DNA from: an uncultured delta proteobacterium
GTDB taxonomy: Bacteria > Desulfobacterota > Binatia > UBA9968
Assembly (NCBI GenBank): GCA_963816145.1
Contig: CAWFJP010000003.1
Location: forward strand, 224,001-288,000
Length of the DNA: 64,000 nucleotides
Direction of reading: 5' to 3'
The notes beneath the pieces are model-generated. The model worked only from the letters and a program-made list of their open reading frames with translations, was not told the DNA's origin and did not search any database. This document shows positions 1 through 64,000 of the stretch, piece after piece; the stretch's first letter is position 1, and every line of letters starts with the position of its first letter. The position numbers were made by a program, and so were the translations under genes.

Positions 1-435
1 ATGGCCGAAGTTGACTTCCGGCAAACCGAACTTGGCGTCGTCGGCGGCGATCGCCACGTCGCAGCCCACCGTTACCGTGAGCGCGCCACCCAAACACCAG
101 CCGGAGATGCGCGCGATGATCGGTTGCGGCAAAGTGCGCAAGAGTTCGGTGCGCCACTTGCGCACTTTTTCGCGGATCTCGTCCTTTACCCATTCAGGCT
201 GCGATTCCATTTCAAGGCCATACTGTTTCAAATCTTGCCCGGCACAGAAGTTATCTCCGGCGCCGGTTAGAACTACGACCTGGGTTTGCTTGTCGTAGCG
301 CAGTTCGGTCAAGACTTGGTACATCTCGCGATGCAGTTGCGGGCTCATGGCGTTGCGCTTTTCCGGTCGATTGAATGTAATCGTGGTGATGCCGCCGTCG
401 CGGGTGAGCAATAATGTTTCAAATGTCTCGGTCAT
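1..435 (-). CDS. Enoyl-CoA hydratase/crotonase family protein, hydroxycinnamoyl-CoA hydratase-lyase-like (runs off the window start)
   Basis: Not in ORF track. Manual translation from ATG 435 (RBS AAGGAG): MTETFETLLLTRDGGITTITFNRPEKRNAMSPQLHREM...LTGAGDNFCAGQDLK...GWCLGG...DDAKFGLPEVNFGH, with crotonase motifs. Confidence 0.88.
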   Translation of the reverse strand, partial: MTETFETLLLTRDGGITTITFNRPEKRNAMSPQLHREMYQVLTELRYDKQTQVVVLTGAGDNFCAGQDLKQYGLEMESQPEWVKDEIREKVRKWRTELLRTLPQPIIARISGWCLGGALTVTVGCDVAIAADDAKFGLPEVNFGH

Positions 436-874
436 GAAGCTTCTCCTTTGCCGTTGGTTGGAATCAATTTGACACAGACGAGCTTACTAGGCCAACCTTT
501 GGAACAATTTGCGGCTGTAATTACTGGCGGCCCCATGATCAAGCGTATACCCGCCATGCTGTTTCGGTTTCTATCCATACAACTCCCATCGGCATAAGTC
601 TCATTCTTGACAGGCAACCGGACAGTTTCGAGAGCTCGAATCATTTAATATGCTTGGGTACCGACACCCCTTTCAAAACAAACCACGATCTGACCAAGGC
701 CGTGTTGCGGTGCACTTCCCAGTAAGAATAGACGGCGGGAAAGTTTCGTGACTCGAAAACGTTGCCGCGTCGGAGTGTTGCCTCCGATACTATTGGATGG
801 TAAAGCCGTTGACCCACGGCGGGCGGTGATTAGACCGGTTGCGTCGCCTTGGGGAATGCGATAAGAGCCTCGCT

Positions 875-1357
875 ATGGCGCCGATTTATAGCCATGCACG
901 GGAGCTTAGAACCATAGGGCAGCAACTCGACAAGCAGGGTATCGATATATTCGATCTACGCTATGTGGAGGGCGATTATCTGCTGGAATGCGCCGATCCG
1001 AACCCGCCGTTCACCGATCTGATCCATCTGCGATACTCGGACTTCGAGCTCAAATCACTGGAGCTCGCCGCGGCCCAGGCACGCAGCGCCGGATTCACGC
1101 ATGTTAATTTCCAGAGCATGGCGGAATCGCTTCGCGCGGCCGGTCGCTATGTCGAGAGACTCAACGCCAAGCTGCTACGCATTTCGGCCCCGGATGCTGG
1201 ATTGGACGGTATCCTGTTTAAAATCGAGTACCAGAGCCGTGACGGTCGTCACTGCTTCGAAGATATCCGTAACAACGACCTCGCAGAGGTGGCGATACGC
1301 ATGTATAAAGAGCGCGCCCGAATTAGCAGTTCACGAGATCCTCGCTCCGAGACGTAA
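875..1357 (+). CDS. Hypothetical protein with internal two-fold LRxxG repeat; paralog of 32621-33169
   Basis: ORF 839-1357, likely start ATG 875; ELRTIGQQLD and SLRAAGRYVE repeats. Confidence 0.7.
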   Translation: MAPIYSHARELRTIGQQLDKQGIDIFDLRYVEGDYLLECADPNPPFTDLIHLRYSDFELKSLELAAAQARSAGFTHVNFQSMAESLRAAGRYVERLNAKLLRISAPDAGLDGILFKIEYQSRDGRHCFEDIRNNDLAEVAIRMYKERARISSSRDPRSET

Positions 1358-1405
1358 TCGAGCCGTCGAATCTCTAACTCACTCCCCGACACCCATCTAA
1401 GAATT

Positions 1406-2872
1406 TCAGCCACGCCGCTCCAGGCGAATCGCCAAATCGCCCCGCTGCACGACCACCTGGCGAAATCTTTTCTGCTTACTCAGCCCGTCGATCAACAGCA
1501 TCAACGGCTGCCGCACGCTCGAGTATGGCCACAGCGGTTGCGCGGCTTTCATGTTCTCGACGTCCTCTCGGCCGGCAAAGTAGCGCAACAACAATTCATC
1601 GTCGGAGATCCCGGCGCCATCGAGTTTGGCGCGAAACTGTCGCAGCGTCGGATCGGGAGCGTGCCAATTCCTTAATTCGCGCGCCCGCGGCCGGTCGAGG
1701 ATCTTGTCTTTTATATCGGCATTGATGGATGAACTTTCCTCTTCCCCCCAGCTGCCGAGCGCGTAGTGAATCAATTCGTCGGTAACTTCCTTGTAGCGCT
1801 CGCCGAGAATGACGTTCATCGCCGCCTGCACGCCGACGAACTGCGAGTACGGCGTCACCATGATCGGGTAGCCCAACTCCTGGCGCACCTGCGCAGTCTC
1901 TTCGAGCACCTCGCCAACCCGATGCGCCATCCCGAGCTTGCCCAACTGAAAGCGAAAATTGGAAATCATTCCGCCCGGCACTTGATGGCGGTAGTGATAG
2001 CTGTCGTATTCGCGCGGTTCCCCTAGAGCAAAGCCTTCGCGCTTGGCAATGAAGTTGAAGTGATCTTCGACCGGCTTCAGTACCGCTTGATCGATGGCGG
2101 TAAGATAACCCAAGGCCCGGGCGTTTCGCGCGACGCTGAACAGCGACGGGTTGGATGAACCGTTAGCCAGCGGCGGGATCGCCGTGTTGATCGAACGGAC
2201 GCCCAACTTGATCGCTTCGTAACAGCACATCGGCCCAAGCCCGGTAATACAATGGGTATGAAACTCGACCGGGATAGCGCCGACAGCGGCGAGCACGGTG
2301 GGCACTAACGTTCGGGTGCGCTCCGGCGTCAAAAGCGCGCCTGGGTCCTTGATGCAAATCCGCGCCGGGCGCAGTGCGGCGGCTTGACGGGCGCGTTCGA
2401 GGTAGTAACCATCGGTATGTTTGGGCGATTCTGAAAAGGTCAGATTGATGATCGTCGCCACTCCGACTTGGTTGGCTGAGCGCACCATCTCGGCCCAATT
2501 CGCTGCGGTGTTGGACGGATCGGAACTGCGCAATTCGCGAATCCCGTTGGCCGCCAACCGTTCGAGCCACAACTGAGAGGCACAAGCCGGGGTCACCTGA
2601 AAGCCGGCCATGTAGCGGTTACGGATACCGCGCAGCGGTGTTTTGTTGACGCGCTGGCGCATCAGCCGAATGCGCTGCCAAACGTCTTCTTTGAATTCTC
2701 GGCAGGCTTTTTTGAAGAACGACGGCGCAACCAGTTCGATGGCTTCGAACCCCGCTTGGTCCATGCGCGCGGCGATCGGCAGGATCATGCCAGTTAGCAT
2801 GCCCTCGGCCCACAAACTCTGATGGCCGTCGCGCAGCGTGGTGTCGACGAAGCGAATCTCATCCATGATCAT
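1406..2872 (-). CDS. Pyruvate carboxylase subunit B / oxaloacetate decarboxylase alpha-like carboxyltransferase, no biotinyl domain
   Basis: DTTLRDGHQSL, IKDPG, FHTH, HQVPGGMISN, LGYPIMVTPYSQFVG; no C-terminal EAMKM. Confidence 0.88.
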   Translation of the reverse strand: MIMDEIRFVDTTLRDGHQSLWAEGMLTGMILPIAARMDQAGFEAIELVAPSFFKKACREFKEDVWQRIRLMRQRVNKTPLRGIRNRYMAGFQVTPACASQLWLERLAANGIRELRSSDPSNTAANWAEMVRSANQVGVATIINLTFSESPKHTDGYYLERARQAAALRPARICIKDPGALLTPERTRTLVPTVLAAVGAIPVEFHTHCITGLGPMCCYEAIKLGVRSINTAIPPLANGSSNPSLFSVARNARALGYLTAIDQAVLKPVEDHFNFIAKREGFALGEPREYDSYHYRHQVPGGMISNFRFQLGKLGMAHRVGEVLEETAQVRQELGYPIMVTPYSQFVGVQAAMNVILGERYKEVTDELIHYALGSWGEEESSSINADIKDKILDRPRARELRNWHAPDPTLRQFRAKLDGAGISDDELLLRYFAGREDVENMKAAQPLWPYSSVRQPLMLLIDGLSKQKRFRQVVVQRGDLAIRLERRG

Positions 2873-3363
2873 TTGCCTTCGGTATCGAGATACTTCCAGG
2901 CGCTAAAAGTCGCCGCCTGCCCGTAGGGCGCGCCCCGTTCGTCCAACACCGTCCATACGGTCGCCGTGTCGATCAAAAAACGCCGACCGGTTCTGGAAAT
3001 GCGAACGCCGCGGTAATCGTCGATATATCCCTGCCGTGTCACGGTGTCGAGCAAGCGTGCGCGTTCATCGCGATGTACCGGCTCGGCCGTCAAGCGCGAT
3101 GGCGTTTGACTCAGCTCCTCCCAGTTAAGCTCGAAGAGCTGCATGGCGGCGCGATTGCCATAATTCAAAATCGGATCGGCTGCCGTATCGTGCGATAGCA
3201 GCGCAAACGGTGCAGCAAATAGCTGCCGCGCCTGCTCGACCCTTGGCAGCTGCGGATCGACCAGATCGCGCCCTGTCCAACGGCGTAGGCTAACGAGCAA
3301 GAGAGCGACGTGTTCAGCGGAGAATTGGTTCGCTTCGCAGGGTTCACTATTCGGGAAATTCAT
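2869..3363 (-). CDS. Stand-alone MEKHLA (PAS-like) domain protein
   Basis: DPILNYGNRAAMQLFE...PSRLTAEP...YRGVRISRTGRRFLI; ATGA overlap with the downstream carboxyltransferase. Confidence 0.85.
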   Translation of the reverse strand: MNFPNSEPCEANQFSAEHVALLLVSLRRWTGRDLVDPQLPRVEQARQLFAAPFALLSHDTAADPILNYGNRAAMQLFELNWEELSQTPSRLTAEPVHRDERARLLDTVTRQGYIDDYRGVRISRTGRRFLIDTATVWTVLDERGAPYGQAATFSAWKYLDTEGK

Positions 3364-3415
3364 GGCACATGCAGAGAAACAGTGAGATTGGTTAAACCTA
3401 TGGCATGATACTCAA

Positions 3416-3443
3416 CGGGGCCGGTGCTATGCACCCGGCCCCG
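3416..3443. terminator. GC-rich hairpin just after the flavoprotein gene
   Basis: CGGGGCCGGTGC-TAT-GCACCCGGCCCCG; no clear U tract. Confidence 0.4.
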
Positions 3444-3477
3444 CTAGCGACAATCTACCGACGAAACGAAGCCTTGC

Positions 3478-5208
3478 TCATCCCCTGCTCGGCTCCTTCG
3501 CCGCATTGACTCCAGAAATGAACCCCTGAGTCGTGCAGCGGCCCAAGCCGTGCTGGTTGAAGCCGCCGGCGCTTTCGCCGGCGCAGAACAGGCCGGGGAT
3601 GACCTGGCCGTTCATATCAAGGACTTGGCATTTGGCGTTGATGCGCAAACCGGAGCGGGTGTCATGGACATTCGGGGTGTCCCAAGCAGCGTAGAATGGC
3701 GGTTTTTCGATCTTGTACTTGGGCGATGGCTTGCCGAATTCCTCGTCCTTGCCGGCATCGACGAAGGAATTATACCGTGCCACGGTGGCTTCCAACACTT
3801 CGCCCTTCATCGGTTTCGCTTGGAATTCGCTTTTGATCTTGCCGGCAAGTTCTCTCAAAGTGTTGGCGCTGAAGAAATATCCGTCAGGATCGACGTGCGG
3901 CGGTTCGACGATCCATTTGTTGCGCGCCACCGCGTCGGCGTCAAAGATCGCCCAGATCGGACCGGCGGAATATTCCGGCGGCTCCGAGTATTCGTTCATC
4001 GCCACCGCGGCATTGAAAAAATTATACTGCGTCGGGTGATAATGAATGTTTTCGTTGTTGCGATAATCGTTGGGTGTGTAAGGATCGATATCCCCGGCAA
4101 CATTGCCGTGCGGGTAGTCGCCTTTGGTCTCATCGTAGAAGCGCTTGCCCACCTGATTGACCAGGATAACGTTCTGCCAGTCCTTTAACGTCAGGCCGAC
4201 CGCTTTGACCAAAGGAAATATCGGCGACTCCAATTCCCAATTCATATAGTTCCACTTGGTGCCGAGCACGCGTTGAGTGCGGATCTGATCGCCGACCTCC
4301 AGGGTCTGGTTGACCAGGCCCCAAAGCGACGCGCCGATCTCCATGGCGGCGCGCTCGCCGCTGGCGTCTTGATAGCTGTAGGGTTCGCCGGCGACGGTGA
4401 GCACTTCGGTCAAGCGTGGATCGAACATGCGGCGGAAATTCACGTCGCTGGTCATGCCGCCGGTGGCGACGATCACGCCCTTCTTGGCGCGGATGCGCAT
4501 GGTCGGCTTGGTGCTATCGATGTTGCCGTCGGAACGAAAGCTTTTCAGCGGCGTCGATTGTCCCGGCATGATGCGCGGCGAGTATTCGGCGGTGATACCG
4601 AGAACCGCGCCGCTCTTCTGCCCCTCGCGAACGAAGCCGGTCATCTTATATCTGAGCAAAAACTTCGCGCCCTTTTTCCGCGCGCTATCTTCCAACGGCC
4701 GGATCACGCCGGTGCCGGGGCGCGCATTGGGACTTTCCAGGCCGGCTCCTTTGGTCCAGAAGGCATGATTTTCTCGCGGCGCGGTGTTGCCTAGACAATG
4801 TCCACCCTGATTGTCGGGCGGGATTTCCTTGAACTTGACGCCGTTCTCGAGCAGGAATTCGAAGGTCGGCGCGCAATGGTCGGCGAAGGCGCGCATGACC
4901 TCGCGATCGTTGTACCGATAGTTCGGCCAGCCGTTGTTCTCGACCACGGTCCAGTCGGTGAGGTCGCTGAACACGATGTCGGGAGAATCCTTGATGCCAT
5001 ATTTTTTTTGCGCGCTAGTGCCGCCGCCTAGCGGCACGTTGCCGCCGCTGACGATCGCATGGCCGCCGACATCGTAGTTGGCCTCGACCACGATCACCGT
5101 AGCGCCCCCATCGCGCGCCTTGACCGCCGCCGGCAGACCCGCCGCCCCGGCGCCGATCACCACGACGTCCGCCTCGAGATCCCAGCCGTTCGCTCCTGCT
5201 TGTGCCAT
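3478..5208 (-). CDS. FAD-dependent oxidoreductase (FAD_binding_2; fumarate reductase / 3-ketosteroid dehydrogenase-like flavoprotein)
   Basis: DVVVIGAGAAG, VIVATGG, GLRINAKCQVLD..GQVIPGLFCAGE; GGAGG RBS before ATG 5208. Confidence 0.85.
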   Translation of the reverse strand: MAQAGANGWDLEADVVVIGAGAAGLPAAVKARDGGATVIVVEANYDVGGHAIVSGGNVPLGGGTSAQKKYGIKDSPDIVFSDLTDWTVVENNGWPNYRYNDREVMRAFADHCAPTFEFLLENGVKFKEIPPDNQGGHCLGNTAPRENHAFWTKGAGLESPNARPGTGVIRPLEDSARKKGAKFLLRYKMTGFVREGQKSGAVLGITAEYSPRIMPGQSTPLKSFRSDGNIDSTKPTMRIRAKKGVIVATGGMTSDVNFRRMFDPRLTEVLTVAGEPYSYQDASGERAAMEIGASLWGLVNQTLEVGDQIRTQRVLGTKWNYMNWELESPIFPLVKAVGLTLKDWQNVILVNQVGKRFYDETKGDYPHGNVAGDIDPYTPNDYRNNENIHYHPTQYNFFNAAVAMNEYSEPPEYSAGPIWAIFDADAVARNKWIVEPPHVDPDGYFFSANTLRELAGKIKSEFQAKPMKGEVLEATVARYNSFVDAGKDEEFGKPSPKYKIEKPPFYAAWDTPNVHDTRSGLRINAKCQVLDMNGQVIPGLFCAGESAGGFNQHGLGRCTTQGFISGVNAAKEPSRG

Positions 5209-5282
5209 CGTTCTAACCTCCAATTTCGAATGTCAAATTTAGATTCGATTACAACCGGCGGAGGAAAAATACAAGGGAAAAC

Positions 5283-5314
5283 AATGGAGAATTGAGAATT
5301 GAAAATGGAGAATG
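5283..5314. repeat. Heptamer tandem repeat (AATGGAG/AATTGAG/AATTGAA)
   Basis: aatggag aattgag aattgaa aatggag aatg. Confidence 0.65.
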
Positions 5315-5412
5315 CGAAGAGGATCTCGGTTCAGCTATCCAGTTTGGTTAACGATCAGCGGGGAGATGTGATATGAGGATCCGATCCACAACGATTTGCC
5401 AGAGGAGTAGCC

Positions 5413-5955
5413 ATGCCACGATTGCCTGAACTGAATGAAGCTAAATTATCCCCGGAACAGAAGACTATTTACGACGAAATTATGCGTGTGCGCGGACGGG
5501 TGCGCGGGCCGTTTGCGGTTTGGCTGCGCAATGCCGAATTGGCGGAGGGAGCTTTAAAGCTGCAGGATATGTTCGCGTCGCGGGTAAAAATGGAGCGGCG
5601 GCTGATCCAGTTGATGATTCTCGTGGCGGCGCGCTGCGCCGGCGCCCAGTATGCCTGGTACATCCATGAGCCCCACGCCCTCGAGCACGGCATCTCGCGC
5701 GAGATCGTCGAGGCGATCCGCGAGCGGCGCACCCCCGACTTCACGCGTGAAGACGAAAGACTGGTCTATGACATTACGCTAGAACTCAACACCACCCAAA
5801 GGTTGTCGGACCCCACTTTCGGCCGTGGCATGGCGCTGTTCGGCGAGCAGCAAATGGTCGAGCTGGTTTCCGGCGTAGGCTTTTATGCCATGGTGGCGAT
5901 GACGCTCAACACCTTCGACGTGGCGGTTCCCGACGGCAAGAAACCGTTGGCGTGA
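5413..5955 (+). CDS. Carboxymuconolactone decarboxylase (CMD/AhpD-like) family protein
   Basis: RGRVRGPF.VWL, QLMILVAAR...YAWYIH; AGGAG RBS. Confidence 0.8.
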   Translation: MPRLPELNEAKLSPEQKTIYDEIMRVRGRVRGPFAVWLRNAELAEGALKLQDMFASRVKMERRLIQLMILVAARCAGAQYAWYIHEPHALEHGISREIVEAIRERRTPDFTREDERLVYDITLELNTTQRLSDPTFGRGMALFGEQQMVELVSGVGFYAMVAMTLNTFDVAVPDGKKPLA

Positions 5956-5961
5956 GGCAGA

Positions 5962-6096
5962 TTAAGATTTTTTGGCTTCTGGCTTCGGCGCTTCGGGGCG
6001 CTTGCCGATCTGCTCACCGTTGGGCAGGTGCTGATACTTCAGTTCGACTCGCTTGTCCATGGCCGCGTACTTCTTCACCCAATCTGTTGGTTTCAT
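5962..6096 (-). CDS. Small basic hypothetical protein, 44 aa (MKPTDWVKKYAAMDKRVELKYQHLPNGEQIGKRPEAPKPEAKKS)
   Basis: Below ORF-track cutoff; strong GGGAGG RBS 6 nt before ATG; GC-rich third positions. Confidence 0.55.
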   Translation of the reverse strand: MKPTDWVKKYAAMDKRVELKYQHLPNGEQIGKRPEAPKPEAKKS

Positions 6097-6215
6097 CGAA
6101 AACCTCCCGAAATAATTACTATTACAAATACTGAACCCGGAACTGAAAAGCCAGTGCCCAGCTCAACAAACTCATCAGGATTTGGCTCGCTTTTAGCCGA
6201 CATCGGTGACCAGAA

Positions 6216-6282
6216 AGATTTCTCGCTTTGCTCGAAATGACAGGCGAGCAATGAGCTGTCATCGCGAACGAACCGTGGGATC
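6216..6282. repeat. Degenerate GTCAT/ATGAC-type REP pair
   Basis: agatttctcgctttgctcgaaatgaca ... tgtcatcgcgaacgaaccgtgggatc; a similar arm lies at 41341-41367. Confidence 0.5.
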
Positions 6283-6366
6283 ATGCCAAACGAAACCATC
6301 ATCATAAATCCGATTGACTTGTAGTCTGGGTCCAGCCGATATTCATCCAAAAGCGTAATCATATCT

Positions 6367-8628
6367 ATGGCCGAATCACGCATAATCCGCACTGTCTGCG
6401 ATCCCAATTGCCACGCCAGCCCGCGCTGCGGGATTGCCGCTCATGTGGTCGCCGGGCGCATTGACAAGATCGAGGCTGGGCGCTTTCCCTTGCCGGAATA
6501 TGATCGGCGCATCTGCGCCATGGGCATGGCGCGATTGGAGCAACAGTATCATCCGGATCGGCTGCGCTATCCCCTGCAGCGTGTCGGCCCCCGTGGCGCA
6601 GGCAAATGGCAGCGTATCAGCTGGGACGAAGCGTATGATCTAATCGCCGAACGATTGAGCGCTCTTGGCGCGCGCTACGGCTCGCGTTCACTAGCCTTCT
6701 TTACCGGCAGTGGTGCTGCCGGCGTGCTGACCAAGGGATCGGTGCAACGCTTCGCCGCCGCCATTGGCGGCACGGCCTATCGCGCCGGCGGCGTCGATTA
6801 CGGCGTGCCCAAGGGTTTGGAGTACACGTTCGGCGTTCCCGCCTCGACCTATTTCAGACCGGGTGGACACGAGTACGCCGATGCCGTGAATTCAAAAATG
6901 ATTCTTTTCTGGGGCGGCAACGCTGCCGATACCCGGCTGGTGGATTTTCATTTCGTTTTGGAAGCCCAGCGGCGCGGCGCCAAGATCGTCTGCATCGATC
7001 CTAACCGCAGCGCCACGGCGCGCCATGCCGATCGGTGGATCTCACCCCGACCTGGAACTGACACGGCATTGGCGCTCGCGCTGCTCAATGAGATTATCGC
7101 CAATAATCTATACGCCGCCGGATTTTTATCGCGCCATACCAACGCGCCGTTTCTGGTCCGGCGCGACAACGGCGAGTTCCTTCGCAGGGAATCTTCGGAT
7201 TACTTAGTTTGGGATTGCGCTCGTAGCGAAGCGCTGCCCTGCAACGAAGTCACGATGCCAGCACTCACGGGTGAGCATCATGTGAAGACCGATTCCGGCG
7301 CGATCATCGATTGCGTCCCAGCGTTTCAACTTCTGGTCGAACTTTGCGCCAGTTACAGCGCCGATCGCGCCGCGCAAATCACTAGCGTTCCCGCTCCGGT
7401 CATTCGCCAATTGGCAAGGGACTTCGCCGATGCCAAACCGGCGGCGATTCGCATCGGCTACGGTGTCGACCGTTGGTACTATTCCGATTATACCGCACGC
7501 GCGGCGGCCAATCTGGTCATCGCCACCGGCAACATCGGCATCGCCGGCGGCGGCATCAGCGTCCACGACGGCACTTACGCCGCGCCGCTAAACTTAAATC
7601 CATTTCGCACGCCGGGCGGTCGGCAAGCGGCCACCCTCGATATCATCGGCCTGATGCGAGCCATCGAGCATGACGATCCCTATCCCGTCCGCTCCCTATG
7701 GCTGTCGGCTTCGAACATGTTCAATCAGACCTCGGCCAATCGCAGCCATGTGTTACGCGACATTCTGCCCAAGTTGGAACTCTTCGTCGCCGTCGATCTC
7801 TTCATGACCGATACCGCGATAATGGCCGATATCGTGCTGCCGGCCTGTTCGATATTCGAAAAATCAGATCTCATCGCCGGCATGTTTCTGCAACTGCAAC
7901 GCCAAGTGGTAGCGCCGGAGGGCGAAAGCAAAGCCGATTTGGATATTTTCGCCGGCTTGGCACAGCGCATGGGGCTGGAACAGTTTTTCGACCGCTCACC
8001 GGAGGACTACTTACGCGAGATGCTCGAAAGCAACGATCCCTTACTCAGCGGCATCAGCCTCGATCGGTTGCAGCGCGAAGACGCGCTCCTGCTGAATCGG
8101 CCCGCTGCGCCTTATGTCGGATTGGCCGATTTGCGCTTCAATACACCATCCGGGCGCATCGAGCTTTACAAAGAAGAGCTGGTTCAACATGGCGCCGAGC
8201 TGCCCTGCTACCGTGAGCCCATTGAAGCCACGCCCAAGAATTCACTCTATTCGAAGTATCCGTTGACCTTGATCTTCTCCCACAGCCCTCACCGGATTCA
8301 CTCGACCTTCGCCAATCTGTCTGCGACAAAAGAACACGAACCCGAGCCGGTGGCCGAGATCCATCCGAGCGACGCCGGCCGGCGCCGGTTGAGCGATGCC
8401 AAGCTTGTGCGGGTTTACAACCAGCGCGGCAGCGTGGAACTCAAGTGGCGCGCCAACGCCGATCTGCGTCCGGGCGTGGTGGTGATTTCCGAGGGCTCCT
8501 GGGTCAGGGATTTTCCCAAAGGCGATCCCTACAGCCTGACCCATGAACAAGTGAGCCCGACCTCGGACAACTACGCTTTCTTCGACACGTTGGTCGAGAT
8601 CGAACTCGCTGGTGATATCACGGATTAA
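6367..8628 (+). CDS. Molybdopterin-dependent oxidoreductase catalytic subunit (DMSO reductase family), no Tat signal
   Basis: N-terminal CDPNCHASPRC...C Fe-S motif, RLRYPLQRVGPRG.GKWQRISWDEA, PRPGTDTAL, ADIVLP, C-terminal molydop_binding domain. Confidence 0.9.
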   Translation: MAESRIIRTVCDPNCHASPRCGIAAHVVAGRIDKIEAGRFPLPEYDRRICAMGMARLEQQYHPDRLRYPLQRVGPRGAGKWQRISWDEAYDLIAERLSALGARYGSRSLAFFTGSGAAGVLTKGSVQRFAAAIGGTAYRAGGVDYGVPKGLEYTFGVPASTYFRPGGHEYADAVNSKMILFWGGNAADTRLVDFHFVLEAQRRGAKIVCIDPNRSATARHADRWISPRPGTDTALALALLNEIIANNLYAAGFLSRHTNAPFLVRRDNGEFLRRESSDYLVWDCARSEALPCNEVTMPALTGEHHVKTDSGAIIDCVPAFQLLVELCASYSADRAAQITSVPAPVIRQLARDFADAKPAAIRIGYGVDRWYYSDYTARAAANLVIATGNIGIAGGGISVHDGTYAAPLNLNPFRTPGGRQAATLDIIGLMRAIEHDDPYPVRSLWLSASNMFNQTSANRSHVLRDILPKLELFVAVDLFMTDTAIMADIVLPACSIFEKSDLIAGMFLQLQRQVVAPEGESKADLDIFAGLAQRMGLEQFFDRSPEDYLREMLESNDPLLSGISLDRLQREDALLLNRPAAPYVGLADLRFNTPSGRIELYKEELVQHGAELPCYREPIEATPKNSLYSKYPLTLIFSHSPHRIHSTFANLSATKEHEPEPVAEIHPSDAGRRRLSDAKLVRVYNQRGSVELKWRANADLRPGVVVISEGSWVRDFPKGDPYSLTHEQVSPTSDNYAFFDTLVEIELAGDITD

Positions 8629-9233
8629 TGCTCGTACGAGTATTTCTCCCGGCAGTCGATCTTAGCGCGGCGGCAAAAGAAATCCTTCACATCGGCGGCA
8701 TGCATAAAGCGGTCATAGTCATAGTTGGGTCCATAGCTCGACCAGATTTCTTCACCGGCGCCAATGTCGCGTAGCGCATAAAACTCAAAATACGGCGGCT
8801 GGCAGAGTCTTCTAATCGCCGCGTTCTGAAAATTGGTTTCGCGGCCGTTGATTTTACTCGGCGCAAAGTTGATTCGGCTGACGTTGGCGCCGTTGTCTTT
8901 AGCGTCGAGGTAGACGTAGGGATAGGCTTGTTTATGGGCGCACTCCAAGAGCGCGGCGATATAATGGTTGCCCTGGGGATATTTGTCGGCGGGCAGCAGC
9001 CGTCCGCCGAGCTCGCCGATCACCTCACCCTTTTTGATCGGCACACGGGCATACAAGCCATTGCCGCCGTTTGGGATCAGTGATTTCTTGATTTCGGTGC
9101 GCTTGTCCAGCTCCTTATTGATTTTGAGCAGCGGGAACTCTTCTTTCGCCTTCTCTGCCGCCCGCAGCGGTACGGCGGAGATAACCAGTTGGGCCATGAA
9201 GCTAGTCAGAATCAATGCATTCAGTCTTTTCAT
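8625..9233 (-). CDS. SET-domain protein with predicted Sec signal peptide
   Basis: KSLIPNGGNGLYA..PIKKGEVIG, SRINF, FYALRDIGAGEEIWSSYG; N-terminus MKRLNALILTSFMAQLVISAVPLRA. Confidence 0.8.
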   Translation of the reverse strand: MKRLNALILTSFMAQLVISAVPLRAAEKAKEEFPLLKINKELDKRTEIKKSLIPNGGNGLYARVPIKKGEVIGELGGRLLPADKYPQGNHYIAALLECAHKQAYPYVYLDAKDNGANVSRINFAPSKINGRETNFQNAAIRRLCQPPYFEFYALRDIGAGEEIWSSYGPNYDYDRFMHAADVKDFFCRRAKIDCREKYSYEH

Positions 9234-9275
9234 AGTGGGTCGTGAGTCGGTTGTTCCTCTCAAACATTTTTCAGT

Positions 9276-10073
9276 TTATTTCAGATTGAATATTCTCTTG
9301 GCGTTGCCGGCCAAAATGTTGGCCTTGTCGGCATCGCTGATCTTGGCGCTCTTGATCTCTTCCAACGAGACGCAATGGTCGTAGCTCGCCGGATGGGAAT
9401 AGAACAAGCTGCCAAAGATCATCCGCTCGGAACCCACCGCTTCGACGAAATTTTTCACGTAGCCGGGGCCGCGCACATGAGCAGTGTCGAAAATGATGTT
9501 TTTGGTGCGCTTGGCGATGTCCAATGCCAACTGGCTGTTGGTATTAGTGGTCAAAGCGTCTAACGAGACAAATGTCAATTCTGGGAATTCGCCGGCGAGC
9601 CGCTCCAAGCGCCAAACCGCTTCCAGATTGGATTCGGCATTGGTATGAATCAGCGGTACCAAACCCAACTCTCTGACCTTCTTCAGCAGCGGCCGCATCA
9701 GTGGATGGTCCACCGCGACCCCCTGGAACCGGCTATGCCAGACCACGCCGTCGAGACCGAGTTCATGCTTCATGCGCTCCAACTCGTCGAGGGAGCGGGC
9801 GCCGTGCAGCGGCTCGACGATGCCGCAGGCGATCGGAAATCGCTTGGGATCGCGCTTGCGGTAGGCCGCCACCACGTCGTTGGAACGCATGGTGTCTTTG
9901 ATGCCGTCGGCTTGAATATATCCCGTCGCCGCCAGGATCGCCGCGGCGCTGACGCCGTTGGCGTCCATGATGCGCACGCGATTGGCGTAGTCTCGGTCTT
10001 GCCACCCGTCACCTTCTTGTAGGCTGCCGCCGTTGAGCGCACCCAAGTGATGATGAATGTCGAGCACTTCCAT
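9276..10073 (-). CDS. Amidohydrolase family protein (Amidohydro_2)
   Basis: LDIHHH, VVWH, LIHT, ERMIFGS; GGAGG RBS. Confidence 0.85.
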   Translation of the reverse strand: MEVLDIHHHLGALNGGSLQEGDGWQDRDYANRVRIMDANGVSAAAILAATGYIQADGIKDTMRSNDVVAAYRKRDPKRFPIACGIVEPLHGARSLDELERMKHELGLDGVVWHSRFQGVAVDHPLMRPLLKKVRELGLVPLIHTNAESNLEAVWRLERLAGEFPELTFVSLDALTTNTNSQLALDIAKRTKNIIFDTAHVRGPGYVKNFVEAVGSERMIFGSLFYSHPASYDHCVSLEEIKSAKISDADKANILAGNAKRIFNLK

Positions 10074-10090
10074 AGCACCTCCTTGCCTAC

Positions 10091-10708
10091 TTACGGCTCG
10101 AATGAATAGTTTTCACGGCAGTCAATTTTAGCCTGTTGGCAAAAAAACTCGCGTACCGCCGGTTCGTACATGAACTGATCGTAGTGATAATAGGGCCCGT
10201 AGCTGGCCCAGATTTCCTTGCCGGGCTCGATGTCCCGGAGGGCGACGAAAATCACATATGGATAATTGCACAGCTGGCGCAGCGCGGCATTTTGAAAGCC
10301 AGTTTCGACACCGTTGATTGTTTTCGGCGCGAAATTGATCCGGCTCACATGGGCGCCGAAATATTTGGAGTCAAGATATTTATACGGCTTGGTTTCCTCC
10401 CAAGCGCATTCGGGGATGGACGCCAGATAATAATTGCCCGGCGGATAATCCTCATCGGTGCGCAGTTGGCCGCCGAGCATACCGATGACATCGCCCTGCT
10501 TGATCGCCACGGCCGCGTATAAACCATTGCCGGCGCCGGGAATCAGGGACGGCTTGATCACCGTGCGCTTGTCCAAATCCTCGTCGATTTTCAGAACCGG
10601 CACCAACCGGGGCGGCTTTTCCTCTTCGGCTCCCCGTACGACCTCAACGGTTGCGATCCATATCAACATCAGCGAGCAAAGGCGCGCTATAAATTTCTTC
10701 ATGTACAC
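10091..10708 (-). CDS. SET-domain protein with predicted Sec signal peptide (paralog of 8625-9233)
   Basis: KPSLIPGAGNGLYA, SRINF, FVALRDIEPGKEIWASYG; N-terminus MKKFIARLCSLMLIWIATVEVVRGA. Confidence 0.8.
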   Translation of the reverse strand: MYMKKFIARLCSLMLIWIATVEVVRGAEEEKPPRLVPVLKIDEDLDKRTVIKPSLIPGAGNGLYAAVAIKQGDVIGMLGGQLRTDEDYPPGNYYLASIPECAWEETKPYKYLDSKYFGAHVSRINFAPKTINGVETGFQNAALRQLCNYPYVIFVALRDIEPGKEIWASYGPYYHYDQFMYEPAVREFFCQQAKIDCRENYSFEP

Positions 10709-10834
10709 GGCAAACTTCTCTTGCTGAACTCTCTAGGAATCATGCCCGCAGAGCGATGTCAAATAATCCTGCGTTTGCACGTTGACAGTGGCGCCAAGGG
10801 CGCGCTAGAAGCTGGCAACAGCGGAGGTAATCTT

Positions 10835-11908
10835 ATGCCAACCATCGATTCCGATGCCCATGTGGTCGAGAGCGAGCGCACCTGGGACTACATGGAGAAG
10901 GCCGATCAGAAGTACCGTCCGGTGATCGTCAAGCCGCGCAGCGGCAGCAACGCCGAGTACTGGTTTATCGACGGCAAGATCCGCGGCCTGGTGCGGGTCA
11001 TCATGACCGCCAAGGAGATGGCAGAGGTCGCGCAGCGCACTGGCCGGGTCATGGGCACGCCGCAGGAAACCCGCGAGATGGAAAACGTCCCGGCGCGGCT
11101 CAAGCATATGGACGAACTCGGTATCGATGTTCAAGTCCTCTACCCGACGATGTTCATCGAACAGATCACCGAAAAGCCCGCCTGGGAGGTCGCCATCTGC
11201 CGCGGTTACAATCGCTGGCTCGCCGATATTTATCAACAGGGGCGAGGGCGGCTGCGCTGGATCTGCGTCCTGCCGCTACTCGACATGAGCGCGTCGCTGG
11301 AGGATCTCAAGTTTTGCCAACAGAACGGCGCCGTCGGTGTCTTCATGCGCGGCATCGAAGGCAGCCGTATGATCACCGACCCATATTTTTATCCGCTCTA
11401 CGACGCCATGAGCCGGCTCGACATGGCGGTGGGGGTACATGTCGGCAACGGCAGCCCGCAAAATGCCGACATGGTGTCGCAGTACAACGGCGGCGGCAGC
11501 TTTTGGAAATTTCGTATTCCGGTGATCGGCGCATTCCATTCGATCATCATGGGCGAGATTCCGCACCAGTTTTCCAAGCTGCGTTTTCATTGGGCCGAGG
11601 CGGCCGCCAACTGGGTACCCTATGTGGTGAAAGATTTGCAGCGGCGCTGGGCAACGCAGAATAAAGATTTACCGGACAACCCGCTGAAAGAATTCCGCCA
11701 ATATGTTTCTTGTCAAACCGACGACGATATCGACTACGTGATCAAATACTCGGGAGAGGACAACCTCACGATCGGCACGGACTATGGCCACAACGATCAA
11801 TCCACTGAGGTCGAAGCGCTAGGCAATTTGAAGAAGACCGGTAGGATCAGCGATGGCCAGTACGACAAGATCTGTTATTACAATCCCAAGGCGCTGTTTG
11901 CCCTGTAG
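10835..11908 (+). CDS. Amidohydrolase family protein (ACMSD/LigW-like)
   Basis: IDSDAHVVE, RLKHMDELGIDVQVLYPT, YNRWLAD, GTDYGHND; GGAGG RBS before ATG 10835. Confidence 0.88.
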   Translation: MPTIDSDAHVVESERTWDYMEKADQKYRPVIVKPRSGSNAEYWFIDGKIRGLVRVIMTAKEMAEVAQRTGRVMGTPQETREMENVPARLKHMDELGIDVQVLYPTMFIEQITEKPAWEVAICRGYNRWLADIYQQGRGRLRWICVLPLLDMSASLEDLKFCQQNGAVGVFMRGIEGSRMITDPYFYPLYDAMSRLDMAVGVHVGNGSPQNADMVSQYNGGGSFWKFRIPVIGAFHSIIMGEIPHQFSKLRFHWAEAAANWVPYVVKDLQRRWATQNKDLPDNPLKEFRQYVSCQTDDDIDYVIKYSGEDNLTIGTDYGHNDQSTEVEALGNLKKTGRISDGQYDKICYYNPKALFAL

Positions 11909-12072
11909 TTCGAAGTTCTGCGAAACGATCGCGAAGCGCGAATCTATCGGCACGAAGTTATAGGTTATCTGGATTGGAGCTCCTGAGGTTCAGCGAGTGG
12001 CGCGGCCGTGCGGACCGGGGCATGCACCCCTTCGGCGCGAAAGGTCGCTGGCCCTAAGCGGCTGAAAGCCGC

Positions 12073-12267
12073 CTATTCAGCCTTGAGCAAGTCGGCTGGG
12101 TCGGAATCGGGAGAAGGGATCGTGTTGGGTTGTTGGGGGTTCACGATGGGGCGTCGTCGTTGCTGATTCTCCTGCACCTTCATGGCGTTCAACCGTTCGC
12201 GAAACCAGGTCTTCTCCGGCCACTGCCAGTTTTGCCCGCCTTGAGACATATTGTTTGGCTGTTTCAT
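12073..12267 (-). CDS. Small Q/N/P-rich hypothetical protein, 64 aa
   Basis: MKQPNNMSQGGQNWQWPEKTWFRERL...; AGGA RBS; hairpin GCGGCT-GAA-AGCCGC directly after the stop (12058-12072). Confidence 0.5.
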   Translation of the reverse strand: MKQPNNMSQGGQNWQWPEKTWFRERLNAMKVQENQQRRRPIVNPQQPNTIPSPDSDPADLLKAE

Positions 12268-12443
12268 GGCAATCCTGTTCGTCTTGGTGAGCAATCGATA
12301 GACCAGCCGCAAGCCAATACGTCGGAAGTAATTGCGGGAACCTTGATGCCACTAATGTGACGAGTGGCCCAGACATGGCGCGCAGTTTTGGCGCCTCGGG
12401 CCGGCTTGATTTACAATTCTGTTATCGCTCTGGACAAGTGCGA

Positions 12444-13631
12444 CTACTTCGAGAGAAGCTTTACCCGCTGGCCGGCTCGCAACTGTTGCAACGGGTAGCG
12501 GGTCCCGCGCCAATCGATGCCGCCCTGGGCGAGGCATTTCCAGGCCGCATGAACCATCATGGCGCCGATCATCAGGAGCCCCAACGGGGCAAATAGCAGA
12601 CTGAAGCGGCTGCGCCAGCCTTGGGTGGCGGCGCACAAGCTGAACGACCAATGCAGCGCCAGCGCGCTAAGTCCAGCGCTAGACAAAAGTCCGCGGCTTT
12701 CGCTCAGACCGACAAACAGAGCAAGAGCCGGCGCCGCCGCCAAGGCAGTGAGGCCCAAGGTATCAATAGCCGTTAGCCACCAGCGATAATTGGCGGTCGA
12801 GCCAAAGAGATTTTTCTCGAGACCTTTGAACATCGCCGCAACCGAGGGGTACCACACCACGGTTAAATGTTGCTGCGCGAAGGCAAAAAAAGACCGCCCG
12901 CCGGCGCGTTTGACCATCAGTCCCAAACCAACATCATCGCAGGGCTCAAGACGCAGCCATGGGAAGCCAGGCGTGCGCTGGAATGCCGCGCGGCGCACGA
13001 GGTTGAATGCCCCGACACCGGCAAACGCACGGCTGCTCGGCCGATTGATCCCCACAGCTCTGGTGCCAAGCAGAAACAGCAACATGAACGTGTGCACGAC
13101 GATATCGAGCAGGAAACTCTGCTGCACCGCCAATGGCGCCAGCGCCAGATGGTCGATTCGGTTAGCGGCGGCCCAACCCACCGCCCGACTGAGCGTCCCA
13201 GGAGCGAAGTGGACATCAGCATCGGTGAACAGCAGCCAATCGCCTTTGGTAATTTCGAATCCGCGGTGGAGAGCGTGGACCTTACCCAACCAGCCCTTGG
13301 GCAAGGTTCTCACATGCAAGGCGCGAAGGCGCGGCTCGCGCGCTGCCAGGCGATCGATGATCTCTCCCGTCCCGTCGGTGGAGCGGTCGTCGACCAGGAC
13401 GATTTCGAAGTTGGCATAGTCTTGCTGAAGCAGCGACTCGACTGCGGCCTCGATATTTGCCGCCTCGTTGCAAGCTGGGATGACTATGCTGAGCAAAGGC
13501 CGATCTTTAGGTTCGCTGAATTGCAGCCGATGCAATTGGGGCACGTGAAACGTGGCCCTGAATAGATAAAGAAATCCTAGGGCCCAAAATCCGCAGAGAG
13601 CGATCAGCGTGGCCTCGTATACCGATGTCAT
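12444..13631 (-). CDS. Membrane glycosyltransferase family 2 (HpnB/CrtQ-like)
   Basis: SIVIPACNE, VDDRSTDGT, LPKGWLGKVHAL, LFTDAD, DDVGLG, C-terminal WRG and hydrophobic helices. Confidence 0.88.
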   Translation of the reverse strand: MTSVYEATLIALCGFWALGFLYLFRATFHVPQLHRLQFSEPKDRPLLSIVIPACNEAANIEAAVESLLQQDYANFEIVLVDDRSTDGTGEIIDRLAAREPRLRALHVRTLPKGWLGKVHALHRGFEITKGDWLLFTDADVHFAPGTLSRAVGWAAANRIDHLALAPLAVQQSFLLDIVVHTFMLLFLLGTRAVGINRPSSRAFAGVGAFNLVRRAAFQRTPGFPWLRLEPCDDVGLGLMVKRAGGRSFFAFAQQHLTVVWYPSVAAMFKGLEKNLFGSTANYRWWLTAIDTLGLTALAAAPALALFVGLSESRGLLSSAGLSALALHWSFSLCAATQGWRSRFSLLFAPLGLLMIGAMMVHAAWKCLAQGGIDWRGTRYPLQQLRAGQRVKLLSK

Positions 13632-13691
13632 GGATGAATGTCCCACTCAGGGGTGGTTGAAATCAGTCGCCTTCAGGCAATGAGAAGATTT

Positions 13692-13821
13692 GTCATTCCG
13701 GCGCTATCGTCACCCCGGTGAAAACCGGGGTCCATCCCCCCTCCCCAGAATCTAGATACCGTTTTTCAACGGTATGACGGACGCTGTCCGTCACCTGGAT
13801 TCCGGCCTCCGCCGGAATGAC
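13692..13821. repeat. Nested GTCAT...ATGAC REP cluster
   Basis: Outer gtcattccggcg ... ctggattccggcctccgccggaatgac encloses inner cgtcaccccggtgaaaaccggggtcca ... gataccgtttttcaacggtatgacg. Confidence 0.8.
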
Positions 13822-13857
13822 GAAAGGAAGATTCGACTTCCAGTCGACGATTGAAGA

Positions 13858-13882
13858 GCCCCTCGGCTTAAAGCCGAGGGGC
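13858..13882. repeat. Perfect hairpin resembling an IS200/IS605 end palindrome
   Basis: GCCCCTCGGCTT-A-AAGCCGAGGGGC. Confidence 0.5.
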
Positions 13883-13916
13883 ATAAGTCGCGCGAAGTTG
13901 CCAAGCGGCGCACGGT

Positions 13917-14546
13917 CTACGCGAACTCACGCCAATTGAGAAAATTCTTGGCAGCGTATAGAGCGTCGACATCCACCGGCAGTTCGATGTGACGACGGTG
14001 CAAGTAGTCGGCGATGGGACGCAGGGGCATACCCACCGCGGCGAGGAAATCGCCGTCGATGGCCGCGATGAGCTTACTCCCCTCCCCTTGGATCGAATAA
14101 GCGCCGGCTTTGTCCAACGATTCATTATAGGCAAGATAACCGTCGATGGCATTATCGTCGTAGCAATGCATCTCGACGGACACTTTGGCCATCATTTGCA
14201 CACCGTCGCCGCCACCGCCGTCAAGAATCGCGACACTGGTGTAGATCACATGAGTCTGGCCCGACAGGAGGCGCAAAATCCGCTTGGCATCGCTGCCGTC
14301 CGCGGGCTTGCCGATCTTGGCGCCGTCGAGAAAGATCATCGTATCGCTGCCGATGACGAGAGCCTCGGGATGATGACGCGCGACCGAACCCGCTTTGCCG
14401 ACGGCAAAGGCGAGAACTTCATCTTCAATGCTCAGTTGTGGAGAAATGGTCTCGGTGAAATCGGGAGCGATAACCTCGAAGGGCAAACCTAACAACGCCA
14501 GAATCTCCCGGCGTCGGGGTGATGTGGATGCGAGAATCAAGCGCAT
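13917..14546 (-). CDS. maf: Maf family nucleoside triphosphate pyrophosphatase
   Basis: LILASTSPRRREIL, VIGSDT, GKP, DKAGAYSIQG. Confidence 0.93.
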   Translation of the reverse strand: MRLILASTSPRRREILALLGLPFEVIAPDFTETISPQLSIEDEVLAFAVGKAGSVARHHPEALVIGSDTMIFLDGAKIGKPADGSDAKRILRLLSGQTHVIYTSVAILDGGGGDGVQMMAKVSVEMHCYDDNAIDGYLAYNESLDKAGAYSIQGEGSKLIAAIDGDFLAAVGMPLRPIADYLHRRHIELPVDVDALYAAKNFLNWREFA

Positions 14547-14563
14547 GAAAAGTCAAAAAGAAA

Positions 14564-15727
14564 TCACGGCACAGACACCGGCGTTTGTGCTGCTTGCCGC
14601 GCGACCGGCGGCGCACCAGCCTGCGCTTCGCGCCAGTCTTGGTAATCGCGCAAACATTGGATAACATCGCCGGTGCCATTGACGCGCACCATTTTTGTGC
14701 GCAACTCCGCGGCGCCGCGAAAATCCCGGCAGTACCAGATCAAGTGTTTGCGCATGCCGACAAAGTTGCGCTCCTGCACGTAGGTTTCAAAATGATGCGA
14801 GTGCTCGACGATGACGCGAAACCGCTCGGCTAAACTGATCGGTTCGGCGGCCACCGGCGGCACGGAATCGCGCAACGCCTGTTTCAGCTGCTCCTTGGCC
14901 TTGAAGATCCACGGATTTCCCTCGGCAGCACGGCCGAGCAAAACACCGTCAACACCGAATTGGCGGACGCGCCGGTAAACATCGGCCATGTGGCGCAGGT
15001 CGCCATTGCCAAGAATCAACGTTGGCGTCGCCTTGGCGGTCTCGACCGCGCGCGCGATCGCATCCCAATCGGCGTCGCCCTTGTAGCCCTGCTTGAGAGT
15101 TCGGCCATGGACGGAAATCGCCACCGGCTTTGCTTCGAGCAAGTTGGCGATCCAGTCGTCAATGACGACCTGGTCATAGCCGATACGGGTTTTCACCGAC
15201 AATGGTATCGGCCGGCGCACCGGCGGCGTCTCCCAACCGCTGCGCAGTTGGTTCGAGCTTTTGACCGTCTCGCGAAGTTTCTGGCGCAAGCCCAGATTAT
15301 CCAGGGTCTGGCCGGCCACCCAATCGTCAATGCCTTGTCTCGTCTGTTGGATAATCTCCCGGGCCAGTTCCGGCGTGCGAATCAGCGCCGCGCCGCTGCC
15401 CGAGGCGGCGACATTTTTCGCCGGACAGCCCATATTGATATCCAGCCCGTCGAACCCCAGCTCGCAGACCACATGGGCTGCTTGGTAGAAGAGTTCCGGC
15501 TTGTTGCCATAGATCTGCGCGATGATCGGCCGTTCGATCTCGGAGTAGGTAAAGTCACGGATCAACGTGTGCGGCGCATGAATCGCTGCATCGACATTGG
15601 TAAACTCGGTGAGCGTAATATCCGGCCCGCCATGCCGGGCGACGATCCAGCGAAACGAAGCATCGGTGACGCCATCCATCGGCGCCAAGCCAATGATCGG
15701 CTTGGGTATGTCATGCCAAAAACTCAT
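14564..15727 (-). CDS. dus: tRNA-dihydrouridine synthase
   Basis: LAPMDGVTD, DINMGCP, SVKTRIG, VHGRT, GNGD, GRAAEGNPWIF, MRKH. Confidence 0.92.
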   Translation of the reverse strand: MSFWHDIPKPIIGLAPMDGVTDASFRWIVARHGGPDITLTEFTNVDAAIHAPHTLIRDFTYSEIERPIIAQIYGNKPELFYQAAHVVCELGFDGLDINMGCPAKNVAASGSGAALIRTPELAREIIQQTRQGIDDWVAGQTLDNLGLRQKLRETVKSSNQLRSGWETPPVRRPIPLSVKTRIGYDQVVIDDWIANLLEAKPVAISVHGRTLKQGYKGDADWDAIARAVETAKATPTLILGNGDLRHMADVYRRVRQFGVDGVLLGRAAEGNPWIFKAKEQLKQALRDSVPPVAAEPISLAERFRVIVEHSHHFETYVQERNFVGMRKHLIWYCRDFRGAAELRTKMVRVNGTGDVIQCLRDYQDWREAQAGAPPVARQAAQTPVSVP

Positions 15728-15810
15728 GATCGTAAGATCAGCTAGTTTGACATCGGCGCAACGCAAAATCTACTGATGTGGCGGAGCGTCTTAAGATCGG
15801 AACGACGCTG

Positions 15811-16107
15811 CACCACAGAGGGCACAGAGCACACAGAGAATATAGTTTGTTCAAACCCTCTGTGAACTCTGTGTGCTCCTTTCAAAATACCTGTGCAGGT
15901 ATGATCTGGGCGACCACATGGCGCGAAGGTTCCGTCATACCGGCGAAAGCCGGTATTCCATCCCCCTCCCTCCCTTGGATGCCCGCCCCGGATCGAGTCC
16001 GGGGCAGGCTCTGCGCCGGAATGACGGATCAATGAACGAACCGGTGGGGGGGGCTGGGCAATTTCATACTCTGTAGACGAGCGTAAGCTCACGAACACTC
16101 TGTGGTG
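15811..16107. repeat. Periodic REP-like palindrome (CACCACAGAG...CTCTGTGGTG) interrupted by MITE copy 1
   Basis: Left arm caccacagagggcacagagcacacagag; right arm ctctgtgaactctgtgtgCT[insert]CTctgtggtg. Confidence 0.8.
15878..16097 (+). mobile_element. Non-autonomous CT-flanked REP-targeting element (MITE), copy 1, 220 bp
   Basis: Ends CCTTTCAAAATAC...TGTAGACGAGCGTAAGCTCACGAACA; CT at 15876-15877 and 16098-16099; homologous to 18753-18945 and 50647-50859. Confidence 0.75.
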
Positions 16108-16128
16108 AAAATCCGATCTTAATCGACG

Positions 16129-16410
16129 TTACTGGCGCTGCTTCAAAACATCCTCGAGCTTCTTACGGTCGTCGTCGAGGATTTTTTCCTGCGATCGTTT
16201 GGTTGGCTCTGTGTTTTTACCGGCTTTCTCCAGCTTGCGAGTGGCGCCCGGCACCTTGTGCTCCTTGTCCGAGTCTTTGGAAAACATCCTGGTGATGTCG
16301 TCCCAATACAGCCAGGTGACGAATGCGAGAAACCAGACAATCAGCGGAACGAAAATATAAATGAGCAGGGTTTTGAGCCAACTGCGTTTGGGTGGTTTTT
16401 TTCGCGCCAT
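16129..16410 (-). CDS. Small single-pass membrane protein
   Basis: Basic N-terminus, hydrophobic LLIYIFVPLIVWFLAFVTWLYW, charged tail. Confidence 0.7.
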   Translation of the reverse strand: MARKKPPKRSWLKTLLIYIFVPLIVWFLAFVTWLYWDDITRMFSKDSDKEHKVPGATRKLEKAGKNTEPTKRSQEKILDDDRKKLEDVLKQRQ

Positions 16411-16521
16411 GTTGAACGTGCCGACGCCGGCCCACACCGTCCGGTGCTGAAAAGCGAGCGGACCTAAGCGCCGCTCGGGTGGAGCACTGACGGTATGAAA
16501 AGGGTGTCCGCGATAACTCGA

Positions 16522-17472
16522 TCAGTACATCGGTTTGTGATCGAAATAGTGCGTTGCATCGATCACCCGAATGGTTTTGGTCTTGGAGCGCATGACCACG
16601 GATTGGGTGGTCGCGCCGCCGGCGAAGAAATGGACGCCGCGCAAATAATCGCCGTCAGTAACGCCGGTGGCGGAGAACATAACATCGCCGGCGGCCAACT
16701 CGTCGATATTGAATTTCTTCTTGATGTCGGTAACCCCCATTTTTTTCGCGCGTTCGATCTCTTCATTGTTGCGCGGCGCCAAGCGCCCCTGGAACTCGCC
16801 GCCGACACAACGCAGCGCCGCCGCCGCCAAGACCCCTTCGGGCGCGCCGCCGATGCCTATCAATAGATCAATGCCGGTTTCCGCCTTAGTGGTGGCGATG
16901 GCCGCGGCGACATCGCCGTCGCCGATCAAGCGAATTCGCGCGCCGGCTTTGCGCACTTCGGCAATGATCGCGTCGTGGCGCGGGCGGGCCAGGATAATCA
17001 CCATCAGATCGTCGACCTTGCAGCGCTTGGCTTCGGCCAAGGCGCGGAGATTTTCGGTCGGCGATTTGTCTAGATCGATGACCCCTTTGCCCGCCGGGCC
17101 GCAGGCGATCTTCGCCATGTAGGTATCGGGGCAGTGCAGGAGATTGCCGCCGTCGGCCATGGCGAGAACCGCTAGTGCATTGGGGCCGCCGGTGGCGCAG
17201 ATGGTCGTGCCTTCTAGGGGATCCAGTGCGATATCAACCTTGGGGCCGCCGGAGCCGACCTTTTCGCCGATGTAGAGCATGGGCGCTTCGTCGCGTTCGC
17301 CCTCGCCGATCACCACCGTGCCGTCGATGGCGAGCGCGTCGAAGGCTTTGCGCATGGCGTCGACCGCCGCTTGGTCCGCCGCCTTCTCATCACCGCAACC
17401 CGTCAGCCTCGCGCAATTAAGCGCCGCCGCTTCGGTCACACGCACTGCTTCGAGAGCTAAATTTCGGTCCAT
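16522..17472 (-). CDS. glpX: Class II fructose-1,6-bisphosphatase
   Basis: VRVTEAAAL, VVIGEGERDEAPMLYIGE, DPLEGT, GDGDV, GGAPEGV, ATGVTDG. Confidence 0.96.
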   Translation of the reverse strand: MDRNLALEAVRVTEAAALNCARLTGCGDEKAADQAAVDAMRKAFDALAIDGTVVIGEGERDEAPMLYIGEKVGSGGPKVDIALDPLEGTTICATGGPNALAVLAMADGGNLLHCPDTYMAKIACGPAGKGVIDLDKSPTENLRALAEAKRCKVDDLMVIILARPRHDAIIAEVRKAGARIRLIGDGDVAAAIATTKAETGIDLLIGIGGAPEGVLAAAALRCVGGEFQGRLAPRNNEEIERAKKMGVTDIKKKFNIDELAAGDVMFSATGVTDGDYLRGVHFFAGGATTQSVVMRSKTKTIRVIDATHYFDHKPMY

Positions 17473-18677
17473 GTCGGTCTCCCTTCGATCAACGATTCCA
17501 TCAGTCGATAAGCCTGTTCCGCAACTACGCCGGTCTTAAGTGCGTCTTTTTCATTGTAACCCAGGGCGCCGTTATCGCGCTCCTCTTGGGGCGAATACAA
17601 CACAAATGGCACCGGTTCGGAAACATGGGTCTTCAGTGCGCAGGCCGTCGGATGGTCGGGCATGAGCAAAATACGATAATCCCGGCGCTGCGCCATACCC
17701 TTCAACACCGTGCCGACAACTTTCTCATCGAAATCTTCCAGCGCCTGGATCTTCGCCTTGACGTCGCCCATGTGGCCGGCCTCGTCGGTAGCCTCGACGT
17801 GGATAAACACCAGATCGTTTTTCTCCAATGAGCGCACGCCGTATTCGCCCTTGCCGATAAAGTTAGTATCGAGAAAGCCGGTGATGCCGGGAACGTCGAT
17901 GCGCTCCAATCCAGCGTAGACACCTAAACCGTGAATGATATCGACGGCCGAAATTACCCCGCCTTTGATGCCGAAGCGCTCGGTCAGCGGTGGCAATTGC
18001 GGCGCCCGCCCCTGGCCCCACAGCCAGATCGTCGTCGCTTGGCGACGTCCTTCGGTTTTGCGCTTTAGGTTTACCGGATGCTGCGCCAGCGCCTTTTGCG
18101 ACGCTGCCATCAATTTGAGCAGGCGGTCTGCGCCCTCACCTTTAGGCATGTAACCGGCGGTCTTTTGATCGGTGATATCATGGGGTGGGGTAGTATCCAT
18201 TTTCTCCAGGCCGTCGCGCCAGACCATCAGGTGGCGGTAACTCACGCCGGGGAAAAATTCGATGCCATCGCCGCCCAGTTCACGGCCCAGGTCACGGATA
18301 ATTTCCGCCGCTTCTTCGGTCGAGATATGGCCGGAAGTAAAATCCTCCATGGTGGCATCCGTGCCGCTGCCGGCGACGGTGACCAGATTACAACGAAAGG
18401 CGATGTCTTTTGGCCCGAGAGCCACGCCCATGCTGGCGGCTTCCAAGGGCGAACGGCCGGTGTGATAGATCGCCGGATCGTAACCCATGATGCTCATGTT
18501 GCCGACATCGCTGCCGGGCGGAAAACCTTTGGGAATGACATGGGCGATGCCGTATACGCCATGTTGCGCCAGCCAGTCCATATTGGGCGTGCGCGCCGCT
18601 TCCAACGGTGTCCGGTTGCCGAGGGACTCGATCGGATAATCGGCCATGCCGTCGCCTTGAAGAATGATATATTTCAT
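17457..18677 (-). CDS. apgM: Cofactor-independent phosphoglycerate mutase (ApgM-type)
   Basis: GDGMAD, TPLEAARTPNMD, PGSDV, TGRSPLEAASMG, HVEATDEAGH, PDHPT; overlaps glpX by 16 nt. Confidence 0.9.
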   Translation of the reverse strand: MKYIILQGDGMADYPIESLGNRTPLEAARTPNMDWLAQHGVYGIAHVIPKGFPPGSDVGNMSIMGYDPAIYHTGRSPLEAASMGVALGPKDIAFRCNLVTVAGSGTDATMEDFTSGHISTEEAAEIIRDLGRELGGDGIEFFPGVSYRHLMVWRDGLEKMDTTPPHDITDQKTAGYMPKGEGADRLLKLMAASQKALAQHPVNLKRKTEGRRQATTIWLWGQGRAPQLPPLTERFGIKGGVISAVDIIHGLGVYAGLERIDVPGITGFLDTNFIGKGEYGVRSLEKNDLVFIHVEATDEAGHMGDVKAKIQALEDFDEKVVGTVLKGMAQRRDYRILLMPDHPTACALKTHVSEPVPFVLYSPQEERDNGALGYNEKDALKTGVVAEQAYRLMESLIEGRPTWTEI

Positions 18678-18742
18678 CGATCCAATCCGCCTTGATTTTT
18701 CTGGTACAAATGCTCGTTTCGGTTTTCCCCTGAGGAAGGTTT

Positions 18743-19024
18743 CACCACAGAGTGTTCATGAGCTTACGCTCGTCTACAGAGTATGAAATTGCCCGGCATC
18801 CATCCACAGGTACTTTCATTGATCCGTCATGCCGGCGGAGGCCGGCATCCATGGAAGGGAGGGGATGGATACCGGCTTTCGCCGGTATGACGGAACCTCC
18901 GCGCTGTCGTCTCCCGGTTCATACCTGTACATGTATTTTCGAAGGAGGCACAGAGTTCGCAGAGATCAGAGTAAATATTTTGATTAAACATTCTTTCCTC
19001 TGCGTCCTCAGCGCCTCTGCGGTG
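18743..19024. repeat. Periodic REP-like palindrome interrupted by MITE copy 2
   Basis: caccacagAG[insert]AGgcacagagttcgcagag ... ctctgcgtcctcagcgcctctgcggtg. Confidence 0.8.
18753..18945 (-). mobile_element. Non-autonomous CT-flanked REP-targeting element (MITE), copy 2, 193 bp
   Basis: Minus-strand ends CCTTCGAAAATAC...TGTAGACGAGCGTAAGCTCATGAACA; AG (CT on minus) at 18751-18752 and 18946-18947. Confidence 0.75.
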
Positions 19025-19071
19025 CAATCTCCGGATAGCGAATTCACAGTAAAGCCCCAATACCCCGATGC

Positions 19072-20466
19072 CTAGTTGGAACTCCAGATCGGAAACCACA
19101 CCGGCTCAACCAGGATATAGTCACGATTACGGATAGAAGCCAGCGCCCGGCGCATCTGCCGCAGACTCGTGCGCTCAAGCGTCATGACGAAGGGCAAAAT
19201 TTCTCCCTGTTTCTGTTTTAGCCGGTAACTTTGCATCAAACTGTGCAGTTCCTCTTCGACATGGCGCAGTTGCCAAATCTCGGAAATATTCACACCGATC
19301 CGGCCGAAGGTCTTGCCGATATCGCCGACAATACCGGCGCGGTCTTTGACCACGAAGCGCACGTAAAACGGCACATCGATCTCGTCTTCACGTTGCAGCT
19401 TAAGCGTGCCCGGCGCGATCAAACTCGGCGCGCCGCTGAACTTGCGCGCGCCGCGTGCCAGCTCACAAACATCGCCGAGCACAGCCACAGCCGTGGGACC
19501 GCCGCCGGCACCCGGTCCGACCAGAACATAATCGCAATCTCGTCCGCCACGCCCGCCGCCGCTGCTCTTGCCAGCAAAACAAATCGCGTTGGTCGCGCCA
19601 TCGACGCTCGCGAGAAAGTTATCGCCCGAGACCAACGCCGGTGAGACAAAGACTTGCACCGCCGAACCGCGCCGGCGCGCCACCGCCAATTGTTTGATGG
19701 TACTGGCGCCGATGCGTTGGGCATAACGAAAATCGACCGCTTGGATCTCTTCGATGCCCTTGCGCCAAATCTTGCCCGGTTCGATCTGCAAACCGAAGGC
19801 GACCATGCTGAGCAGGAGCAGCTTGGCTTCGGCGTCGCTGCCGTCGACGTCGGAGGCAGGGTTAGTCTCCGCGTAGCCTTTTTGCTGCGCTTCCCGCAGC
19901 GCTTCGGCGTAGGGTTTGCCGCTCTTCTCCATCTGCGACAGGATGTAATTGCAAGTGCCGTTGACGATGCCGAAGATCGCTTCGGGCTGCTCGACGGCGA
20001 AGCTCTCGCTGAGCGAGCGGATCACTGGAATGCCGCCACCGACACAGGCTTCGAAGCGCAATTGTTGGCCGGAACTCTTCACCGCCGCCCAAATCTCCTT
20101 GCCGTAGCGCGCCAACACTGCCTTATCGGAAGTCACCACGGACTTGCCATTGCGCAAAGCGCGCAGTATGTAGTCGCGAAACTGCGGCAAATGGGTCGCC
20201 GATTGAAAGCCCAAGGCTTCAATCACGATGTCGACGCCCGGATGATCGAGTACTTCTTCAGGCCGGTTGGTGAACAGGGCCTCGCGCTGGCCGAACCATT
20301 TTTTGTCTTTGGGATTGCGCGTGTAGATTTTGCGGATCTCAAGCTCAACATCGATTCCGACATATCCCTTGAGATCATGAAACAAAATGTCTTGAATCGC
20401 CTCGCCGACCACTCCTGAGCCGAGCAGTCCGACACCGACTTTGCGCCGCGAGTTAACCGTTGCCAT
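19072..20466 (-). CDS. hom: Homoserine dehydrogenase with C-terminal ACT domain
   Basis: GLLGSGVVG, VVTSDKA, FEACVGGGIPVI, GIVNGTCNYIL, GYAETNP, GPGAGGGPTA. Confidence 0.93.
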   Translation of the reverse strand: MATVNSRRKVGVGLLGSGVVGEAIQDILFHDLKGYVGIDVELEIRKIYTRNPKDKKWFGQREALFTNRPEEVLDHPGVDIVIEALGFQSATHLPQFRDYILRALRNGKSVVTSDKAVLARYGKEIWAAVKSSGQQLRFEACVGGGIPVIRSLSESFAVEQPEAIFGIVNGTCNYILSQMEKSGKPYAEALREAQQKGYAETNPASDVDGSDAEAKLLLLSMVAFGLQIEPGKIWRKGIEEIQAVDFRYAQRIGASTIKQLAVARRRGSAVQVFVSPALVSGDNFLASVDGATNAICFAGKSSGGGRGGRDCDYVLVGPGAGGGPTAVAVLGDVCELARGARKFSGAPSLIAPGTLKLQREDEIDVPFYVRFVVKDRAGIVGDIGKTFGRIGVNISEIWQLRHVEEELHSLMQSYRLKQKQGEILPFVMTLERTSLRQMRRALASIRNRDYILVEPVWFPIWSSN

Positions 20467-20528
20467 TTTAGTAGATTATGGATTCTTCAGGTTCTAGTGT
20501 AGATGTTCTGTCATATTCAAGGTGCATA

Positions 20529-20610
20529 TTTCACCACGAAGGCACGAAGGACACGAAGGTTTCTGAAAATTTATCTTTTCTAACTTCTCTTCGTGTCCTT
20601 CGTGGTGAAA
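20529..20610. repeat. Uninterrupted periodic REP-like palindrome (CACGAAG type)
   Basis: tttcaccacgaaggcacgaaggacacgaag ... cttcgtgtccttcgtggtgaaa. Confidence 0.85.
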
Positions 20611-20646
20611 GGATCTTGACTTATTATTTAGAAATCACCACCACGC

Positions 20647-21825
20647 TTAGTCGAGCAGTTTGCCGAGTGACTTCTTGATCTTGCGCACGGCCTGCTTGGT
20701 GCGGTGCTCGTTCTCGATCAAGGCGAAACGGACATGGTCATCGCCATACTGGCCAAAGCCGATGCCCGGCGATACCGCGACTTGCGCTTCCTGAAGCAAG
20801 TATTTGCAAAACTCGACCGAGCCCATCTTCTTTGCCGGCTCGGGGATTTCCGCCCAGACGAACATGGTGCCTTTGGGCCGGGGAATATGCCAACCGGCAC
20901 GGTCGAGGCCGTCGAGCAGCGAGTCGCGGCGCTTCTGATACATCGAGCAAATTTCTTCGACGCATTCCTGTGGCCCATCCAGCGCGGCAATCGCGGCGAT
21001 CTGGATCGGTTGAAAGATGCCGTAATCCAAATAGCTCTTGATCCGCGCCAAGGCTTGGACGATCTCCTTATTGCCGACGCAGAAGCCGACGCGCCAACCC
21101 GGCATGTTGTAACTCTTGGATAAGGAAAAAAACTCCACACCGACATCCTTGGCCCCCGCCGCCTGGAGAAAGCTCGGTGCCTGGTAGCCGTCGAAAGTAA
21201 GATCCGCATAGGCGAGATCGTGGACAACGAGGAAGTTATGCTCCTTTGCCGCTTTGACCACTTTCTCGAAAAAATCGAGCTCGACCACCTGCGTGGTCGG
21301 ATTATGCGGAAAGCTGATGATCAGCATTTTGGGTTTGGGCCAAGTTTGGCGGATCGCCTCGTCGAGATTGCCGAAAAATTCCTCACTGGTGGTCAGTGGA
21401 ATGCAGCGCAGATCGCCGCCGGCTAAGACCACTGCATACTGATGAATCGGATAGGTCGGGCTGGGACAGAGCACGACGTCGCCAGGATCGATGGTCGCCC
21501 AGGCCAGGTGCGACAACCCTTCTTTCGCGCCGATGGTGACGATCGCCTCGCTGTCTGGGTCGATGGTCACACCGTAGCGCCGCTGGTACCACTTGGCGAT
21601 GGCGACCCGGAGTTTATAAATACCGCGGGATACCGAATAGCGGTGGTTTGCGGGTTTGGATGCGGCCTCGATCAACTTTGCCACCACATGGGGCGGTGTG
21701 GGCAAATCCGGGTTGCCCATGCCGAAGTCGACGATATCTTCGCCTCGATGCCGCGCCTCCATCTTCATGCCATCGATGATGCTGAAGACATAGGGCGGCA
21801 GCCGCTTAATCCGCTGAAATTCCAC
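20647..21825 (-). CDS. alaC: PLP-dependent class I aminotransferase, AlaC-like
   Basis: [62 protein letters not shown]. Confidence 0.85.
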
Positions 21826-21934
21826 GCGCCGTCACCTCTGCTATATTTAGAAATTCAATGAGTTTTCCTATTTATAAGGCATCGCTGCCACAGGTGCAAA
21901 TCAGGACCCGCCAATGCAAAAGGAATTGCCAACC

Positions 21935-24130
21935 CTACCCCACTGCCCCCAACTGCAAGCGCTTGCCCCAGCGATGTTTGAGGATTTCCCGCATGCCGGC
22001 GGACTCTTTACTTTTCAGCTGCGGGTCTTTTTCCAGCCAGGCCAAGGCTTCTTGACGCGCGGCGATGAGCAATTGCGTATCGCGGGTTAGGCTGGCCAAA
22101 CGGAAATCAGCCAAACCCGACTGCCGGGTGCCGAGAAGCTCACCGGGACCGCGCAGTTTGAGATCGGCTTCAGCGATCCTGAAACCGTCGTGCTCTTTGG
22201 CCATGACGCGCAACCGTTCGGCTGCGACGGTACTGGCGGTGCCGCGATTGACCAGTAAACAGTAGCCAAGCGCTTGGCCGCGGCCGACCCGGCCACGCAG
22301 TTGATGCAGCTGCGACAAGCCGAAACGCTCGGCGTGCTCGATGACCATGACGGTGGCGTTGGGGATGTCGATACCGACCTCGATGACCGTGGTGGCGACG
22401 AGAATGCCTAAATTGCCGTCGCGAAACTCCCGCATGGTTCGATCGCGCTCGTCGCCTTTCATTCGACCATGAACTAGACCGACACCGAAATCTTTAAATA
22501 ATGTCTGGCGCATTTTGTCGGCCATCTGGGTGGCGTCTTTCACCTGCTGCAGTTGCTCGGAGGGTTCGACCAAAGGCAGGACGACAAAGGCTTGATGGCC
22601 TTTTTTTAACTCGTTGAGAACGACCGTGTAGACCTGTTTGCGCTCGCGTTCATTGAAGACTCTGGTGTGCACCGGCTTGCGGCCCGGCGGCATTTCGTCT
22701 ACGAAGGAAACTTCCATATCGCCATAGAGCACCATCGCCAGGCTGCGCGGGATCGGCGTGGCGCTCAGCAACAGCATATGCGGCTCCTGATTCGTTGACG
22801 ACAGCGATTCTTTGCCGGCAACTAACTGGCGCAACGACAAGCGCTGGGCGACGCCGAATCGATGCTGTTCGTCGATGACGCCCAGCCCCATGCGCGGCGC
22901 ATGGATGTCCTCTTGAATCACCGCGTGTGTACCGACGACGAATTGGACCTCGCCGCTCTCTATGCGCGGCAGCAACTCCTTGCGTTGTTTTGCGGACGTG
23001 TGGGCGGTCACCAGCGCAGCGCTCACTCCTAATGCTTCGGCGTAACCCGACAGGCCGCGAAAATGCTGCTCGGCGAGGATTTCCGTGGGCGCCATCCACA
23101 GCGCCTGATAGCCTTGTTCGATGGTTCGCAGCGACGCCAACCAGGCCACCATGGTTTTGCCCGAGCCGACATCTCCTTGAACCAGGCGCTGCATCGGCTG
23201 CGCCCCAGCCATATCCGTTACGATTTCGTTAAAAACTCGTTGCTGCGCGCCAGTGAGCTTGAACGGCAGTAGTTCGCGCATCCGTTTAACCAGCGCACCA
23301 TCGGTTACAGCAACCGGTTGCGCCCGGCTCTGTGTGCGCGAATATTTGCGCAGTCCCAATCCCAACTGCATGTAAAACAATTCTTCGAAGATCACACTGC
23401 GGTGTGCCGGCGAACTGGCGTCGTTCAACGCGGCCACGCTGCCATCGAGGGACGGCAGGTGCAATTGGCGCAGCGCCTCTGGGATCGACGCCAACTGCAA
23501 TCGGTTTGCGATGCTACCGGGCAATCCCGACGGCAGATAGTGCTGGTATTGATCGAGCGCTTGCGCCGCCAGTTTGCGCATGAACGACATCGGCATACCG
23601 CCGGGCCGTAGATACACCGGCAAAATACGCGCATGATCGCTTTCCTCGCCGGGCTCTAAAACTTCGAAGTCCGGATGAACGATGCGCAGCCGCCCCTGCG
23701 CCCCCTGCTCGACCTTGCCGTGGACTAAAAGGTTCTGCCCTTGCGCCAGGCCGTTGGCCAAATAGCTTGGCGCCCGATACCACAGGAGATCAATCATGCC
23801 GCTCTCGTCGCGCAGCACGGCGGTCAGCATCTGACTGCGCCGGCGCGGATTGAAGCGGTTTTGCAGCAGCACCAGCTGGCCGGAAAAGCTTTCTTCTTGT
23901 CCGAGCACGGCCTGGCTTATTTTCTTTAATTGACGCCGGTCTTCGTAGCGAAACGGCAAGTGATAAAGAACATCTTCGACGGTGGCCAAACCGGCGGCTT
24001 CGAGCTGCGCCGCGCGCTTGGGGCCGACGCCTTTGAGAAATTGCACCGATGTAGAAAGCGCCCGCAAGCAGTCACGCGCACTGGGCTGAGAGTCGGAAGT
24101 CCCCGATACGGAATGGGAAATATTTGCCAC
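21935..24130 (-). CDS. recG: ATP-dependent DNA helicase RecG
   Basis: LPFKLTGAQ, QGDVGSGKT, IDEQHRFGVAQR, SATPIPRSL, GLSQLHQLRGRVGRG, DLKLRGPGE. Confidence 0.97.
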   Translation of the reverse strand: MANISHSVSGTSDSQPSARDCLRALSTSVQFLKGVGPKRAAQLEAAGLATVEDVLYHLPFRYEDRRQLKKISQAVLGQEESFSGQLVLLQNRFNPRRRSQMLTAVLRDESGMIDLLWYRAPSYLANGLAQGQNLLVHGKVEQGAQGRLRIVHPDFEVLEPGEESDHARILPVYLRPGGMPMSFMRKLAAQALDQYQHYLPSGLPGSIANRLQLASIPEALRQLHLPSLDGSVAALNDASSPAHRSVIFEELFYMQLGLGLRKYSRTQSRAQPVAVTDGALVKRMRELLPFKLTGAQQRVFNEIVTDMAGAQPMQRLVQGDVGSGKTMVAWLASLRTIEQGYQALWMAPTEILAEQHFRGLSGYAEALGVSAALVTAHTSAKQRKELLPRIESGEVQFVVGTHAVIQEDIHAPRMGLGVIDEQHRFGVAQRLSLRQLVAGKESLSSTNQEPHMLLLSATPIPRSLAMVLYGDMEVSFVDEMPPGRKPVHTRVFNERERKQVYTVVLNELKKGHQAFVVLPLVEPSEQLQQVKDATQMADKMRQTLFKDFGVGLVHGRMKGDERDRTMREFRDGNLGILVATTVIEVGIDIPNATVMVIEHAERFGLSQLHQLRGRVGRGQALGYCLLVNRGTASTVAAERLRVMAKEHDGFRIAEADLKLRGPGELLGTRQSGLADFRLASLTRDTQLLIAARQEALAWLEKDPQLKSKESAGMREILKHRWGKRLQLGAVG

Positions 24131-24165
24131 GTATCAAACCAGACGGATTGTCTTCATTTCTCATA

Positions 24166-24270
24166 AACCCCGCCTCTTGAGGCGGGCACAACTAACTGGA
24201 GTTTCCAAAGGGGGCGAGCATCCCCTTTGCACTATTGAAATTGGCGGCGGGGTTAAATCCCCGCCCGCGA
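24166..24270. repeat. Cluster of three short GC hairpins, possible IS200/IS605-end relics
   Basis: cccgcctcttgaggcggg; caaagggggcgagcatccccctttg; gcggggttaaatccccgc. Confidence 0.45.
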
Positions 24271-24371
24271 AGTGGTTTCGTTTAATGACGGCGGTCTCGA
24301 CGTGCAAAGAATCCCGGATGATCCAAATGCACGGCTATTTTCCAGATCACTCGCTAAGCACCGAATGACCG

Positions 24372-27300
24372 CTAGGATAACCGTGGGATCTCATAATCCT
24401 GCAACGCCTTCACGTCGAATTCGCTCTGCTTCAGCAACTCAATTCCTTCAGTGGCCGCTTCGGCTCCTGCCATCGTTGTGAAATAAGGGACTTGATAGTC
24501 GACGGCATAACGCCGAATCGCGAACGAGTCAGCATGGGACCGGGAATCCTCGGGGGTGTTGATCACCATGGCGATATCGCCAACCCGGATCCGATCGCCA
24601 ATATGAGGGCTACCATCCTGAACCTTTTTGACGATTTCCGTGGGAACATTGTGGTCTTTAAAGTAGTTTGCCGTACCACGGGTGGCCATAATAAAAAAAC
24701 CGACACGATAAAGCCTGCGCGCAAGAAACGCGGCCGATTCTTTATCGTCGTCTCGCACGCTGATAAACACGCGGCCGGTCTTAGGTAAACGCATGCCGCC
24801 ACCCAGCTGAGCTTTGGCGAAGGCCATGCCGAAATAGTTATCGATACCCATTACTTCCCCGGTGGATTTCATCTCCGGTCCAAGAATGGTGTCGACGCCC
24901 GGGAATTTGTTGAAGGGAAACACCGCTTCCTTCACCGAGATATGGGTCGGTACGATTTCACGCGTCAGTCCTAACTCCTTGAGTTTCCTGCCAACCATGA
25001 TTTTGGCCGCCATCTTCGCCAGCGGCACGCCGATCGCCTTGCTCACGAACGGCACGGTGCGCGATGCTCGCGGGTTCACTTCCAAAACAAAAACGTTGGA
25101 ACCTTGCACGGCGAACTGGACGTTCATTAAGCCGCGCACGTTGAGCGCCTTGGCCAGCGCAATCGTGTGGCGGCGGATTGCATCTTGAACTTCCCGGTTG
25201 ATGGTTTTCGGCGGTAGGCTGCACGCGCTGTCGCCGGAGTGCACCCCGGCATGTTCGATATGCTCCATGATGCCGCCGATAACATAATCGTCGCCATCGC
25301 CCAGCGCATCGACGTCGACCTCGATGGCATCGTCGAGAAACCTATCGATCAACACCGGGTGCTCAGGCGATGCGGACACCGCATGGGTCATGTAGTTTTG
25401 CAAAGCCTCACCGTCATACACGATTTGCATGGCACGGCCGCCGAGCACATAGGAAGGCCGTACCAACACCGGATAGCCAAGCCCCTCGGCGATCTTGAAC
25501 GCTTCGTCGTACGAGCGCGCGATGCCGTTGTCGGGCTGCTTGATCGCCAGGCGGTTGATCAGCGCCGAGAAGCGTTCGCGGTCCTCTGCCAGATCGATGC
25601 TGTCGGGCGATGTGCCGATGATCGGCACACCGGCGTGTTCCAGTGCCAAGGCGAGCTTAAGCGGTGTCTGGCCGCCAAACTGAACGATGACGCCGTCCGG
25701 CTTCTCCCGGTCGACGATATTCATCACCTCTTCCATGGTCAGAGGTTCGAAATAGAGTTTGTCCGAAGTATCGTAGTCCGTGCTCACGGTCTCGGGATTA
25801 CAGTTGACCATGATAGTCTCATAGTCTTCTTCTTTGAGGGCGAACGCCGCATGGACGCAACAGTAATCGAACTCGATGCCTTGGCCGATGCGGTTGGGGC
25901 CGCCGCCAAGAATCATTATTTTCTTGCGCGGCGTGCGCTTGGATTCGTCGGCGCCTTCATAGGTGGAATATAAATACGGCGTGAACGCCTCGAACTCGGC
26001 GCCGCAGGTGTCGACGGAATTGAACACCGCATCGACGCCCTTCTGTTTGCGTGTTTCTCTCACTGCCGCTTCCGTAGCGCCGGTCAACTTGGCGATTCGC
26101 GCATCGGCAAAACCCATTTCCTTCCAACTGCGCAGCGTCGCCGCGTCCAGCTCACTCAGTTTGCCGTGGCAATTTTCAATTTCCCGGTCGGTGGCAATGA
26201 GCTCGCGAATCTTTTCAAGAAACCAGGGATCGTAGGCTGACAGCTGAAAGATATCCTCGGTGCTCATCCCTAGACGATAGGCGTCGCCGACATACCAGAG
26301 CCGCTGCGCGTTGGGATTTTTGAGTTTCTCCCGGACGATCACCAGGGATTCCTGCCGATTCCCGTCGCTGAGGTCCACTTTGGGCTCGAAACCAAAGGAG
26401 CCGGTTTCCAAAGAGCGCATGGCTTTTTGCAAAGACTCCTTGAACGTCCGGCCGATGGCCATCGCTTCGCCCACCGATTTCATTTGCGGTGTCAGCAGAT
26501 CCTTGGCTTGAGGAAATTTTTCGAAGGTGAAACGCGGGATCTTGGTCACCACATAATCGATGGTCGGCTCGAAGCAGGCGGGCGTCTCGCGCGTGATGTC
26601 ATTGCGGATCTCATCCAGGGTGTAGCCGATCGCCAGCTTGGCAGCGATCTTAGCGATGGGAAATCCTGTCGCCTTGCTCGCCAACGCCGAGCTGCGCGAC
26701 ACCCGCGGATTCATCTCGATCACGGTCATGCGGCCGTCCTGCGGATTGACCGCGAATTGAATGTTCGAACCGCCGGTGTCGACACCGATCTCGCGGATGA
26801 CCCGCAAGGAGGCGTCGCGCATGATCTGATACTCTTTGTCCGTCAGCGTCTGCGCCGGCGCCACCGTGATCGAATCGCCGGTGTGCACGCCCATGGGATC
26901 GACGTTTTCTATGGAGCAGATGATCACGACATTGTCTTTGTGATCGCGCATGACCTCCAACTCGTATTCCTTCCAGCCCAAGACCGATTCTTCGATCAGC
27001 ACTTCATGCACCGGCGATATCGCCAGACCGGCTTGCACGACTTCCTTGAATTCGGCGGCGCTATAGGCGAAGTTGCCACCGCTGCCGCCCAATGTGCGCG
27101 ACGCGCGGATGATCACCGGAAAATTGAGGCGCTTTTGGATCCGCTGGGCGTCCTTCATGCTGCGCGCATAGCCGCTGCGCGGCAGGTCCAAGCCGATGCG
27201 GCGCATGGCTTCCTTGAACAGATCGCGGTCTTCCGCTTTTTTGATCGACTCCAGTTTGGCGCCGATCATCTCGACGCCGTACTTTTCCAGGATGCCTTTC

Positions 27301-27611
27301 TCAGCCAAATCAATGGCCAGGTTGAGCGCCGTCTGTCCACCGAGGGTCGGCAAGATCACGTCGGGCCGCTCCTTGGCGATGATTTTCTCGACGATGTCGG
27401 TGGTGATCGGTTCTATATAGGTCCGGTCGGCGAAACCGGGGTCGGTCATGATGGTGGCCGGATTGGAGTTGACCAGGATAACCCGGTAACCCTCTTCCTT
27501 GAGCGCCTTCAAAGCTTGGGTGCCGGAGTAATCGAACTCGCAGGCCTGGCCGATGATAATCGGCCCGGCGCCGATGAGTAAAACGGATTGGATGTCGGTG
27601 CGTTTGGGCAT
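24372..27611 (-). CDS. carB: Carbamoyl-phosphate synthase large subunit
   Basis: [59 protein letters not shown] domain. Confidence 0.98.
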
Positions 27612-27616
27612 GGATG

Positions 27617-28780
27617 CTATGAGCCTCGGTGCTGCGCCATCAGGTCGGTAAAACGTTTGAACAAGTAGTTGGCGTCATGCGGACCGGGCGATGACTCAGG
27701 ATGATACTGCACGGAAAAAATCGGCAACTCGCGGTGGGCCAGCCCTTCCACGGTATTGTCGTTTAAGTTTATATGAGTTAATTGCGCTGCGCCGCCCAGC
27801 GAATCGGCGTCGACGGCAAAGCCATGGTTCTGCGCAGTGATTTCGACCTTGCGCGTGGTCAGATCCATTACCGGCTGATTGCCGCCATGATGGCCGAACT
27901 TGAGTTTGTAAGTCTTGCCGCCTAAGGCCAGGCCCAAGATCTGATGGCCGAGACAGATGCCGAAAATAGGCGTCCTGCCGATCAGTTGCTGCACGTTTTC
28001 TTTCGCGTAAGGCACCGCGTCGGGGTCGCCGGGACCGTTGGAAAGAAAAATCCCATCCGGTTTGAGCGCCAGCACATCGCTGGCCGGCGTCGACGCAGGC
28101 ACCACGCGTACTTGGCAGCCCGATTCGGCGAGATTACGCAGGATGTTGTACTTGATGCCGAAATCATAGGCGACGACGAAATATTTCGGCGCTGAGAAGC
28201 TGCCCTTGCGGCTGCGCTTGGCCGCGCCGCTGCCATTGCGCTGCTTATAGCCACCGACCAGTTGCCACATGCCCTCGTTCCAATCGTAAGCCTCGGGGCA
28301 AGTAACATTCTTGACGAGATCTTGGCCGACCATGCCCGGCGCCGCTTTAGCTTTGGCGACCAGCTCTTCAGCGCTCAGATTGCCGGTCGAGATCACTCCC
28401 TCTTGAGCGCCATGATCGCGCAGATGGCGCACCAGCGTCCGGGTATCGATGCCGTAGATGCCGACGATGCCGTTGGCGCGCATATATTCATGGAGGGACT
28501 GCCCGGCACGCCAGTTGCTCGGCTCGGCGGTGTAGTCTTTGACGATAAAGCCGCGCATGAACGGCCGACGCGACTCGACGTCTTCGAGGTTAACTCCGAC
28601 ATTACCGATTTGCGGATAGGTCATCGCCACCAACTGGCCTTCGTAGGACGGGTCGGTGAGGATCTCCTGGTAGCCGGTCATGCTGGTATTGAACACCACT
28701 TCGCCGGCGGTTTCGCCTTCGGCGCCGAAGCCTACTCCTGTGAAAACTTTGCCGTCCGCCAATGCCAAAATGGCTTTCAT
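27617..28780 (-). CDS. carA: Carbamoyl-phosphate synthase small subunit
   Basis: [46 protein letters not shown]. Confidence 0.98.
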
Positions 28781-28784
28781 GAAA

Positions 28785-30737
28785 TTAATGGTTTGCCGCC
28801 TTCTCCCGGCTGGTATTCGCTGCTGTCTGGGCGTTCCCGGCGGGATTGATGATCGAATAGATCACCACGCGGTCATTCACCTCACGGTCCTCGCCGCGCA
28901 AGCGCACCCGCACGCGTTCATTTTCCGAACTCGGAATGTTTTTGCCGACATAGTTGGGCTTCACCGGCACCTCCCGGTGACCGCGATCTACCAACACCGC
29001 CAAGCGCACCGATTGCGGCCGGCCCGAGCGAAAAATAATGCTCAATGCGCTTTTCACCGTGCGTCCGGTATAAATGACGTCGTCAACCAAAACCACTTCG
29101 CGATCTTTAAGGCTGAGCGGCCCGAGGTCGGGATCGGCAGGCCCGATGCGCCGGAGTTCGTCGCCGGAGCCGTAGATTTCAATCTCGCCCAACTCCGGTC
29201 TGCGTTTGCGCCGCGCTTCGATTTGGTTGGCAATGCGTTGGCCCAATTGCGATCCGACGCTTCGGACACCGAGGATCAGCAAGCGGTCGGGATCGCGGCA
29301 GTCGCTGATGATCTCTTGGCTCATGGCCGCCAGGGCATTTTCGATATCGCCCTCAGCCATCAGTATCCGCTGCCCGCTGCTTTTGGTCGGTTCATAGCCC
29401 AACTCTTCAGCTTCCTTGATCGAGTCGAAGAGCGCCAGTTCGCCCTTATCCCACCAGTCATGAATTGTCTCGCTGAGCGCGTTGTCAAACGACGAATAGC
29501 GCTTGGCTTTAACATTGCCGACATAATCGACCTTGAATCGATGATCGCAATAGTCGCAGCCGAGAATCAGCGCGCCGATATGATCGGCGAAGTAAATGCG
29601 AAACCGTCGCTCGGTCGATAGCGGCTCCTTGACCGTAATGCAATTGGCATTATGGCACCTGGGGCCGATGGGCTCGGGACTGCGGAAAGAGCGCTGCGCC
29701 TTGTTCGCGGCGGGCTGTCGCGCGCGATCGCTGCGGAAAAGAAACTCTAACAGCGCCATGCGTACCGGAACACCATAGGCGGCTTGTTTGAAGTAGATAC
29801 CGCGCCGGTCCTTGTCGAGCTCAGGCGAAAGCTCGTCGACCCGCGGCAGCGGATGCATGACGACGGTGTCCTGAAAGCGCTTTTCCTGGAGAAACTCCGG
29901 ACCGATGGTCGGGTAGCCCCCGTTGGCGGCGCCTTCCCTCATCCGTTCTTTTTGTTTGCGGGTCATGTAAAAAACGTCGTAACGCAACCCGGTAGCCATG
30001 CTACTCAGCTGGGATTGAATAACTCTATCCACTTGCGTGTAGAGCGCCAATTGATGCGGCTGCTTGGGCGTCAAATACAAAGCATCAGTTTCAGTAACCA
30101 CGGCATTCAAATCCCCCGACGCCACCGGCGCGAAGCCATAATCGTACTCGCGCTCCAGCCGTTCGATGACGTACTGCGGCAGCTCCATACCATTGGCCGC
30201 CAGCGTCACCACGTTGGCGCCGAAGCGCGCCAAGGCATAGACCAAGGAATGGATTGTCCGGCCGTTCTTAAGATCGCCGCAGACCACCACGGTCAAGCCT
30301 TTGAGATCGCCCTTTTCCTTGCGCAGAGTGTAAAGATCGCACAGCGTCTGGGTCGGATGCTCATGGCCGCCGTCGCCGGCATTGATCACCGGCACATCGG
30401 CATGCTCGGCCATCGCCTGAACCGCACCGTCCCAATTGTGGCGCACGACCAAGACATCGGCATAGCTCGACACGACTTTGGCCGTGTCGGCGACGGTCTC
30501 GCCTTTGGCGGTCGAGGATGCCTTCATATCCGAGCAGGAGATCACCGAACCACCGAGCCGCTGCATCGCCGACTCGAAAGATAGCCGGGTGCGCGTGCTC
30601 GGTTCGTAGAACAACGTCGCCATGATCTGACCGCTGCCGACCTTACCCGCGCGCAGTTTGTCCGCGCCATCGGCCAGCAAAAAGATCTCTTCGATCTCGT
30701 CATTGGTCAGATCGGCTATGGAAATCAGGCTGCGCAT
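28785..30737 (-). CDS. pyrB: Aspartate carbamoyltransferase fused to a PyrI-type Zn domain and a C-terminal PyrR-like PRTase domain
   Basis: [34 protein letters not shown]; then CHNANCIT...CDYC; then [21 protein letters not shown]. Confidence 0.9.
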
Positions 30738-30801
30738 GGTTCGTTGCTAGAATATTTGGCGTGCTGCATAAAGAAAATTGGCCACGAGAATTCGGAGAAT
30801 C

Positions 30802-30911
30802 CTCCCGCAAAGGCGCAAAGACGCAAAGTTTGGAGAAATCAAAAGTACACTCTCATTGATGATTTTCACGACTATTCTCCGACCTTTGCGGCCTTAGCGC
30901 CTTTGCCGGAG
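30802..30911. repeat. Periodic REP-like palindrome (CGCAAAG type) between pyrR and pyrB
   Basis: ctcccgcaaaggcgcaaagacgcaaag ... ctttgcggccttagcgcctttgccggag. Confidence 0.8.
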
Positions 30912-30943
30912 ATATTCCGGGTTTCGGTTGCAGTTGAGCCGAA

Positions 30944-31519
30944 CTAGTTACTCTGCGGAACATCAGTCCGGTTCCTTCTCGGCCACTCCGAAACAATCAC
31001 TTGATCGACGCCGTCGGCTTCATCGAGCATTACATTGACCCTCTGGCCATCTTGGACCTCGATATTCTTGCCGACAATGTCGGCGCGGATCGGTAGCTCA
31101 CGGGCGCCGCGATCGATCAATGCAGCGACCAGAATCCGCTTTGGCTGCCCCAAGCGCTCCACCGCTTCCATCGCTGCGCGAATCGTCCGGCCACGGAAAA
31201 TCACGTCGTCGATCAAAACCACAGTCCGTTCATCGACCGTTACCTGTACCTCGAAAGCCCCCACCGCCGCGCTTGACGACTCCTGCGACTTATCGTCGCG
31301 ATACGGTGTAACATCGATCACCCCCACTGCGGGAGCGATCTTGGCGATTTCGCCGATTTTGCGCGCAATCCGTCGCGCCAAATGCACGCCGCGCGATCGA
31401 ATGCCGATCAAAGCCAGCTCCGCCGGACTACTCGCCTTCTCGACGATCTCATGCGCCATCCGGCTAATCATCCGGCCGATGTCGTCGCGTTCGACTACAA
31501 TTTTCTTCTCGTCAACCAT
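30944..31519 (-). CDS. pyrR: Pyrimidine attenuation regulator / uracil phosphoribosyltransferase PyrR
   Basis: ISRMAHEI, LIGIRSRG, DVTPYRDD, VLIDDVIFRGRTIRAA, DRGARELPIRADIVGKN. Confidence 0.93.
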   Translation of the reverse strand: MVDEKKIVVERDDIGRMISRMAHEIVEKASSPAELALIGIRSRGVHLARRIARKIGEIAKIAPAVGVIDVTPYRDDKSQESSSAAVGAFEVQVTVDERTVVLIDDVIFRGRTIRAAMEAVERLGQPKRILVAALIDRGARELPIRADIVGKNIEVQDGQRVNVMLDEADGVDQVIVSEWPRRNRTDVPQSN

Positions 31520-31555
31520 AAAAAAAGACCCGCCCGGCGTCACCGAGTGGGTCTT
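31520..31555 (-). terminator. Attenuator terminator of the pyr leader
   Basis: Minus strand AAGACCCACTCGG-TGACG-CCGGGCGGGTCTTTTTTT, immediately followed by the pyrR ATG. Confidence 0.85.
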
Positions 31556-31595
31556 AGAGAGTCGCGATCTTGTAAATTAAGTTTCGTCATTGTGC

Positions 31596-31628
31596 CCTTT
31601 GCCGACCTCACAGGATCGGATTAAAAGG
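31596..31628 (-). promoter_or_regulatory. PyrR-binding RNA element (anti-antiterminator)
   Basis: Minus strand CCTTTTAATCCGATCCTGTGAGGTCGGCAAAGG, matching the CUUUAA...UCCnGnGAGGY...AAG PyrR loop consensus. Confidence 0.85.
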
Positions 31629-31636
31629 TATAAGAA

Positions 31637-31665
31637 TTTTTAACTTGGAGCTCTCTGAATGTCAA
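31637..31665 (-). promoter_or_regulatory. Putative sigma70 promoter of the pyr operon
   Basis: TTGACA-17 bp-TAAAAA just upstream of the PyrR loop. Confidence 0.6.
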
Positions 31666-31740
31666 TGTGGTGCGAAGAGTTTTTCCATTTCGAACGTCGC
31701 CCGACACAAATAAACGGCCAAGTGTCCGTCTCAGACCGAT

Positions 31741-32120
31741 TCAATATCTGCTGACAAATGACAAGAAGTCGGTGGTTGGCGAGGCGATGTGGACGCCTTC
31801 AACTAAGAATTTGTTAAATTCAAAATTCAGCGAACTCGCCAGTTTCTCGAAATATGGCGCATCCTTCCTCGTGCAGATTTCAATCACGCTTGCAGGATTC
31901 TCGGCCCAATCCATATTGGCAAGACCCGCGCCATGTTGGCCGATATTCGTTTGTGCATACCTGAAGAGTTGGACCTGCTCCATAAATGGCAGCAGTTCCA
32001 AAAGTACATGGATGGCCGGTCGCGACTTTCGAATTTTTTGATAGATGCTGAAAAGATTGTTGACTGAACGGCGGTTGCTGCCCCTCGCTTCTCTGCCGTT
32101 GGTTCCGCGCAAAAACGCGA
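31741..32120 (-). pseudogene. C-terminal fragment of a glycosyltransferase family 61 (DUF563)-like gene
   Basis: EQVQLFRYAQTNIGQHGAGLANM..VIEI motif; no convincing N-terminal part or start. Confidence 0.55.
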
Positions 32121-32199
32121 GGCTATACCACCCATGGAGGACCCGGTCGATATGTGCCCATTTGACGCACTGCCATGTCTGCGATATGTGTCCGGCGCA

Positions 32200-32406
32200 A
32201 TGCCCAAGCACCTCGCCCGAAAATGCCCAAGATGCCGAGAGTTTTTCGCAGTGGTCGTGAACCAGCCACCCAAGAGCAACGGTCAGTATCTCATCAATGG
32301 TATCTGTGCGGTCTGCGGCTATCAGCTCAAAGGTTGGCGTTTGATCATTGGGCGGAAGCGGCCAGACAATGCCTATCTCGGTAGGATGCCCAAGGTTTTC
32401 AGCTAA
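32200..32406 (+). CDS. Small Zn-ribbon protein, 68 aa
   Basis: MPKHLARKCPRCREFFAVVV...GICAVCGYQL; two CxxC pairs. Confidence 0.6.
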   Translation: MPKHLARKCPRCREFFAVVVNQPPKSNGQYLINGICAVCGYQLKGWRLIIGRKRPDNAYLGRMPKVFS

Positions 32407-32620
32407 TGGATTGCTTTTTAATTCGCAACTGTCCTCCTGTCGTGGGCTGATGGGCGTGATCGTTTGACGCCCAGGACAGAACACACCGCGCCACCCGTTC
32501 AACGGTCATTGCGCTAGGTGTCGCCAGCGACTTGCGTGGATCGTTATTCGTGGAAATCGTCAGCGCCTTAACAAGTTGTTAAGCCTGCTAGGGTGTAGGT
32601 AAATTAAAACTGGCAGCTAC

Positions 32621-33169
32621 CTAGCGATTCCGGGGTCTATTCGGCTTCGGTAGATCGGGCCCACTGAAATCCAACTGTGTTTGGCTCGACCGTCGAAATC
32701 TGGAAGATGAACCCAGTTGCTGTAGTTTTTCAACGGTAAACGTTCTGGAATCACATTGACCGTCCAGGAACTGGAAATAGATAGAAACTGAGTCAGATGC
32801 CCAGCAAATCTGAAAAGCACTTGCATTCATTCGATCAAGATGATCGCCAAGAGTACGCAATAGTTGAGACAACCTACCGTACGCCTCAGTTTGAGAAGAA
32901 TTTCTTCGCCTTTGCAGCTTCGCCTGGTCATCAAGCCGAGAAATATCGGCTGGACTGAACCGCACTGAGCGCCCAACTGTTGATTGGCGAGTGGTCTGCT
33001 CGGAAAAGTCATTGCGACTAAGTGCATGGCGCAAAACCCATTCGCCTGTTCGGGTCAGCGAATCACATTTCACGACATAATTCGGGCCGTCCGCTTCCAA
33101 CTCGAAAGCAGGAATCTTAGCGACTTCCAGCGACTGCCCAATTACTCGTAGTGATATGGAGTGAGCCAT
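32621..33169 (-). CDS. Hypothetical protein, paralog of 875-1357
   Basis: SLRVIGQSLE...LLRTLGDHLD two-fold repeat. Confidence 0.7.
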   Translation of the reverse strand: MAHSISLRVIGQSLEVAKIPAFELEADGPNYVVKCDSLTRTGEWVLRHALSRNDFSEQTTRQSTVGRSVRFSPADISRLDDQAKLQRRRNSSQTEAYGRLSQLLRTLGDHLDRMNASAFQICWASDSVSIYFQFLDGQCDSRTFTVEKLQQLGSSSRFRRSSQTQLDFSGPDLPKPNRPRNR

Positions 33170-33355
33170 TCGATACCGCGTCTGTCAGCGATACCGCCAT
33201 TGTGGAGGTTCTGAGGCCAATTACAACCGTCCAGTTGTTAAAATCCTTTTTCCGCTTCCGATTCTCGTCAAATGCCTCTGATGCTCGTCTCTTACTGGGG
33301 GGGATTGTTCATTCCGCATCAGCCCTGAATCATAGCGCCTGAAACCGCCCCACCC

Positions 33356-33493
33356 TCAGTCAGTCAAATATTCGCGCCAATTAATTGGCCGGCGAGGTTG
33401 ATTTTGATAATAACTCTCGCTGTTACTGATAACCGAGGAGCATCCCGAGACTAGAGTCATCAGCAACAGAGCAAACAGGACGATTTTCTTCAT
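33356..33493 (-). CDS. Small lipoprotein, 45 aa (MKKIVLFALLLMTLVSGCSSVISNSESYYQNQPRRPINWREYLTD)
   Basis: Below ORF-track cutoff; GAGGG RBS; MKK, hydrophobic core and VSG-C lipobox. Confidence 0.65.
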   Translation of the reverse strand: MKKIVLFALLLMTLVSGCSSVISNSESYYQNQPRRPINWREYLTD

Positions 33494-34092
33494 TGTAAGT
33501 CCCTCATCATGCTCTCACACCCTCAGCGCATGCATGTATTTGCCGGTGCGTTTGTCTATCTCGCCTCAGACTCGAACCGACGCCATGATACAGCGTTATT
33601 ATCACCCTGGGTCGGGTGTTGATAGGGCCGCCGAGAAACAACGTTAAGCTACGCAGAGGTCATTGGCGTGTTAATCGGGCAGGGTCTTTGTTTATTTTGA
33701 AGCGAGGACCCGGGCGGTAAATTTGGCTAGGTTACAGCGCGGCACGCGATCTCCTACTTTCGCAGAATTGGTTGAAGTCGACTTCAAGATCGTCGACGAT
33801 TTCTTGGGAGGTGATCAAATACCTCGCTAACGGTTGCGTAGCAGTCGGAGGGATATCTGAATACCCCCCCAAAATGGCAGCATTGGGGGCGCCGGGGGAT
33901 ATTTCATGCGTATCGTTATTAATGGATCGAAACGAAACACGTGATATGCGCGCCGGATTCTCGGGGGTAAACTTAATAGTTAGCCTGGCACTGTCTTGTG
34001 CGTGAGTTCAGCAAGGCCGACACCGCGGCGAATTAAGACGGAGATTTACCGCGAGCGTTACAACGCGGATCAAAAGCGCGCACGCGACCGCG

Positions 34093-34404
34093 TCACCGGA
34101 GGCGTACAACTTGGGCAACATTGCTGTACGCGCTCGTGCCTATTTGATTATACGCGGCAGCCCTATAGCATGCCCCTAGCTTGTAGACATCCGTAACAAG
34201 AGTTTGATTTATGCCTGTGTATGCGATCACTTCCCAACCATCACTGCAGTCATTGGACAGCGTGCGTTCAAGAAAGAACCCCTGCTCGTTATCGGAATTG
34301 TCTTGCCATGTTATCGTTACGGATCGAGCATTGGCAGTTCCCGGTAACATCAACAAATAGAAAAATAAGAAGTAAAGTTGCCAAGAGAATTTCTTTGGTA
34401 GCAT
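34093..34404 (-). CDS. Secreted single fibronectin type III domain protein
   Basis: Signal peptide ending ANA; VTITWQDNSDNEQGFFLER...YRAAAYNQIGTSAYSN; GGAGG RBS. Confidence 0.78.
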   Translation of the reverse strand: MLPKKFSWQLYFLFFYLLMLPGTANARSVTITWQDNSDNEQGFFLERTLSNDCSDGWEVIAYTGINQTLVTDVYKLGACYRAAAYNQIGTSAYSNVAQVVRLR

Positions 34405-34770
34405 CGAAAGCCTCCACCCGAAAGCGGACTGAATTTAGAAGTTCTAAAAAAGACCTTAGTAATGCTTTTGTAGTTACTATCAACAGGATTTGTTGTCAAT
34501 CAAAGTCTGGCCGGACGCCGCGGTTGGCGGAAACAATTATCGAGGCAAAGGCGAAGCAAGATATTGCGGCGGCGCAGGCCGGGTGAAAATCAGAGGGGCC
34601 GTTGCCGCGTTGACAAATAACGAGTTCGCCGCGCTTTTGGCCGAGGCGCTCCGGTTAGCTAGATCGGTGAGCTCTGTAATTGAATTGAATGTACAGGTTT
34701 TATCCTGAATGCGAGCGCGGAGAGATCAGGCAATTGCAATGAGAGTTGAGAGGAAAGGGATTGGGGGATT

Positions 34771-35820
34771 AGGGTCAAATCTTTACTTAAGGCGTAAGCT
34801 CTCGTCAATCTCCGTCATAGTCATACCCATCCGTTTATCGAGGTCTGCCTTCTCCCGAATCCGCTTGCGCTCCCGGCTCACCGTCGTGTAGTCCAATCCG
34901 CCAAGCTCTGCGCCAATCCCCGATTGGCTGAGCTGCCCATGCCGATAAAGCATCTCCATCGCCACCGCTCGTGCGTCCCGATTCCCAATCCGCTTTGCCC
35001 TGATCTCGGTCTCCTTCACTCCCAAGCGCCGGCACACCTCTTTGATGATGTCCGCCGCGCTCTTGGCCGCAAACTCCCTGACCGACGGCTGTTCGCGGGA
35101 GACTCCCCCTTCGCCAACCCTGTCTTTGATCCTTTCGACAAACTTCTCTTGCCCCAATACCACTTGCCCGCTGACGTTTTTCCACGGCGTGTCGTATCCG
35201 CGCTCGATCCCGTCGGCGACAAACTCTGCGTACTTCTTTCGACTCCCACCGACCCGCCCGAGCACCATTTCGTAGCGCACCCACGGCTGCTTGCTAGCCG
35301 CTTTGACGTATCCCGGTAGGCTGCTCCATCGATAGCGCTCCAAATATCGAATCTGCTCTCTGACGTTCTTGCCATGATAGCTCTTTAACCGCACCGGATT
35401 TAGGTGAACGTAGCGGCTGAGCTCTAACAGATAGCTGTCCTGGTCAACCAGGATGGCTTTGAATCGCCCTTGGTACAGATGCCCGACACGGCGATGGCGG
35501 CGGTTAAATGCGGCGGTGTAGCTGATATTAAAATGGCGCATGAACTCGGAGAGATTGGCCTTGGGCGTGGCCACCAGCAAATGAAAGTGGTTGGCCATGA
35601 GCACATAGGCGTGAAGCTCGACTTGGTAGGTGGCGAGCGAGCCTCGCAGCTTCTCCAAGAATACTGTTCGATCCCGGTCGTCGCGGTAGATCGCCCGCCG
35701 GTCGTTGCCCCGGCAGGTGACGTGGTAAAAACCGCCGGGAATCAGGATTCTTAGGGGTCGGGTCATGGGCTTCTACTAGCATCGGGTTAGGGCGGAAAGC
35801 AAGAGTAAAGATTTGACCCT
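34771..35820 (-). mobile_element. RAYT-type element bounded by perfect 17-bp inverted repeats
   Basis: AGGGTCAAATCTTTACT (34771-34787) and AGTAAAGATTTGACCCT (35804-35820) enclose the transposase gene. Confidence 0.7.
34783..35766 (-). CDS. REP-associated tyrosine transposase (Y1 HUH, RAYT-like) with C-terminal DnaA domain IV-like HTH
   Basis: YHVTCRGN, AYVLMANHFHLL (HUH), GHLYQGRFKA, YVHLNPVR; C-terminal IGAELGGLDYTTVSR. Confidence 0.88.
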   Translation of the reverse strand: MTRPLRILIPGGFYHVTCRGNDRRAIYRDDRDRTVFLEKLRGSLATYQVELHAYVLMANHFHLLVATPKANLSEFMRHFNISYTAAFNRRHRRVGHLYQGRFKAILVDQDSYLLELSRYVHLNPVRLKSYHGKNVREQIRYLERYRWSSLPGYVKAASKQPWVRYEMVLGRVGGSRKKYAEFVADGIERGYDTPWKNVSGQVVLGQEKFVERIKDRVGEGGVSREQPSVREFAAKSAADIIKEVCRRLGVKETEIRAKRIGNRDARAVAMEMLYRHGQLSQSGIGAELGGLDYTTVSRERKRIREKADLDKRMGMTMTEIDESLRLK

Positions 35821-35882
35821 TAACCTGTTAACCTGCTTCTTAACCTGCTTACTTAACTTGCTTAACCCCTTGACCCTCAACC
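35820..35882. repeat. Irregular tandem TT(A/G)ACC repeats adjoining the RAYT inverted repeat
   Basis: TTAACCTG TTAACCTGCTTC TTAACCTGCTTAC TTAACTTGC TTAACCCC TTGACCC TCAACC. Confidence 0.7.
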
Positions 35883-36022
35883 GCTCAGCCGTGACCATAA
35901 GAAAACGCCCCAGCTTCATCAACTTGTATCGTGGTATCGCACTGGGTTACAAGTTGGATTGGCAGATCCCCGCAGGATGCGGAATGAATACACTTACTTT
36001 AAGTGAACCTCTGAGAAACAGT

Positions 36023-37987
36023 ATGAAGCTACCTTTTGATCAAGAAGCTATACGGGCCAAATGTTTTCATTCCTCCGGGAACTTTGTCGAGTTTCCTAGA
36101 GACGATGTCGAGCGAACTATTCCGGAGCGTTTTGAGAAAATTGTGGCACAGCATCCTCATCGACTCGCCATAAAGACCTCTAAGCAAGCTATAACTTACG
36201 CTGAGTTGAACGCGTCAGCTAATCGTGTGGCTCGATACATCCTAGACATTCGAGGTGAGAGCAACGAGCCTGTTGCGATTCTTCTTGGTCATGATGCGGC
36301 TATCATCGTCACAATTTTAGCATCTCTTAAGGCGGGCAAAATCTATGTTCCTCTTGATCCTGCTTATCCGCTATCGAGAAACGCTCAGATCTTGCAACAT
36401 TCGCAGGCTCGATTGATTTTGACGGATAGCACACATATCCGGTTAGCCGATCAATTGGCGGAGAATGCAATCGAAGTAATCGGCGTCGACGATATCCCCG
36501 ACAATCTATCGCGAGACAACCCCGATCTCGCCCTACCGCCCGATACGCTGGCGTGGATTCTATACACCTCCGGTACAACAGGGAACCCAAAGGGTATAGT
36601 TCAAAGCCACCGGTCTGTGCTTCAAGAAACGTTGATCTATACAAATCTAGCCCACATCAGTCTCGATGATCGGCTGGCACTTGTTTCGTCTTGTAGCTTT
36701 TCTGACTCGATCGGCACGATCAATGGCACCCTCCTTAACGGTGCAAGGCTTGTTCTTGTCGATATTCGTAGTGAAGGACTGACTGCGCTTGCCGACCGAC
36801 TACTTATAGATTGCGTTTCGATCTACCGATCCGTTCCGACTGTTTTCCGCCACTTCGCCGATATCGTGGCGAGAGAGCAGCAGTTTCCCAGTCTTCGTCT
36901 TATTTACCTGGTTGGTGAAACAGTCAACAAGACTCATGTAGAGCAGTACAGGAAATCGTTTTCGCGTGACTGTATTTTGCTCAACGTACTTGGATCAACG
37001 GAAGCACTCACGTTTAGGATATTTTTCATGGACATGGAGACTGAAATGAGCGGTTTGGACGTACCTGTTGGGTATGCGGTGGATGGCAAGGAAGTCGTCT
37101 TAGTGAATGACGAAGTGCAGGATGCGGGGTGCGGCTCGATTGGCGAAATTGCGGTGAAAAGTCGCTATCTGGCACAAGGTTATTGGCGCAACCCTATGGC
37201 GACCCGCGATAAGTTCTTGCCGGATCCGGACGGAGGGCTCGAGCGTCTTTATCTTACCGGTGATATGGGTCGCATGGCGCCCGACGGGTGTCTATTCCAT
37301 CTGGGACGTAAAGATTTTCAGGTGAAAATAAGAGGCTACCGGGTGGAACTGGGCGAGATTGAAATGGCGCTTCATAATCATGATGGGGTGAAAGAAGCGG
37401 CGGTAACATCCGATGAGGACCATCTTGGTGAAACCCGGATAACAGCGTATTTTGTCTCTAGCAGGGAGCCTGCACCTACCACAAGCGATTTGCGGAACTT
37501 CTTGCAGGATAAATTACCGGAATACATGCTTCCCTCAACTTTCATCGCGATGGATTCGTTCCCGCTTACTGAGACAGGCAAACTGGATCGCCGAGCGCTA
37601 CCGATCGCGAGTCGAGCTAAAACCGAGCCAGGTATTTTTGTGGCTGCACCGACAACCGCCTTAGAAAAGCAACTCGTCGAGAATTGGAGAGAGGTGCTGA
37701 AAATTGACGCCCTAGGCATTTACGACAACTTCTTTGATCTGGGAGGCCATTCGCTTGCTGCCATGCGAATTGTATCTCGTGTTTTCCAGCAATTCCAACT
37801 ACAGATTCCACTTCAAGCCCTATTTCAGTCGCCAACGGTGGCTGATATGGCGGCTGTAATTGCCGAGCATCTAGACGAACCATTAGGAAGCGAAGAGTTG
37901 GAGGATATTTTGCACGAAATTGAATCGTTGTCCGACGAACAAGCGCAGCGGCTTGTGGGGGAACAGCAAAACACTTCCAAAGTCTAA
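36023..37987 (+). CDS. NRPS-like adenylation-thiolation (A-T) didomain protein
   Basis: YTSGTTGNPKG, YLTGDMG, GRKDFQVKIRGYRVELGEIE, TGKLDR, carrier motif DNFFDLGGHSL; likely start ATG 36023. Confidence 0.88.
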   Translation: MKLPFDQEAIRAKCFHSSGNFVEFPRDDVERTIPERFEKIVAQHPHRLAIKTSKQAITYAELNASANRVARYILDIRGESNEPVAILLGHDAAIIVTILASLKAGKIYVPLDPAYPLSRNAQILQHSQARLILTDSTHIRLADQLAENAIEVIGVDDIPDNLSRDNPDLALPPDTLAWILYTSGTTGNPKGIVQSHRSVLQETLIYTNLAHISLDDRLALVSSCSFSDSIGTINGTLLNGARLVLVDIRSEGLTALADRLLIDCVSIYRSVPTVFRHFADIVAREQQFPSLRLIYLVGETVNKTHVEQYRKSFSRDCILLNVLGSTEALTFRIFFMDMETEMSGLDVPVGYAVDGKEVVLVNDEVQDAGCGSIGEIAVKSRYLAQGYWRNPMATRDKFLPDPDGGLERLYLTGDMGRMAPDGCLFHLGRKDFQVKIRGYRVELGEIEMALHNHDGVKEAAVTSDEDHLGETRITAYFVSSREPAPTTSDLRNFLQDKLPEYMLPSTFIAMDSFPLTETGKLDRRALPIASRAKTEPGIFVAAPTTALEKQLVENWREVLKIDALGIYDNFFDLGGHSLAAMRIVSRVFQQFQLQIPLQALFQSPTVADMAAVIAEHLDEPLGSEELEDILHEIESLSDEQAQRLVGEQQNTSKV

Positions 37988-38403
37988 AGCACCTGCTACC
38001 GCTTTCAAGCTAGCGTGCAAGGGAAGTTATTGACTAGCTGGACAAACTGCCTACCACGACAGTGGACCTCTCGGAGGTCTAGAAGCCGATTGGGCGGGAC
38101 GCCACGGCCAGCGACGCTCCAACGCGCGGCGGTGTTTTGACGAAGCGGTCCCCACCGAGAAACCGTTGGTCGACGGTCCGCTAGTACTTCTCGTCGTGTC
38201 GCCTGCATCCCCCATCTTCCATGAATCTCTCCAAGGCGCACCGAGCGATCTCGACTCAAGCGGTGAATTATCTGCAGACCGTTTGGGTAGCGCATTGGAC
38301 ACGACCGGGATACCCTGTTAAACGGCTACGCGACCCTAACGATGCAAACTTACCGAAACGTTGTTGCCACGTCGGTTGGCCGTAACTAATCGCAGCGGCG
38401 AGT

Positions 38404-38429
38404 GGAACGGCCTGCTGCCGTTCCCCTAC
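38404..38429 (-). repeat. Single GTAG-type REP
   Basis: Minus strand GTAGGGGAACGGC-AGCAG-GCCGTTCC. Confidence 0.6.
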
Positions 38430-38586
38430 AGCAAAGAAACCGATGACCCTGTTTGCGGTTTAATTAAGCACCATTAAATTACCCCGTGTTAGCACCGTAA
38501 GAACCACTATGACCTCTAGTCTTGTCGTATAGCATCGCACTCGTCTACAATGTATCCCAGGACCGGGGGAAAGCGAGTCGAATGCT

Positions 38587-40548
38587 ATGAAGTTGCCGCC
38601 TGACCAACAAGCAATACGGGCCAAGTGCTTCCACCCATCGGGAAAATTCGTCGAGTTTCCTAAGGATGACGTCGAGACATCGGTTCCGGAGCGTTTTGAA
38701 AAGGTTGTGCGCATTAACCCCGATCGGATTGCCGTCAAAATAGACGACACGGCCCTAACGTACGATGCGTTGAACAAAGTGGCAAACCGAGTAGCGCGTT
38801 TGCTTGTCGATAGGCTTGGTGAACACAATCGTCCAATCGTGATTTTCTCGGAGCAAACCTTAGCGGCGGTAATATTCTCTCTGGCGATCTGGAAATCAGG
38901 CAAGATTTTGGTTGCGGTCGAACCCAGCTCTTTTTTGCCGGCGATTTTATCGAAAATCGAGGCCGCGCAAGCGAACGTGATCTTAACTACCGGCGATAAT
39001 TTGTCCCTTGCGCTAGAATTAACAAGAAAGACCACCAGTCAGATTATAAACATAGACCCATCCGTAATTGATCTGGCCGATGGCAATCTGAACTTAAAAA
39101 TCCGTAGCGAAGCGCTGGCTGAAATTCGTTTTAGTTCGGGTTCCACCGGTAAACCGAAAGGGGTTGTTCGTAGTCATCGAGTGCTTTTAGTTTCTGCCCG
39201 GTCGGCAATCAATTCGGCTCACATTTGTTGTGATGATCGAGTGGTCGCTTTGACTAATCTCAGCTTTGGTAGCCACACTCTTCGTAAAGGTTTACTCAGT
39301 GGATCGGCCATTTTTCCCTTCGACATCAAGAAACACGGTATCCAGGACTTAGCGCGATTGTTAAACAAAGAGAATATAACTTGTTACGAATCCGTTCCAT
39401 CGAGCTTTCGATATCTGGTCGGGGAGTTGGACGGAACCATCGCATTTCCGTCAATGCGCCTGATACAGTTTGCAGGCGAGCCATTGTACAGGAGCGATGT
39501 CGAATCCTATAAGAACTATTTTCCAAACCAATGTATTTTGGTCAATCGATTAAGCGCTGGCGAAGTGGGCAACATCTGCCAATTGTTTATTGACAAGGAT
39601 ACAACGATTGATACGCCGCTTGTGCCGGTGGGTTATCCCGTTGAGGGCAAAAGTGTTGTCTTATTAAACGATGAGGGCAAACAAACCAGACTGAACGAAG
39701 TGGGTGAAATCGCGGTGAGAAGCCAGCTTCTGCCCTCAGGGTATTGGAACAATACCGATCTTACAGAAGCCAAATTTCACAACGATCCGGCAACGGGGGA
39801 GACAGTATACTTAACCGGCGACCTGGGAATGGTATCGCACGACGGACTAATTCTGCATCTAGGTAGGAAGGATAATGAAGTAAAGATTAGAGGAATGAAA
39901 GTGGAGTTGTCAGGAATTGACGCTACACTGGTTGGACACGACGGAATCGCAGAAGCCGTCGTTTTGCTTACGACGGATAAAGACCTGGGGGAAAGTCTGG
40001 TGGCGTATATCGTTCCAACTCACGGCAAACGACCAACTGTGGGAGAGCTTCGACAATTTCTCCGAAGCTCTTTACCTGACTATATGGTGCCATCGAAGTT
40101 CATGTTTTTAGATTCGTTGCCGCTAATGCCGAGTGGCAAGATAGATCGTTCGGCGCTTCCAGACCCAGCCGGCAAAAGACCGGAGATTGACACTCCCTTT
40201 GTGGCGCCCCACAATCCCATAGAAGAACGACTGGCTAGGATTTGGGCAGACGTTCTTGCGCTCGATGAAGTTGGCACAGACGACAATTTCTTCGATCTTG
40301 GAGGCCACTCCTTGGCAGCTACTAGGGTTGTGTCCCGGGTTATCCAGCAGTTTCAGTTAGAAATACCGCTGCAGTCACTGTTTGAATCTCCAACCATTGC
40401 GGATATGGCATCAGTGATCACGGCTCATCAGGGAAACACTTTAGACGAGCAAGGCTTGGCGACACTATTGAACGAATTAGAATCACTGTCCGACGAAGAG
40501 GCCCAGCGGCTTGTAGGCGAACAGCGTAACGAAAACTCCGAGGAGTAA
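38587..40548 (+). CDS. NRPS-like A-T didomain protein (paralog of 36023-37987)
   Basis: FSSGSTGKPKG, YLTGDLG, GRKDNEVKIRG, SGKIDR, DNFFDLGGHSL. Confidence 0.88.
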   Translation: MKLPPDQQAIRAKCFHPSGKFVEFPKDDVETSVPERFEKVVRINPDRIAVKIDDTALTYDALNKVANRVARLLVDRLGEHNRPIVIFSEQTLAAVIFSLAIWKSGKILVAVEPSSFLPAILSKIEAAQANVILTTGDNLSLALELTRKTTSQIINIDPSVIDLADGNLNLKIRSEALAEIRFSSGSTGKPKGVVRSHRVLLVSARSAINSAHICCDDRVVALTNLSFGSHTLRKGLLSGSAIFPFDIKKHGIQDLARLLNKENITCYESVPSSFRYLVGELDGTIAFPSMRLIQFAGEPLYRSDVESYKNYFPNQCILVNRLSAGEVGNICQLFIDKDTTIDTPLVPVGYPVEGKSVVLLNDEGKQTRLNEVGEIAVRSQLLPSGYWNNTDLTEAKFHNDPATGETVYLTGDLGMVSHDGLILHLGRKDNEVKIRGMKVELSGIDATLVGHDGIAEAVVLLTTDKDLGESLVAYIVPTHGKRPTVGELRQFLRSSLPDYMVPSKFMFLDSLPLMPSGKIDRSALPDPAGKRPEIDTPFVAPHNPIEERLARIWADVLALDEVGTDDNFFDLGGHSLAATRVVSRVIQQFQLEIPLQSLFESPTIADMASVITAHQGNTLDEQGLATLLNELESLSDEEAQRLVGEQRNENSEE

Positions 40549-40714
40549 TGCAGCTCCCCTAAAAGCATAATTGATACTACCAAGAACGGTGCACCGGTAA
40601 GACCGCCATTTTATTCGCTCATCTGTATAAGTCAACACATCATCTAACAGTCGACCGGCAAGTTCTCGTCATCGGTTAGTGAATTAACGGTTCTTATGAT
40701 TCATCAAACCGTTA

Positions 40715-41207
40715 CTACAGCAGTTTGATTATTTCGGAGTCCAAACTCTCGCGATGAATCTTCAGCCGTGCAATAGTCACCGGCAATTTGAATCTCCGCG
40801 GCCCGGCGCTGCCGGGATTGACGAACAGGACGTCGTCACGCGTCACGACGCTCGGTTTGTGCGAGTGACCGCTGATGACGGCGCGAATTCCCGCTACGTT
40901 GGGTTCGCCGTCAAGTTCGTGGACGTTGTGGATCACGTGAATCTTAGTGCCATTAATCTGGAGATTGAGTATGTCCGGCAGCTTTTGCGCCCACGGTCCA
41001 CGATCATTGTTACCGCGAATGGCGTAGACCGGCGCGATCGCGTCTTAACGATTGCAGCACTTCAACTTTGCCGATATCGCCGCCATGAATGATCAGCTCG
41101 ACGCCCTTGAGCGCCACCAGGGCTTCGGGCCGCATCAGTCCGTGGGTGTCGGAGATCACACCGATGATCCCTTTCTTGAGCTCGATCGATTTCTTGCGAA
41201 CTAACAT
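40715..41207 (-). pseudogene. YfcE-like metallophosphoesterase with a frameshift near 41042 (pseudogene or assembly error)
   Basis: ISDTHG...HGGDIG in one frame; AIAPVYAIRGNND...SGHSH...NPGSAGPRRF in the next; one extra base at TTA AGA c GCG ATC. Confidence 0.75.
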
Positions 41208-41291
41208 GACCAGGCTGATGTAGCTTGATTCCGGGTTCGGCGCAATTCTATAGTGGTCCTGGGTTAAGGGGAGTGATCGAAATCCGGAAGA

Positions 41292-41406
41292 TTTCCCGCA
41301 AAGGCGCTAAGGCGCAAAGTTGACGGCATGGATCCAAGACAGATTTTTCCCTTCGGTCGAAATGACATTAGTCTTTAACTTAGCGTCTTTGCGCCTTGGC
41401 GGGAGA
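41292..41406. repeat. Periodic REP-like palindrome (CGCAAAG type) with an ATGAC-type half-REP in the loop
   Basis: ttcccgcaaaggcgctaaggcgcaaag ... cttagcgtctttgcgccttggcgggaga. Confidence 0.78.
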
Positions 41407-41489
41407 ATAATCCAATTCCCAAAGTTCCCGCTTGCGCGCAAAATGCCAATAAATCAAAAAACTATAGCCCAAGACTCACCGGAGGTCTT

Positions 41490-41993
41490 ATGTTTCCTCA
41501 CTTACAATCCTTCAACCTACAAAAATGGATCGACGACAACCGCGGCGATTGGGGGCAGCGGCGGGTGATTTGGCAGGACTCCGATTTCATCGCCTTCGTC
41601 ACGCGCGGCCCGAACCGGCGCAAGGATTATCACATCAATCCCGGGGACGAGATTTTTTACCAGCTTGAAGGCGAGCTCAACCTGCACTACTTGAAGGATG
41701 ACAAGCATGAGCTGGCGGTGCTCAAGTCGGGGGATGTTTTTCTCATGCCGAAAAACACGCCGCACTCGCCGCGCCGTGCCGATGGTTCGTGGACCTATGT
41801 GGTGGAGAAAACCCGTTCGAAAGACGAAACCGACCGCTTCATTTGGCCCTGTGAAAAGTGCGGCACCAACCTTTACGCCACCGACGTGCGCTTCGATGAT
41901 CCCGGCGATGCGGTCAACAAAGCCACCGCGGCGCTCAAAGCCGATCCAAAACTGGCGACCTGCAAAAAATGCGGCGCGGTGCTGGATGTTTGA
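41490..41993 (+). CDS. nbaC: 3-hydroxyanthranilate 3,4-dioxygenase-like cupin
   Basis: FNLQKWID, GPNRRKDYHIN..DEIFYQLEG, PHSPRR, rubredoxin-like CEKC...CKKC. Confidence 0.8.
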   Translation: MFPHLQSFNLQKWIDDNRGDWGQRRVIWQDSDFIAFVTRGPNRRKDYHINPGDEIFYQLEGELNLHYLKDDKHELAVLKSGDVFLMPKNTPHSPRRADGSWTYVVEKTRSKDETDRFIWPCEKCGTNLYATDVRFDDPGDAVNKATAALKADPKLATCKKCGAVLDV

Positions 41994-42029
41994 AATAGCG
42001 AAGATAACCGTGAGGAGTTTTCTGATTCC

Positions 42030-42110
42030 GTCATTGCGGTGAAAACCGGAATCCATCCAGTTCGACGGACTAAGCAGCCTGGATTGGCGCTAAAAACATG
42101 CGGGAATGAC
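42030..42110. repeat. GTCAT...ATGAC-type REP between convergent genes
   Basis: gtcattgcggtgaaaaccggaatcca ... ctggattggcgctaaaaacatgcgggaatgac. Confidence 0.7.
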
Positions 42111-42162
42111 GAGCGAATTGAAATGCAGGTGATTCTTTAGATTAGCTAATATTTTACTTGAG

Positions 42163-44457
42163 TTAACCTTTTTCTTGCAACGCCCGCCAAATCTTGGGCG
42201 GCGTGAGCGGCAGGTCTTGAATGCGCACGCCGACGGCGCGGGAAACCGCATTGGCGATCGCCGACGCCACCGGCAACAACCCGCCCTCACCTATTCCTTT
42301 AGATCCGAATGGTCCTGGTCCGTTGCCGTTTTCGATCAGAATCGTGTGCAGACGATCCGGCAGGTCCTCGAACGTCGGCACACGGTAGTCGACCATGTTG
42401 CCGTTGAGCAACTGGCCCTCTTCATAGATCATCTCTTCCATCAATGTATGACCGATGCCGAACATCACCGCGCCCTCGTCTTGACCGACGCACTGCTCGG
42501 GGTTGATCGCCTTGCCGGCGTCGCAGGCGGAGACGTAATTGAGTAGATGAACGTTGCCGGTATCGGGATCGACTTCGACCTCGACGCCGCCCCAACCGAC
42601 TTCCCAAAAAGTCGTGGTCGAGCCCAGCACCGCCTTGGCGCTGCGCTTGTCTTTGTAGAGTCCCTTGCCGATGATTTCTCCGGCCTTGCTGCCGAAGAAA
42701 TCAACGATCACTTTGCTGAAGGAAAGGCTCTGACCTGATTTCGTCCAGACCTGGCCATTTTTCAGCGTCAGGCTGTCGGCCTTTTGTTTTAACACTTTGG
42801 CGGCGCACTGGAGCAATTGCTTTTTGGCATCCTGCGAGGCTCGTTGCACCGCCGTACCCATCACCACCGTCGAGCTGCTGGCGCTGGTGGAGATATCATA
42901 AGGTGTCACGTCAGTGTCGAGCTGGGCGACGCCGATTTGGTCCATCGGCATGGCGAGCTCTTCGGCAACGATCTGGCTCAGCGCCGTGCGCGGTCCCTGC
43001 CCTGCTTCGACGGTGCCGGTGAGCAGCATGACGCTGCCGTCGGAAGACATCTTCACCGTGGCGCCGGCGACTTTGTAGGTGCCGCCGGCGTCTTTGATGC
43101 AGCAGCTAATGCCCTTGGCACGGTTAGGCTTTCTACTTTTTTCGCTCCACTTGATGGCATCGGCGACTTTGAGCAATCCCTCTTTCATGTCGCAATCCAC
43201 CGGTGTATCGCCGACGGTGTATAGGTCGCCCTTCTTAAATAAATTCTTTATTCGAAACTCCAGCGGATCGAGTCCCAAGCGCTCGGCGATCATATCCATC
43301 TGCGATTCATAGGCCCAGGTCACTTGCAGTGCGCCGAAGCCGCGGAACGCGCCGGCGGGAACCGTGTTGGTATACACGCCATAAGCCTCAACTTTGGCGT
43401 AGGGAATTTTGTACGGCCCCAAGGCGCGATAGCCGGCCTTCTGTGTGACCCGTGGTCCAGCGTCGGCGTAAGCGCCGGTGTCCATATAAACCTGGCATTC
43501 GCGGGCGATGAGCTTGCCGTCTTTGCTCACACCGGTCTTGACCGTAACCCTGGCCGGATGGCGTGTGACCGTTTTGAAGCTCTCATTGATCGACAATTGC
43601 AGCTTCACCGGCCGCCGAGTCATCCACGTTAATGCCGCGGAGATCGGCTCGGCTTTGACATAGAGCTTGCCGCCATAGCCGCCGCCGACATAGGGCACGA
43701 TGACGCGGATACGGTTGCACGGCAGACGAAATATTCCCGACAAATGATCGCGCAGCGTAAACGGATCCTGGCACGACGCCCAGACCGTCAGCTTTTCGCC
43801 GTCGTAGTATGCGACGTTGTTATGAGCTTCGAGAGAAAAATGCTGGACCTTTTGAAAACGGAAGGTGTCCTCGAAAATATGTTCGGCTTTGACGAAGCCC
43901 TTGTCCACATCCTCGCGGCCGAAGGTAAGGTAATAGCAAATGTTGGTGCCGCTGAAGCGCTCCGGCGCGCCGTAGGTGGAACCGCGCAGTTCGGCGCGCG
44001 CCACCCCGCCTTCGTGCACCTGAATCGCGCCGGGCGCGGTGGCCTCTTCGAGGTTGGTGACTTTGGCGAGTTCTTCGTATTCGACTTCGAACAGCTCCAG
44101 CGCCTGCTCAGCGATCTCCGGCGTATCGGCCAGCACCGCGGCGACCGGGTCACCGACATAGCGAACCTTGTCAACGGCGACGATCGATTGATCCTTGTAG
44201 GTCGCGCCATACTTGAAGTTGAAGCCCTGGATGTCATCGCGGGTCAAGGTCGCGATAACGCCGGGCAGCTCTTTGGCTTTCGACGCATCGACTTTGATCA
44301 ATTTCGCGTGCGCCACCGGACTGCGCAGTATCCGCGCATGGGCCATGCCCGGCAGCTGGATATCGCTGGTATAGATCGCCTTGCCGCTGACTTTTTCGAT
44401 GGCATCGACCCGGTGCGCATTGGTGCCGACGACTTTAAAGTTTTGCATCGTCTTCAT
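42163..44457 (-). CDS. Xanthine dehydrogenase family molybdopterin-binding (large) subunit
   Basis: ILRSPVAHA, VRYVGDPVAAV, VGGGYGGK, AFRGFG, VEVEVDPDTG, GSKGIGEG. Confidence 0.92.
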   Translation of the reverse strand: MKTMQNFKVVGTNAHRVDAIEKVSGKAIYTSDIQLPGMAHARILRSPVAHAKLIKVDASKAKELPGVIATLTRDDIQGFNFKYGATYKDQSIVAVDKVRYVGDPVAAVLADTPEIAEQALELFEVEYEELAKVTNLEEATAPGAIQVHEGGVARAELRGSTYGAPERFSGTNICYYLTFGREDVDKGFVKAEHIFEDTFRFQKVQHFSLEAHNNVAYYDGEKLTVWASCQDPFTLRDHLSGIFRLPCNRIRVIVPYVGGGYGGKLYVKAEPISAALTWMTRRPVKLQLSINESFKTVTRHPARVTVKTGVSKDGKLIARECQVYMDTGAYADAGPRVTQKAGYRALGPYKIPYAKVEAYGVYTNTVPAGAFRGFGALQVTWAYESQMDMIAERLGLDPLEFRIKNLFKKGDLYTVGDTPVDCDMKEGLLKVADAIKWSEKSRKPNRAKGISCCIKDAGGTYKVAGATVKMSSDGSVMLLTGTVEAGQGPRTALSQIVAEELAMPMDQIGVAQLDTDVTPYDISTSASSSTVVMGTAVQRASQDAKKQLLQCAAKVLKQKADSLTLKNGQVWTKSGQSLSFSKVIVDFFGSKAGEIIGKGLYKDKRSAKAVLGSTTTFWEVGWGGVEVEVDPDTGNVHLLNYVSACDAGKAINPEQCVGQDEGAVMFGIGHTLMEEMIYEEGQLLNGNMVDYRVPTFEDLPDRLHTILIENGNGPGPFGSKGIGEGGLLPVASAIANAVSRAVGVRIQDLPLTPPKIWRALQEKG

Positions 44458-44474
44458 GATTCAGTCGGAAAATG

Positions 44475-44506
44475 AAAAAGGCCACGGTGAGATTGTCACC
44501 GTGGCC
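44475..44506 (-). terminator. Rho-independent terminator after the small Zn-ribbon gene
   Basis: Minus strand GGCCACGGTGA-CAATC-TCACCGTGGCC-TTTTT. Confidence 0.8.
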
Positions 44507-44517
44507 CAGAACTGAAA

Positions 44518-44664
44518 TTATTTGCGGATTTTGGGGCTGTCTTTTTCGGGGAAGTATTTGTCGCAGAACGGACAATGAAAATTCATTCCAGAACCCAGCA
44601 TATGCGGGTTAACGACAAAGATTTTTTTACAGCTTGGACAAGTGATTTCAACGGCCTGACCCAT
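44518..44664 (-). CDS. Small Zn-ribbon protein, 48 aa (MGQAVEITCPSCKKIFVVNPHMLGSGMNFHCPFCDKYFPEKDSPKIRK)
   Basis: Below ORF-track cutoff; GAGG RBS, two CPxC motifs, terminator downstream. Confidence 0.75.
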   Translation of the reverse strand: MGQAVEITCPSCKKIFVVNPHMLGSGMNFHCPFCDKYFPEKDSPKIRK

Positions 44665-44681
44665 GGTTTACCTCTCTATCT

Positions 44682-44768
44682 ATTTTGGATTGGCGATTTT
44701 GGATTTTGGATTGCCGGAATCTCCCTCCTTCATCCTCCCCCGCAAGCGGGGGAGGAAAGAGGTGGGGG
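44682..44768. repeat. Heptamer repeat (ATTTTGG) followed by a CCCTC-type hairpin REP
   Basis: attttgg attggcg attttgg attttgg attgccg; cctcccccgc-aa-gcgggggagg. Confidence 0.7.
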
Positions 44769-44806
44769 CTGCTTTGTGCGCTTTGGATTAACTCTCTCCG
44801 ATTCCG

Positions 44807-46252
44807 TTAGGCCCAGTAGGTCGTGCGGTCCATCGGGATATGCTGCAACACCTCACCGGGCACATAGTCTTCCAACTTGATGCGCGCCATCGCTTCGTCG
44901 GGGCATTTCGACACTGGCGAGAACGGCCGGTCGGTCGGCTTGGTCGCATCGACGATCATTCCCGAGGTCTTGATCTCGTCGCGCAGCGACGGATCCAAGA
45001 AATTGCCGCGGAATAAAGGCTTCAAGATATTGACCTGGAGATGGGGTTGCACTCGGGTCGCGATCGCCCAGAGAATGTCGGTCGGATTGAAGACGTCGAT
45101 ATCCTCATCGAAGACGAAGACATTCTTGGTGTGATCGAAGGTCAATGCGGCGGCGGCGGCGCGCGCCGGATCGCCTTCCGACAACTTTTTCATCGAAATG
45201 AAAACATTGTAATGGGCGTGGCGGCCCTGCTTGCAGACGGCGGTGACGCCCGGAACCGCCTCACGGCAGCGGCGCAGATACGCGCCTTCGCGCGGCAGAT
45301 CCATCCACGGTTTGTCGCCTTCCGGCGTGATCACCGACTGATACATGGCGCCGTTGCGATAATTGATCGCCTTCACTTCGTAATGCACGCAAGTGGTGTA
45401 GCGCTGCGGTCCGAGATAGCCGGGCGCTTCGCCGAAGGGTCCTTCGACGACGCGGCCGCCGGGTTTGAGCACGCCTTCGATGACCACCTCGGCGTCGGCC
45501 GGAATCAATAAGTCGTCGCCAAAGGTTTCCGACGCGACCAAGCGCAGCGGTTCGCCCATGTAGCCGCCGATCACATCGTACTCGCTGACTTCAAACGGGC
45601 CGCTGTAGCAGGCGCCCATGTGGAACGCCGGGTGATGGCCCAAGACCGTCGCCACCGGCATTTCCATGTTGTTGTCTTCGTAGTCTTTGAAGATCTTCCA
45701 CAGATGGCGCGGCGAAGCATAGAGCGCGGTGGAGTTCTTCGATTTTACCTCCATGCGGTGGTAGGAAAGATTGTAAATGCCCGACTTGCGATCCTTGGTG
45801 ATGGTCGAGAGTACGATGTAGGGCCCGCCGTCCATCTCATGATGACGCATGATCGGGATCTGGTAGAGGTCGACTTTATCGCCGACCATGGTGTTTTGCT
45901 TGATCGGCGCGTCCTTCTTGCTGATGATCGTCGGCGGCACCCGATGCTCTTCCATTTCCAAGCATTTCTCCGCCATCTCCGGGCGAGTGGCCGTGCGCGG
46001 CATGCCCAAGGCGATCTGGGTCTTACCCTGGGAAATCTCGCAGTTCATGGTTAATTTGATTGGTCCGACTTTTCCGTTCAAATTGAGCGGGTTGTCGAAT
46101 ATGATGATCGGAAACTTCTTCTGGGCGCCGAGATGCTTGATAATCGCAGTTACATCGTAGTTCGCCGGATTGACTTCCTTGGTGATGTGAATCACCTCTC
46201 CCGGCAATTGCCGTTCGCAATCGGCAATGAAAGTTCGTAAATCCTTCGCCAT
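44807..46252 (-). CDS. UbiD family (prFMN-dependent) decarboxylase
   Basis: DLRTFI, DGGPYI, YNLSYHRM, PADAEVVIEG, EGPFGEAPGY, DEDIDVFN..DILWAIATRVQ, DATKP. Confidence 0.9.
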   Translation of the reverse strand: MAKDLRTFIADCERQLPGEVIHITKEVNPANYDVTAIIKHLGAQKKFPIIIFDNPLNLNGKVGPIKLTMNCEISQGKTQIALGMPRTATRPEMAEKCLEMEEHRVPPTIISKKDAPIKQNTMVGDKVDLYQIPIMRHHEMDGGPYIVLSTITKDRKSGIYNLSYHRMEVKSKNSTALYASPRHLWKIFKDYEDNNMEMPVATVLGHHPAFHMGACYSGPFEVSEYDVIGGYMGEPLRLVASETFGDDLLIPADAEVVIEGVLKPGGRVVEGPFGEAPGYLGPQRYTTCVHYEVKAINYRNGAMYQSVITPEGDKPWMDLPREGAYLRRCREAVPGVTAVCKQGRHAHYNVFISMKKLSEGDPARAAAAALTFDHTKNVFVFDEDIDVFNPTDILWAIATRVQPHLQVNILKPLFRGNFLDPSLRDEIKTSGMIVDATKPTDRPFSPVSKCPDEAMARIKLEDYVPGEVLQHIPMDRTTYWA

Positions 46253-46648
46253 GCAGGCCTCCTAGCTAAGTTATGAAATATTTTATGCAAAAAGATTTAT
46301 CGGATGGCCCCAGCATTGTCAAATCAAGTAGCCGAAGCACTAAGCGGTTAACCTGCGATTTCTCAGCGATTATTTGCAAATAGCGCGCAATCGGCTGCGG
46401 CTGCTTTGAGGCTGTGAAATTGAAAAGCTTCTTCGCTCCGCTGGCGGACGCGGTAAGCGCCGCAGCAGTAATGACCGGCTCTTTTTGCCATTTCCGCGAA
46501 AGCGAAATTCAAAACTTGGTTTGGGACTTCCCGCCAATCTCGCCTGGATACCCGCGCGCTCGGATATGACGGAATTTTTTGTCGCCGAAGTCTGCCCTGG
46601 GCATGGCGGTCTGCCAAATGGATTTATCGCAACTACAGGCCTGTGCAG

Positions 46649-47485
46649 CTAGTCGAACACCACCGTGCGATTGCCGTGCAGAAATACTCGCTCATCGAGT
46701 ATCAGCCGCACAGCTCGCGCCAGAGCGATTTTTTCCGCGTCCCGGCCCGCCTGGACCATCGCGGCAGCGGTGTAGGTGTGATTCACCGGGATGACGTTTT
46801 GCGCGATGATCGGCCCAGTGTCGAGATCGTCGGTGACGATGTGAGCGGTGGCGCCGATGATTTTAACGCCGCGCTCGTAGGCTTGGTGGTAGGGTTTGGC
46901 GCCAATGAACGCCGGCAGGAACGAATGGTGGATGTTGATCACCCGGTTACGATAACGGGCGACGAACGCTGGCGTGAGGATGCGCATGTACTTCGCCAGC
47001 ACCAGGTACTCGGGCGCGTAGGAGTCGATCACTTCCATCACCCGATTCTCATGTTCGGCGCGCTCGAGATCCTTATGACTCACCCAGTGAAACGGGATGC
47101 CGAACGGTTTGACCAAAGAGCTCAAGGTCTCGTGGTTGGCGATCACGGCCTTGATCTGTGCCGGCAACTCGCCGGAGTAATGGCGAATCAGCAGATCACC
47201 CAAGCAGTGTGCTTCGGTAGTCGCCAGGATGACGATCGGCTGGCGCTCCGCTTCGACCAGTTTGACCACCGACTCGGTCGGCAGGATCTGTTGGAGATAA
47301 GAAACCACCCGGTCCGGTTGGGTCGGTCCCTCGAACGCCGTGCGCATAAAAAAGTGCTTGGCTTCGAGGTCGACAAACTCATGGTTGCTGAGAATATTGT
47401 AGCCGGCGTTGAACAACACGCCGGTGATCTTGTGTACCAAGCCCGGCTCATCGCGGCAGTCAATGCGTAATATATGTGGTGGCAC
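46649..47485 (-). CDS. purU: Formyltetrahydrofolate deformylase
   Basis: ACT domain, HCLGDLL, LVLAKYMRIL, INIHHSFLPAFIGAKPYHQAYERGVKIIGATAH, NRTVVF. Confidence 0.95.
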   Translation of the reverse strand: MPPHILRIDCRDEPGLVHKITGVLFNAGYNILSNHEFVDLEAKHFFMRTAFEGPTQPDRVVSYLQQILPTESVVKLVEAERQPIVILATTEAHCLGDLLIRHYSGELPAQIKAVIANHETLSSLVKPFGIPFHWVSHKDLERAEHENRVMEVIDSYAPEYLVLAKYMRILTPAFVARYRNRVINIHHSFLPAFIGAKPYHQAYERGVKIIGATAHIVTDDLDTGPIIAQNVIPVNHTYTAAAMVQAGRDAEKIALARAVRLILDERVFLHGNRTVVFD

Positions 47486-47615
47486 GTCAACGACTCCTCA
47501 GAGGGATTATTATCCAATCAGTATTGCATGCTCTCGCATACAGATAAACTGATCCCATGCCGAGCACTTAAGCTAAAGAACGTTCAGCCCATTGTTGAAG
47601 CCGGTTTCGCGCCTG

Positions 47616-48443
47616 TCATTGTTTCACATACCGATGGGTGAAGCGGTCGCTCTCGCCGATGGCCTGGTATTTGGCGCGATCCTTGTCGCCCAAGCGAAAG
47701 CTTGGCGGCAAGGTCCATACGCCGTCGGGATAATCCTTGGTGTCTTTAGGGTTATTGTTGACCTGCGAAGTTCCGGCGAGCTTGAAACCAGCTTTTTCCA
47801 TCTGCTTGATCGCCACATCCTCGCGGACATAGCCGAATTTCATCTGCGCCTCCTGGGATAAGTCGGTGCGCCCGCGATGATCGACGACACCCAACACTCC
47901 GCCCGGTTTGAGCGCTTTGTGAAAAGCGCGCAGGGCGCCGTCGATCTCATTGCGCTCGATCCAATTGTGCAGATTGCGAAAGGTCAGGACGAAATCAGCG
48001 CTGCCCGCCGGCGCGATCTCATGGCGGTCGGCGTTGAATTTGGTGACTTTCACCTTGGCGAAAACCTCCGGGTCTTCCTTGAGTCGGCCTAGAAACTTCT
48101 GATGATCGGCAAGATACTGCGGCGCCGCCAACTCGTCACGATTGGCGGCGATGTAAACGCCCCGCGTGTTCAAATACGGCGCGAGAATTTCCAGGTAGTA
48201 ACCCCTGCTGCCCGGCAGGATCTCCACCACCGTGCTGTTGTCTCTGACGCCGAAAAATGCCAGCGTTTCGATTGGATGGCGGTGGATATCGCGCACGACG
48301 TTGGCATGGGTACGATAAGGTGCCTTTAACAATTGTGCGAGCGTGCTTTGATCGTCAGCCCATGAGGTTGCTAACGGTATCGACGTCAGCAGCATGAAAG
48401 CGACCAACGTCGCAATTCGACGACGTTTTAACTCCAGGTCCAT
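47616..48443 (-). CDS. Predicted exported SAM-dependent methyltransferase (COG4798-like)
   Basis: Signal peptide ending SWA; RDIHRHPIETLAFFG, VVEILPG..GYY, LTFRNLHNW, LKPGGVLGVVDHR, GVWTLPP, IGESDR. Confidence 0.82.
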   Translation of the reverse strand: MDLELKRRRIATLVAFMLLTSIPLATSWADDQSTLAQLLKAPYRTHANVVRDIHRHPIETLAFFGVRDNSTVVEILPGSRGYYLEILAPYLNTRGVYIAANRDELAAPQYLADHQKFLGRLKEDPEVFAKVKVTKFNADRHEIAPAGSADFVLTFRNLHNWIERNEIDGALRAFHKALKPGGVLGVVDHRGRTDLSQEAQMKFGYVREDVAIKQMEKAGFKLAGTSQVNNNPKDTKDYPDGVWTLPPSFRLGDKDRAKYQAIGESDRFTHRYVKQ

Positions 48444-48496
48444 GTCATTCTCCGTTGGGCAAAAAGGTTCCGCACGTTTCATCGAAGCCGTAACCA

Positions 48497-49453
48497 TCAT
48501 CGCTTTCCAGCGGCGATTTCATCGAGCAAGGAAAAATCATAAACCTGCTCCATCTTGGGCGGTTCCTTAAGACCCATGTCGCGCTGGGTCAACTCGAAGT
48601 CGAGTTTATTGGCGGCGGCCGTCGGTTTGCCGTCGAGGGCCCAGGATCGCACGACATTGTCGTAAACCCAGGAAGATTCCTCCGCGGTCAATGCGAACTG
48701 CTTCATGTAGACCGGAATTACCTTGTCTTTCTGGGTCGCTGTGATGCGCAGCCCTTCCAATGCCGCCTGGACCGTCGAGCGCATGACATCGCGACGGCTT
48801 TGCAAACTGGCGATGGCAGTCCCCAATCCGCCCGAGGACAAATCGATATCGTCGGAGGCGCGCGCCAAAACGCGAAATCCCTGGCGCATAAGCCTTGCCG
48901 CCTCGACGGCGGTAAGAACCGCCGCTGGAACCGTACCGCTCAATAGCGCCGGCGACCGCGCGCTACCGATGTTGAGAATTTTGTAGTCATCGGGCCGCAA
49001 TCCTTTGCGGCGCAAGAGTTCAATCAACACGATGTTAGCCGACGCCTGAGCCGTGTAGCCGCCAAAAGTCTTGCCGCGAAGCTGCTCGACGCTGGTGAAT
49101 TCTTTCGCGGCGACGACGCATAAGTCCGAGCGATTGGCCGAAACCATCACGACTCGAACCGGTACGCCGCGCAGCGCCGCCCGCCCGGTGGTCCCCGCGG
49201 CGGTGTAAAAATCAAGATCGCCGGTCAGCAACGCGGCGAGCGCCGCCCGCGGCTCGAGCACGAGGATCTGCGGTTCAAATCCCAGGCTCTCGAATATTCC
49301 CAGGCTGCGCGCCATATAAATTGGCGTCGAGCTTACCGAATGGCTTGGCAGAGCGATGCGTAAAGGCCGGAGCTTCTTTTGTTGCGCGCCGGCCGGAGAA
49401 GTATTGAGCATCATCACCGCGACCAGCGCCAGCCAACCCATACGAAATAACAT
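48497..49453 (-). CDS. NMT1/SsuA-type ABC substrate-binding protein
   Basis: Signal peptide (AGA-Q), AALLTGDLDF, EQLRGKT. Confidence 0.82.
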   Translation of the reverse strand: MLFRMGWLALVAVMMLNTSPAGAQQKKLRPLRIALPSHSVSSTPIYMARSLGIFESLGFEPQILVLEPRAALAALLTGDLDFYTAAGTTGRAALRGVPVRVVMVSANRSDLCVVAAKEFTSVEQLRGKTFGGYTAQASANIVLIELLRRKGLRPDDYKILNIGSARSPALLSGTVPAAVLTAVEAARLMRQGFRVLARASDDIDLSSGGLGTAIASLQSRRDVMRSTVQAALEGLRITATQKDKVIPVYMKQFALTAEESSWVYDNVVRSWALDGKPTAAANKLDFELTQRDMGLKEPPKMEQVYDFSLLDEIAAGKR

Positions 49454-49522
49454 CGGTAAAAGCCCCCTCTTTACCTGTCCGAAAGCTGATTTCTGACCAC
49501 TGACTACGGATCGCTATTTCCT

Positions 49523-50485
49523 CTACCGTTTAGCCAATTCATCCAACATCGAGAAGTCGTAGGTCTGCTCGGCTTTCGGCAATTCCTTGAGTCCCATGTC
49601 GCGCTGCGAGAGCTCGGCATCGAGCTTAACGGCCCCCGGCGTCGGCCGGCCGTCTAGCGCCCATCCGGGGCGGATCGCATCATAGACGTAGCTGGCTTCG
49701 TCTTGACTGAGCGCCAACTGCTTCATCAGGACCGGTACGGTCTTATCTTTTTGATTGACGATCACGCGAATGGCATCGAGCACCGCCTGGACTCCTGGCC
49801 GCAAGAATTCACGTCGACTCTGCATGCTGCCGAGCGACATACCCAAGCCGCTTTGCGGCAGCTCCAGATCATCGCTTGCCCTTCCCAAGACATGAAATCC
49901 CGCTTTGACCATGCGCACGGTCTCGACGCTATTGAGCACCGCGACCTGCACCGCGCCACCACTCAATGCCGCAGCGCGAGCGGTACCGGCGTTGACGACT
50001 TTGTAGTCATCAAGTTTGAAGCCGCGCCGCCGCATCATTTCATGGAGGACGACATTGACCGTGCCCTGCGGCGTATAGGCGCCGATCACCCGGCCACGCA
50101 GCTGCTCGAAACTGGTGATATCCTTGGTCGCGACCAAGGCGAAATCGGGGCGGTTGAGGGCAACCAGCCCCACGCGAACCGGCAAACCGCGCAGCGCCGC
50201 CCGCGCAGTAGAACCGATGGCGGTATAAAAATCCAACTCGCCGGCGAGCAACGCGGCCAATCCGGCCCGTGGCTCCAAAACCAATACCCGAGCGTCGAAG
50301 CCGTAGTTTTCGAATATGCCCAACTGTTTGGCGACATAGATCGCCGTCATGGTCACCGAATTGTTAGCTAGGGCGATGTGCAGCGGCCTGAGCTTCGGTT
50401 TTTGCTGAGCGATCGCCGAACTGGAAAGCACAAACAAAGATAGTCCAAGTGTCATCAATCCAGCGATCGGGCTGATCCGAAACAT
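49523..50485 (-). CDS. NMT1/SsuA-type ABC substrate-binding protein (tandem paralog)
   Basis: Signal peptide (AIA-Q); shares VLEPRA, WALDG.PT and QRDMGLKE with the neighbour; GGAGG RBS before ATG 50485. Confidence 0.82.
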   Translation of the reverse strand: MFRISPIAGLMTLGLSLFVLSSSAIAQQKPKLRPLHIALANNSVTMTAIYVAKQLGIFENYGFDARVLVLEPRAGLAALLAGELDFYTAIGSTARAALRGLPVRVGLVALNRPDFALVATKDITSFEQLRGRVIGAYTPQGTVNVVLHEMMRRRGFKLDDYKVVNAGTARAAALSGGAVQVAVLNSVETVRMVKAGFHVLGRASDDLELPQSGLGMSLGSMQSRREFLRPGVQAVLDAIRVIVNQKDKTVPVLMKQLALSQDEASYVYDAIRPGWALDGRPTPGAVKLDAELSQRDMGLKELPKAEQTYDFSMLDELAKR

Positions 50486-50576
50486 TCCGCCTCCTTCAAT
50501 CCTGTCCCTCATACCCGCGTCGACGCGATACTGTCAAGATAAGAGTTGGCCAACCAGTATTAATGGCAATATTTTT

Positions 50577-50869
50577 CACCACCAAGTCACGAAGAGCACG
50601 AAGTTCGGAGAAATAATTGCTCGAACCCTTCGTGTCCTTCGTGCCTCCTTAGAAAATAACTTTCGGGGGATGATCTCCACCCAAATGGAAGAGGCCACCC
50701 GAGGTTCCGTCATACCCGCGGAAGCGGGTATCCAGGCTAATTCGGCGGTGAATCACCCTGGATTCCCGCCTGCGCGGGAATGACGATTCGAACAGAGTAA
50801 CAGGTGGAGGGGAATCCATCTGTTTTCAAAGTCTGTAGACGAGCGCAAGCTCATAAACGCTTTGTGGTG
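50577..50869. repeat. Periodic REP-like palindrome (CACGAAG type) interrupted by MITE copy 3
   Basis: caccaccaagtcacgaagagcacgaag ... cttcgtgtccttcgtgcCT[insert]CTttgtggtg. Confidence 0.8.
50647..50859 (+). mobile_element. Non-autonomous CT-flanked REP-targeting element (MITE), copy 3, 213 bp
   Basis: Ends CCTTAGAAAATA...TGTAGACGAGCGCAAGCTCATAAACG; CT at 50645-50646 and 50860-50861. Confidence 0.72.
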
Positions 50870-50974
50870 AAACAGTCTTTGTCATCCGGCACGACGTCCC
50901 ACACTTCCCTTGTCTTCTTGCGCCTACGTGCGTTAAGAGAATCATACTGGCAACTAGGCTGTTGGGGGGCATTC

Positions 50975-52447
50975 ATGGACGAGATCAAGATTGTCGACAC
51001 GACGCTGCGCGACGGCAACACCAGCCTATGGGCGCATAATATGACCACCGGCATGATGCATCCGGTGCTGCGCCATATGGACCAAGCCGGTTTCGACGCC
51101 ATGGAGTTCTTCGTCGCCGGCAGATTCAAGAAAGTTATCCGCGAGCAACTCGACAATCCCTGGGATTGGGTGCGCTACGGCCAAAAGGAAATCAAAAATA
51201 CTCAACTGCGCTATCACGGCGGCCTCACCGGTGGCTTTATTCTAAGCCCCCTGTGCATCCCGCGGCTACTGCTGAAGCTGGTCATCGGCTACGGCATTAA
51301 CATGACCCGCTTGTCCGATCCATGGAACGATTACGACGAACTCAAAGGCGAAGTCGAAGAGCTGCGCTCCATGGGCATGACGTCGGTGGTCAATTTGATC
51401 TATTCGATCTCGCCGCGCCACACCGATGAGTACTACGCGCGCAAAGCCCGCGAGGCCGCGGCGATGAAGCCCTATCGGCTCTGTTTCAAAGACGTCGCCG
51501 GCATGCTCACACCCGACCGTGCTTACACCCTAGCGAAGCTGATTCTCGAAAACGTCGGCGACGTGCCGGTGGAGTTCCACTGCCACTGCAACAACGGCTT
51601 GGCGCCGTTCAACGTTCTCGAAGTGGTCAAGGCCGGCATCCGCATCGTCCATACATCGATACCACCACTGGCCAACGGTTCAGCGCAACCGTCCGTGTTC
51701 AACGTCGTCAACAATCTGCGCGCACTGGGTTACAAGCCGCTGGTCAATGAAAAGGTCTTGCCGCCCGTGGAGGCACATCTGCGCTATTGTGCTAAAGTCA
51801 CCGGTCTGCCCATCGGCGCGCCGCGGGAATACGATCAAGGTTGGTACCGTCATCAAGTGCCGGGCGGCATGATCTCCAACCTGCGCCACCAGCTAAAAAT
51901 GCTCGGCAAAGAGGACAAAATGTCGGACGTGCTCGAAGAGATTGTCCAGGTGCGCGCCGAGCTCGGTTATCCGATCATGGTCACGCCCTTTGCCCAGTTC
52001 GTCGGCAGCCAGGCGGCGATCAATATCATGACCGGCGAGCGCTACAAAGAAGTCACCGACCAGGTGATTCAATTCGCCCTCGGCCTGTGGGGTAAAGAAG
52101 GCGCCCAGTACATGGACAAGGAAGTCAAAGCGAAAATCCTCGACCGTAAGCGCGCCCGCGAGATGGAAAGTTTTCAAATCCCCAACACGCCGCTGGAAGA
52201 AGTGCGCAATCAATATGGCGGCGCGAAGATCTCCGACGAAGAGCTGATCATGCGCTACTACGCAGGCCCGGAGTTCGTCGACGCCCTAAAGTCAGCGCCG
52301 CCGCGCAAAGAATACTTAGACGCGAGAAAACCGCTAGTAAAGTTGGTCGAAGAACTAGGCAAAAAGAAAGATTTGGGGCACTTCTATCTCAAGAAAGGCG
52401 ATATCACGTTGTCGATTCGCCGTGGCAGTGAGGCGGTTGTCGAGTAG
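50975..52447 (+). CDS. Second pyruvate carboxylase B / OadA-like carboxyltransferase without biotinyl domain
   Basis: VDTTLRDGNTSL, FKDVAG, FHCH, HQVPGGMISN, LGYPIMVTPFAQFVG. Confidence 0.87.
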   Translation: MDEIKIVDTTLRDGNTSLWAHNMTTGMMHPVLRHMDQAGFDAMEFFVAGRFKKVIREQLDNPWDWVRYGQKEIKNTQLRYHGGLTGGFILSPLCIPRLLLKLVIGYGINMTRLSDPWNDYDELKGEVEELRSMGMTSVVNLIYSISPRHTDEYYARKAREAAAMKPYRLCFKDVAGMLTPDRAYTLAKLILENVGDVPVEFHCHCNNGLAPFNVLEVVKAGIRIVHTSIPPLANGSAQPSVFNVVNNLRALGYKPLVNEKVLPPVEAHLRYCAKVTGLPIGAPREYDQGWYRHQVPGGMISNLRHQLKMLGKEDKMSDVLEEIVQVRAELGYPIMVTPFAQFVGSQAAINIMTGERYKEVTDQVIQFALGLWGKEGAQYMDKEVKAKILDRKRAREMESFQIPNTPLEEVRNQYGGAKISDEELIMRYYAGPEFVDALKSAPPRKEYLDARKPLVKLVEELGKKKDLGHFYLKKGDITLSIRRGSEAVVE

Positions 52448-52503
52448 GAGCAACCCCCCGTGGTTGCCCTTTCGGACGGGCAGGCACAGGGGCCTGCCCC
52501 TAC
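52444..52503. repeat. GTAG-type REP doublet (REPIN-like)
   Basis: GTAGGAGCAACCCCCCGTGGTTGCCC ... GGGCAGGCACAGGGGCCTGCCCCTAC; the GTAG overlaps the upstream stop codon. Confidence 0.85.
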
Positions 52504-52548
52504 AAGAATGGGTCGCGCAATTTTTGGTGCGACATCTCGTACCGAGAA

Positions 52549-53556
52549 TTATTTTTCATACAATTTCTTCACAAACCCGCTCGCTTCGATCTCTCGTGAA
52601 ATCTTGTACGCGACGAACTGCTCCGGATCGGCATTTTTGGCGGCGGGAACTGTGCTACCGAGTTCTGCGAGAATGGTCTTAATACCGTCGACAGTCGGGA
52701 TCGGCAGCGGCAGGTATTTGTTTACGTAGTTGTTGTAGCTGTCTTCCAAGACCTCGCGATCGGCGTTGCGGTTATATTTTTTGACCACCGCCATCGCGGC
52801 TTCCTTGTTACGCTTGAAATCATGGATCGCCTCGATGTAGGCGAGCATGAACTCTTTGACAACCGACTCGTTCTTCTGCAAAAACGATCTTGTCGTCCCG
52901 AGCGGCGCCATCGGATAGTGCAAGCCCAACTCGGCCAAGTCACCCAACTCGCGGAAACCGGCCTTGCGCGCCACCAGTGAAGCCGTACCGCTCAATACAC
53001 CGGCGTCGATTATCTTCGTCTGCATGGCGCGCACGGTGTCCTGAGTCGTGCCGATCTGTAAAATATTCACATCGCGATCGGGATTAATTCCCCACTTTTT
53101 GAGCGCCAATCGGATGGCGAAGTCGGAGGTTGCTCCGTAGCGGCTGACGCCAAGCTTCTTGCCTTTGAGTTGCGCCGGGCTGGTCATCTCCGGCGGGCCG
53201 AAGACTTTGAAAACGAAGCCATTGATCGCTGCCGAAAGAATCACCGTGTCCGCGCCCTGCAACGCCGCTTGCACCAAACCGGACCCTGACAGCGAGGCAA
53301 TTTCCAAATCTTTGGCGATTAAAGCACGTAATGAAACCGCCCCTGTGCCCATGCCTACCAGCAATACATCCAAGCCGCGTTTTTCGAATAGTTTGCTTTC
53401 CTTGGCGAACCACAACGGCGCGATGGCGCCGTCGGTGGAGCCATAGCCGGCGATGACCTTAATCAATGGCTTGGCTTGCGCCGCATAAACCAGTTGGTAA
53501 TGCCGCGGTGATAGAAATAGGATCGCTAAGAAAATCACCATTATGAAGCGTTTCAT
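52549..53556 (-). CDS. NMT1/SsuA-type ABC substrate-binding protein
   Basis: Signal peptide, PLWFAKESKLFEKRGLDV, LKGKKLGVSRYGATSD; GAGGTG RBS. Confidence 0.85.
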   Translation of the reverse strand: MKRFIMVIFLAILFLSPRHYQLVYAAQAKPLIKVIAGYGSTDGAIAPLWFAKESKLFEKRGLDVLLVGMGTGAVSLRALIAKDLEIASLSGSGLVQAALQGADTVILSAAINGFVFKVFGPPEMTSPAQLKGKKLGVSRYGATSDFAIRLALKKWGINPDRDVNILQIGTTQDTVRAMQTKIIDAGVLSGTASLVARKAGFRELGDLAELGLHYPMAPLGTTRSFLQKNESVVKEFMLAYIEAIHDFKRNKEAAMAVVKKYNRNADREVLEDSYNNYVNKYLPLPIPTVDGIKTILAELGSTVPAAKNADPEQFVAYKISREIEASGFVKKLYEK

Positions 53557-53566
53557 GCTGTTCACC

Positions 53567-54319
53567 TCAAGCCAGACTGCGCAGCAGCTTGCCGTAGTCC
53601 CGAATATCGGCCTTGATGCCAAGATCGTGAAATGGTGCCCAGATTTGGCCAACCGCGCTGCTGACCACCGGTTTGCCGAATGCGTCTTCCAACGGCTGGA
53701 TCACTTCCAAGGTCGGCCAAGCCGATGACGTTATCAGGATGGCATCGGAATCGGGATGACGGAGGCCGACATCTCGCACATGCTCAAACACCCGTTGCGG
53801 CGACAACATCGCCTTCTCGATCGAGGTCATACCGGTATCTAATCCCTCGATCGCGACAACATCGAAACCTTCGGCCATGAGAAACTCCCTGACCAGCTGA
53901 TTGTGTGCGGGAATAAACGATGTTGCCACCGCCAGCTTGGTTGCGCCGAGATATTTTAGACCGTCGGCAAACGCTTGCGGGCTGGTGGTGGCCTGCACGT
54001 TAGACTGTTGGCGCAGCCAGGCGAGCAATTCCCGGTAGCGCGCCACGCCTTTCGCCAGAACCATAGGCGCGCCACTGAGCGTAATATGATCGACCTGGGT
54101 CTCGCCCAGGCTGGCGATGGCATTCTCAAAACCCTGCCATGAAGCTTCAACCTGACTCGACTCACGAGCATCGCGAATGACTAGATTGCTCAAAACCAAC
54201 GTTACCCCGTCGGGTGCGACGCGATAAAATTCGTACGGGAATATTTCCGTGCAGGCGGTCGGCGAAATGTTGCCGATGCGCCCACGCCAGCCGTAACTCT
54301 TATCACCAATTGAGGTCAT
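53567..54319 (-). CDS. Maleate cis-trans isomerase / arylmalonate decarboxylase (Asp/Glu racemase superfamily) homolog
   Basis: YGWRGRIG.ISP, YRVAPDGV, LGATKLAVAT, LEDAFGKPVVSS, YGKLL; catalytic Cys absent. Confidence 0.75.
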   Translation of the reverse strand: MTSIGDKSYGWRGRIGNISPTACTEIFPYEFYRVAPDGVTLVLSNLVIRDARESSQVEASWQGFENAIASLGETQVDHITLSGAPMVLAKGVARYRELLAWLRQQSNVQATTSPQAFADGLKYLGATKLAVATSFIPAHNQLVREFLMAEGFDVVAIEGLDTGMTSIEKAMLSPQRVFEHVRDVGLRHPDSDAILITSSAWPTLEVIQPLEDAFGKPVVSSAVGQIWAPFHDLGIKADIRDYGKLLRSLA

Positions 54320-54402
54320 CGGCCTATTTGTGCGACAACTAGCGGTACCAATGCAAACAGTTTTGTGTCTTAAATGCGTCAATAAAACCAGGAGTTGCAA
54401 CC

Positions 54403-55384
54403 ATGATATTCACGGGACGAGGTCGCCGAGCTATTACTAATGCGCTAGCACTTGGTTTGATCTTGCTTGTAAGCGCCGCCCCGCTTTCCGCTCAGGAAAA
54501 GAAACTCATCATCGGCTACACCGCCCGTGATTTAAATAACTTCCCGCTATTCGCAGCCCAGGCGCGCGGTTACTTTCAAGGAAGCCGGCAAGGACGTTGA
54601 GTTGGTGCAGATCCGCTCGAACATTGGCTTGTCCGGGGTACTCGGCGGCTCGGTGGATTATTACACCTCGTTCAGCAGCGCGGTGACGCTGGCGGCGCAA
54701 CAGGGTTCGCCGATTGTCGGGATCTTCAGCATGATCGAGCGGCCGAGCCTATACATGGTCACCCGCCCCGAGATTCGCTCCATGGCCGACCTCAAAGGCA
54801 AGACCATCGGCCTGGGCTCCATCGGCGGCATCACGGTGACCATCACCCGGCGCATGTTGGCGCATTATGGGATCAACGCCAATGAGTTTACCATTGTTTC
54901 TTCCGGCGATTTGCCGGTGCGCTTGGCCGCGGTAAAGTCCGGCGCGATTCACGCAACTCTGGCCGGTCCGCCGGCACCCGTGCAAGCCAAGGAGCTCGGA
55001 CTCAACGTGCTCGCCTCCGCCGCGGATACCGTGGACTTCCCGTTGGCGGGGTTATCGACGTCAGTGGCTAAAATCCGCAATAACCGCGCGGAAGTCGTCG
55101 CAGTCCTAACGGCAATGCTACGCGGGCTTTTGTTTGTGCGCAGCCAGCGAAGCGAAGCGATTGGCTTGATCCAGAAACTATTCAGGATGGAACGCCATCT
55201 GGCCGAGGCCGGTTACGACCAGACGCTGCCCGCCTATAGTAAAGACGGCACGGCATCGGCGCGCGGCATTGAAAGCGTCCTTGAAGTGGCCCGCCAAGGC
55301 GGCGGCGCAAAAGCGGTTGGAATAAACGACGTGGTCGACTTTTCGCCGTTGCGTGAAGCGCAGTCTGCCTTGAAACTGCGCTAA
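54403..55384 (+). pseudogene. NMT1/SsuA-type substrate-binding protein with a one-base frameshift near 54575
   Basis: TAC TTT C AAG GAA GCC: removing one T joins AAQARGYF to KEAGKDVELVQIR, merging ORFs 54403-54600 and 54602-55384. Confidence 0.78.
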
Positions 55385-55563
55385 TAAGACATCGCCATTG
55401 AATTCACCTAGTAAAACAAATAAGTGACACCGACTCGACCCGGATCGATATAAGAGTATTTTTTGGAGAGAACGATTTAAAACGAACCGAGGCGATTCGA
55501 CAGCGATGGGAAGAGACCCCAAGATATTGAAGAGTCACTCTTGAAACCGTACTGATAGCGGTA

Positions 55564-56475
55564 ATGTCGAAAGTTCAATCCTTAGCGGAAGCTATTGCAA
55601 CCCATGTTCGCGACGGCATGTCGATCGCGTTGGGTTGCGGCCTGGAATCGCTAATTCCCTTTGCCGCGAGCCATGAAATCATCCGGCAGCACCGCAAGGA
55701 TTTGACCTTGATCGGACCGATATCCGATGTTCAATTCGATCAACTCATCGGCGCCGGCTGCGTTAAGAAGATTCAAGCGTCTTGGGTTGGCAATGTGGCC
55801 GCGGGGCTGGGCCATAATTTTCGCCGTGCCGCGGAGTTGCGTGACCCGGGACCGCTGGAAATCGAAGAGCATTCAAATTTTACCATGGGTCTGGCGCTCC
55901 AGGCGGCGGCCATGGGACTGCCCTTCTTGCCGACCCGATCGATCAAGGGCAGCGACATCGCCAAAGAACCGCACTTCGATCGCGTCCGTTGCCCGTTTAC
56001 CGGCGAAGAACTGCTCGCGGTGCGCGCCATTCGCCCCGAACTTGCCATCCTTCACGTGCAGCGGGCGGACGATCAAGGCAATGCCCATCTCTGGGGCAAC
56101 TACGGGGTCATGCGCGAAGCGGCAATGGCCGCTCAGAAAGTCATCCTAACCTGTGAAGAGGTCGTCGATCACGAGTTGATACTACGCGATCCCAATCGCA
56201 CCATTATCCCTGGTTTTGTCGTCAGCAGTGTTGTCCTTGAGCCCAACGGTTCCTTCCCATCGCCCACCCAAGGTTTTGCCAGACGTGATGATAGCTTCTA
56301 TTTCGAGTACCACAGCGCGACTCGGAGCGCCGATGGATTTAACAGCTGGTTGGAGAAATATGTCTACGGCGTGGAGACGCAGCGGAAATTTCTCGAACTC
56401 TTGGGCCGAGAGCGGCGTGAAAATCTCAAACCGCAGGGCGGGCTTTTTGCACCTACCGTCAGCTTCAATTACTAA
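55564..56475 (+). CDS. Family I CoA-transferase subunit A (GctA/CatI-like)
   Basis: LAEAI..HVRDG, IPFAASHEIIRQ, EIEEHS, AAAMGLPFLP, CPFTGE, HVQRADDQGN. Confidence 0.9.
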   Translation: MSKVQSLAEAIATHVRDGMSIALGCGLESLIPFAASHEIIRQHRKDLTLIGPISDVQFDQLIGAGCVKKIQASWVGNVAAGLGHNFRRAAELRDPGPLEIEEHSNFTMGLALQAAAMGLPFLPTRSIKGSDIAKEPHFDRVRCPFTGEELLAVRAIRPELAILHVQRADDQGNAHLWGNYGVMREAAMAAQKVILTCEEVVDHELILRDPNRTIIPGFVVSSVVLEPNGSFPSPTQGFARRDDSFYFEYHSATRSADGFNSWLEKYVYGVETQRKFLELLGRERRENLKPQGGLFAPTVSFNY

Positions 56476-56660
56476 ACGGCAAAACTATTTCGCGGATGCG
56501 AACAATAAAACCCTTCGCAAAGGCCAAGCCCATTCCTCACCATGCAGATATCATCCGCGCGAAGCTTGACCATACGACCGTCGTTTCATATGGTTTTGTG
56601 AAGGGACAGCTTGCGGCCATTTTTACACCCCTGGTTGGACTCGCTCGCGGCTAGGACATA

Positions 56661-57638
56661 ATGAAAAACTCGAAGAAAAATCTTCTTGATGCCAAACAAG
56701 ACAAGGACAAAAGCACCCGGGGCTTTGTCGTGCGGCAACAATTTGCGCCATATTTTTCTCCGGACGAATTTCCTACCTACGCGGCGTTTTTCCAATCGCC
56801 GGGTCAAACCATCAAGGTGGAACGCCGAACCCGAGTGGCTATTATCCCGCCGCGCGAAGACCCGCGGCATGCCGGGGCAGGAAAGACTTTCGTACTCAAA
56901 ACGTACGCTTATCCGTTTCTTCCGCGGATCCGCACCGGCTTTCGCATTTCCAAAGCCGAACAGGAATTCAACGGTCTGCTCCAGCTCTCGAAGCTTGGCA
57001 TCCCGGCCGTGGAACCGGTTGCCTTCGGAACCGAGAGAACTCGGCTCGGATTCGTCCGCTCTTGTTTTCTCATCACCGTGTTCGTTGACGGAGCCGCCAA
57101 CTTGACGGCTTGCAGTTCCGCGGTTCACGGTGGTGAACAAACTCACGGCCCGTCGCGGGCGTCATTGACTGAGCAAATCGCCATTCAACTGCGCAGGGCC
57201 CATGAGCGGCGTTTTTTTCTCTTTACGCCTAAGGCTAAAAACGTTCTGGTAAGAGAAACCGCGGACAAAACTGCCGAGACGATTTTTGTCGATATCCCAT
57301 ACGCGAGGTCGCTATGTTGGTCGCCCCTGGCCCGCTGGGGCCAACTCCGCGATATCGGCGTCTTCCTCGCCAGCCTGGACCCCTATGCCACAGAAGAAGA
57401 ACTCGGCGTGTTTTACCAAGCCTATTTACCCAATCCCCTGGGCGGCTCTGCCGCCAAACTCCGGCGCCAGGGTTGCAAAAGCATGCTGGCGAAACAGAAC
57501 CGGACCTTGGTAACGTCGTTAACCAAGCGGTTCAAACGGCGCTGGCGTAATTTCGTGCGCGGATCAGGCACCAAGGTGGTTCGAAATCATCTCATTTTCC
57601 TGGTGTCACGCTTTATTGCTGTTCAACGATACATATGA
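56661..57638 (+). CDS. LPS kinase (Kdo/WaaP/InaA)-like protein with degenerate catalytic loop
   Basis: FVLKTY, SKAEQEFNGL..L..LGIPAVEPVAFG, FLIT, KNVLV, FVD, LRDI. Confidence 0.65.
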   Translation: MKNSKKNLLDAKQDKDKSTRGFVVRQQFAPYFSPDEFPTYAAFFQSPGQTIKVERRTRVAIIPPREDPRHAGAGKTFVLKTYAYPFLPRIRTGFRISKAEQEFNGLLQLSKLGIPAVEPVAFGTERTRLGFVRSCFLITVFVDGAANLTACSSAVHGGEQTHGPSRASLTEQIAIQLRRAHERRFFLFTPKAKNVLVRETADKTAETIFVDIPYARSLCWSPLARWGQLRDIGVFLASLDPYATEEELGVFYQAYLPNPLGGSAAKLRRQGCKSMLAKQNRTLVTSLTKRFKRRWRNFVRGSGTKVVRNHLIFLVSRFIAVQRYI

Positions 57639-57670
57639 TTTTTGGGCTTTTGTTGATCTACTAACTTGAC

Positions 57671-58336
57671 ATGGATGAACAGATACTAGCGCGTTACAAC
57701 AGTCCCGAGGGATTGGCGGACTACAGCAAAAAATTCGAACGGCATTGGACCGAGCGGGTTAACAATTGGCACGAGCAACGCCTTCTACGCGAACTCTTGA
57801 GCGCGGTGCCGAGGGACCCTGGCCAGGGCATCGCCTTGGATTTGCCGTGCGGTTACGGCCGGCTCTATCCCATCGTTCGGGAACGCGCAAAGCGAGTTGT
57901 AGAAGGCGACTGGAGCTTTCAACTTTTGTCCGCGGCGCAGTCCTTGCAGCGCCGGGAGCCAGAGTTTGGGACAGCCGCCGGTTACGTGCGCGCCACCGCA
58001 CTAGCGTTGCCGTTCACGGACCGGGCGTTTAATTTCGTCTTGTCGGTGCGGCTTTGCCATCACATCCGCGAGCACAGCGAGCGCACCCAATACGTGAAAG
58101 AACTCATGCGTGTCGCCAACCAATGGCTGGCATTTACCTATTTCGACGAGAGCTCGATAAAAAACCGCTGGCACGATTATCGCCGCCGCTACAACGGCAA
58201 GCGGCCGAAATGGACGCTGCAACTAAGCGAGATCGAAGCTCTGTCCCGAAACCAGGGTTTTAAGATCGTGCGTTGCCTCTGGATGTCGCGGTTTTTTTCC
58301 GGTCACCGCTATTTGTTGTTGCAACGAACCCGTTAA
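57671..58336 (+). CDS. Class I SAM-dependent methyltransferase
   Basis: ALDLPCGYGRL, ALPFTDRAF, RLCHH. Confidence 0.85.
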   Translation: MDEQILARYNSPEGLADYSKKFERHWTERVNNWHEQRLLRELLSAVPRDPGQGIALDLPCGYGRLYPIVRERAKRVVEGDWSFQLLSAAQSLQRREPEFGTAAGYVRATALALPFTDRAFNFVLSVRLCHHIREHSERTQYVKELMRVANQWLAFTYFDESSIKNRWHDYRRRYNGKRPKWTLQLSEIEALSRNQGFKIVRCLWMSRFFSGHRYLLLQRTR

Positions 58337-58390
58337 CGCGCGCGGTTGCACACCGTCTCCCGCGTCGCAGGGTATTTTCGTGGTCAAAGG

Positions 58391-58646
58391 AATCGCAGAA
58401 CTTTCTTCCCTTGCCTGTTGGCACGTATCCGTAACCGGCTCAGGAATAAACGCCGCGCGACGACAATTGTTTTTTAATACCCTGAAGCCACAGAGACCCA
58501 AGAAGGTTTGGCACAGTGGCTCGAAAGCTACATTCACACCGTCACTGATCCCACTGCGCTGCTGGTCCTGCTTGGGGTGAACCTATCTCGATCAACCCAA
58601 GCCGCAAGGGAATGTGTTTGCACCGGCAACCAGCTTCAATTAGTAA
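58391..58646 (+). pseudogene. Decayed duplicate of the 3' end of the CoA-transferase A gene
   Basis: With stops and frameshifts reads GTYP*PAQE*TPRDDN..EGLAQWLESYI..LLG..KPQGNVFAPATSFN*, versus GSFPSPTQGFARRDDS..DGFNSWLEKYV..LLG..KPQGGLFAPTVSFNY*. Confidence 0.75.
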
Positions 58647-58673
58647 TCAAGACAAATTTCTAGGAGGTTCCTC

Positions 58674-59108
58674 ATGAAAACCGTACCGACAGCAAAATTA
58701 TCCCAAGAAGGCTGCGACATCATCGTCAACGCCGCCATCGAAAAGGCCAAGGAGCTCAAACAAATCGGCAGCATCTGCGTGGTCGACGCCGGTGGCCATC
58801 TTATGGCGTTCAAGCGCATGACCAATGGGCGCACCCATAATGTGATGATCGCACAAGCCAAAGCGCGCTGCGCCGCATTGACTACGGCAGCGACGGGCAA
58901 GACCGGCCGCGATGGCAGCGAGATTCCCGACCACCAAGTTTTGGCGCAAACCCTCGCGGTCGGCCCCGGTTGGTTCATCAGCATCGAGGGTGGCTTGCCG
59001 ATAACGGTCGATGGTCAGTGCATCGGCGCCGCCGGCTTTAGCGGTGCTCCGTCGGCCGTCGATCGCCAAATCGTGCAAGCCGGCATCGACGCGTTCAACA
59101 AAGCCTAG
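58674..59108 (+). CDS. GlcG/HbpS family heme-binding protein
   Basis: ICVVDAGGHLMAFKRM, IAQAKA, EGGLPI..DGQCIGAAGFSG...D; AGGAGG RBS. Confidence 0.88.
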   Translation: MKTVPTAKLSQEGCDIIVNAAIEKAKELKQIGSICVVDAGGHLMAFKRMTNGRTHNVMIAQAKARCAALTTAATGKTGRDGSEIPDHQVLAQTLAVGPGWFISIEGGLPITVDGQCIGAAGFSGAPSAVDRQIVQAGIDAFNKA

Positions 59109-59114
59109 AAAACC

Positions 59115-59188
59115 GCTCAAGGTTCAACGTTCCAGGTTCAAGATAGATCGAAATCCGGACGTTGAACTTTGAACCTTGAACCTTGAAC
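59115..59188. repeat. Inverted heptamer array (GTTCAAG)4 ... (CTTGAAC)4
   Basis: gctcaag gttcaac gttccag gttcaag ... gttgaac tttgaac cttgaac cttgaac. Confidence 0.8.
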
Positions 59189-59938
59189 TACTCTCGCAGG
59201 GAACTGATGGTCGCCGCCGCGGCACGGGAAATCCGCGACGGCGATAACGTCTTCGTCGGCATGCGCTTGCCGCTTTTGGGCTTCGCCGTGGCCAAGGAGA
59301 CCCATGCTCCCAACGCCATCGGTATTTTCGAGAACGGCGTGATTCGCGATTGGCCGGCGCTGGAGTCGATTTTCACCATGAGCGATCCGCCGAATATCGC
59401 CCGCGCGCTCTCCTGTGGCGGGTTGAATGACGTGATGTATTTGCTGCAGAGCGGGCGGGTGGATCTTGGCTTCATCGGCGGCGCCGAGATCGATCGTTAT
59501 GGCAACTTAAACACCCATTGGGTCGAAGAGAATGGCAAACGAACGCGACTGCCTGGCAGCGGCGGCGCCGCCGATATTGCCGCCATGGCCAAGCGCAGCA
59601 TCATTATTATGAATCACGAACGGCGTCGTTTCGTGGAGAAGGTTCAATACATAACATCGCCGGGCTTTGGCGACGGCGGTGATTGGCGATCACGCCAGGG
59701 CATTGCCGGCGGCGGCCCGAGCCGCGCGATCACCAGCATGGGGGTCTTTTCTTTCGACGCCGCGACCCACGAGATGATCCTAACTTCCAGTCACCCCGGC
59801 ATTCGCGTCGCAGATATCGCGAAAGAAACCGGCTGGCCGCTGCGGGTCGCTCCCGATGTTTGTGAGACGGCACCACCCAGTGCCGCCGAGCTTAGCGCAG
59901 TGCGAAAATACGATCCCAAAGGAGTTTGGACCTCTTAA
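59183..59938 (+). CDS. Family I CoA-transferase subunit B (GctB/CatJ-like)
   Basis: ELMVAAAAREI, IFENG (catalytic Glu), DLGFIGGAEIDRYGNLN, RLPGSGGAADIA, ITSPG. Confidence 0.9.
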   Translation: MNYSRRELMVAAAAREIRDGDNVFVGMRLPLLGFAVAKETHAPNAIGIFENGVIRDWPALESIFTMSDPPNIARALSCGGLNDVMYLLQSGRVDLGFIGGAEIDRYGNLNTHWVEENGKRTRLPGSGGAADIAAMAKRSIIIMNHERRRFVEKVQYITSPGFGDGGDWRSRQGIAGGGPSRAITSMGVFSFDAATHEMILTSSHPGIRVADIAKETGWPLRVAPDVCETAPPSAAELSAVRKYDPKGVWTS

Positions 59939-59988
59939 TTACGCGAGCCCCATCGATGGGCTCATGAGCATTCTTACCCGTCATTCCG

Positions 59989-61014
59989 ATGGCACTCTTA
60001 ATCACCGACCGCGACGTGCACAAGCTATTATCGATGGGCGATGCCATCGACGCCGCCGAACTTGCTCTGCGAGAGCTGCACCAAGGAAACGCTACAAACC
60101 GCCCACGCCAGCATTTTTACGCCGACAATCGTGACGCCCTTTTCATGATGCGCCATTTCCAAGGAGCGATCCCGAAACTCGGAGTCATGGGGTTGCGCAT
60201 TACCACCGACGTGATCGGCGCCAAGGTTCACAAACCCGAGCTTCGGTCGTTCGGTAGCTTCATGCTGTTCGATCTCAATACCGCGGAGCTGCTGGCTATC
60301 GTCCACGACCACGAGCTACAGCGCATGCGGGTCGGCGCAGAAACCGGGGTCGCCGCGCGTTACCTATCCCGTGACGATGTTAAAACCGTCGCTCTGCTTG
60401 GATCGGGCTATCAAGCGGAGACTCAACTAGCAGCCATCTGCACGGTAAGAGCGATCGAAAGAGTTCTGATTTACAGCCCGACCGAATCAAACCGCACCGC
60501 CTTCGCGGCGACGCAGCGCAAGAAGTTAGGCGTCCCCATCACTGCCGTGGATTCAGCGCAACAGGCGGTTGAAGCTGCGGATCTGGTGCTCGCCAGCACC
60601 AATGCGTCTTCGCCGGTTCTCGACGGCAATTGGCTCAAGGAAGGCAGCCACGTAACTTCCATCGTCAATAGCGATCAGCGTATTCCCCGCCGCGAGCTGG
60701 ACAACCGAACCTTTGCCCGCGCAGCGGTCGTCGGTCTGGGGTCGGTGGAGCAATGCAAACAAGATCAGGCCGCGGACATTTTCGAAGCCATTGAGGCGGG
60801 CGCGCTATCGTGGGAGAGGGTTTGCGAGATCGGCGACGTCATCGTCGGCAAACACTGCGGGCGCTTGGACGACAATCAGGTCAGCGTTTACAAAAACAAT
60901 GGTCTCGCCATCGAGTTCGTCGCGCTGGCATCGAAGGTATATCAATTAGCCCGCGAGCGCGGTGCCGGGGAAGAAATCCCGGCTCATTACTTTTCCGGCC
61001 GCAGAGCGAACTAG
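59989..61014 (+). CDS. Ornithine cyclodeaminase / mu-crystallin family protein
   Basis: RMRVGA..GVAARYL, LGSGYQA, ADLVLAST, GR......VYKNNGLAIE. Confidence 0.87.
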   Translation: MALLITDRDVHKLLSMGDAIDAAELALRELHQGNATNRPRQHFYADNRDALFMMRHFQGAIPKLGVMGLRITTDVIGAKVHKPELRSFGSFMLFDLNTAELLAIVHDHELQRMRVGAETGVAARYLSRDDVKTVALLGSGYQAETQLAAICTVRAIERVLIYSPTESNRTAFAATQRKKLGVPITAVDSAQQAVEAADLVLASTNASSPVLDGNWLKEGSHVTSIVNSDQRIPRRELDNRTFARAAVVGLGSVEQCKQDQAADIFEAIEAGALSWERVCEIGDVIVGKHCGRLDDNQVSVYKNNGLAIEFVALASKVYQLARERGAGEEIPAHYFSGRRAN

Positions 61015-61074
61015 TGGTCCATCCCGTTACTGCCGCCAAGGCGGAGATCAGCGGGACGGACCACGGAAACAACC

Positions 61075-61590
61075 TTATTGTTCCAGTTTGGCAGAATTGA
61101 TCGTCACCGGCTGCGTCGGCACATCTTGATGATGGCCCCTATTTCCGGTGGGTACTTTCTCGATACTCCGAACCACATCCAAGCCGTCGATGACCCGGCC
61201 GAACACGGCATAACCGAATTCCGCGGCCGCCGTGCTGCGATGATTCAGGAAATCGTTATTCTTGACGTTGATGAAGAATTGCGAGGTCGCGCTGTCGACG
61301 ACGTTGGTGCGCGCCATGGCGATGGTTCCGACATCGTTTTTCAAACCGTTGGCGGCTTCGTTCTTGATCGGCGCGCCGTTTTTCTTTTCGTTCATCGCCG
61401 GGTCCATGCCGCCGCCTTGGATCATGAAGCCGGGTATGACGCGGTGAAAAATCAGCCCGTCATAGTGGCCGGCGCTGACATAGGCGACAAAGTTCTTGGT
61501 TGTGATCGGCGCCTTTACCGCGTCCAATTCGATGCGGATATCGCCCATGCTCGTTGACATCAATACTACCGGATTCTTATCAGCCATCAT
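61075..61590 (-). CDS. ppiB: Cyclophilin-type peptidyl-prolyl cis-trans isomerase
   Basis: [48 protein letters not shown]. Confidence 0.92.
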
Positions 61591-61746
61591 TGCCTCCGAA
61601 ATTAAATATTCAGAAACAGTAGCACTTCTCTAAGTCGACTTACAGTCCCGGCATCTTTCACCGCGCGATTCGGTGGAAATCTCGCCAAGGGTGCGCTATG
61701 GGTTAGCAATCACTCAATAGCTTTAGGCGTAGCGAAAGGAGCAATT

Positions 61747-62664
61747 ATGGCTAGCAATAGACAAATCGAAGGCATTTTGATGCCCATGCCGGTCGCGTTC
61801 AAGCATGACGGCGCCATCGATCACAAAGCGACCGACGCGATCATCGACTTTTACTTGGATGCCGGCGTGCACGGATTTTTCCCCTTGGGCACCCATGGCC
61901 AAGGCATGGTCATGGAAATCGACGAGCGCAAGAAAGTTGCCGAGCAGATCGTCAACCGCGTCAAAGGCCGCGTACCCGTGGTCATGCATATCGGCACGGC
62001 CAATACGCTCTCGTCCATCGAGCTGGCCAAACATGCCGTGGGTCTAGGGGTCGACGCCATCGGCGTCGTGCCGCCGTACTACTATCCCCATGACGATTGG
62101 GAAGTTTATGCCCATTATAAGGCCATCGCCCAGTCCGTGCCGGGCACGCCGATGTTTATTTACGACAATACCGAAACCACCTGGGTCGAAATCACCCCGG
62201 CGAAAGCCAACAAGATCATCGAAGCGATCGCGCCAAATCCTTTGGCCGGCATCAAAGTGTCCTTCATCGCCTATGACAAACTGCTGGGTTACGTGTACCA
62301 GCTTCCGAAGACCACTGGCGTCTTCCCCGGCGGGATTTTTTCTCTCTACACCGGTTATTCCGTCGGCGTGCGCGGCGCGATCCATCCGCCATCAACGCCG
62401 TTTCCGGAGTCCTGCGTTAGAATGTACGAGGCGCTCAAAGCCGACGACCTCAAGGCGGCGCGCACGGAGCATGATCTTCTCACCCGACTCATGCAGGTGG
62501 TCGGCAAATTTCTGCGCAGCCATGGCCGCGGCGTGTTTTGCGAACTGATGAAACTTCGCGGACTGCCGGTGGAACGCTTCCCGCGCTGGGAAACCCCGCC
62601 GTTCAGCGAGAAAGACAAGGCGGAATTAAAAGAAGGTTTAGAAAAGGCCGGTTTCAAGGCGTAA
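61747..62664 (+). CDS. DHDPS/N-acetylneuraminate lyase family aldolase
   Basis: GTHGQG, GRVPV, VVPPYY, IYDN, GIKVS (Schiff-base Lys). Confidence 0.85.
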   Translation: MASNRQIEGILMPMPVAFKHDGAIDHKATDAIIDFYLDAGVHGFFPLGTHGQGMVMEIDERKKVAEQIVNRVKGRVPVVMHIGTANTLSSIELAKHAVGLGVDAIGVVPPYYYPHDDWEVYAHYKAIAQSVPGTPMFIYDNTETTWVEITPAKANKIIEAIAPNPLAGIKVSFIAYDKLLGYVYQLPKTTGVFPGGIFSLYTGYSVGVRGAIHPPSTPFPESCVRMYEALKADDLKAARTEHDLLTRLMQVVGKFLRSHGRGVFCELMKLRGLPVERFPRWETPPFSEKDKAELKEGLEKAGFKA

Positions 62665-62785
62665 ATCTCCCCTACCCCTCTTTTCAAAAGAGGGGTCTCG
62701 GATAAGGATGTCGTTGTAAAAATATTCAAGCCAACTGAGCCGGAATTCACTTCCCCCTTTTGTAAAGGGGGATTGAGGAGGATTT
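62663..62785. repeat. CCCCCTTT/AAAGGGGG-type REP pair
   Basis: acccctcttttcaaaagaggggt and tcccccttttgtaaaggggga inside aaatctcc...ggattt. Confidence 0.75.
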
Positions 62786-62817
62786 TCTCCGGCTCAATAA
62801 CCAACGAATAGATACTC

Positions 62818-63612
62818 ATGGAACAACAACCTCTAGCATTGGAAATCGGCAAAAAACTTTCGCCCAGCGAGGCGAAAACTTTTACCGACGCCATCAAACA
62901 GCGCATGTACGCGCTCTGGGATAAGAAGATTTTCGGCGGTGCCTTCATGCGCGATCTCGAAGCCGGCAAGCTGCCCTTCGAGACCCTGAAGCTGTTTTGG
63001 CGAAACTGGTACAGCTATCCGGTGGAGGTGAACAATTTCCACTTGATTATCTACCAGCGCCACCAGGGCATCTTCGCGCGCCATCGCGACCTGCTGGCGC
63101 CCTATGTCGGCAAGATCAGCGATGAATTGGTCAATCCGAAAATTCCCGGCCATATCGAAGTGCTGATCAAACAGGGCGAACAGTTCGGCGTCTCCTTGGA
63201 CGAGATGATCAACTGCCAAGTCTACGCCGAGTGCCGCGCCCTGACCGAGTTCGCCCGCGGTTTGGTCTACGAAGGAAGCATGATCGAGTGGTGGGCGCGG
63301 TCGCTGAACGAAGAGATGTTCGGCCATTGGGCCAAGCGTTGGCGAGAAGCGCTGCTCAGCAAATATCATGTCAAGGAAGCCGACCTGCATTATTTCGCCG
63401 TGCACGAGGAAGCCGACCTGCACGAACATCTGGACGGCCTGATGGCTCATGGCGAAGTCGCCCGGCAGATCTTCGAGCGCCTGCTACAAGACGGCAACAC
63501 TTGGTACCGCCCCGGGTGGGGACCGGAGTATTGCTGCCTGACCAATGCCGACTGCGTCGCCATGTTCCACGACGGTATTTACAAACATGCGCAGGAGCTA
63601 GGCCACTTTTAA
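62818..63612 (+). CDS. Heme-oxygenase-like (TenA/PqqC/CADD superfamily) putative dimetal oxidase
   Basis: Helical protein with SDEL....PGH, NEE, HYFAVHEEAD...H ligand pattern. Confidence 0.7.
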   Translation: MEQQPLALEIGKKLSPSEAKTFTDAIKQRMYALWDKKIFGGAFMRDLEAGKLPFETLKLFWRNWYSYPVEVNNFHLIIYQRHQGIFARHRDLLAPYVGKISDELVNPKIPGHIEVLIKQGEQFGVSLDEMINCQVYAECRALTEFARGLVYEGSMIEWWARSLNEEMFGHWAKRWREALLSKYHVKEADLHYFAVHEEADLHEHLDGLMAHGEVARQIFERLLQDGNTWYRPGWGPEYCCLTNADCVAMFHDGIYKHAQELGHF

Positions 63613-63620
63613 GAGAATAC

Positions 63621-63708
63621 TTATTTACCACGAAGGCACGAAGGACACGAAGGTTTCGGATAAACTTGTTTAAACTTCGTGCCCTTCGTGTCCTTCGTGG
63701 TGAAATAA
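63621..63708. repeat. Uninterrupted periodic REP-like palindrome (CACGAAG type)
   Basis: accacgaaggcacgaaggacacgaag ... cttcgtgcccttcgtgtccttcgtggtg. Confidence 0.85.
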
Positions 63709-63730
63709 TCTTCCCCATGAAAGCAGAAAC

Positions 63731-64000
63731 ATGGCAATCAACGATCTACGGGAGTTTATCGATGCCGCGCGCAAGCTCGGCGAGGTCACGGAAATCCACG
63801 GCGCCCATTGGGAACTGGAAATTGGCGCCCTCACCGAATTGTTCGCGTTCAAAGAACCATCGCCGCTCGTGCTCTTCGATCAGGTGCCGGGCTATGCGCC
63901 AAACTTTCGTATTGCGTCAAATCTCATCAACACGCCGTCGCGCTCGAGTCTGACCGTCGGTATGCCGCCGGATGCCAGACCGATCGAGCTCATCGCCAAA
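63731..64000 (+). CDS. UbiD family decarboxylase, N-terminal part (runs off the window end)
   Basis: Manual translation MAINDLREFIDAARKLGEVTEIHGAHWELEIGALTE...PLVLFDQVPGY. Confidence 0.82.
   Translation, partial: MAINDLREFIDAARKLGEVTEIHGAHWELEIGALTELFAFKEPSPLVLFDQVPGYAPNFRIASNLINTPSRSSLTVGMPPDARPIELIAK

Follow-up and report, generated by a model that had tools for sequence, protein, structure and literature searches.

Probable MITE-like derivatives of an IS110-family element at REP palindromes of an uncultured Binatia bacterium

In this study, we followed up three short repeats in a 64,000-nucleotide stretch of DNA (here called the window) from an uncultured Binatia bacterium, and conclude that they are very probably non-autonomous, MITE-like derivatives of a bridge-RNA-type insertion sequence (IS) of the IS110 family, mobilised in trans at the CT of REP palindromes. 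A sequence-only reading of the window had proposed a non-autonomous IS110-like family that targets the REP, and this proposal is supported by our data: the mini-elements share their ends, target and core dinucleotide with an autonomous IS of the same genus, their sites are empty in relatives, the RNA of the IS matches their junctions, and these guide segments covary across the IS clade. Mobilisation in trans is what we infer from these observations. The mini-elements clearly exemplify, in nature, a type of system that is already known and call for no new mechanism.

The three ~200-bp copies lie where the sequence-only reading had placed them and carry the end motifs it had named (Table 1). CT adjoins both ends of each copy, and taking out the element with one CT makes the periodic REP arm whole again; the two REPs said to be intact are also present. 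The orientations had been given as +/-/+; relative to the direction of the recombinase gene, the elements run the opposite way. In copy 1, the first ~40 nt of the IS reappear as reverse complement at positions 16058-16097, and its last ~12 nt likewise at positions 15878-15890. Copy 2 is 96% identical to both C3:195277-195469 and C2:40498-40689, and the closest relative of copy 3 (C15:36919-37131) is 91.5% identical to it. The proposed check for empty sites found an orthologous REP with a single CT in relatives for all three copies, that is, the sites are polymorphic for presence and absence of the element. Contigs from four metagenome runs yielded no usable empty-site or circle junctions.

Table 1. 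Mini-elements, core dinucleotides and REPs in the window
Feature	Position	Strand	Remarks
Mini-element copy 1	15878-16097	-	220 bp; strand is that of the parent IS read from its recombinase-proximal end
Core CT, left of copy 1	15876-15877	+	single CT in the empty orthologous REP of G021
Core CT, right of copy 1	16098-16099	+	
Host REP of copy 1	15811-16109	.	CACAGAG/CTCTGTG type; insertion splits the right arm; intact orthologue in G021:C39
Palindromic interior module of copy 1	15932-16027	.	two inverted hairpin units
Mini-element copy 2	18753-18945	+	193 bp; strand in the reading direction of the parent IS
Core dinucleotide at copy 2	18751-18752	-	reads AG on + and CT on -
Core dinucleotide at other end of copy 2	18946-18947	-	
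Host REP of copy 2	18741-19033	.	empty orthologues in G022:C185 and G021:C39
Mini-element copy 3	50647-50859	-	213 bp; subfamily with another variant of the palindromic module
Core CT, left of copy 3	50645-50646	+	
Core CT, right of copy 3	50860-50861	+	
Host REP of copy 3	50575-50871	.	CACGAAG/CTTCGTG type; empty orthologues in G002:C814 and G021:C91
Unoccupied REP	20529-20610	.	target ...CTTCGTGTC-CT-TCGTGGTGAA; the genome has 299 such arms, this one included
Unoccupied REP	63621-63708	.	

An iterated nhmmer search of the 7.8-Mb genome expanded the family to 56 full-length copies of 178-220 bp, spread over 22 of the 31 contigs. CT stands to the left of 47 copies, to the right of 54 and on both sides of 47. 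The predicted target, CT-NNGTGGTG, recurs at these copies, with 53 of the 56 right flanks at most one mismatch away from CT[TC][CT]GTGG and 29 reading the exact 10-mer CT[TC][CT]GTGGTG; as a chance baseline for the flank match, CTTCGTGGTG occurs only 404 times in 7.8 Mb, both strands counted. On the left, 36 of 56 copies show a REP unit followed by 0-3 nt and CT with at most one mismatch, and about eight have a non-REP flank on their CCTT side. It is mainly the GTGGTG-side flank that carries the specificity, the opposite one being often non-REP. The copies at C14:233210 and C22:4263 are identical, flanks included, and probably reflect assembly redundancy; no identical copies at different loci were found among the 56, the best such pair being 96.4% identical, and the copies, diverged by 4% or more, form subfamilies. 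Both termini are common to the autonomous element, no transposase or conserved reading frame is present, and the copies occupy many unlinked loci with the target site and duplication of the parent. Since terminal inverted repeats are absent, as had been read from the window, and the ends are asymmetric in the mini-elements and the parent family alike, "MITE-like" is the right term. The further claim that there is no ORF stands in that no frame is conserved (the stop-free frame varies among copies, and lengths modulo 3 fall into 25/18/13), yet in every copy some frame runs for 52-72 codons without a stop.

The longer element with the same ends, which the sequence-only reading had suggested looking for, was found in the genus. 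Of 30 loci with an IS110 gene that we retrieved from the genus, three were matched by the mini-element profile, through its last ~38 positions. Read through, these loci are ~1.5-kb elements with a ~245-nt 5'UTR and a 421-aa protein that matches PF01548 (1.3e-32, 113 bits) and PF02371 (2.7e-18, 66.6 bits), both above the cut-off; autonomous partners such as L059 and L086 thus have the DEDD (RuvC-like) and Transposase_20 domains of an IS110 recombinase. The autonomous element measures 1,535 bp in genomes of the same genus and has the termini, REP target and 2-bp core of the mini-elements: its first 40 nt are 85-94% identical to one mini-element end, and its last ~12 nt match the other. The IS ends, TGATTCATGA.. 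and ..TTTTCGAAGG, form no terminal inverted repeats. AG lies on both sides of the IS at all ten loci with both junctions and directly after the far end at all ten loci that have it, followed mostly by REP units; ..CCACGAAG lies directly 5' of the element at 11 of 13 IS loci, and this flank with its AG core is the reverse complement of CT-TCGTGG. The mini-element end is 1 nt shorter than the IS ends found (TGTYCATGA compared to TGATTCATGA), so the exact parent variant is not among these IS copies. A size series is seen among 17 loci fetched from G009, a genome with the IS: six are 86-88-bp elements made of the two ends alone, eight are 159-242-bp forms with a palindromic insert, and three showed only the recombinase-proximal end. 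Directly 5' of the element, all 17 have ..ACGAA(G/C), in 15 cases as CCACGAAG; with three exceptions, these flanks are recognisable as REP ends.

Two segments in the 5'UTR of the IS correspond to the REP target and to the donor junction, a favourable outcome of the check that the sequence-only reading had proposed for the non-coding end of such an element. The first, GAGCCCG[(C/A)CACGAAG-UG], spells the flank, the core and the first two nucleotides of the element; the second, GCACG[CGAAGGAG], spells the far end and the core. As in IS110 bridge RNAs, there are thus guides for the target and for the donor ends, each including the core. In one IS copy, the left-junction match extends over 12 nt, which 0 of 2000 shuffles reach. 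Compared with the first guide, flank (6 nt) plus core of the 56 mini-elements match exactly in 32 copies, with one mismatch in 13, with two in 10 and with three in 1, and the first two nucleotides of the element are TG in 52; far end (6 nt) plus core match CGAAGGAG exactly in 6 copies, with one mismatch in 26 and with two in 19, the remaining 5 being worse. The better conservation of one flank (53 compared to 36 of 56) is explained by the long guide lying on one side.

These guides covary with their targets among 41 non-identical 5'UTRs from IS homologues, other phyla included. An exact match of at least 8 nt to the element's own flank/end junction occurs in 32 of the 41, with 23 distinct strings, and 29 of these matches lie directly behind a common C(C/T)CG anchor (anchors counted by eye). 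Far-end matches of at least 8 nt were found at 8 of the 18 testable homologue loci, each immediately following a run of T in the stretch past the gene (ATTTT or ATTTTC at seven loci, TTTTT at the Anoxybacillus locus). The core dinucleotide is concordant between the two segments in all 14 aligned rows (AG in 9, AA in 5; by eye), and compensatory changes (AU 7/GC 4, UA 9/CG 4) mark the 4-bp helix that closes the first segment. Consensus folding resolved the RNA in part, recovering the closing helix and inner hairpin of the first loop only, with five of nine pairs compensatory. In the IS RNA, we could not confidently recognise the two short guides that should lie on the 5' side of each loop, and an Rfam search of this RNA gave no match.

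Of its parent, the mini-element retains the two ends alone, with ~40 nt, TGT(C/T)CATGAGCTTACGCTCGTCTACAGAGTATGAAATTG, from the recombinase-proximal one and ~12 nt, ..ATTTTC(T/G)AAGG, from the other; between them is unrelated filler, including the palindromic module. We propose that, with recombinase and 5'UTR RNA of the parent supplied in trans, it would be excised as a circle, whose junction (..CATGRACA-CT-CCTT..) would recombine with the CT within a REP arm's outermost unit (..CTTCGTGNC-CT-TCGTGGTGAA). The site would be chosen mainly by the 8-nt guide (C/A)CACGAAG, corresponding to the GTGGTG-side flank plus core, and the second guide, CGAAGGAG, would correspond to the CCTT end plus core. 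As for the DNA strand exchanged first, the CT strand would, by the IS621 scheme, be antisense to the recombinase gene. In the accessible parts of the reports on IS621 and other bridge-RNA elements of the IS110 family (Durrant 2024, PMC11208160; Hiraizumi 2024, PMC11208158), as here, DEDD/RuvC-like and Tnp domains are found in the recombinase, terminal inverted repeats are absent, the target is a REP with the 2-bp core on both sides, a non-coding RNA upstream of the gene bears guide segments with the core in them and, after the target guide, two extra "handshake-like" nucleotides, and the core is CT on the strand of the sequence-only reading. Unlike IS621 as described there, the long guides of the parent (6 nt plus core) lie on the 3' side of the loop and spell the recombinase-proximal flank; the parent protein is probably distant from that of IS621, and the window holds only a recombinase-less derivative.

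The interiors of the copies had been said to diverge, but this is not simply so, as they have a ~95-bp palindromic module in common. Their conservation could mean that the element is chiefly a structured small-RNA gene travelling with the IS ends, as ssr9 does in MITEPpu9, the precedent described in the accessible part of PMC12288879, with the interior kept for an RNA function such as regulation of the recombinase or its bridge RNA. In line with this, interior blocks beyond the ends are kept in at least 75-90% of copies, the hairpins have G-T wobble pairs workable on one strand only, and several loops are GNRA (the latter two by eye). However, an Rfam search of the mini-element matched no family, and consensus folding confines structure to the module, where it can form on both strands. 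Moreover, the module occurs at 179 loci beyond the 56 copies and as the interior of a second repeat family, which has terminal inverted repeats; interiors are exchanged between variants with the same ends, and the 86-bp forms have none at all. We therefore consider a small-RNA gene unlikely.

The module consists of two inverted hairpin units resembling a REP doublet and is dispersed like the REPIN/RAYT systems reportedly described by Bertels and Rainey. This likeness, together with seven Y1_Tnp matches in the genome (one in the window, at 34783-35766), would fit a Y1 transposase of the IS200/RAYT type that acts on the module or the REP hairpins, with similarity to IS110 ends being secondary. 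Such an origin is very improbable: unlike in REPIN/RAYT systems, the module flanks no Y1 gene and also fills the second repeat family, and neither module nor REP lies within 1.5 kb of the six Y1 genes tested (three RAYT-like, three IS200-like), except for one coincidental repeat copy with a monooxygenase gene between it and the Y1 gene. The two end hairpins are unlike one another, the 86-bp forms sit in the same target without the module, and a 2-bp duplication at a fixed site with IS110-identical ends is not known as a product of IS200/IS605-type transposition. The 86-bp forms are what simple internal deletion would yield, and each copy might have been made in place from a full-length IS, the short form never being mobile. 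Yet the 56 copies share an interior without homology to that of the IS and form subfamilies, the empty orthologous sites point to gain of the short form, and the same deletion with the same filler 56 times independently is not credible, which leaves this origin hardly any probability. Equally doubtful is a resident mobilising partner on contig C13, whose gene is the sole IS110-family gene of the genome and the only one with both PF01548 and PF02371: its product is only 32% identical to the cognate protein, the element ends are missing from its surroundings, and its non-coding flanks have at most 7 nt in common with the element junctions, no stretch of 8 nt or more being found on either strand.

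Some observations count against the preferred reading, mobilisation in trans by the IS110-family parent. No IS110-like recombinase is encoded in the window, as had been observed, and the cognate one is missing from the whole assembly; the mini-elements carry no bridge RNA, and the window's genome has no cognate one. Across the genus, only 3 of 31 genomes yielded the cognate gene, compared to 27 with the end motifs (among the 30 other genomes, 18 have 4-55 motifs, 8 have 1-3 and 4 have none); absence of the gene is weak evidence because these genomes are mostly fragmented metagenome assemblies. Given the missing recombinase and bridge RNA and the divergence of the copies, those in the window's genome are most likely stranded passengers of past activity.

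The accessible text of PMC12288879 provides one precedent in print, MITEPpu9, the ssr9 module of ISPpu9 from Pseudomonas putida, which is likewise short, bounded by two IS110-like ends and inserted into REPs, and which would, as proposed there, use the recombinase of the IS in trans. MITEPpu9 is described there with eight copies in one strain, five of them attached to the IS, and an abundant sRNA gene aboard, whereas our family has 56 copies, all free-standing, in a genome that lacks the IS, as well as end motifs across the genus, a size series from 86 bp up and palindromic filler in place of a known sRNA. Insertion of an IS110-family element into one conserved palindromic intergenic repeat is also known from ISPpu10, a "structure-gated" bridge recombinase that, according to the accessible part of the preprint, requires a target DNA stem-loop besides RNA pairing (bioRxiv 10.64898/2026.03.19.712850). 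The approximately eight copies with a non-REP other flank argue against a strict requirement for the full palindrome here.

Dozens of copies persist where the recombinase is absent, and every variant has ~40 nt of the recombinase-proximal end, no matter which interior it carries. We tentatively speculate, giving this joint reading a small but real chance, that the family is a lineage-wide parasite that outlives its RNA-guided recombinase, serves as a vehicle for palindromic modules and has an extra cis requirement; in such genomes, the recombinase may be an occasional visitor rather than a resident. A 22-bp donor is enough for IS621, so the constant retention of ~40 nt in this clade suggests that something more is needed in cis. 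A candidate for this is a subterminal segment of which the second bridge-RNA loop contains a covarying repeat in the same sense (at least 8 nt in 8 of 40 lineages). If true, this segment would be a third contact between RNA and donor, so far undescribed.

In the window, the three ~200-bp elements lie where the sequence-only reading had placed them and carry the end motifs it described, and taking out an element together with one CT restores the periodic palindrome arm of the REP, of which the window also holds empty examples (see table). In the orientation of that reading, this mini-element reads ..REP arm-CT / CCTTnSAAAATA ... TGTAGACGAGCGYAAGCTCAYRAACR / CT-(T/C)(C/T)GTGGTGAA. The window corresponds to C3:224001-288000 in a 7.82-Mb assembly (31 contigs), where iterated nhmmer searches gave 474 matches, with 56 full-length copies of 178-220 bp, whose median pairwise identity is 73% and median nearest-neighbour identity 89%, the best pair from different loci reaching 96.4%. 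Two copies, on contigs C14 and C22, show no difference even in the 45 nt that flank them left and right; this pair is probably assembly redundancy, since C22 is a 10.5-kb contig, and the genome is listed with 6.7% contamination. CT is found on the left of 47, on the right of 54 and on both sides of 47 of the 56 copies. The right flank is at most one mismatch from CT[TC][CT]GTGG in 53 copies and equals the exact 10-mer in 29, and the left flank is a REP unit followed by 0-3 nt and CT (at most one mismatch) in 36. The target sequence of the arm is CTTCGTGNC-CT-TCGTGGTGAA, with CTCTGTG as a variant type; in the genome, 299 CTTCGTG-type and 15 CTCTGTG-type arms are unoccupied. Since a copy has one and the same REP type on both sides, the flanks are target sequence and not element. 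Copies do not differ in length by multiples of three (25/18/13 by length modulo 3), the longest open stretch lies in a different frame from copy to copy, with all six represented, and Rfam at gathering thresholds has no match in the window; the result explains a repeat family that would otherwise give spurious small ORFs.

Features of the window and of other contigs (C + number) of the same genome
Feature	Position	Strand	Remark
Mini-element copy 1	15878-16097		site 1
Mini-element copy 2	18753-18945		site 2
Mini-element copy 3	50647-50859		site 3
Unoccupied REP	20529-20610		
Unoccupied REP	63621-63708		
Y1_Tnp (IS200-like/RAYT-like) ORF	34783-35766	-	327 aa
Shared core of palindromic module	13685-13845		
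Shared core of palindromic module	41989-42118		
Shared core of palindromic module	46479-46604		
Second repeat family, example	C5:114847-115033		
Second repeat family, example	C14:46979-47163		
Second repeat family, example	C4:141534-141695		
Mini-element, identical pair	C14:233210-233404		
Mini-element, identical pair	C22:4069-4263		
IS110-family gene	C13:10645-12174	-	locus L042

The remaining 418 matches cover the middle of the model only, on both strands, and those outside the 56 copies merge into 179 loci. Two inverted hairpin units make up this middle, a palindromic module that also occurs alone; when the 56 copies were folded to a consensus, on either strand, it was the only structure obtained. 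The same module lies inside a second repeat family of ~260 bp with imperfect terminal inverted repeats, TTAATGTCCCTTTCGGGGATGGTTGAAATCCCTCGCC ... GCCGAGGGTCATTCAG, both ends of which accompany 36 and one end 28 of the 179 loci; genome-wide, at up to 3 mismatches, there are 107 left and 137 right ends of this family. Mini-element variants with the same ends and a different interior occur at C26:8757 in this genome and in the same-genus genome G019. Guide-like segments inside the mini-element (the REP-unit-like GGCACGAGG and G-rich ones containing CCAC) are linked to subfamilies and inconsistent, and we make no claim for them.

A longer element with the same ends and an IS110-type gene, for which the sequence-only reading had proposed a search, is present in same-genus genomes: among 30 loci with a PF01548 match, drawn from 31 genomes of the genus and scanned with the mini-element profile, three match its last ~38 positions. 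In gene direction, this IS has the upstream flank ..(T)TCACCACGA-AG, a proximal end TGATTCATGATCTTACGCTCGCCCACAGAAGATGAAAATGG.. followed by a 5'UTR of ~245 nt, a protein of 421 aa (PF01548 and PF02371), and a far end ..CCAAATTTTC(G/T)AAGG followed by the flank AG-GNCACGAAG..; the copy in G009 measures 1,535 bp. Reverse-complemented, the first 40 nt of the IS correspond to the right end of the mini-element (85-94% identity) and the last ~12 nt to the left end, CCTTnGAAAAT; target and core (CT; AG in gene orientation) are common to both elements. We found 79 homologue loci. Eleven of them are 76-100% identical and come from MAG records with the title Candidatus Binatia or 'delta proteobacterium'; among the eleven, two bear titles of other phyla. 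Across the 13 close IS loci examined, CCACGAAG stands directly upstream of the element in 11, AG follows the far end in all 10 that have one, and copies carry both CGAAGG and CTAAGG far ends. Rfam at E<=1 returned nothing for three IS loci. Joined end to end, as in a circle, the element would read ..TTTTCGAAGG-AG-TGT... At one locus (L087:2778-2830) an IS far end, AG and a mini-element proximal end follow each other directly head-to-tail, and a Dehalococcoidia genome has tandem IS copies (L095, L098); in these arrangements, the sequence of the circle junction is present in the chromosome. In G009 (L194, C470:750-1500), 28 nt of proximal end stand alone and are joined to the remainder of a REP at an internal ..CCACAG/AG, which resembles the target; this may be a deletion via recombination at a pseudo-target inside the end.

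Other recombinases of the window's genome were weighed as partners. Its single IS110-family gene, on C13, is the only tblastn match to the cognate recombinase there, at 32% identity, and is unrelated to the mini-element ends, so we reject it. This gene abuts the preceding ORF and has no long 5'UTR; if it uses a guide RNA, this may be encoded on the downstream side. An IS605-type origin could appeal to one copy on contig C29, at 1.4 kb from an IS200-like gene, but a luciferase-like monooxygenase gene intervenes, which makes the proximity a coincidence, and we reject this candidate as well. Neither repeat family occurs within 1.5 kb of the window's Y1_Tnp ORF or of its two paralogues. The IS, in turn, is found in this genome by its end alone: blastn with the whole element matches its first 41 nt and nothing else, and the eight end-motif matches outside the 56 copies comprise five truncated or variant copies and three chance matches, with no longer same-ended element. 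A profile of the IS 5'UTR gave 51 matches: one has E=0.83, and the other 50 are confined to the first ~45 positions, so this genome has no bridge RNA. The cognate gene occurs in three of the 31 genus genomes (one of the three flagged unpublished), and the end motif in 27, with 51 matches here, 55 in G019, 49 in G022 and 20 in G009, against 0 for a reversed-pattern control in every genome. Because most of these assemblies come from metagenomes and are fragmented, and IS copies are often missing from such assemblies, the absence of the cognate recombinase is suggestive only.

Past mobility is indicated by empty orthologous sites. For all three window sites, the corresponding REP lacks the insertion in at least one other genome of the genus: site 1 in G021 (C39, reading ..ctctgtgatctctgtgtgCTctgtggtgaa), site 2 in G022 (C185) and G021 (C39), and site 3 in G002 (C814, reading ..ccttcgtgcCTtcgtatggtg) and G021 (C91). 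In G019, the intergenic region of site 1 has a different-interior variant in the other REP arm, which is an independent insertion. The REP at 50575-50871 belongs to the CACGAAG type, as does its G002 orthologue, but in G021 (C91:4800-5160, L176) it belongs to the CACAGAG type, with both arms changed together; replacement or conversion at a REP locus seems to affect the whole REP. Near-identical window DNA occurs in wetland and soil metagenomes (20 DNA runs in 18 studies, none listed as RNA). Contigs of four runs bridge both junctions of copy 1 and show for copy 2 a single 195-nt skip with only 21 nt on one side, within repeat; no usable empty-site or circle junction was found in them. An unoccupied REP varies in unit number among metagenome contigs at 20584-20588, with an extra 9-nt unit CTTCGTGTC in run X4 and a 5-nt loss in run X9. 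The origin of the family is suggested by 17 end-motif loci fetched from G009, which has the IS: six are 86-88-bp elements made of a ~45-nt proximal and a ~40-nt far end, eight are 159-242 bp long with a palindromic insert, and three have the proximal end only. Directly upstream of the element, all 17 have ..ACGAA(G/C), 15 of them reading CCACGAAG, and the flanks are recognisable as REP ends in all but three. This size series makes plausible a path in which the IS was first reduced to its two ends and filler was then added between them.

The bridge RNA of IS110-family elements is described as having a target loop and a donor loop, each with one 5' and one 3' guide, the core being part of both, and with a 2-nt 'handshake' after the 3' guides, a 22-bp donor being enough for IS621 (Durrant 2024, Hiraizumi 2024). 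Guides matching the REP target and the donor junction, which the sequence-only reading had suggested looking for, occur as two segments of the Binatia IS 5'UTR: GAGCCCG[(C/A)CACGAAG]UG, which equals flank, core and the element's first 2 nt, and GCACG[CGAAGGAG], which equals far end and core. The first match reaches 12 nt in one copy (0 of 2000 shuffles), the second 8 nt (80 of 2000). In a Dehalococcoidia homologue, 57% identical, these two places hold the flank (GUUCGGAAUAU) and the far end (GUAGCAAU) of that homologue itself. From the 79 loci we left out 23 with a short upstream region, 11 with identical UTRs and 4 without end motif; among the 41 analysed, 32 5'UTRs match their own junction exactly over at least 8 nt (23 distinct strings), directly preceded in 29 by a C(C/T)CG anchor (counted by eye). 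The far end is matched over at least 8 nt in 8 of 18 testable loci, each time just after a T-run (ATTTT or ATTTTC in seven, TTTTT in an Anoxybacillus locus). Enterococcus homologues have far-end guide matches of 8-10 nt and flank guide matches of 6-8 nt, the latter often reached by shuffles. The core dinucleotide agrees between both segments in all rows of a 14-row alignment (AG in nine, AA in five; 11 lineages, read by eye), and RNAalifold places the first segment on the 3' side of an internal loop that holds an inner hairpin; the 4-bp helix closing this loop shows compensatory changes (AU 7/GC 4 and UA 9/CG 4), and the structure recovered is that of this first loop. By analogy with the scheme of IS621, the 3'-side guide and the two donor-matching nucleotides would likely be the right-target guide and handshake, and the CT strand of the sequence-only reading would likely be the 'top' strand, with the gene on the other.

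Across the 56 copies, six nucleotides of flank plus core show 0, 1, 2 and at least 3 mismatches to (C/A)CACGAAG in 32, 13, 10 and 1 copies, and six nucleotides of far end plus core show the same numbers of mismatches to CGAAGGAG in 6, 26, 19 and 5. Seven of the ten two-mismatch flanks are CCACAGAG, which differs from the guide by one G-T wobble and one true mismatch, and the element's first 2 nt are TG in 52 copies. A long guide on one side with only weak pairing on the other accounts for one nearly invariant flank and for non-REP sequence at the other flank in about 8 of the 56 copies. Separately, in 5'UTRs of IS homologues (e.g., L095, L106, L117, L121, L137, L146, L159), the subterminal segment immediately ahead of the conserved ATGAAAAT of the proximal end has a same-sense repeat in the second RNA loop, on its 5' strand and directly followed by a conserved (A)TTGTCGC. 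It differs between lineages, is exact over at least 8 nt in 8 of 40 UTRs (reverse complement, 2 of 40) and is approximate only in the Binatia IS; it may have to do with the ~40 nt retained in every mini-element.

The observation of REP targeting at CT is thus confirmed, and the analysis supports its interpretation as a non-autonomous family presumably served by an IS110-like element. The mechanism is that of IS110-family bridge recombinases, and a non-autonomous relative has already been published: MITEPpu9 is described as the ssr9 module between two ends like those of ISPpu9; P. putida KT2440 has 8 copies, and minicircles of the module alone have been detected (PMC12288879). Apart from that paper, full-text literature searches found no other IS110-derived mini-elements, and the words 'MITE', 'non-autonomous' and 'miniature' are absent from the preprint 10.64898/2026.08.14.744561. 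ISPpu10 is reported to need a target hairpin besides RNA pairing (bioRxiv 10.64898/2026.03.19.712850).

The case described here is a high-copy family of an uncultured lineage, without recombinase or bridge RNA; its parent element is clear and its guide logic readable. Bridge recombinases are under development as genome-writing tools, and these recombinase-less passengers would represent a natural, large-scale use of such a system in trans, with 56 copies in this genome and about 50 in two related ones. Their smallest form, 86-88 bp, points to the end parts needed in nature, and the copies are a fossil record of where one guide RNA sent insertions: one flank strict, the other loose, a second REP type tolerated. 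In the IS clade, both long guides are readable behind two conserved anchors, which makes target prediction easy for many uncultured lineages.
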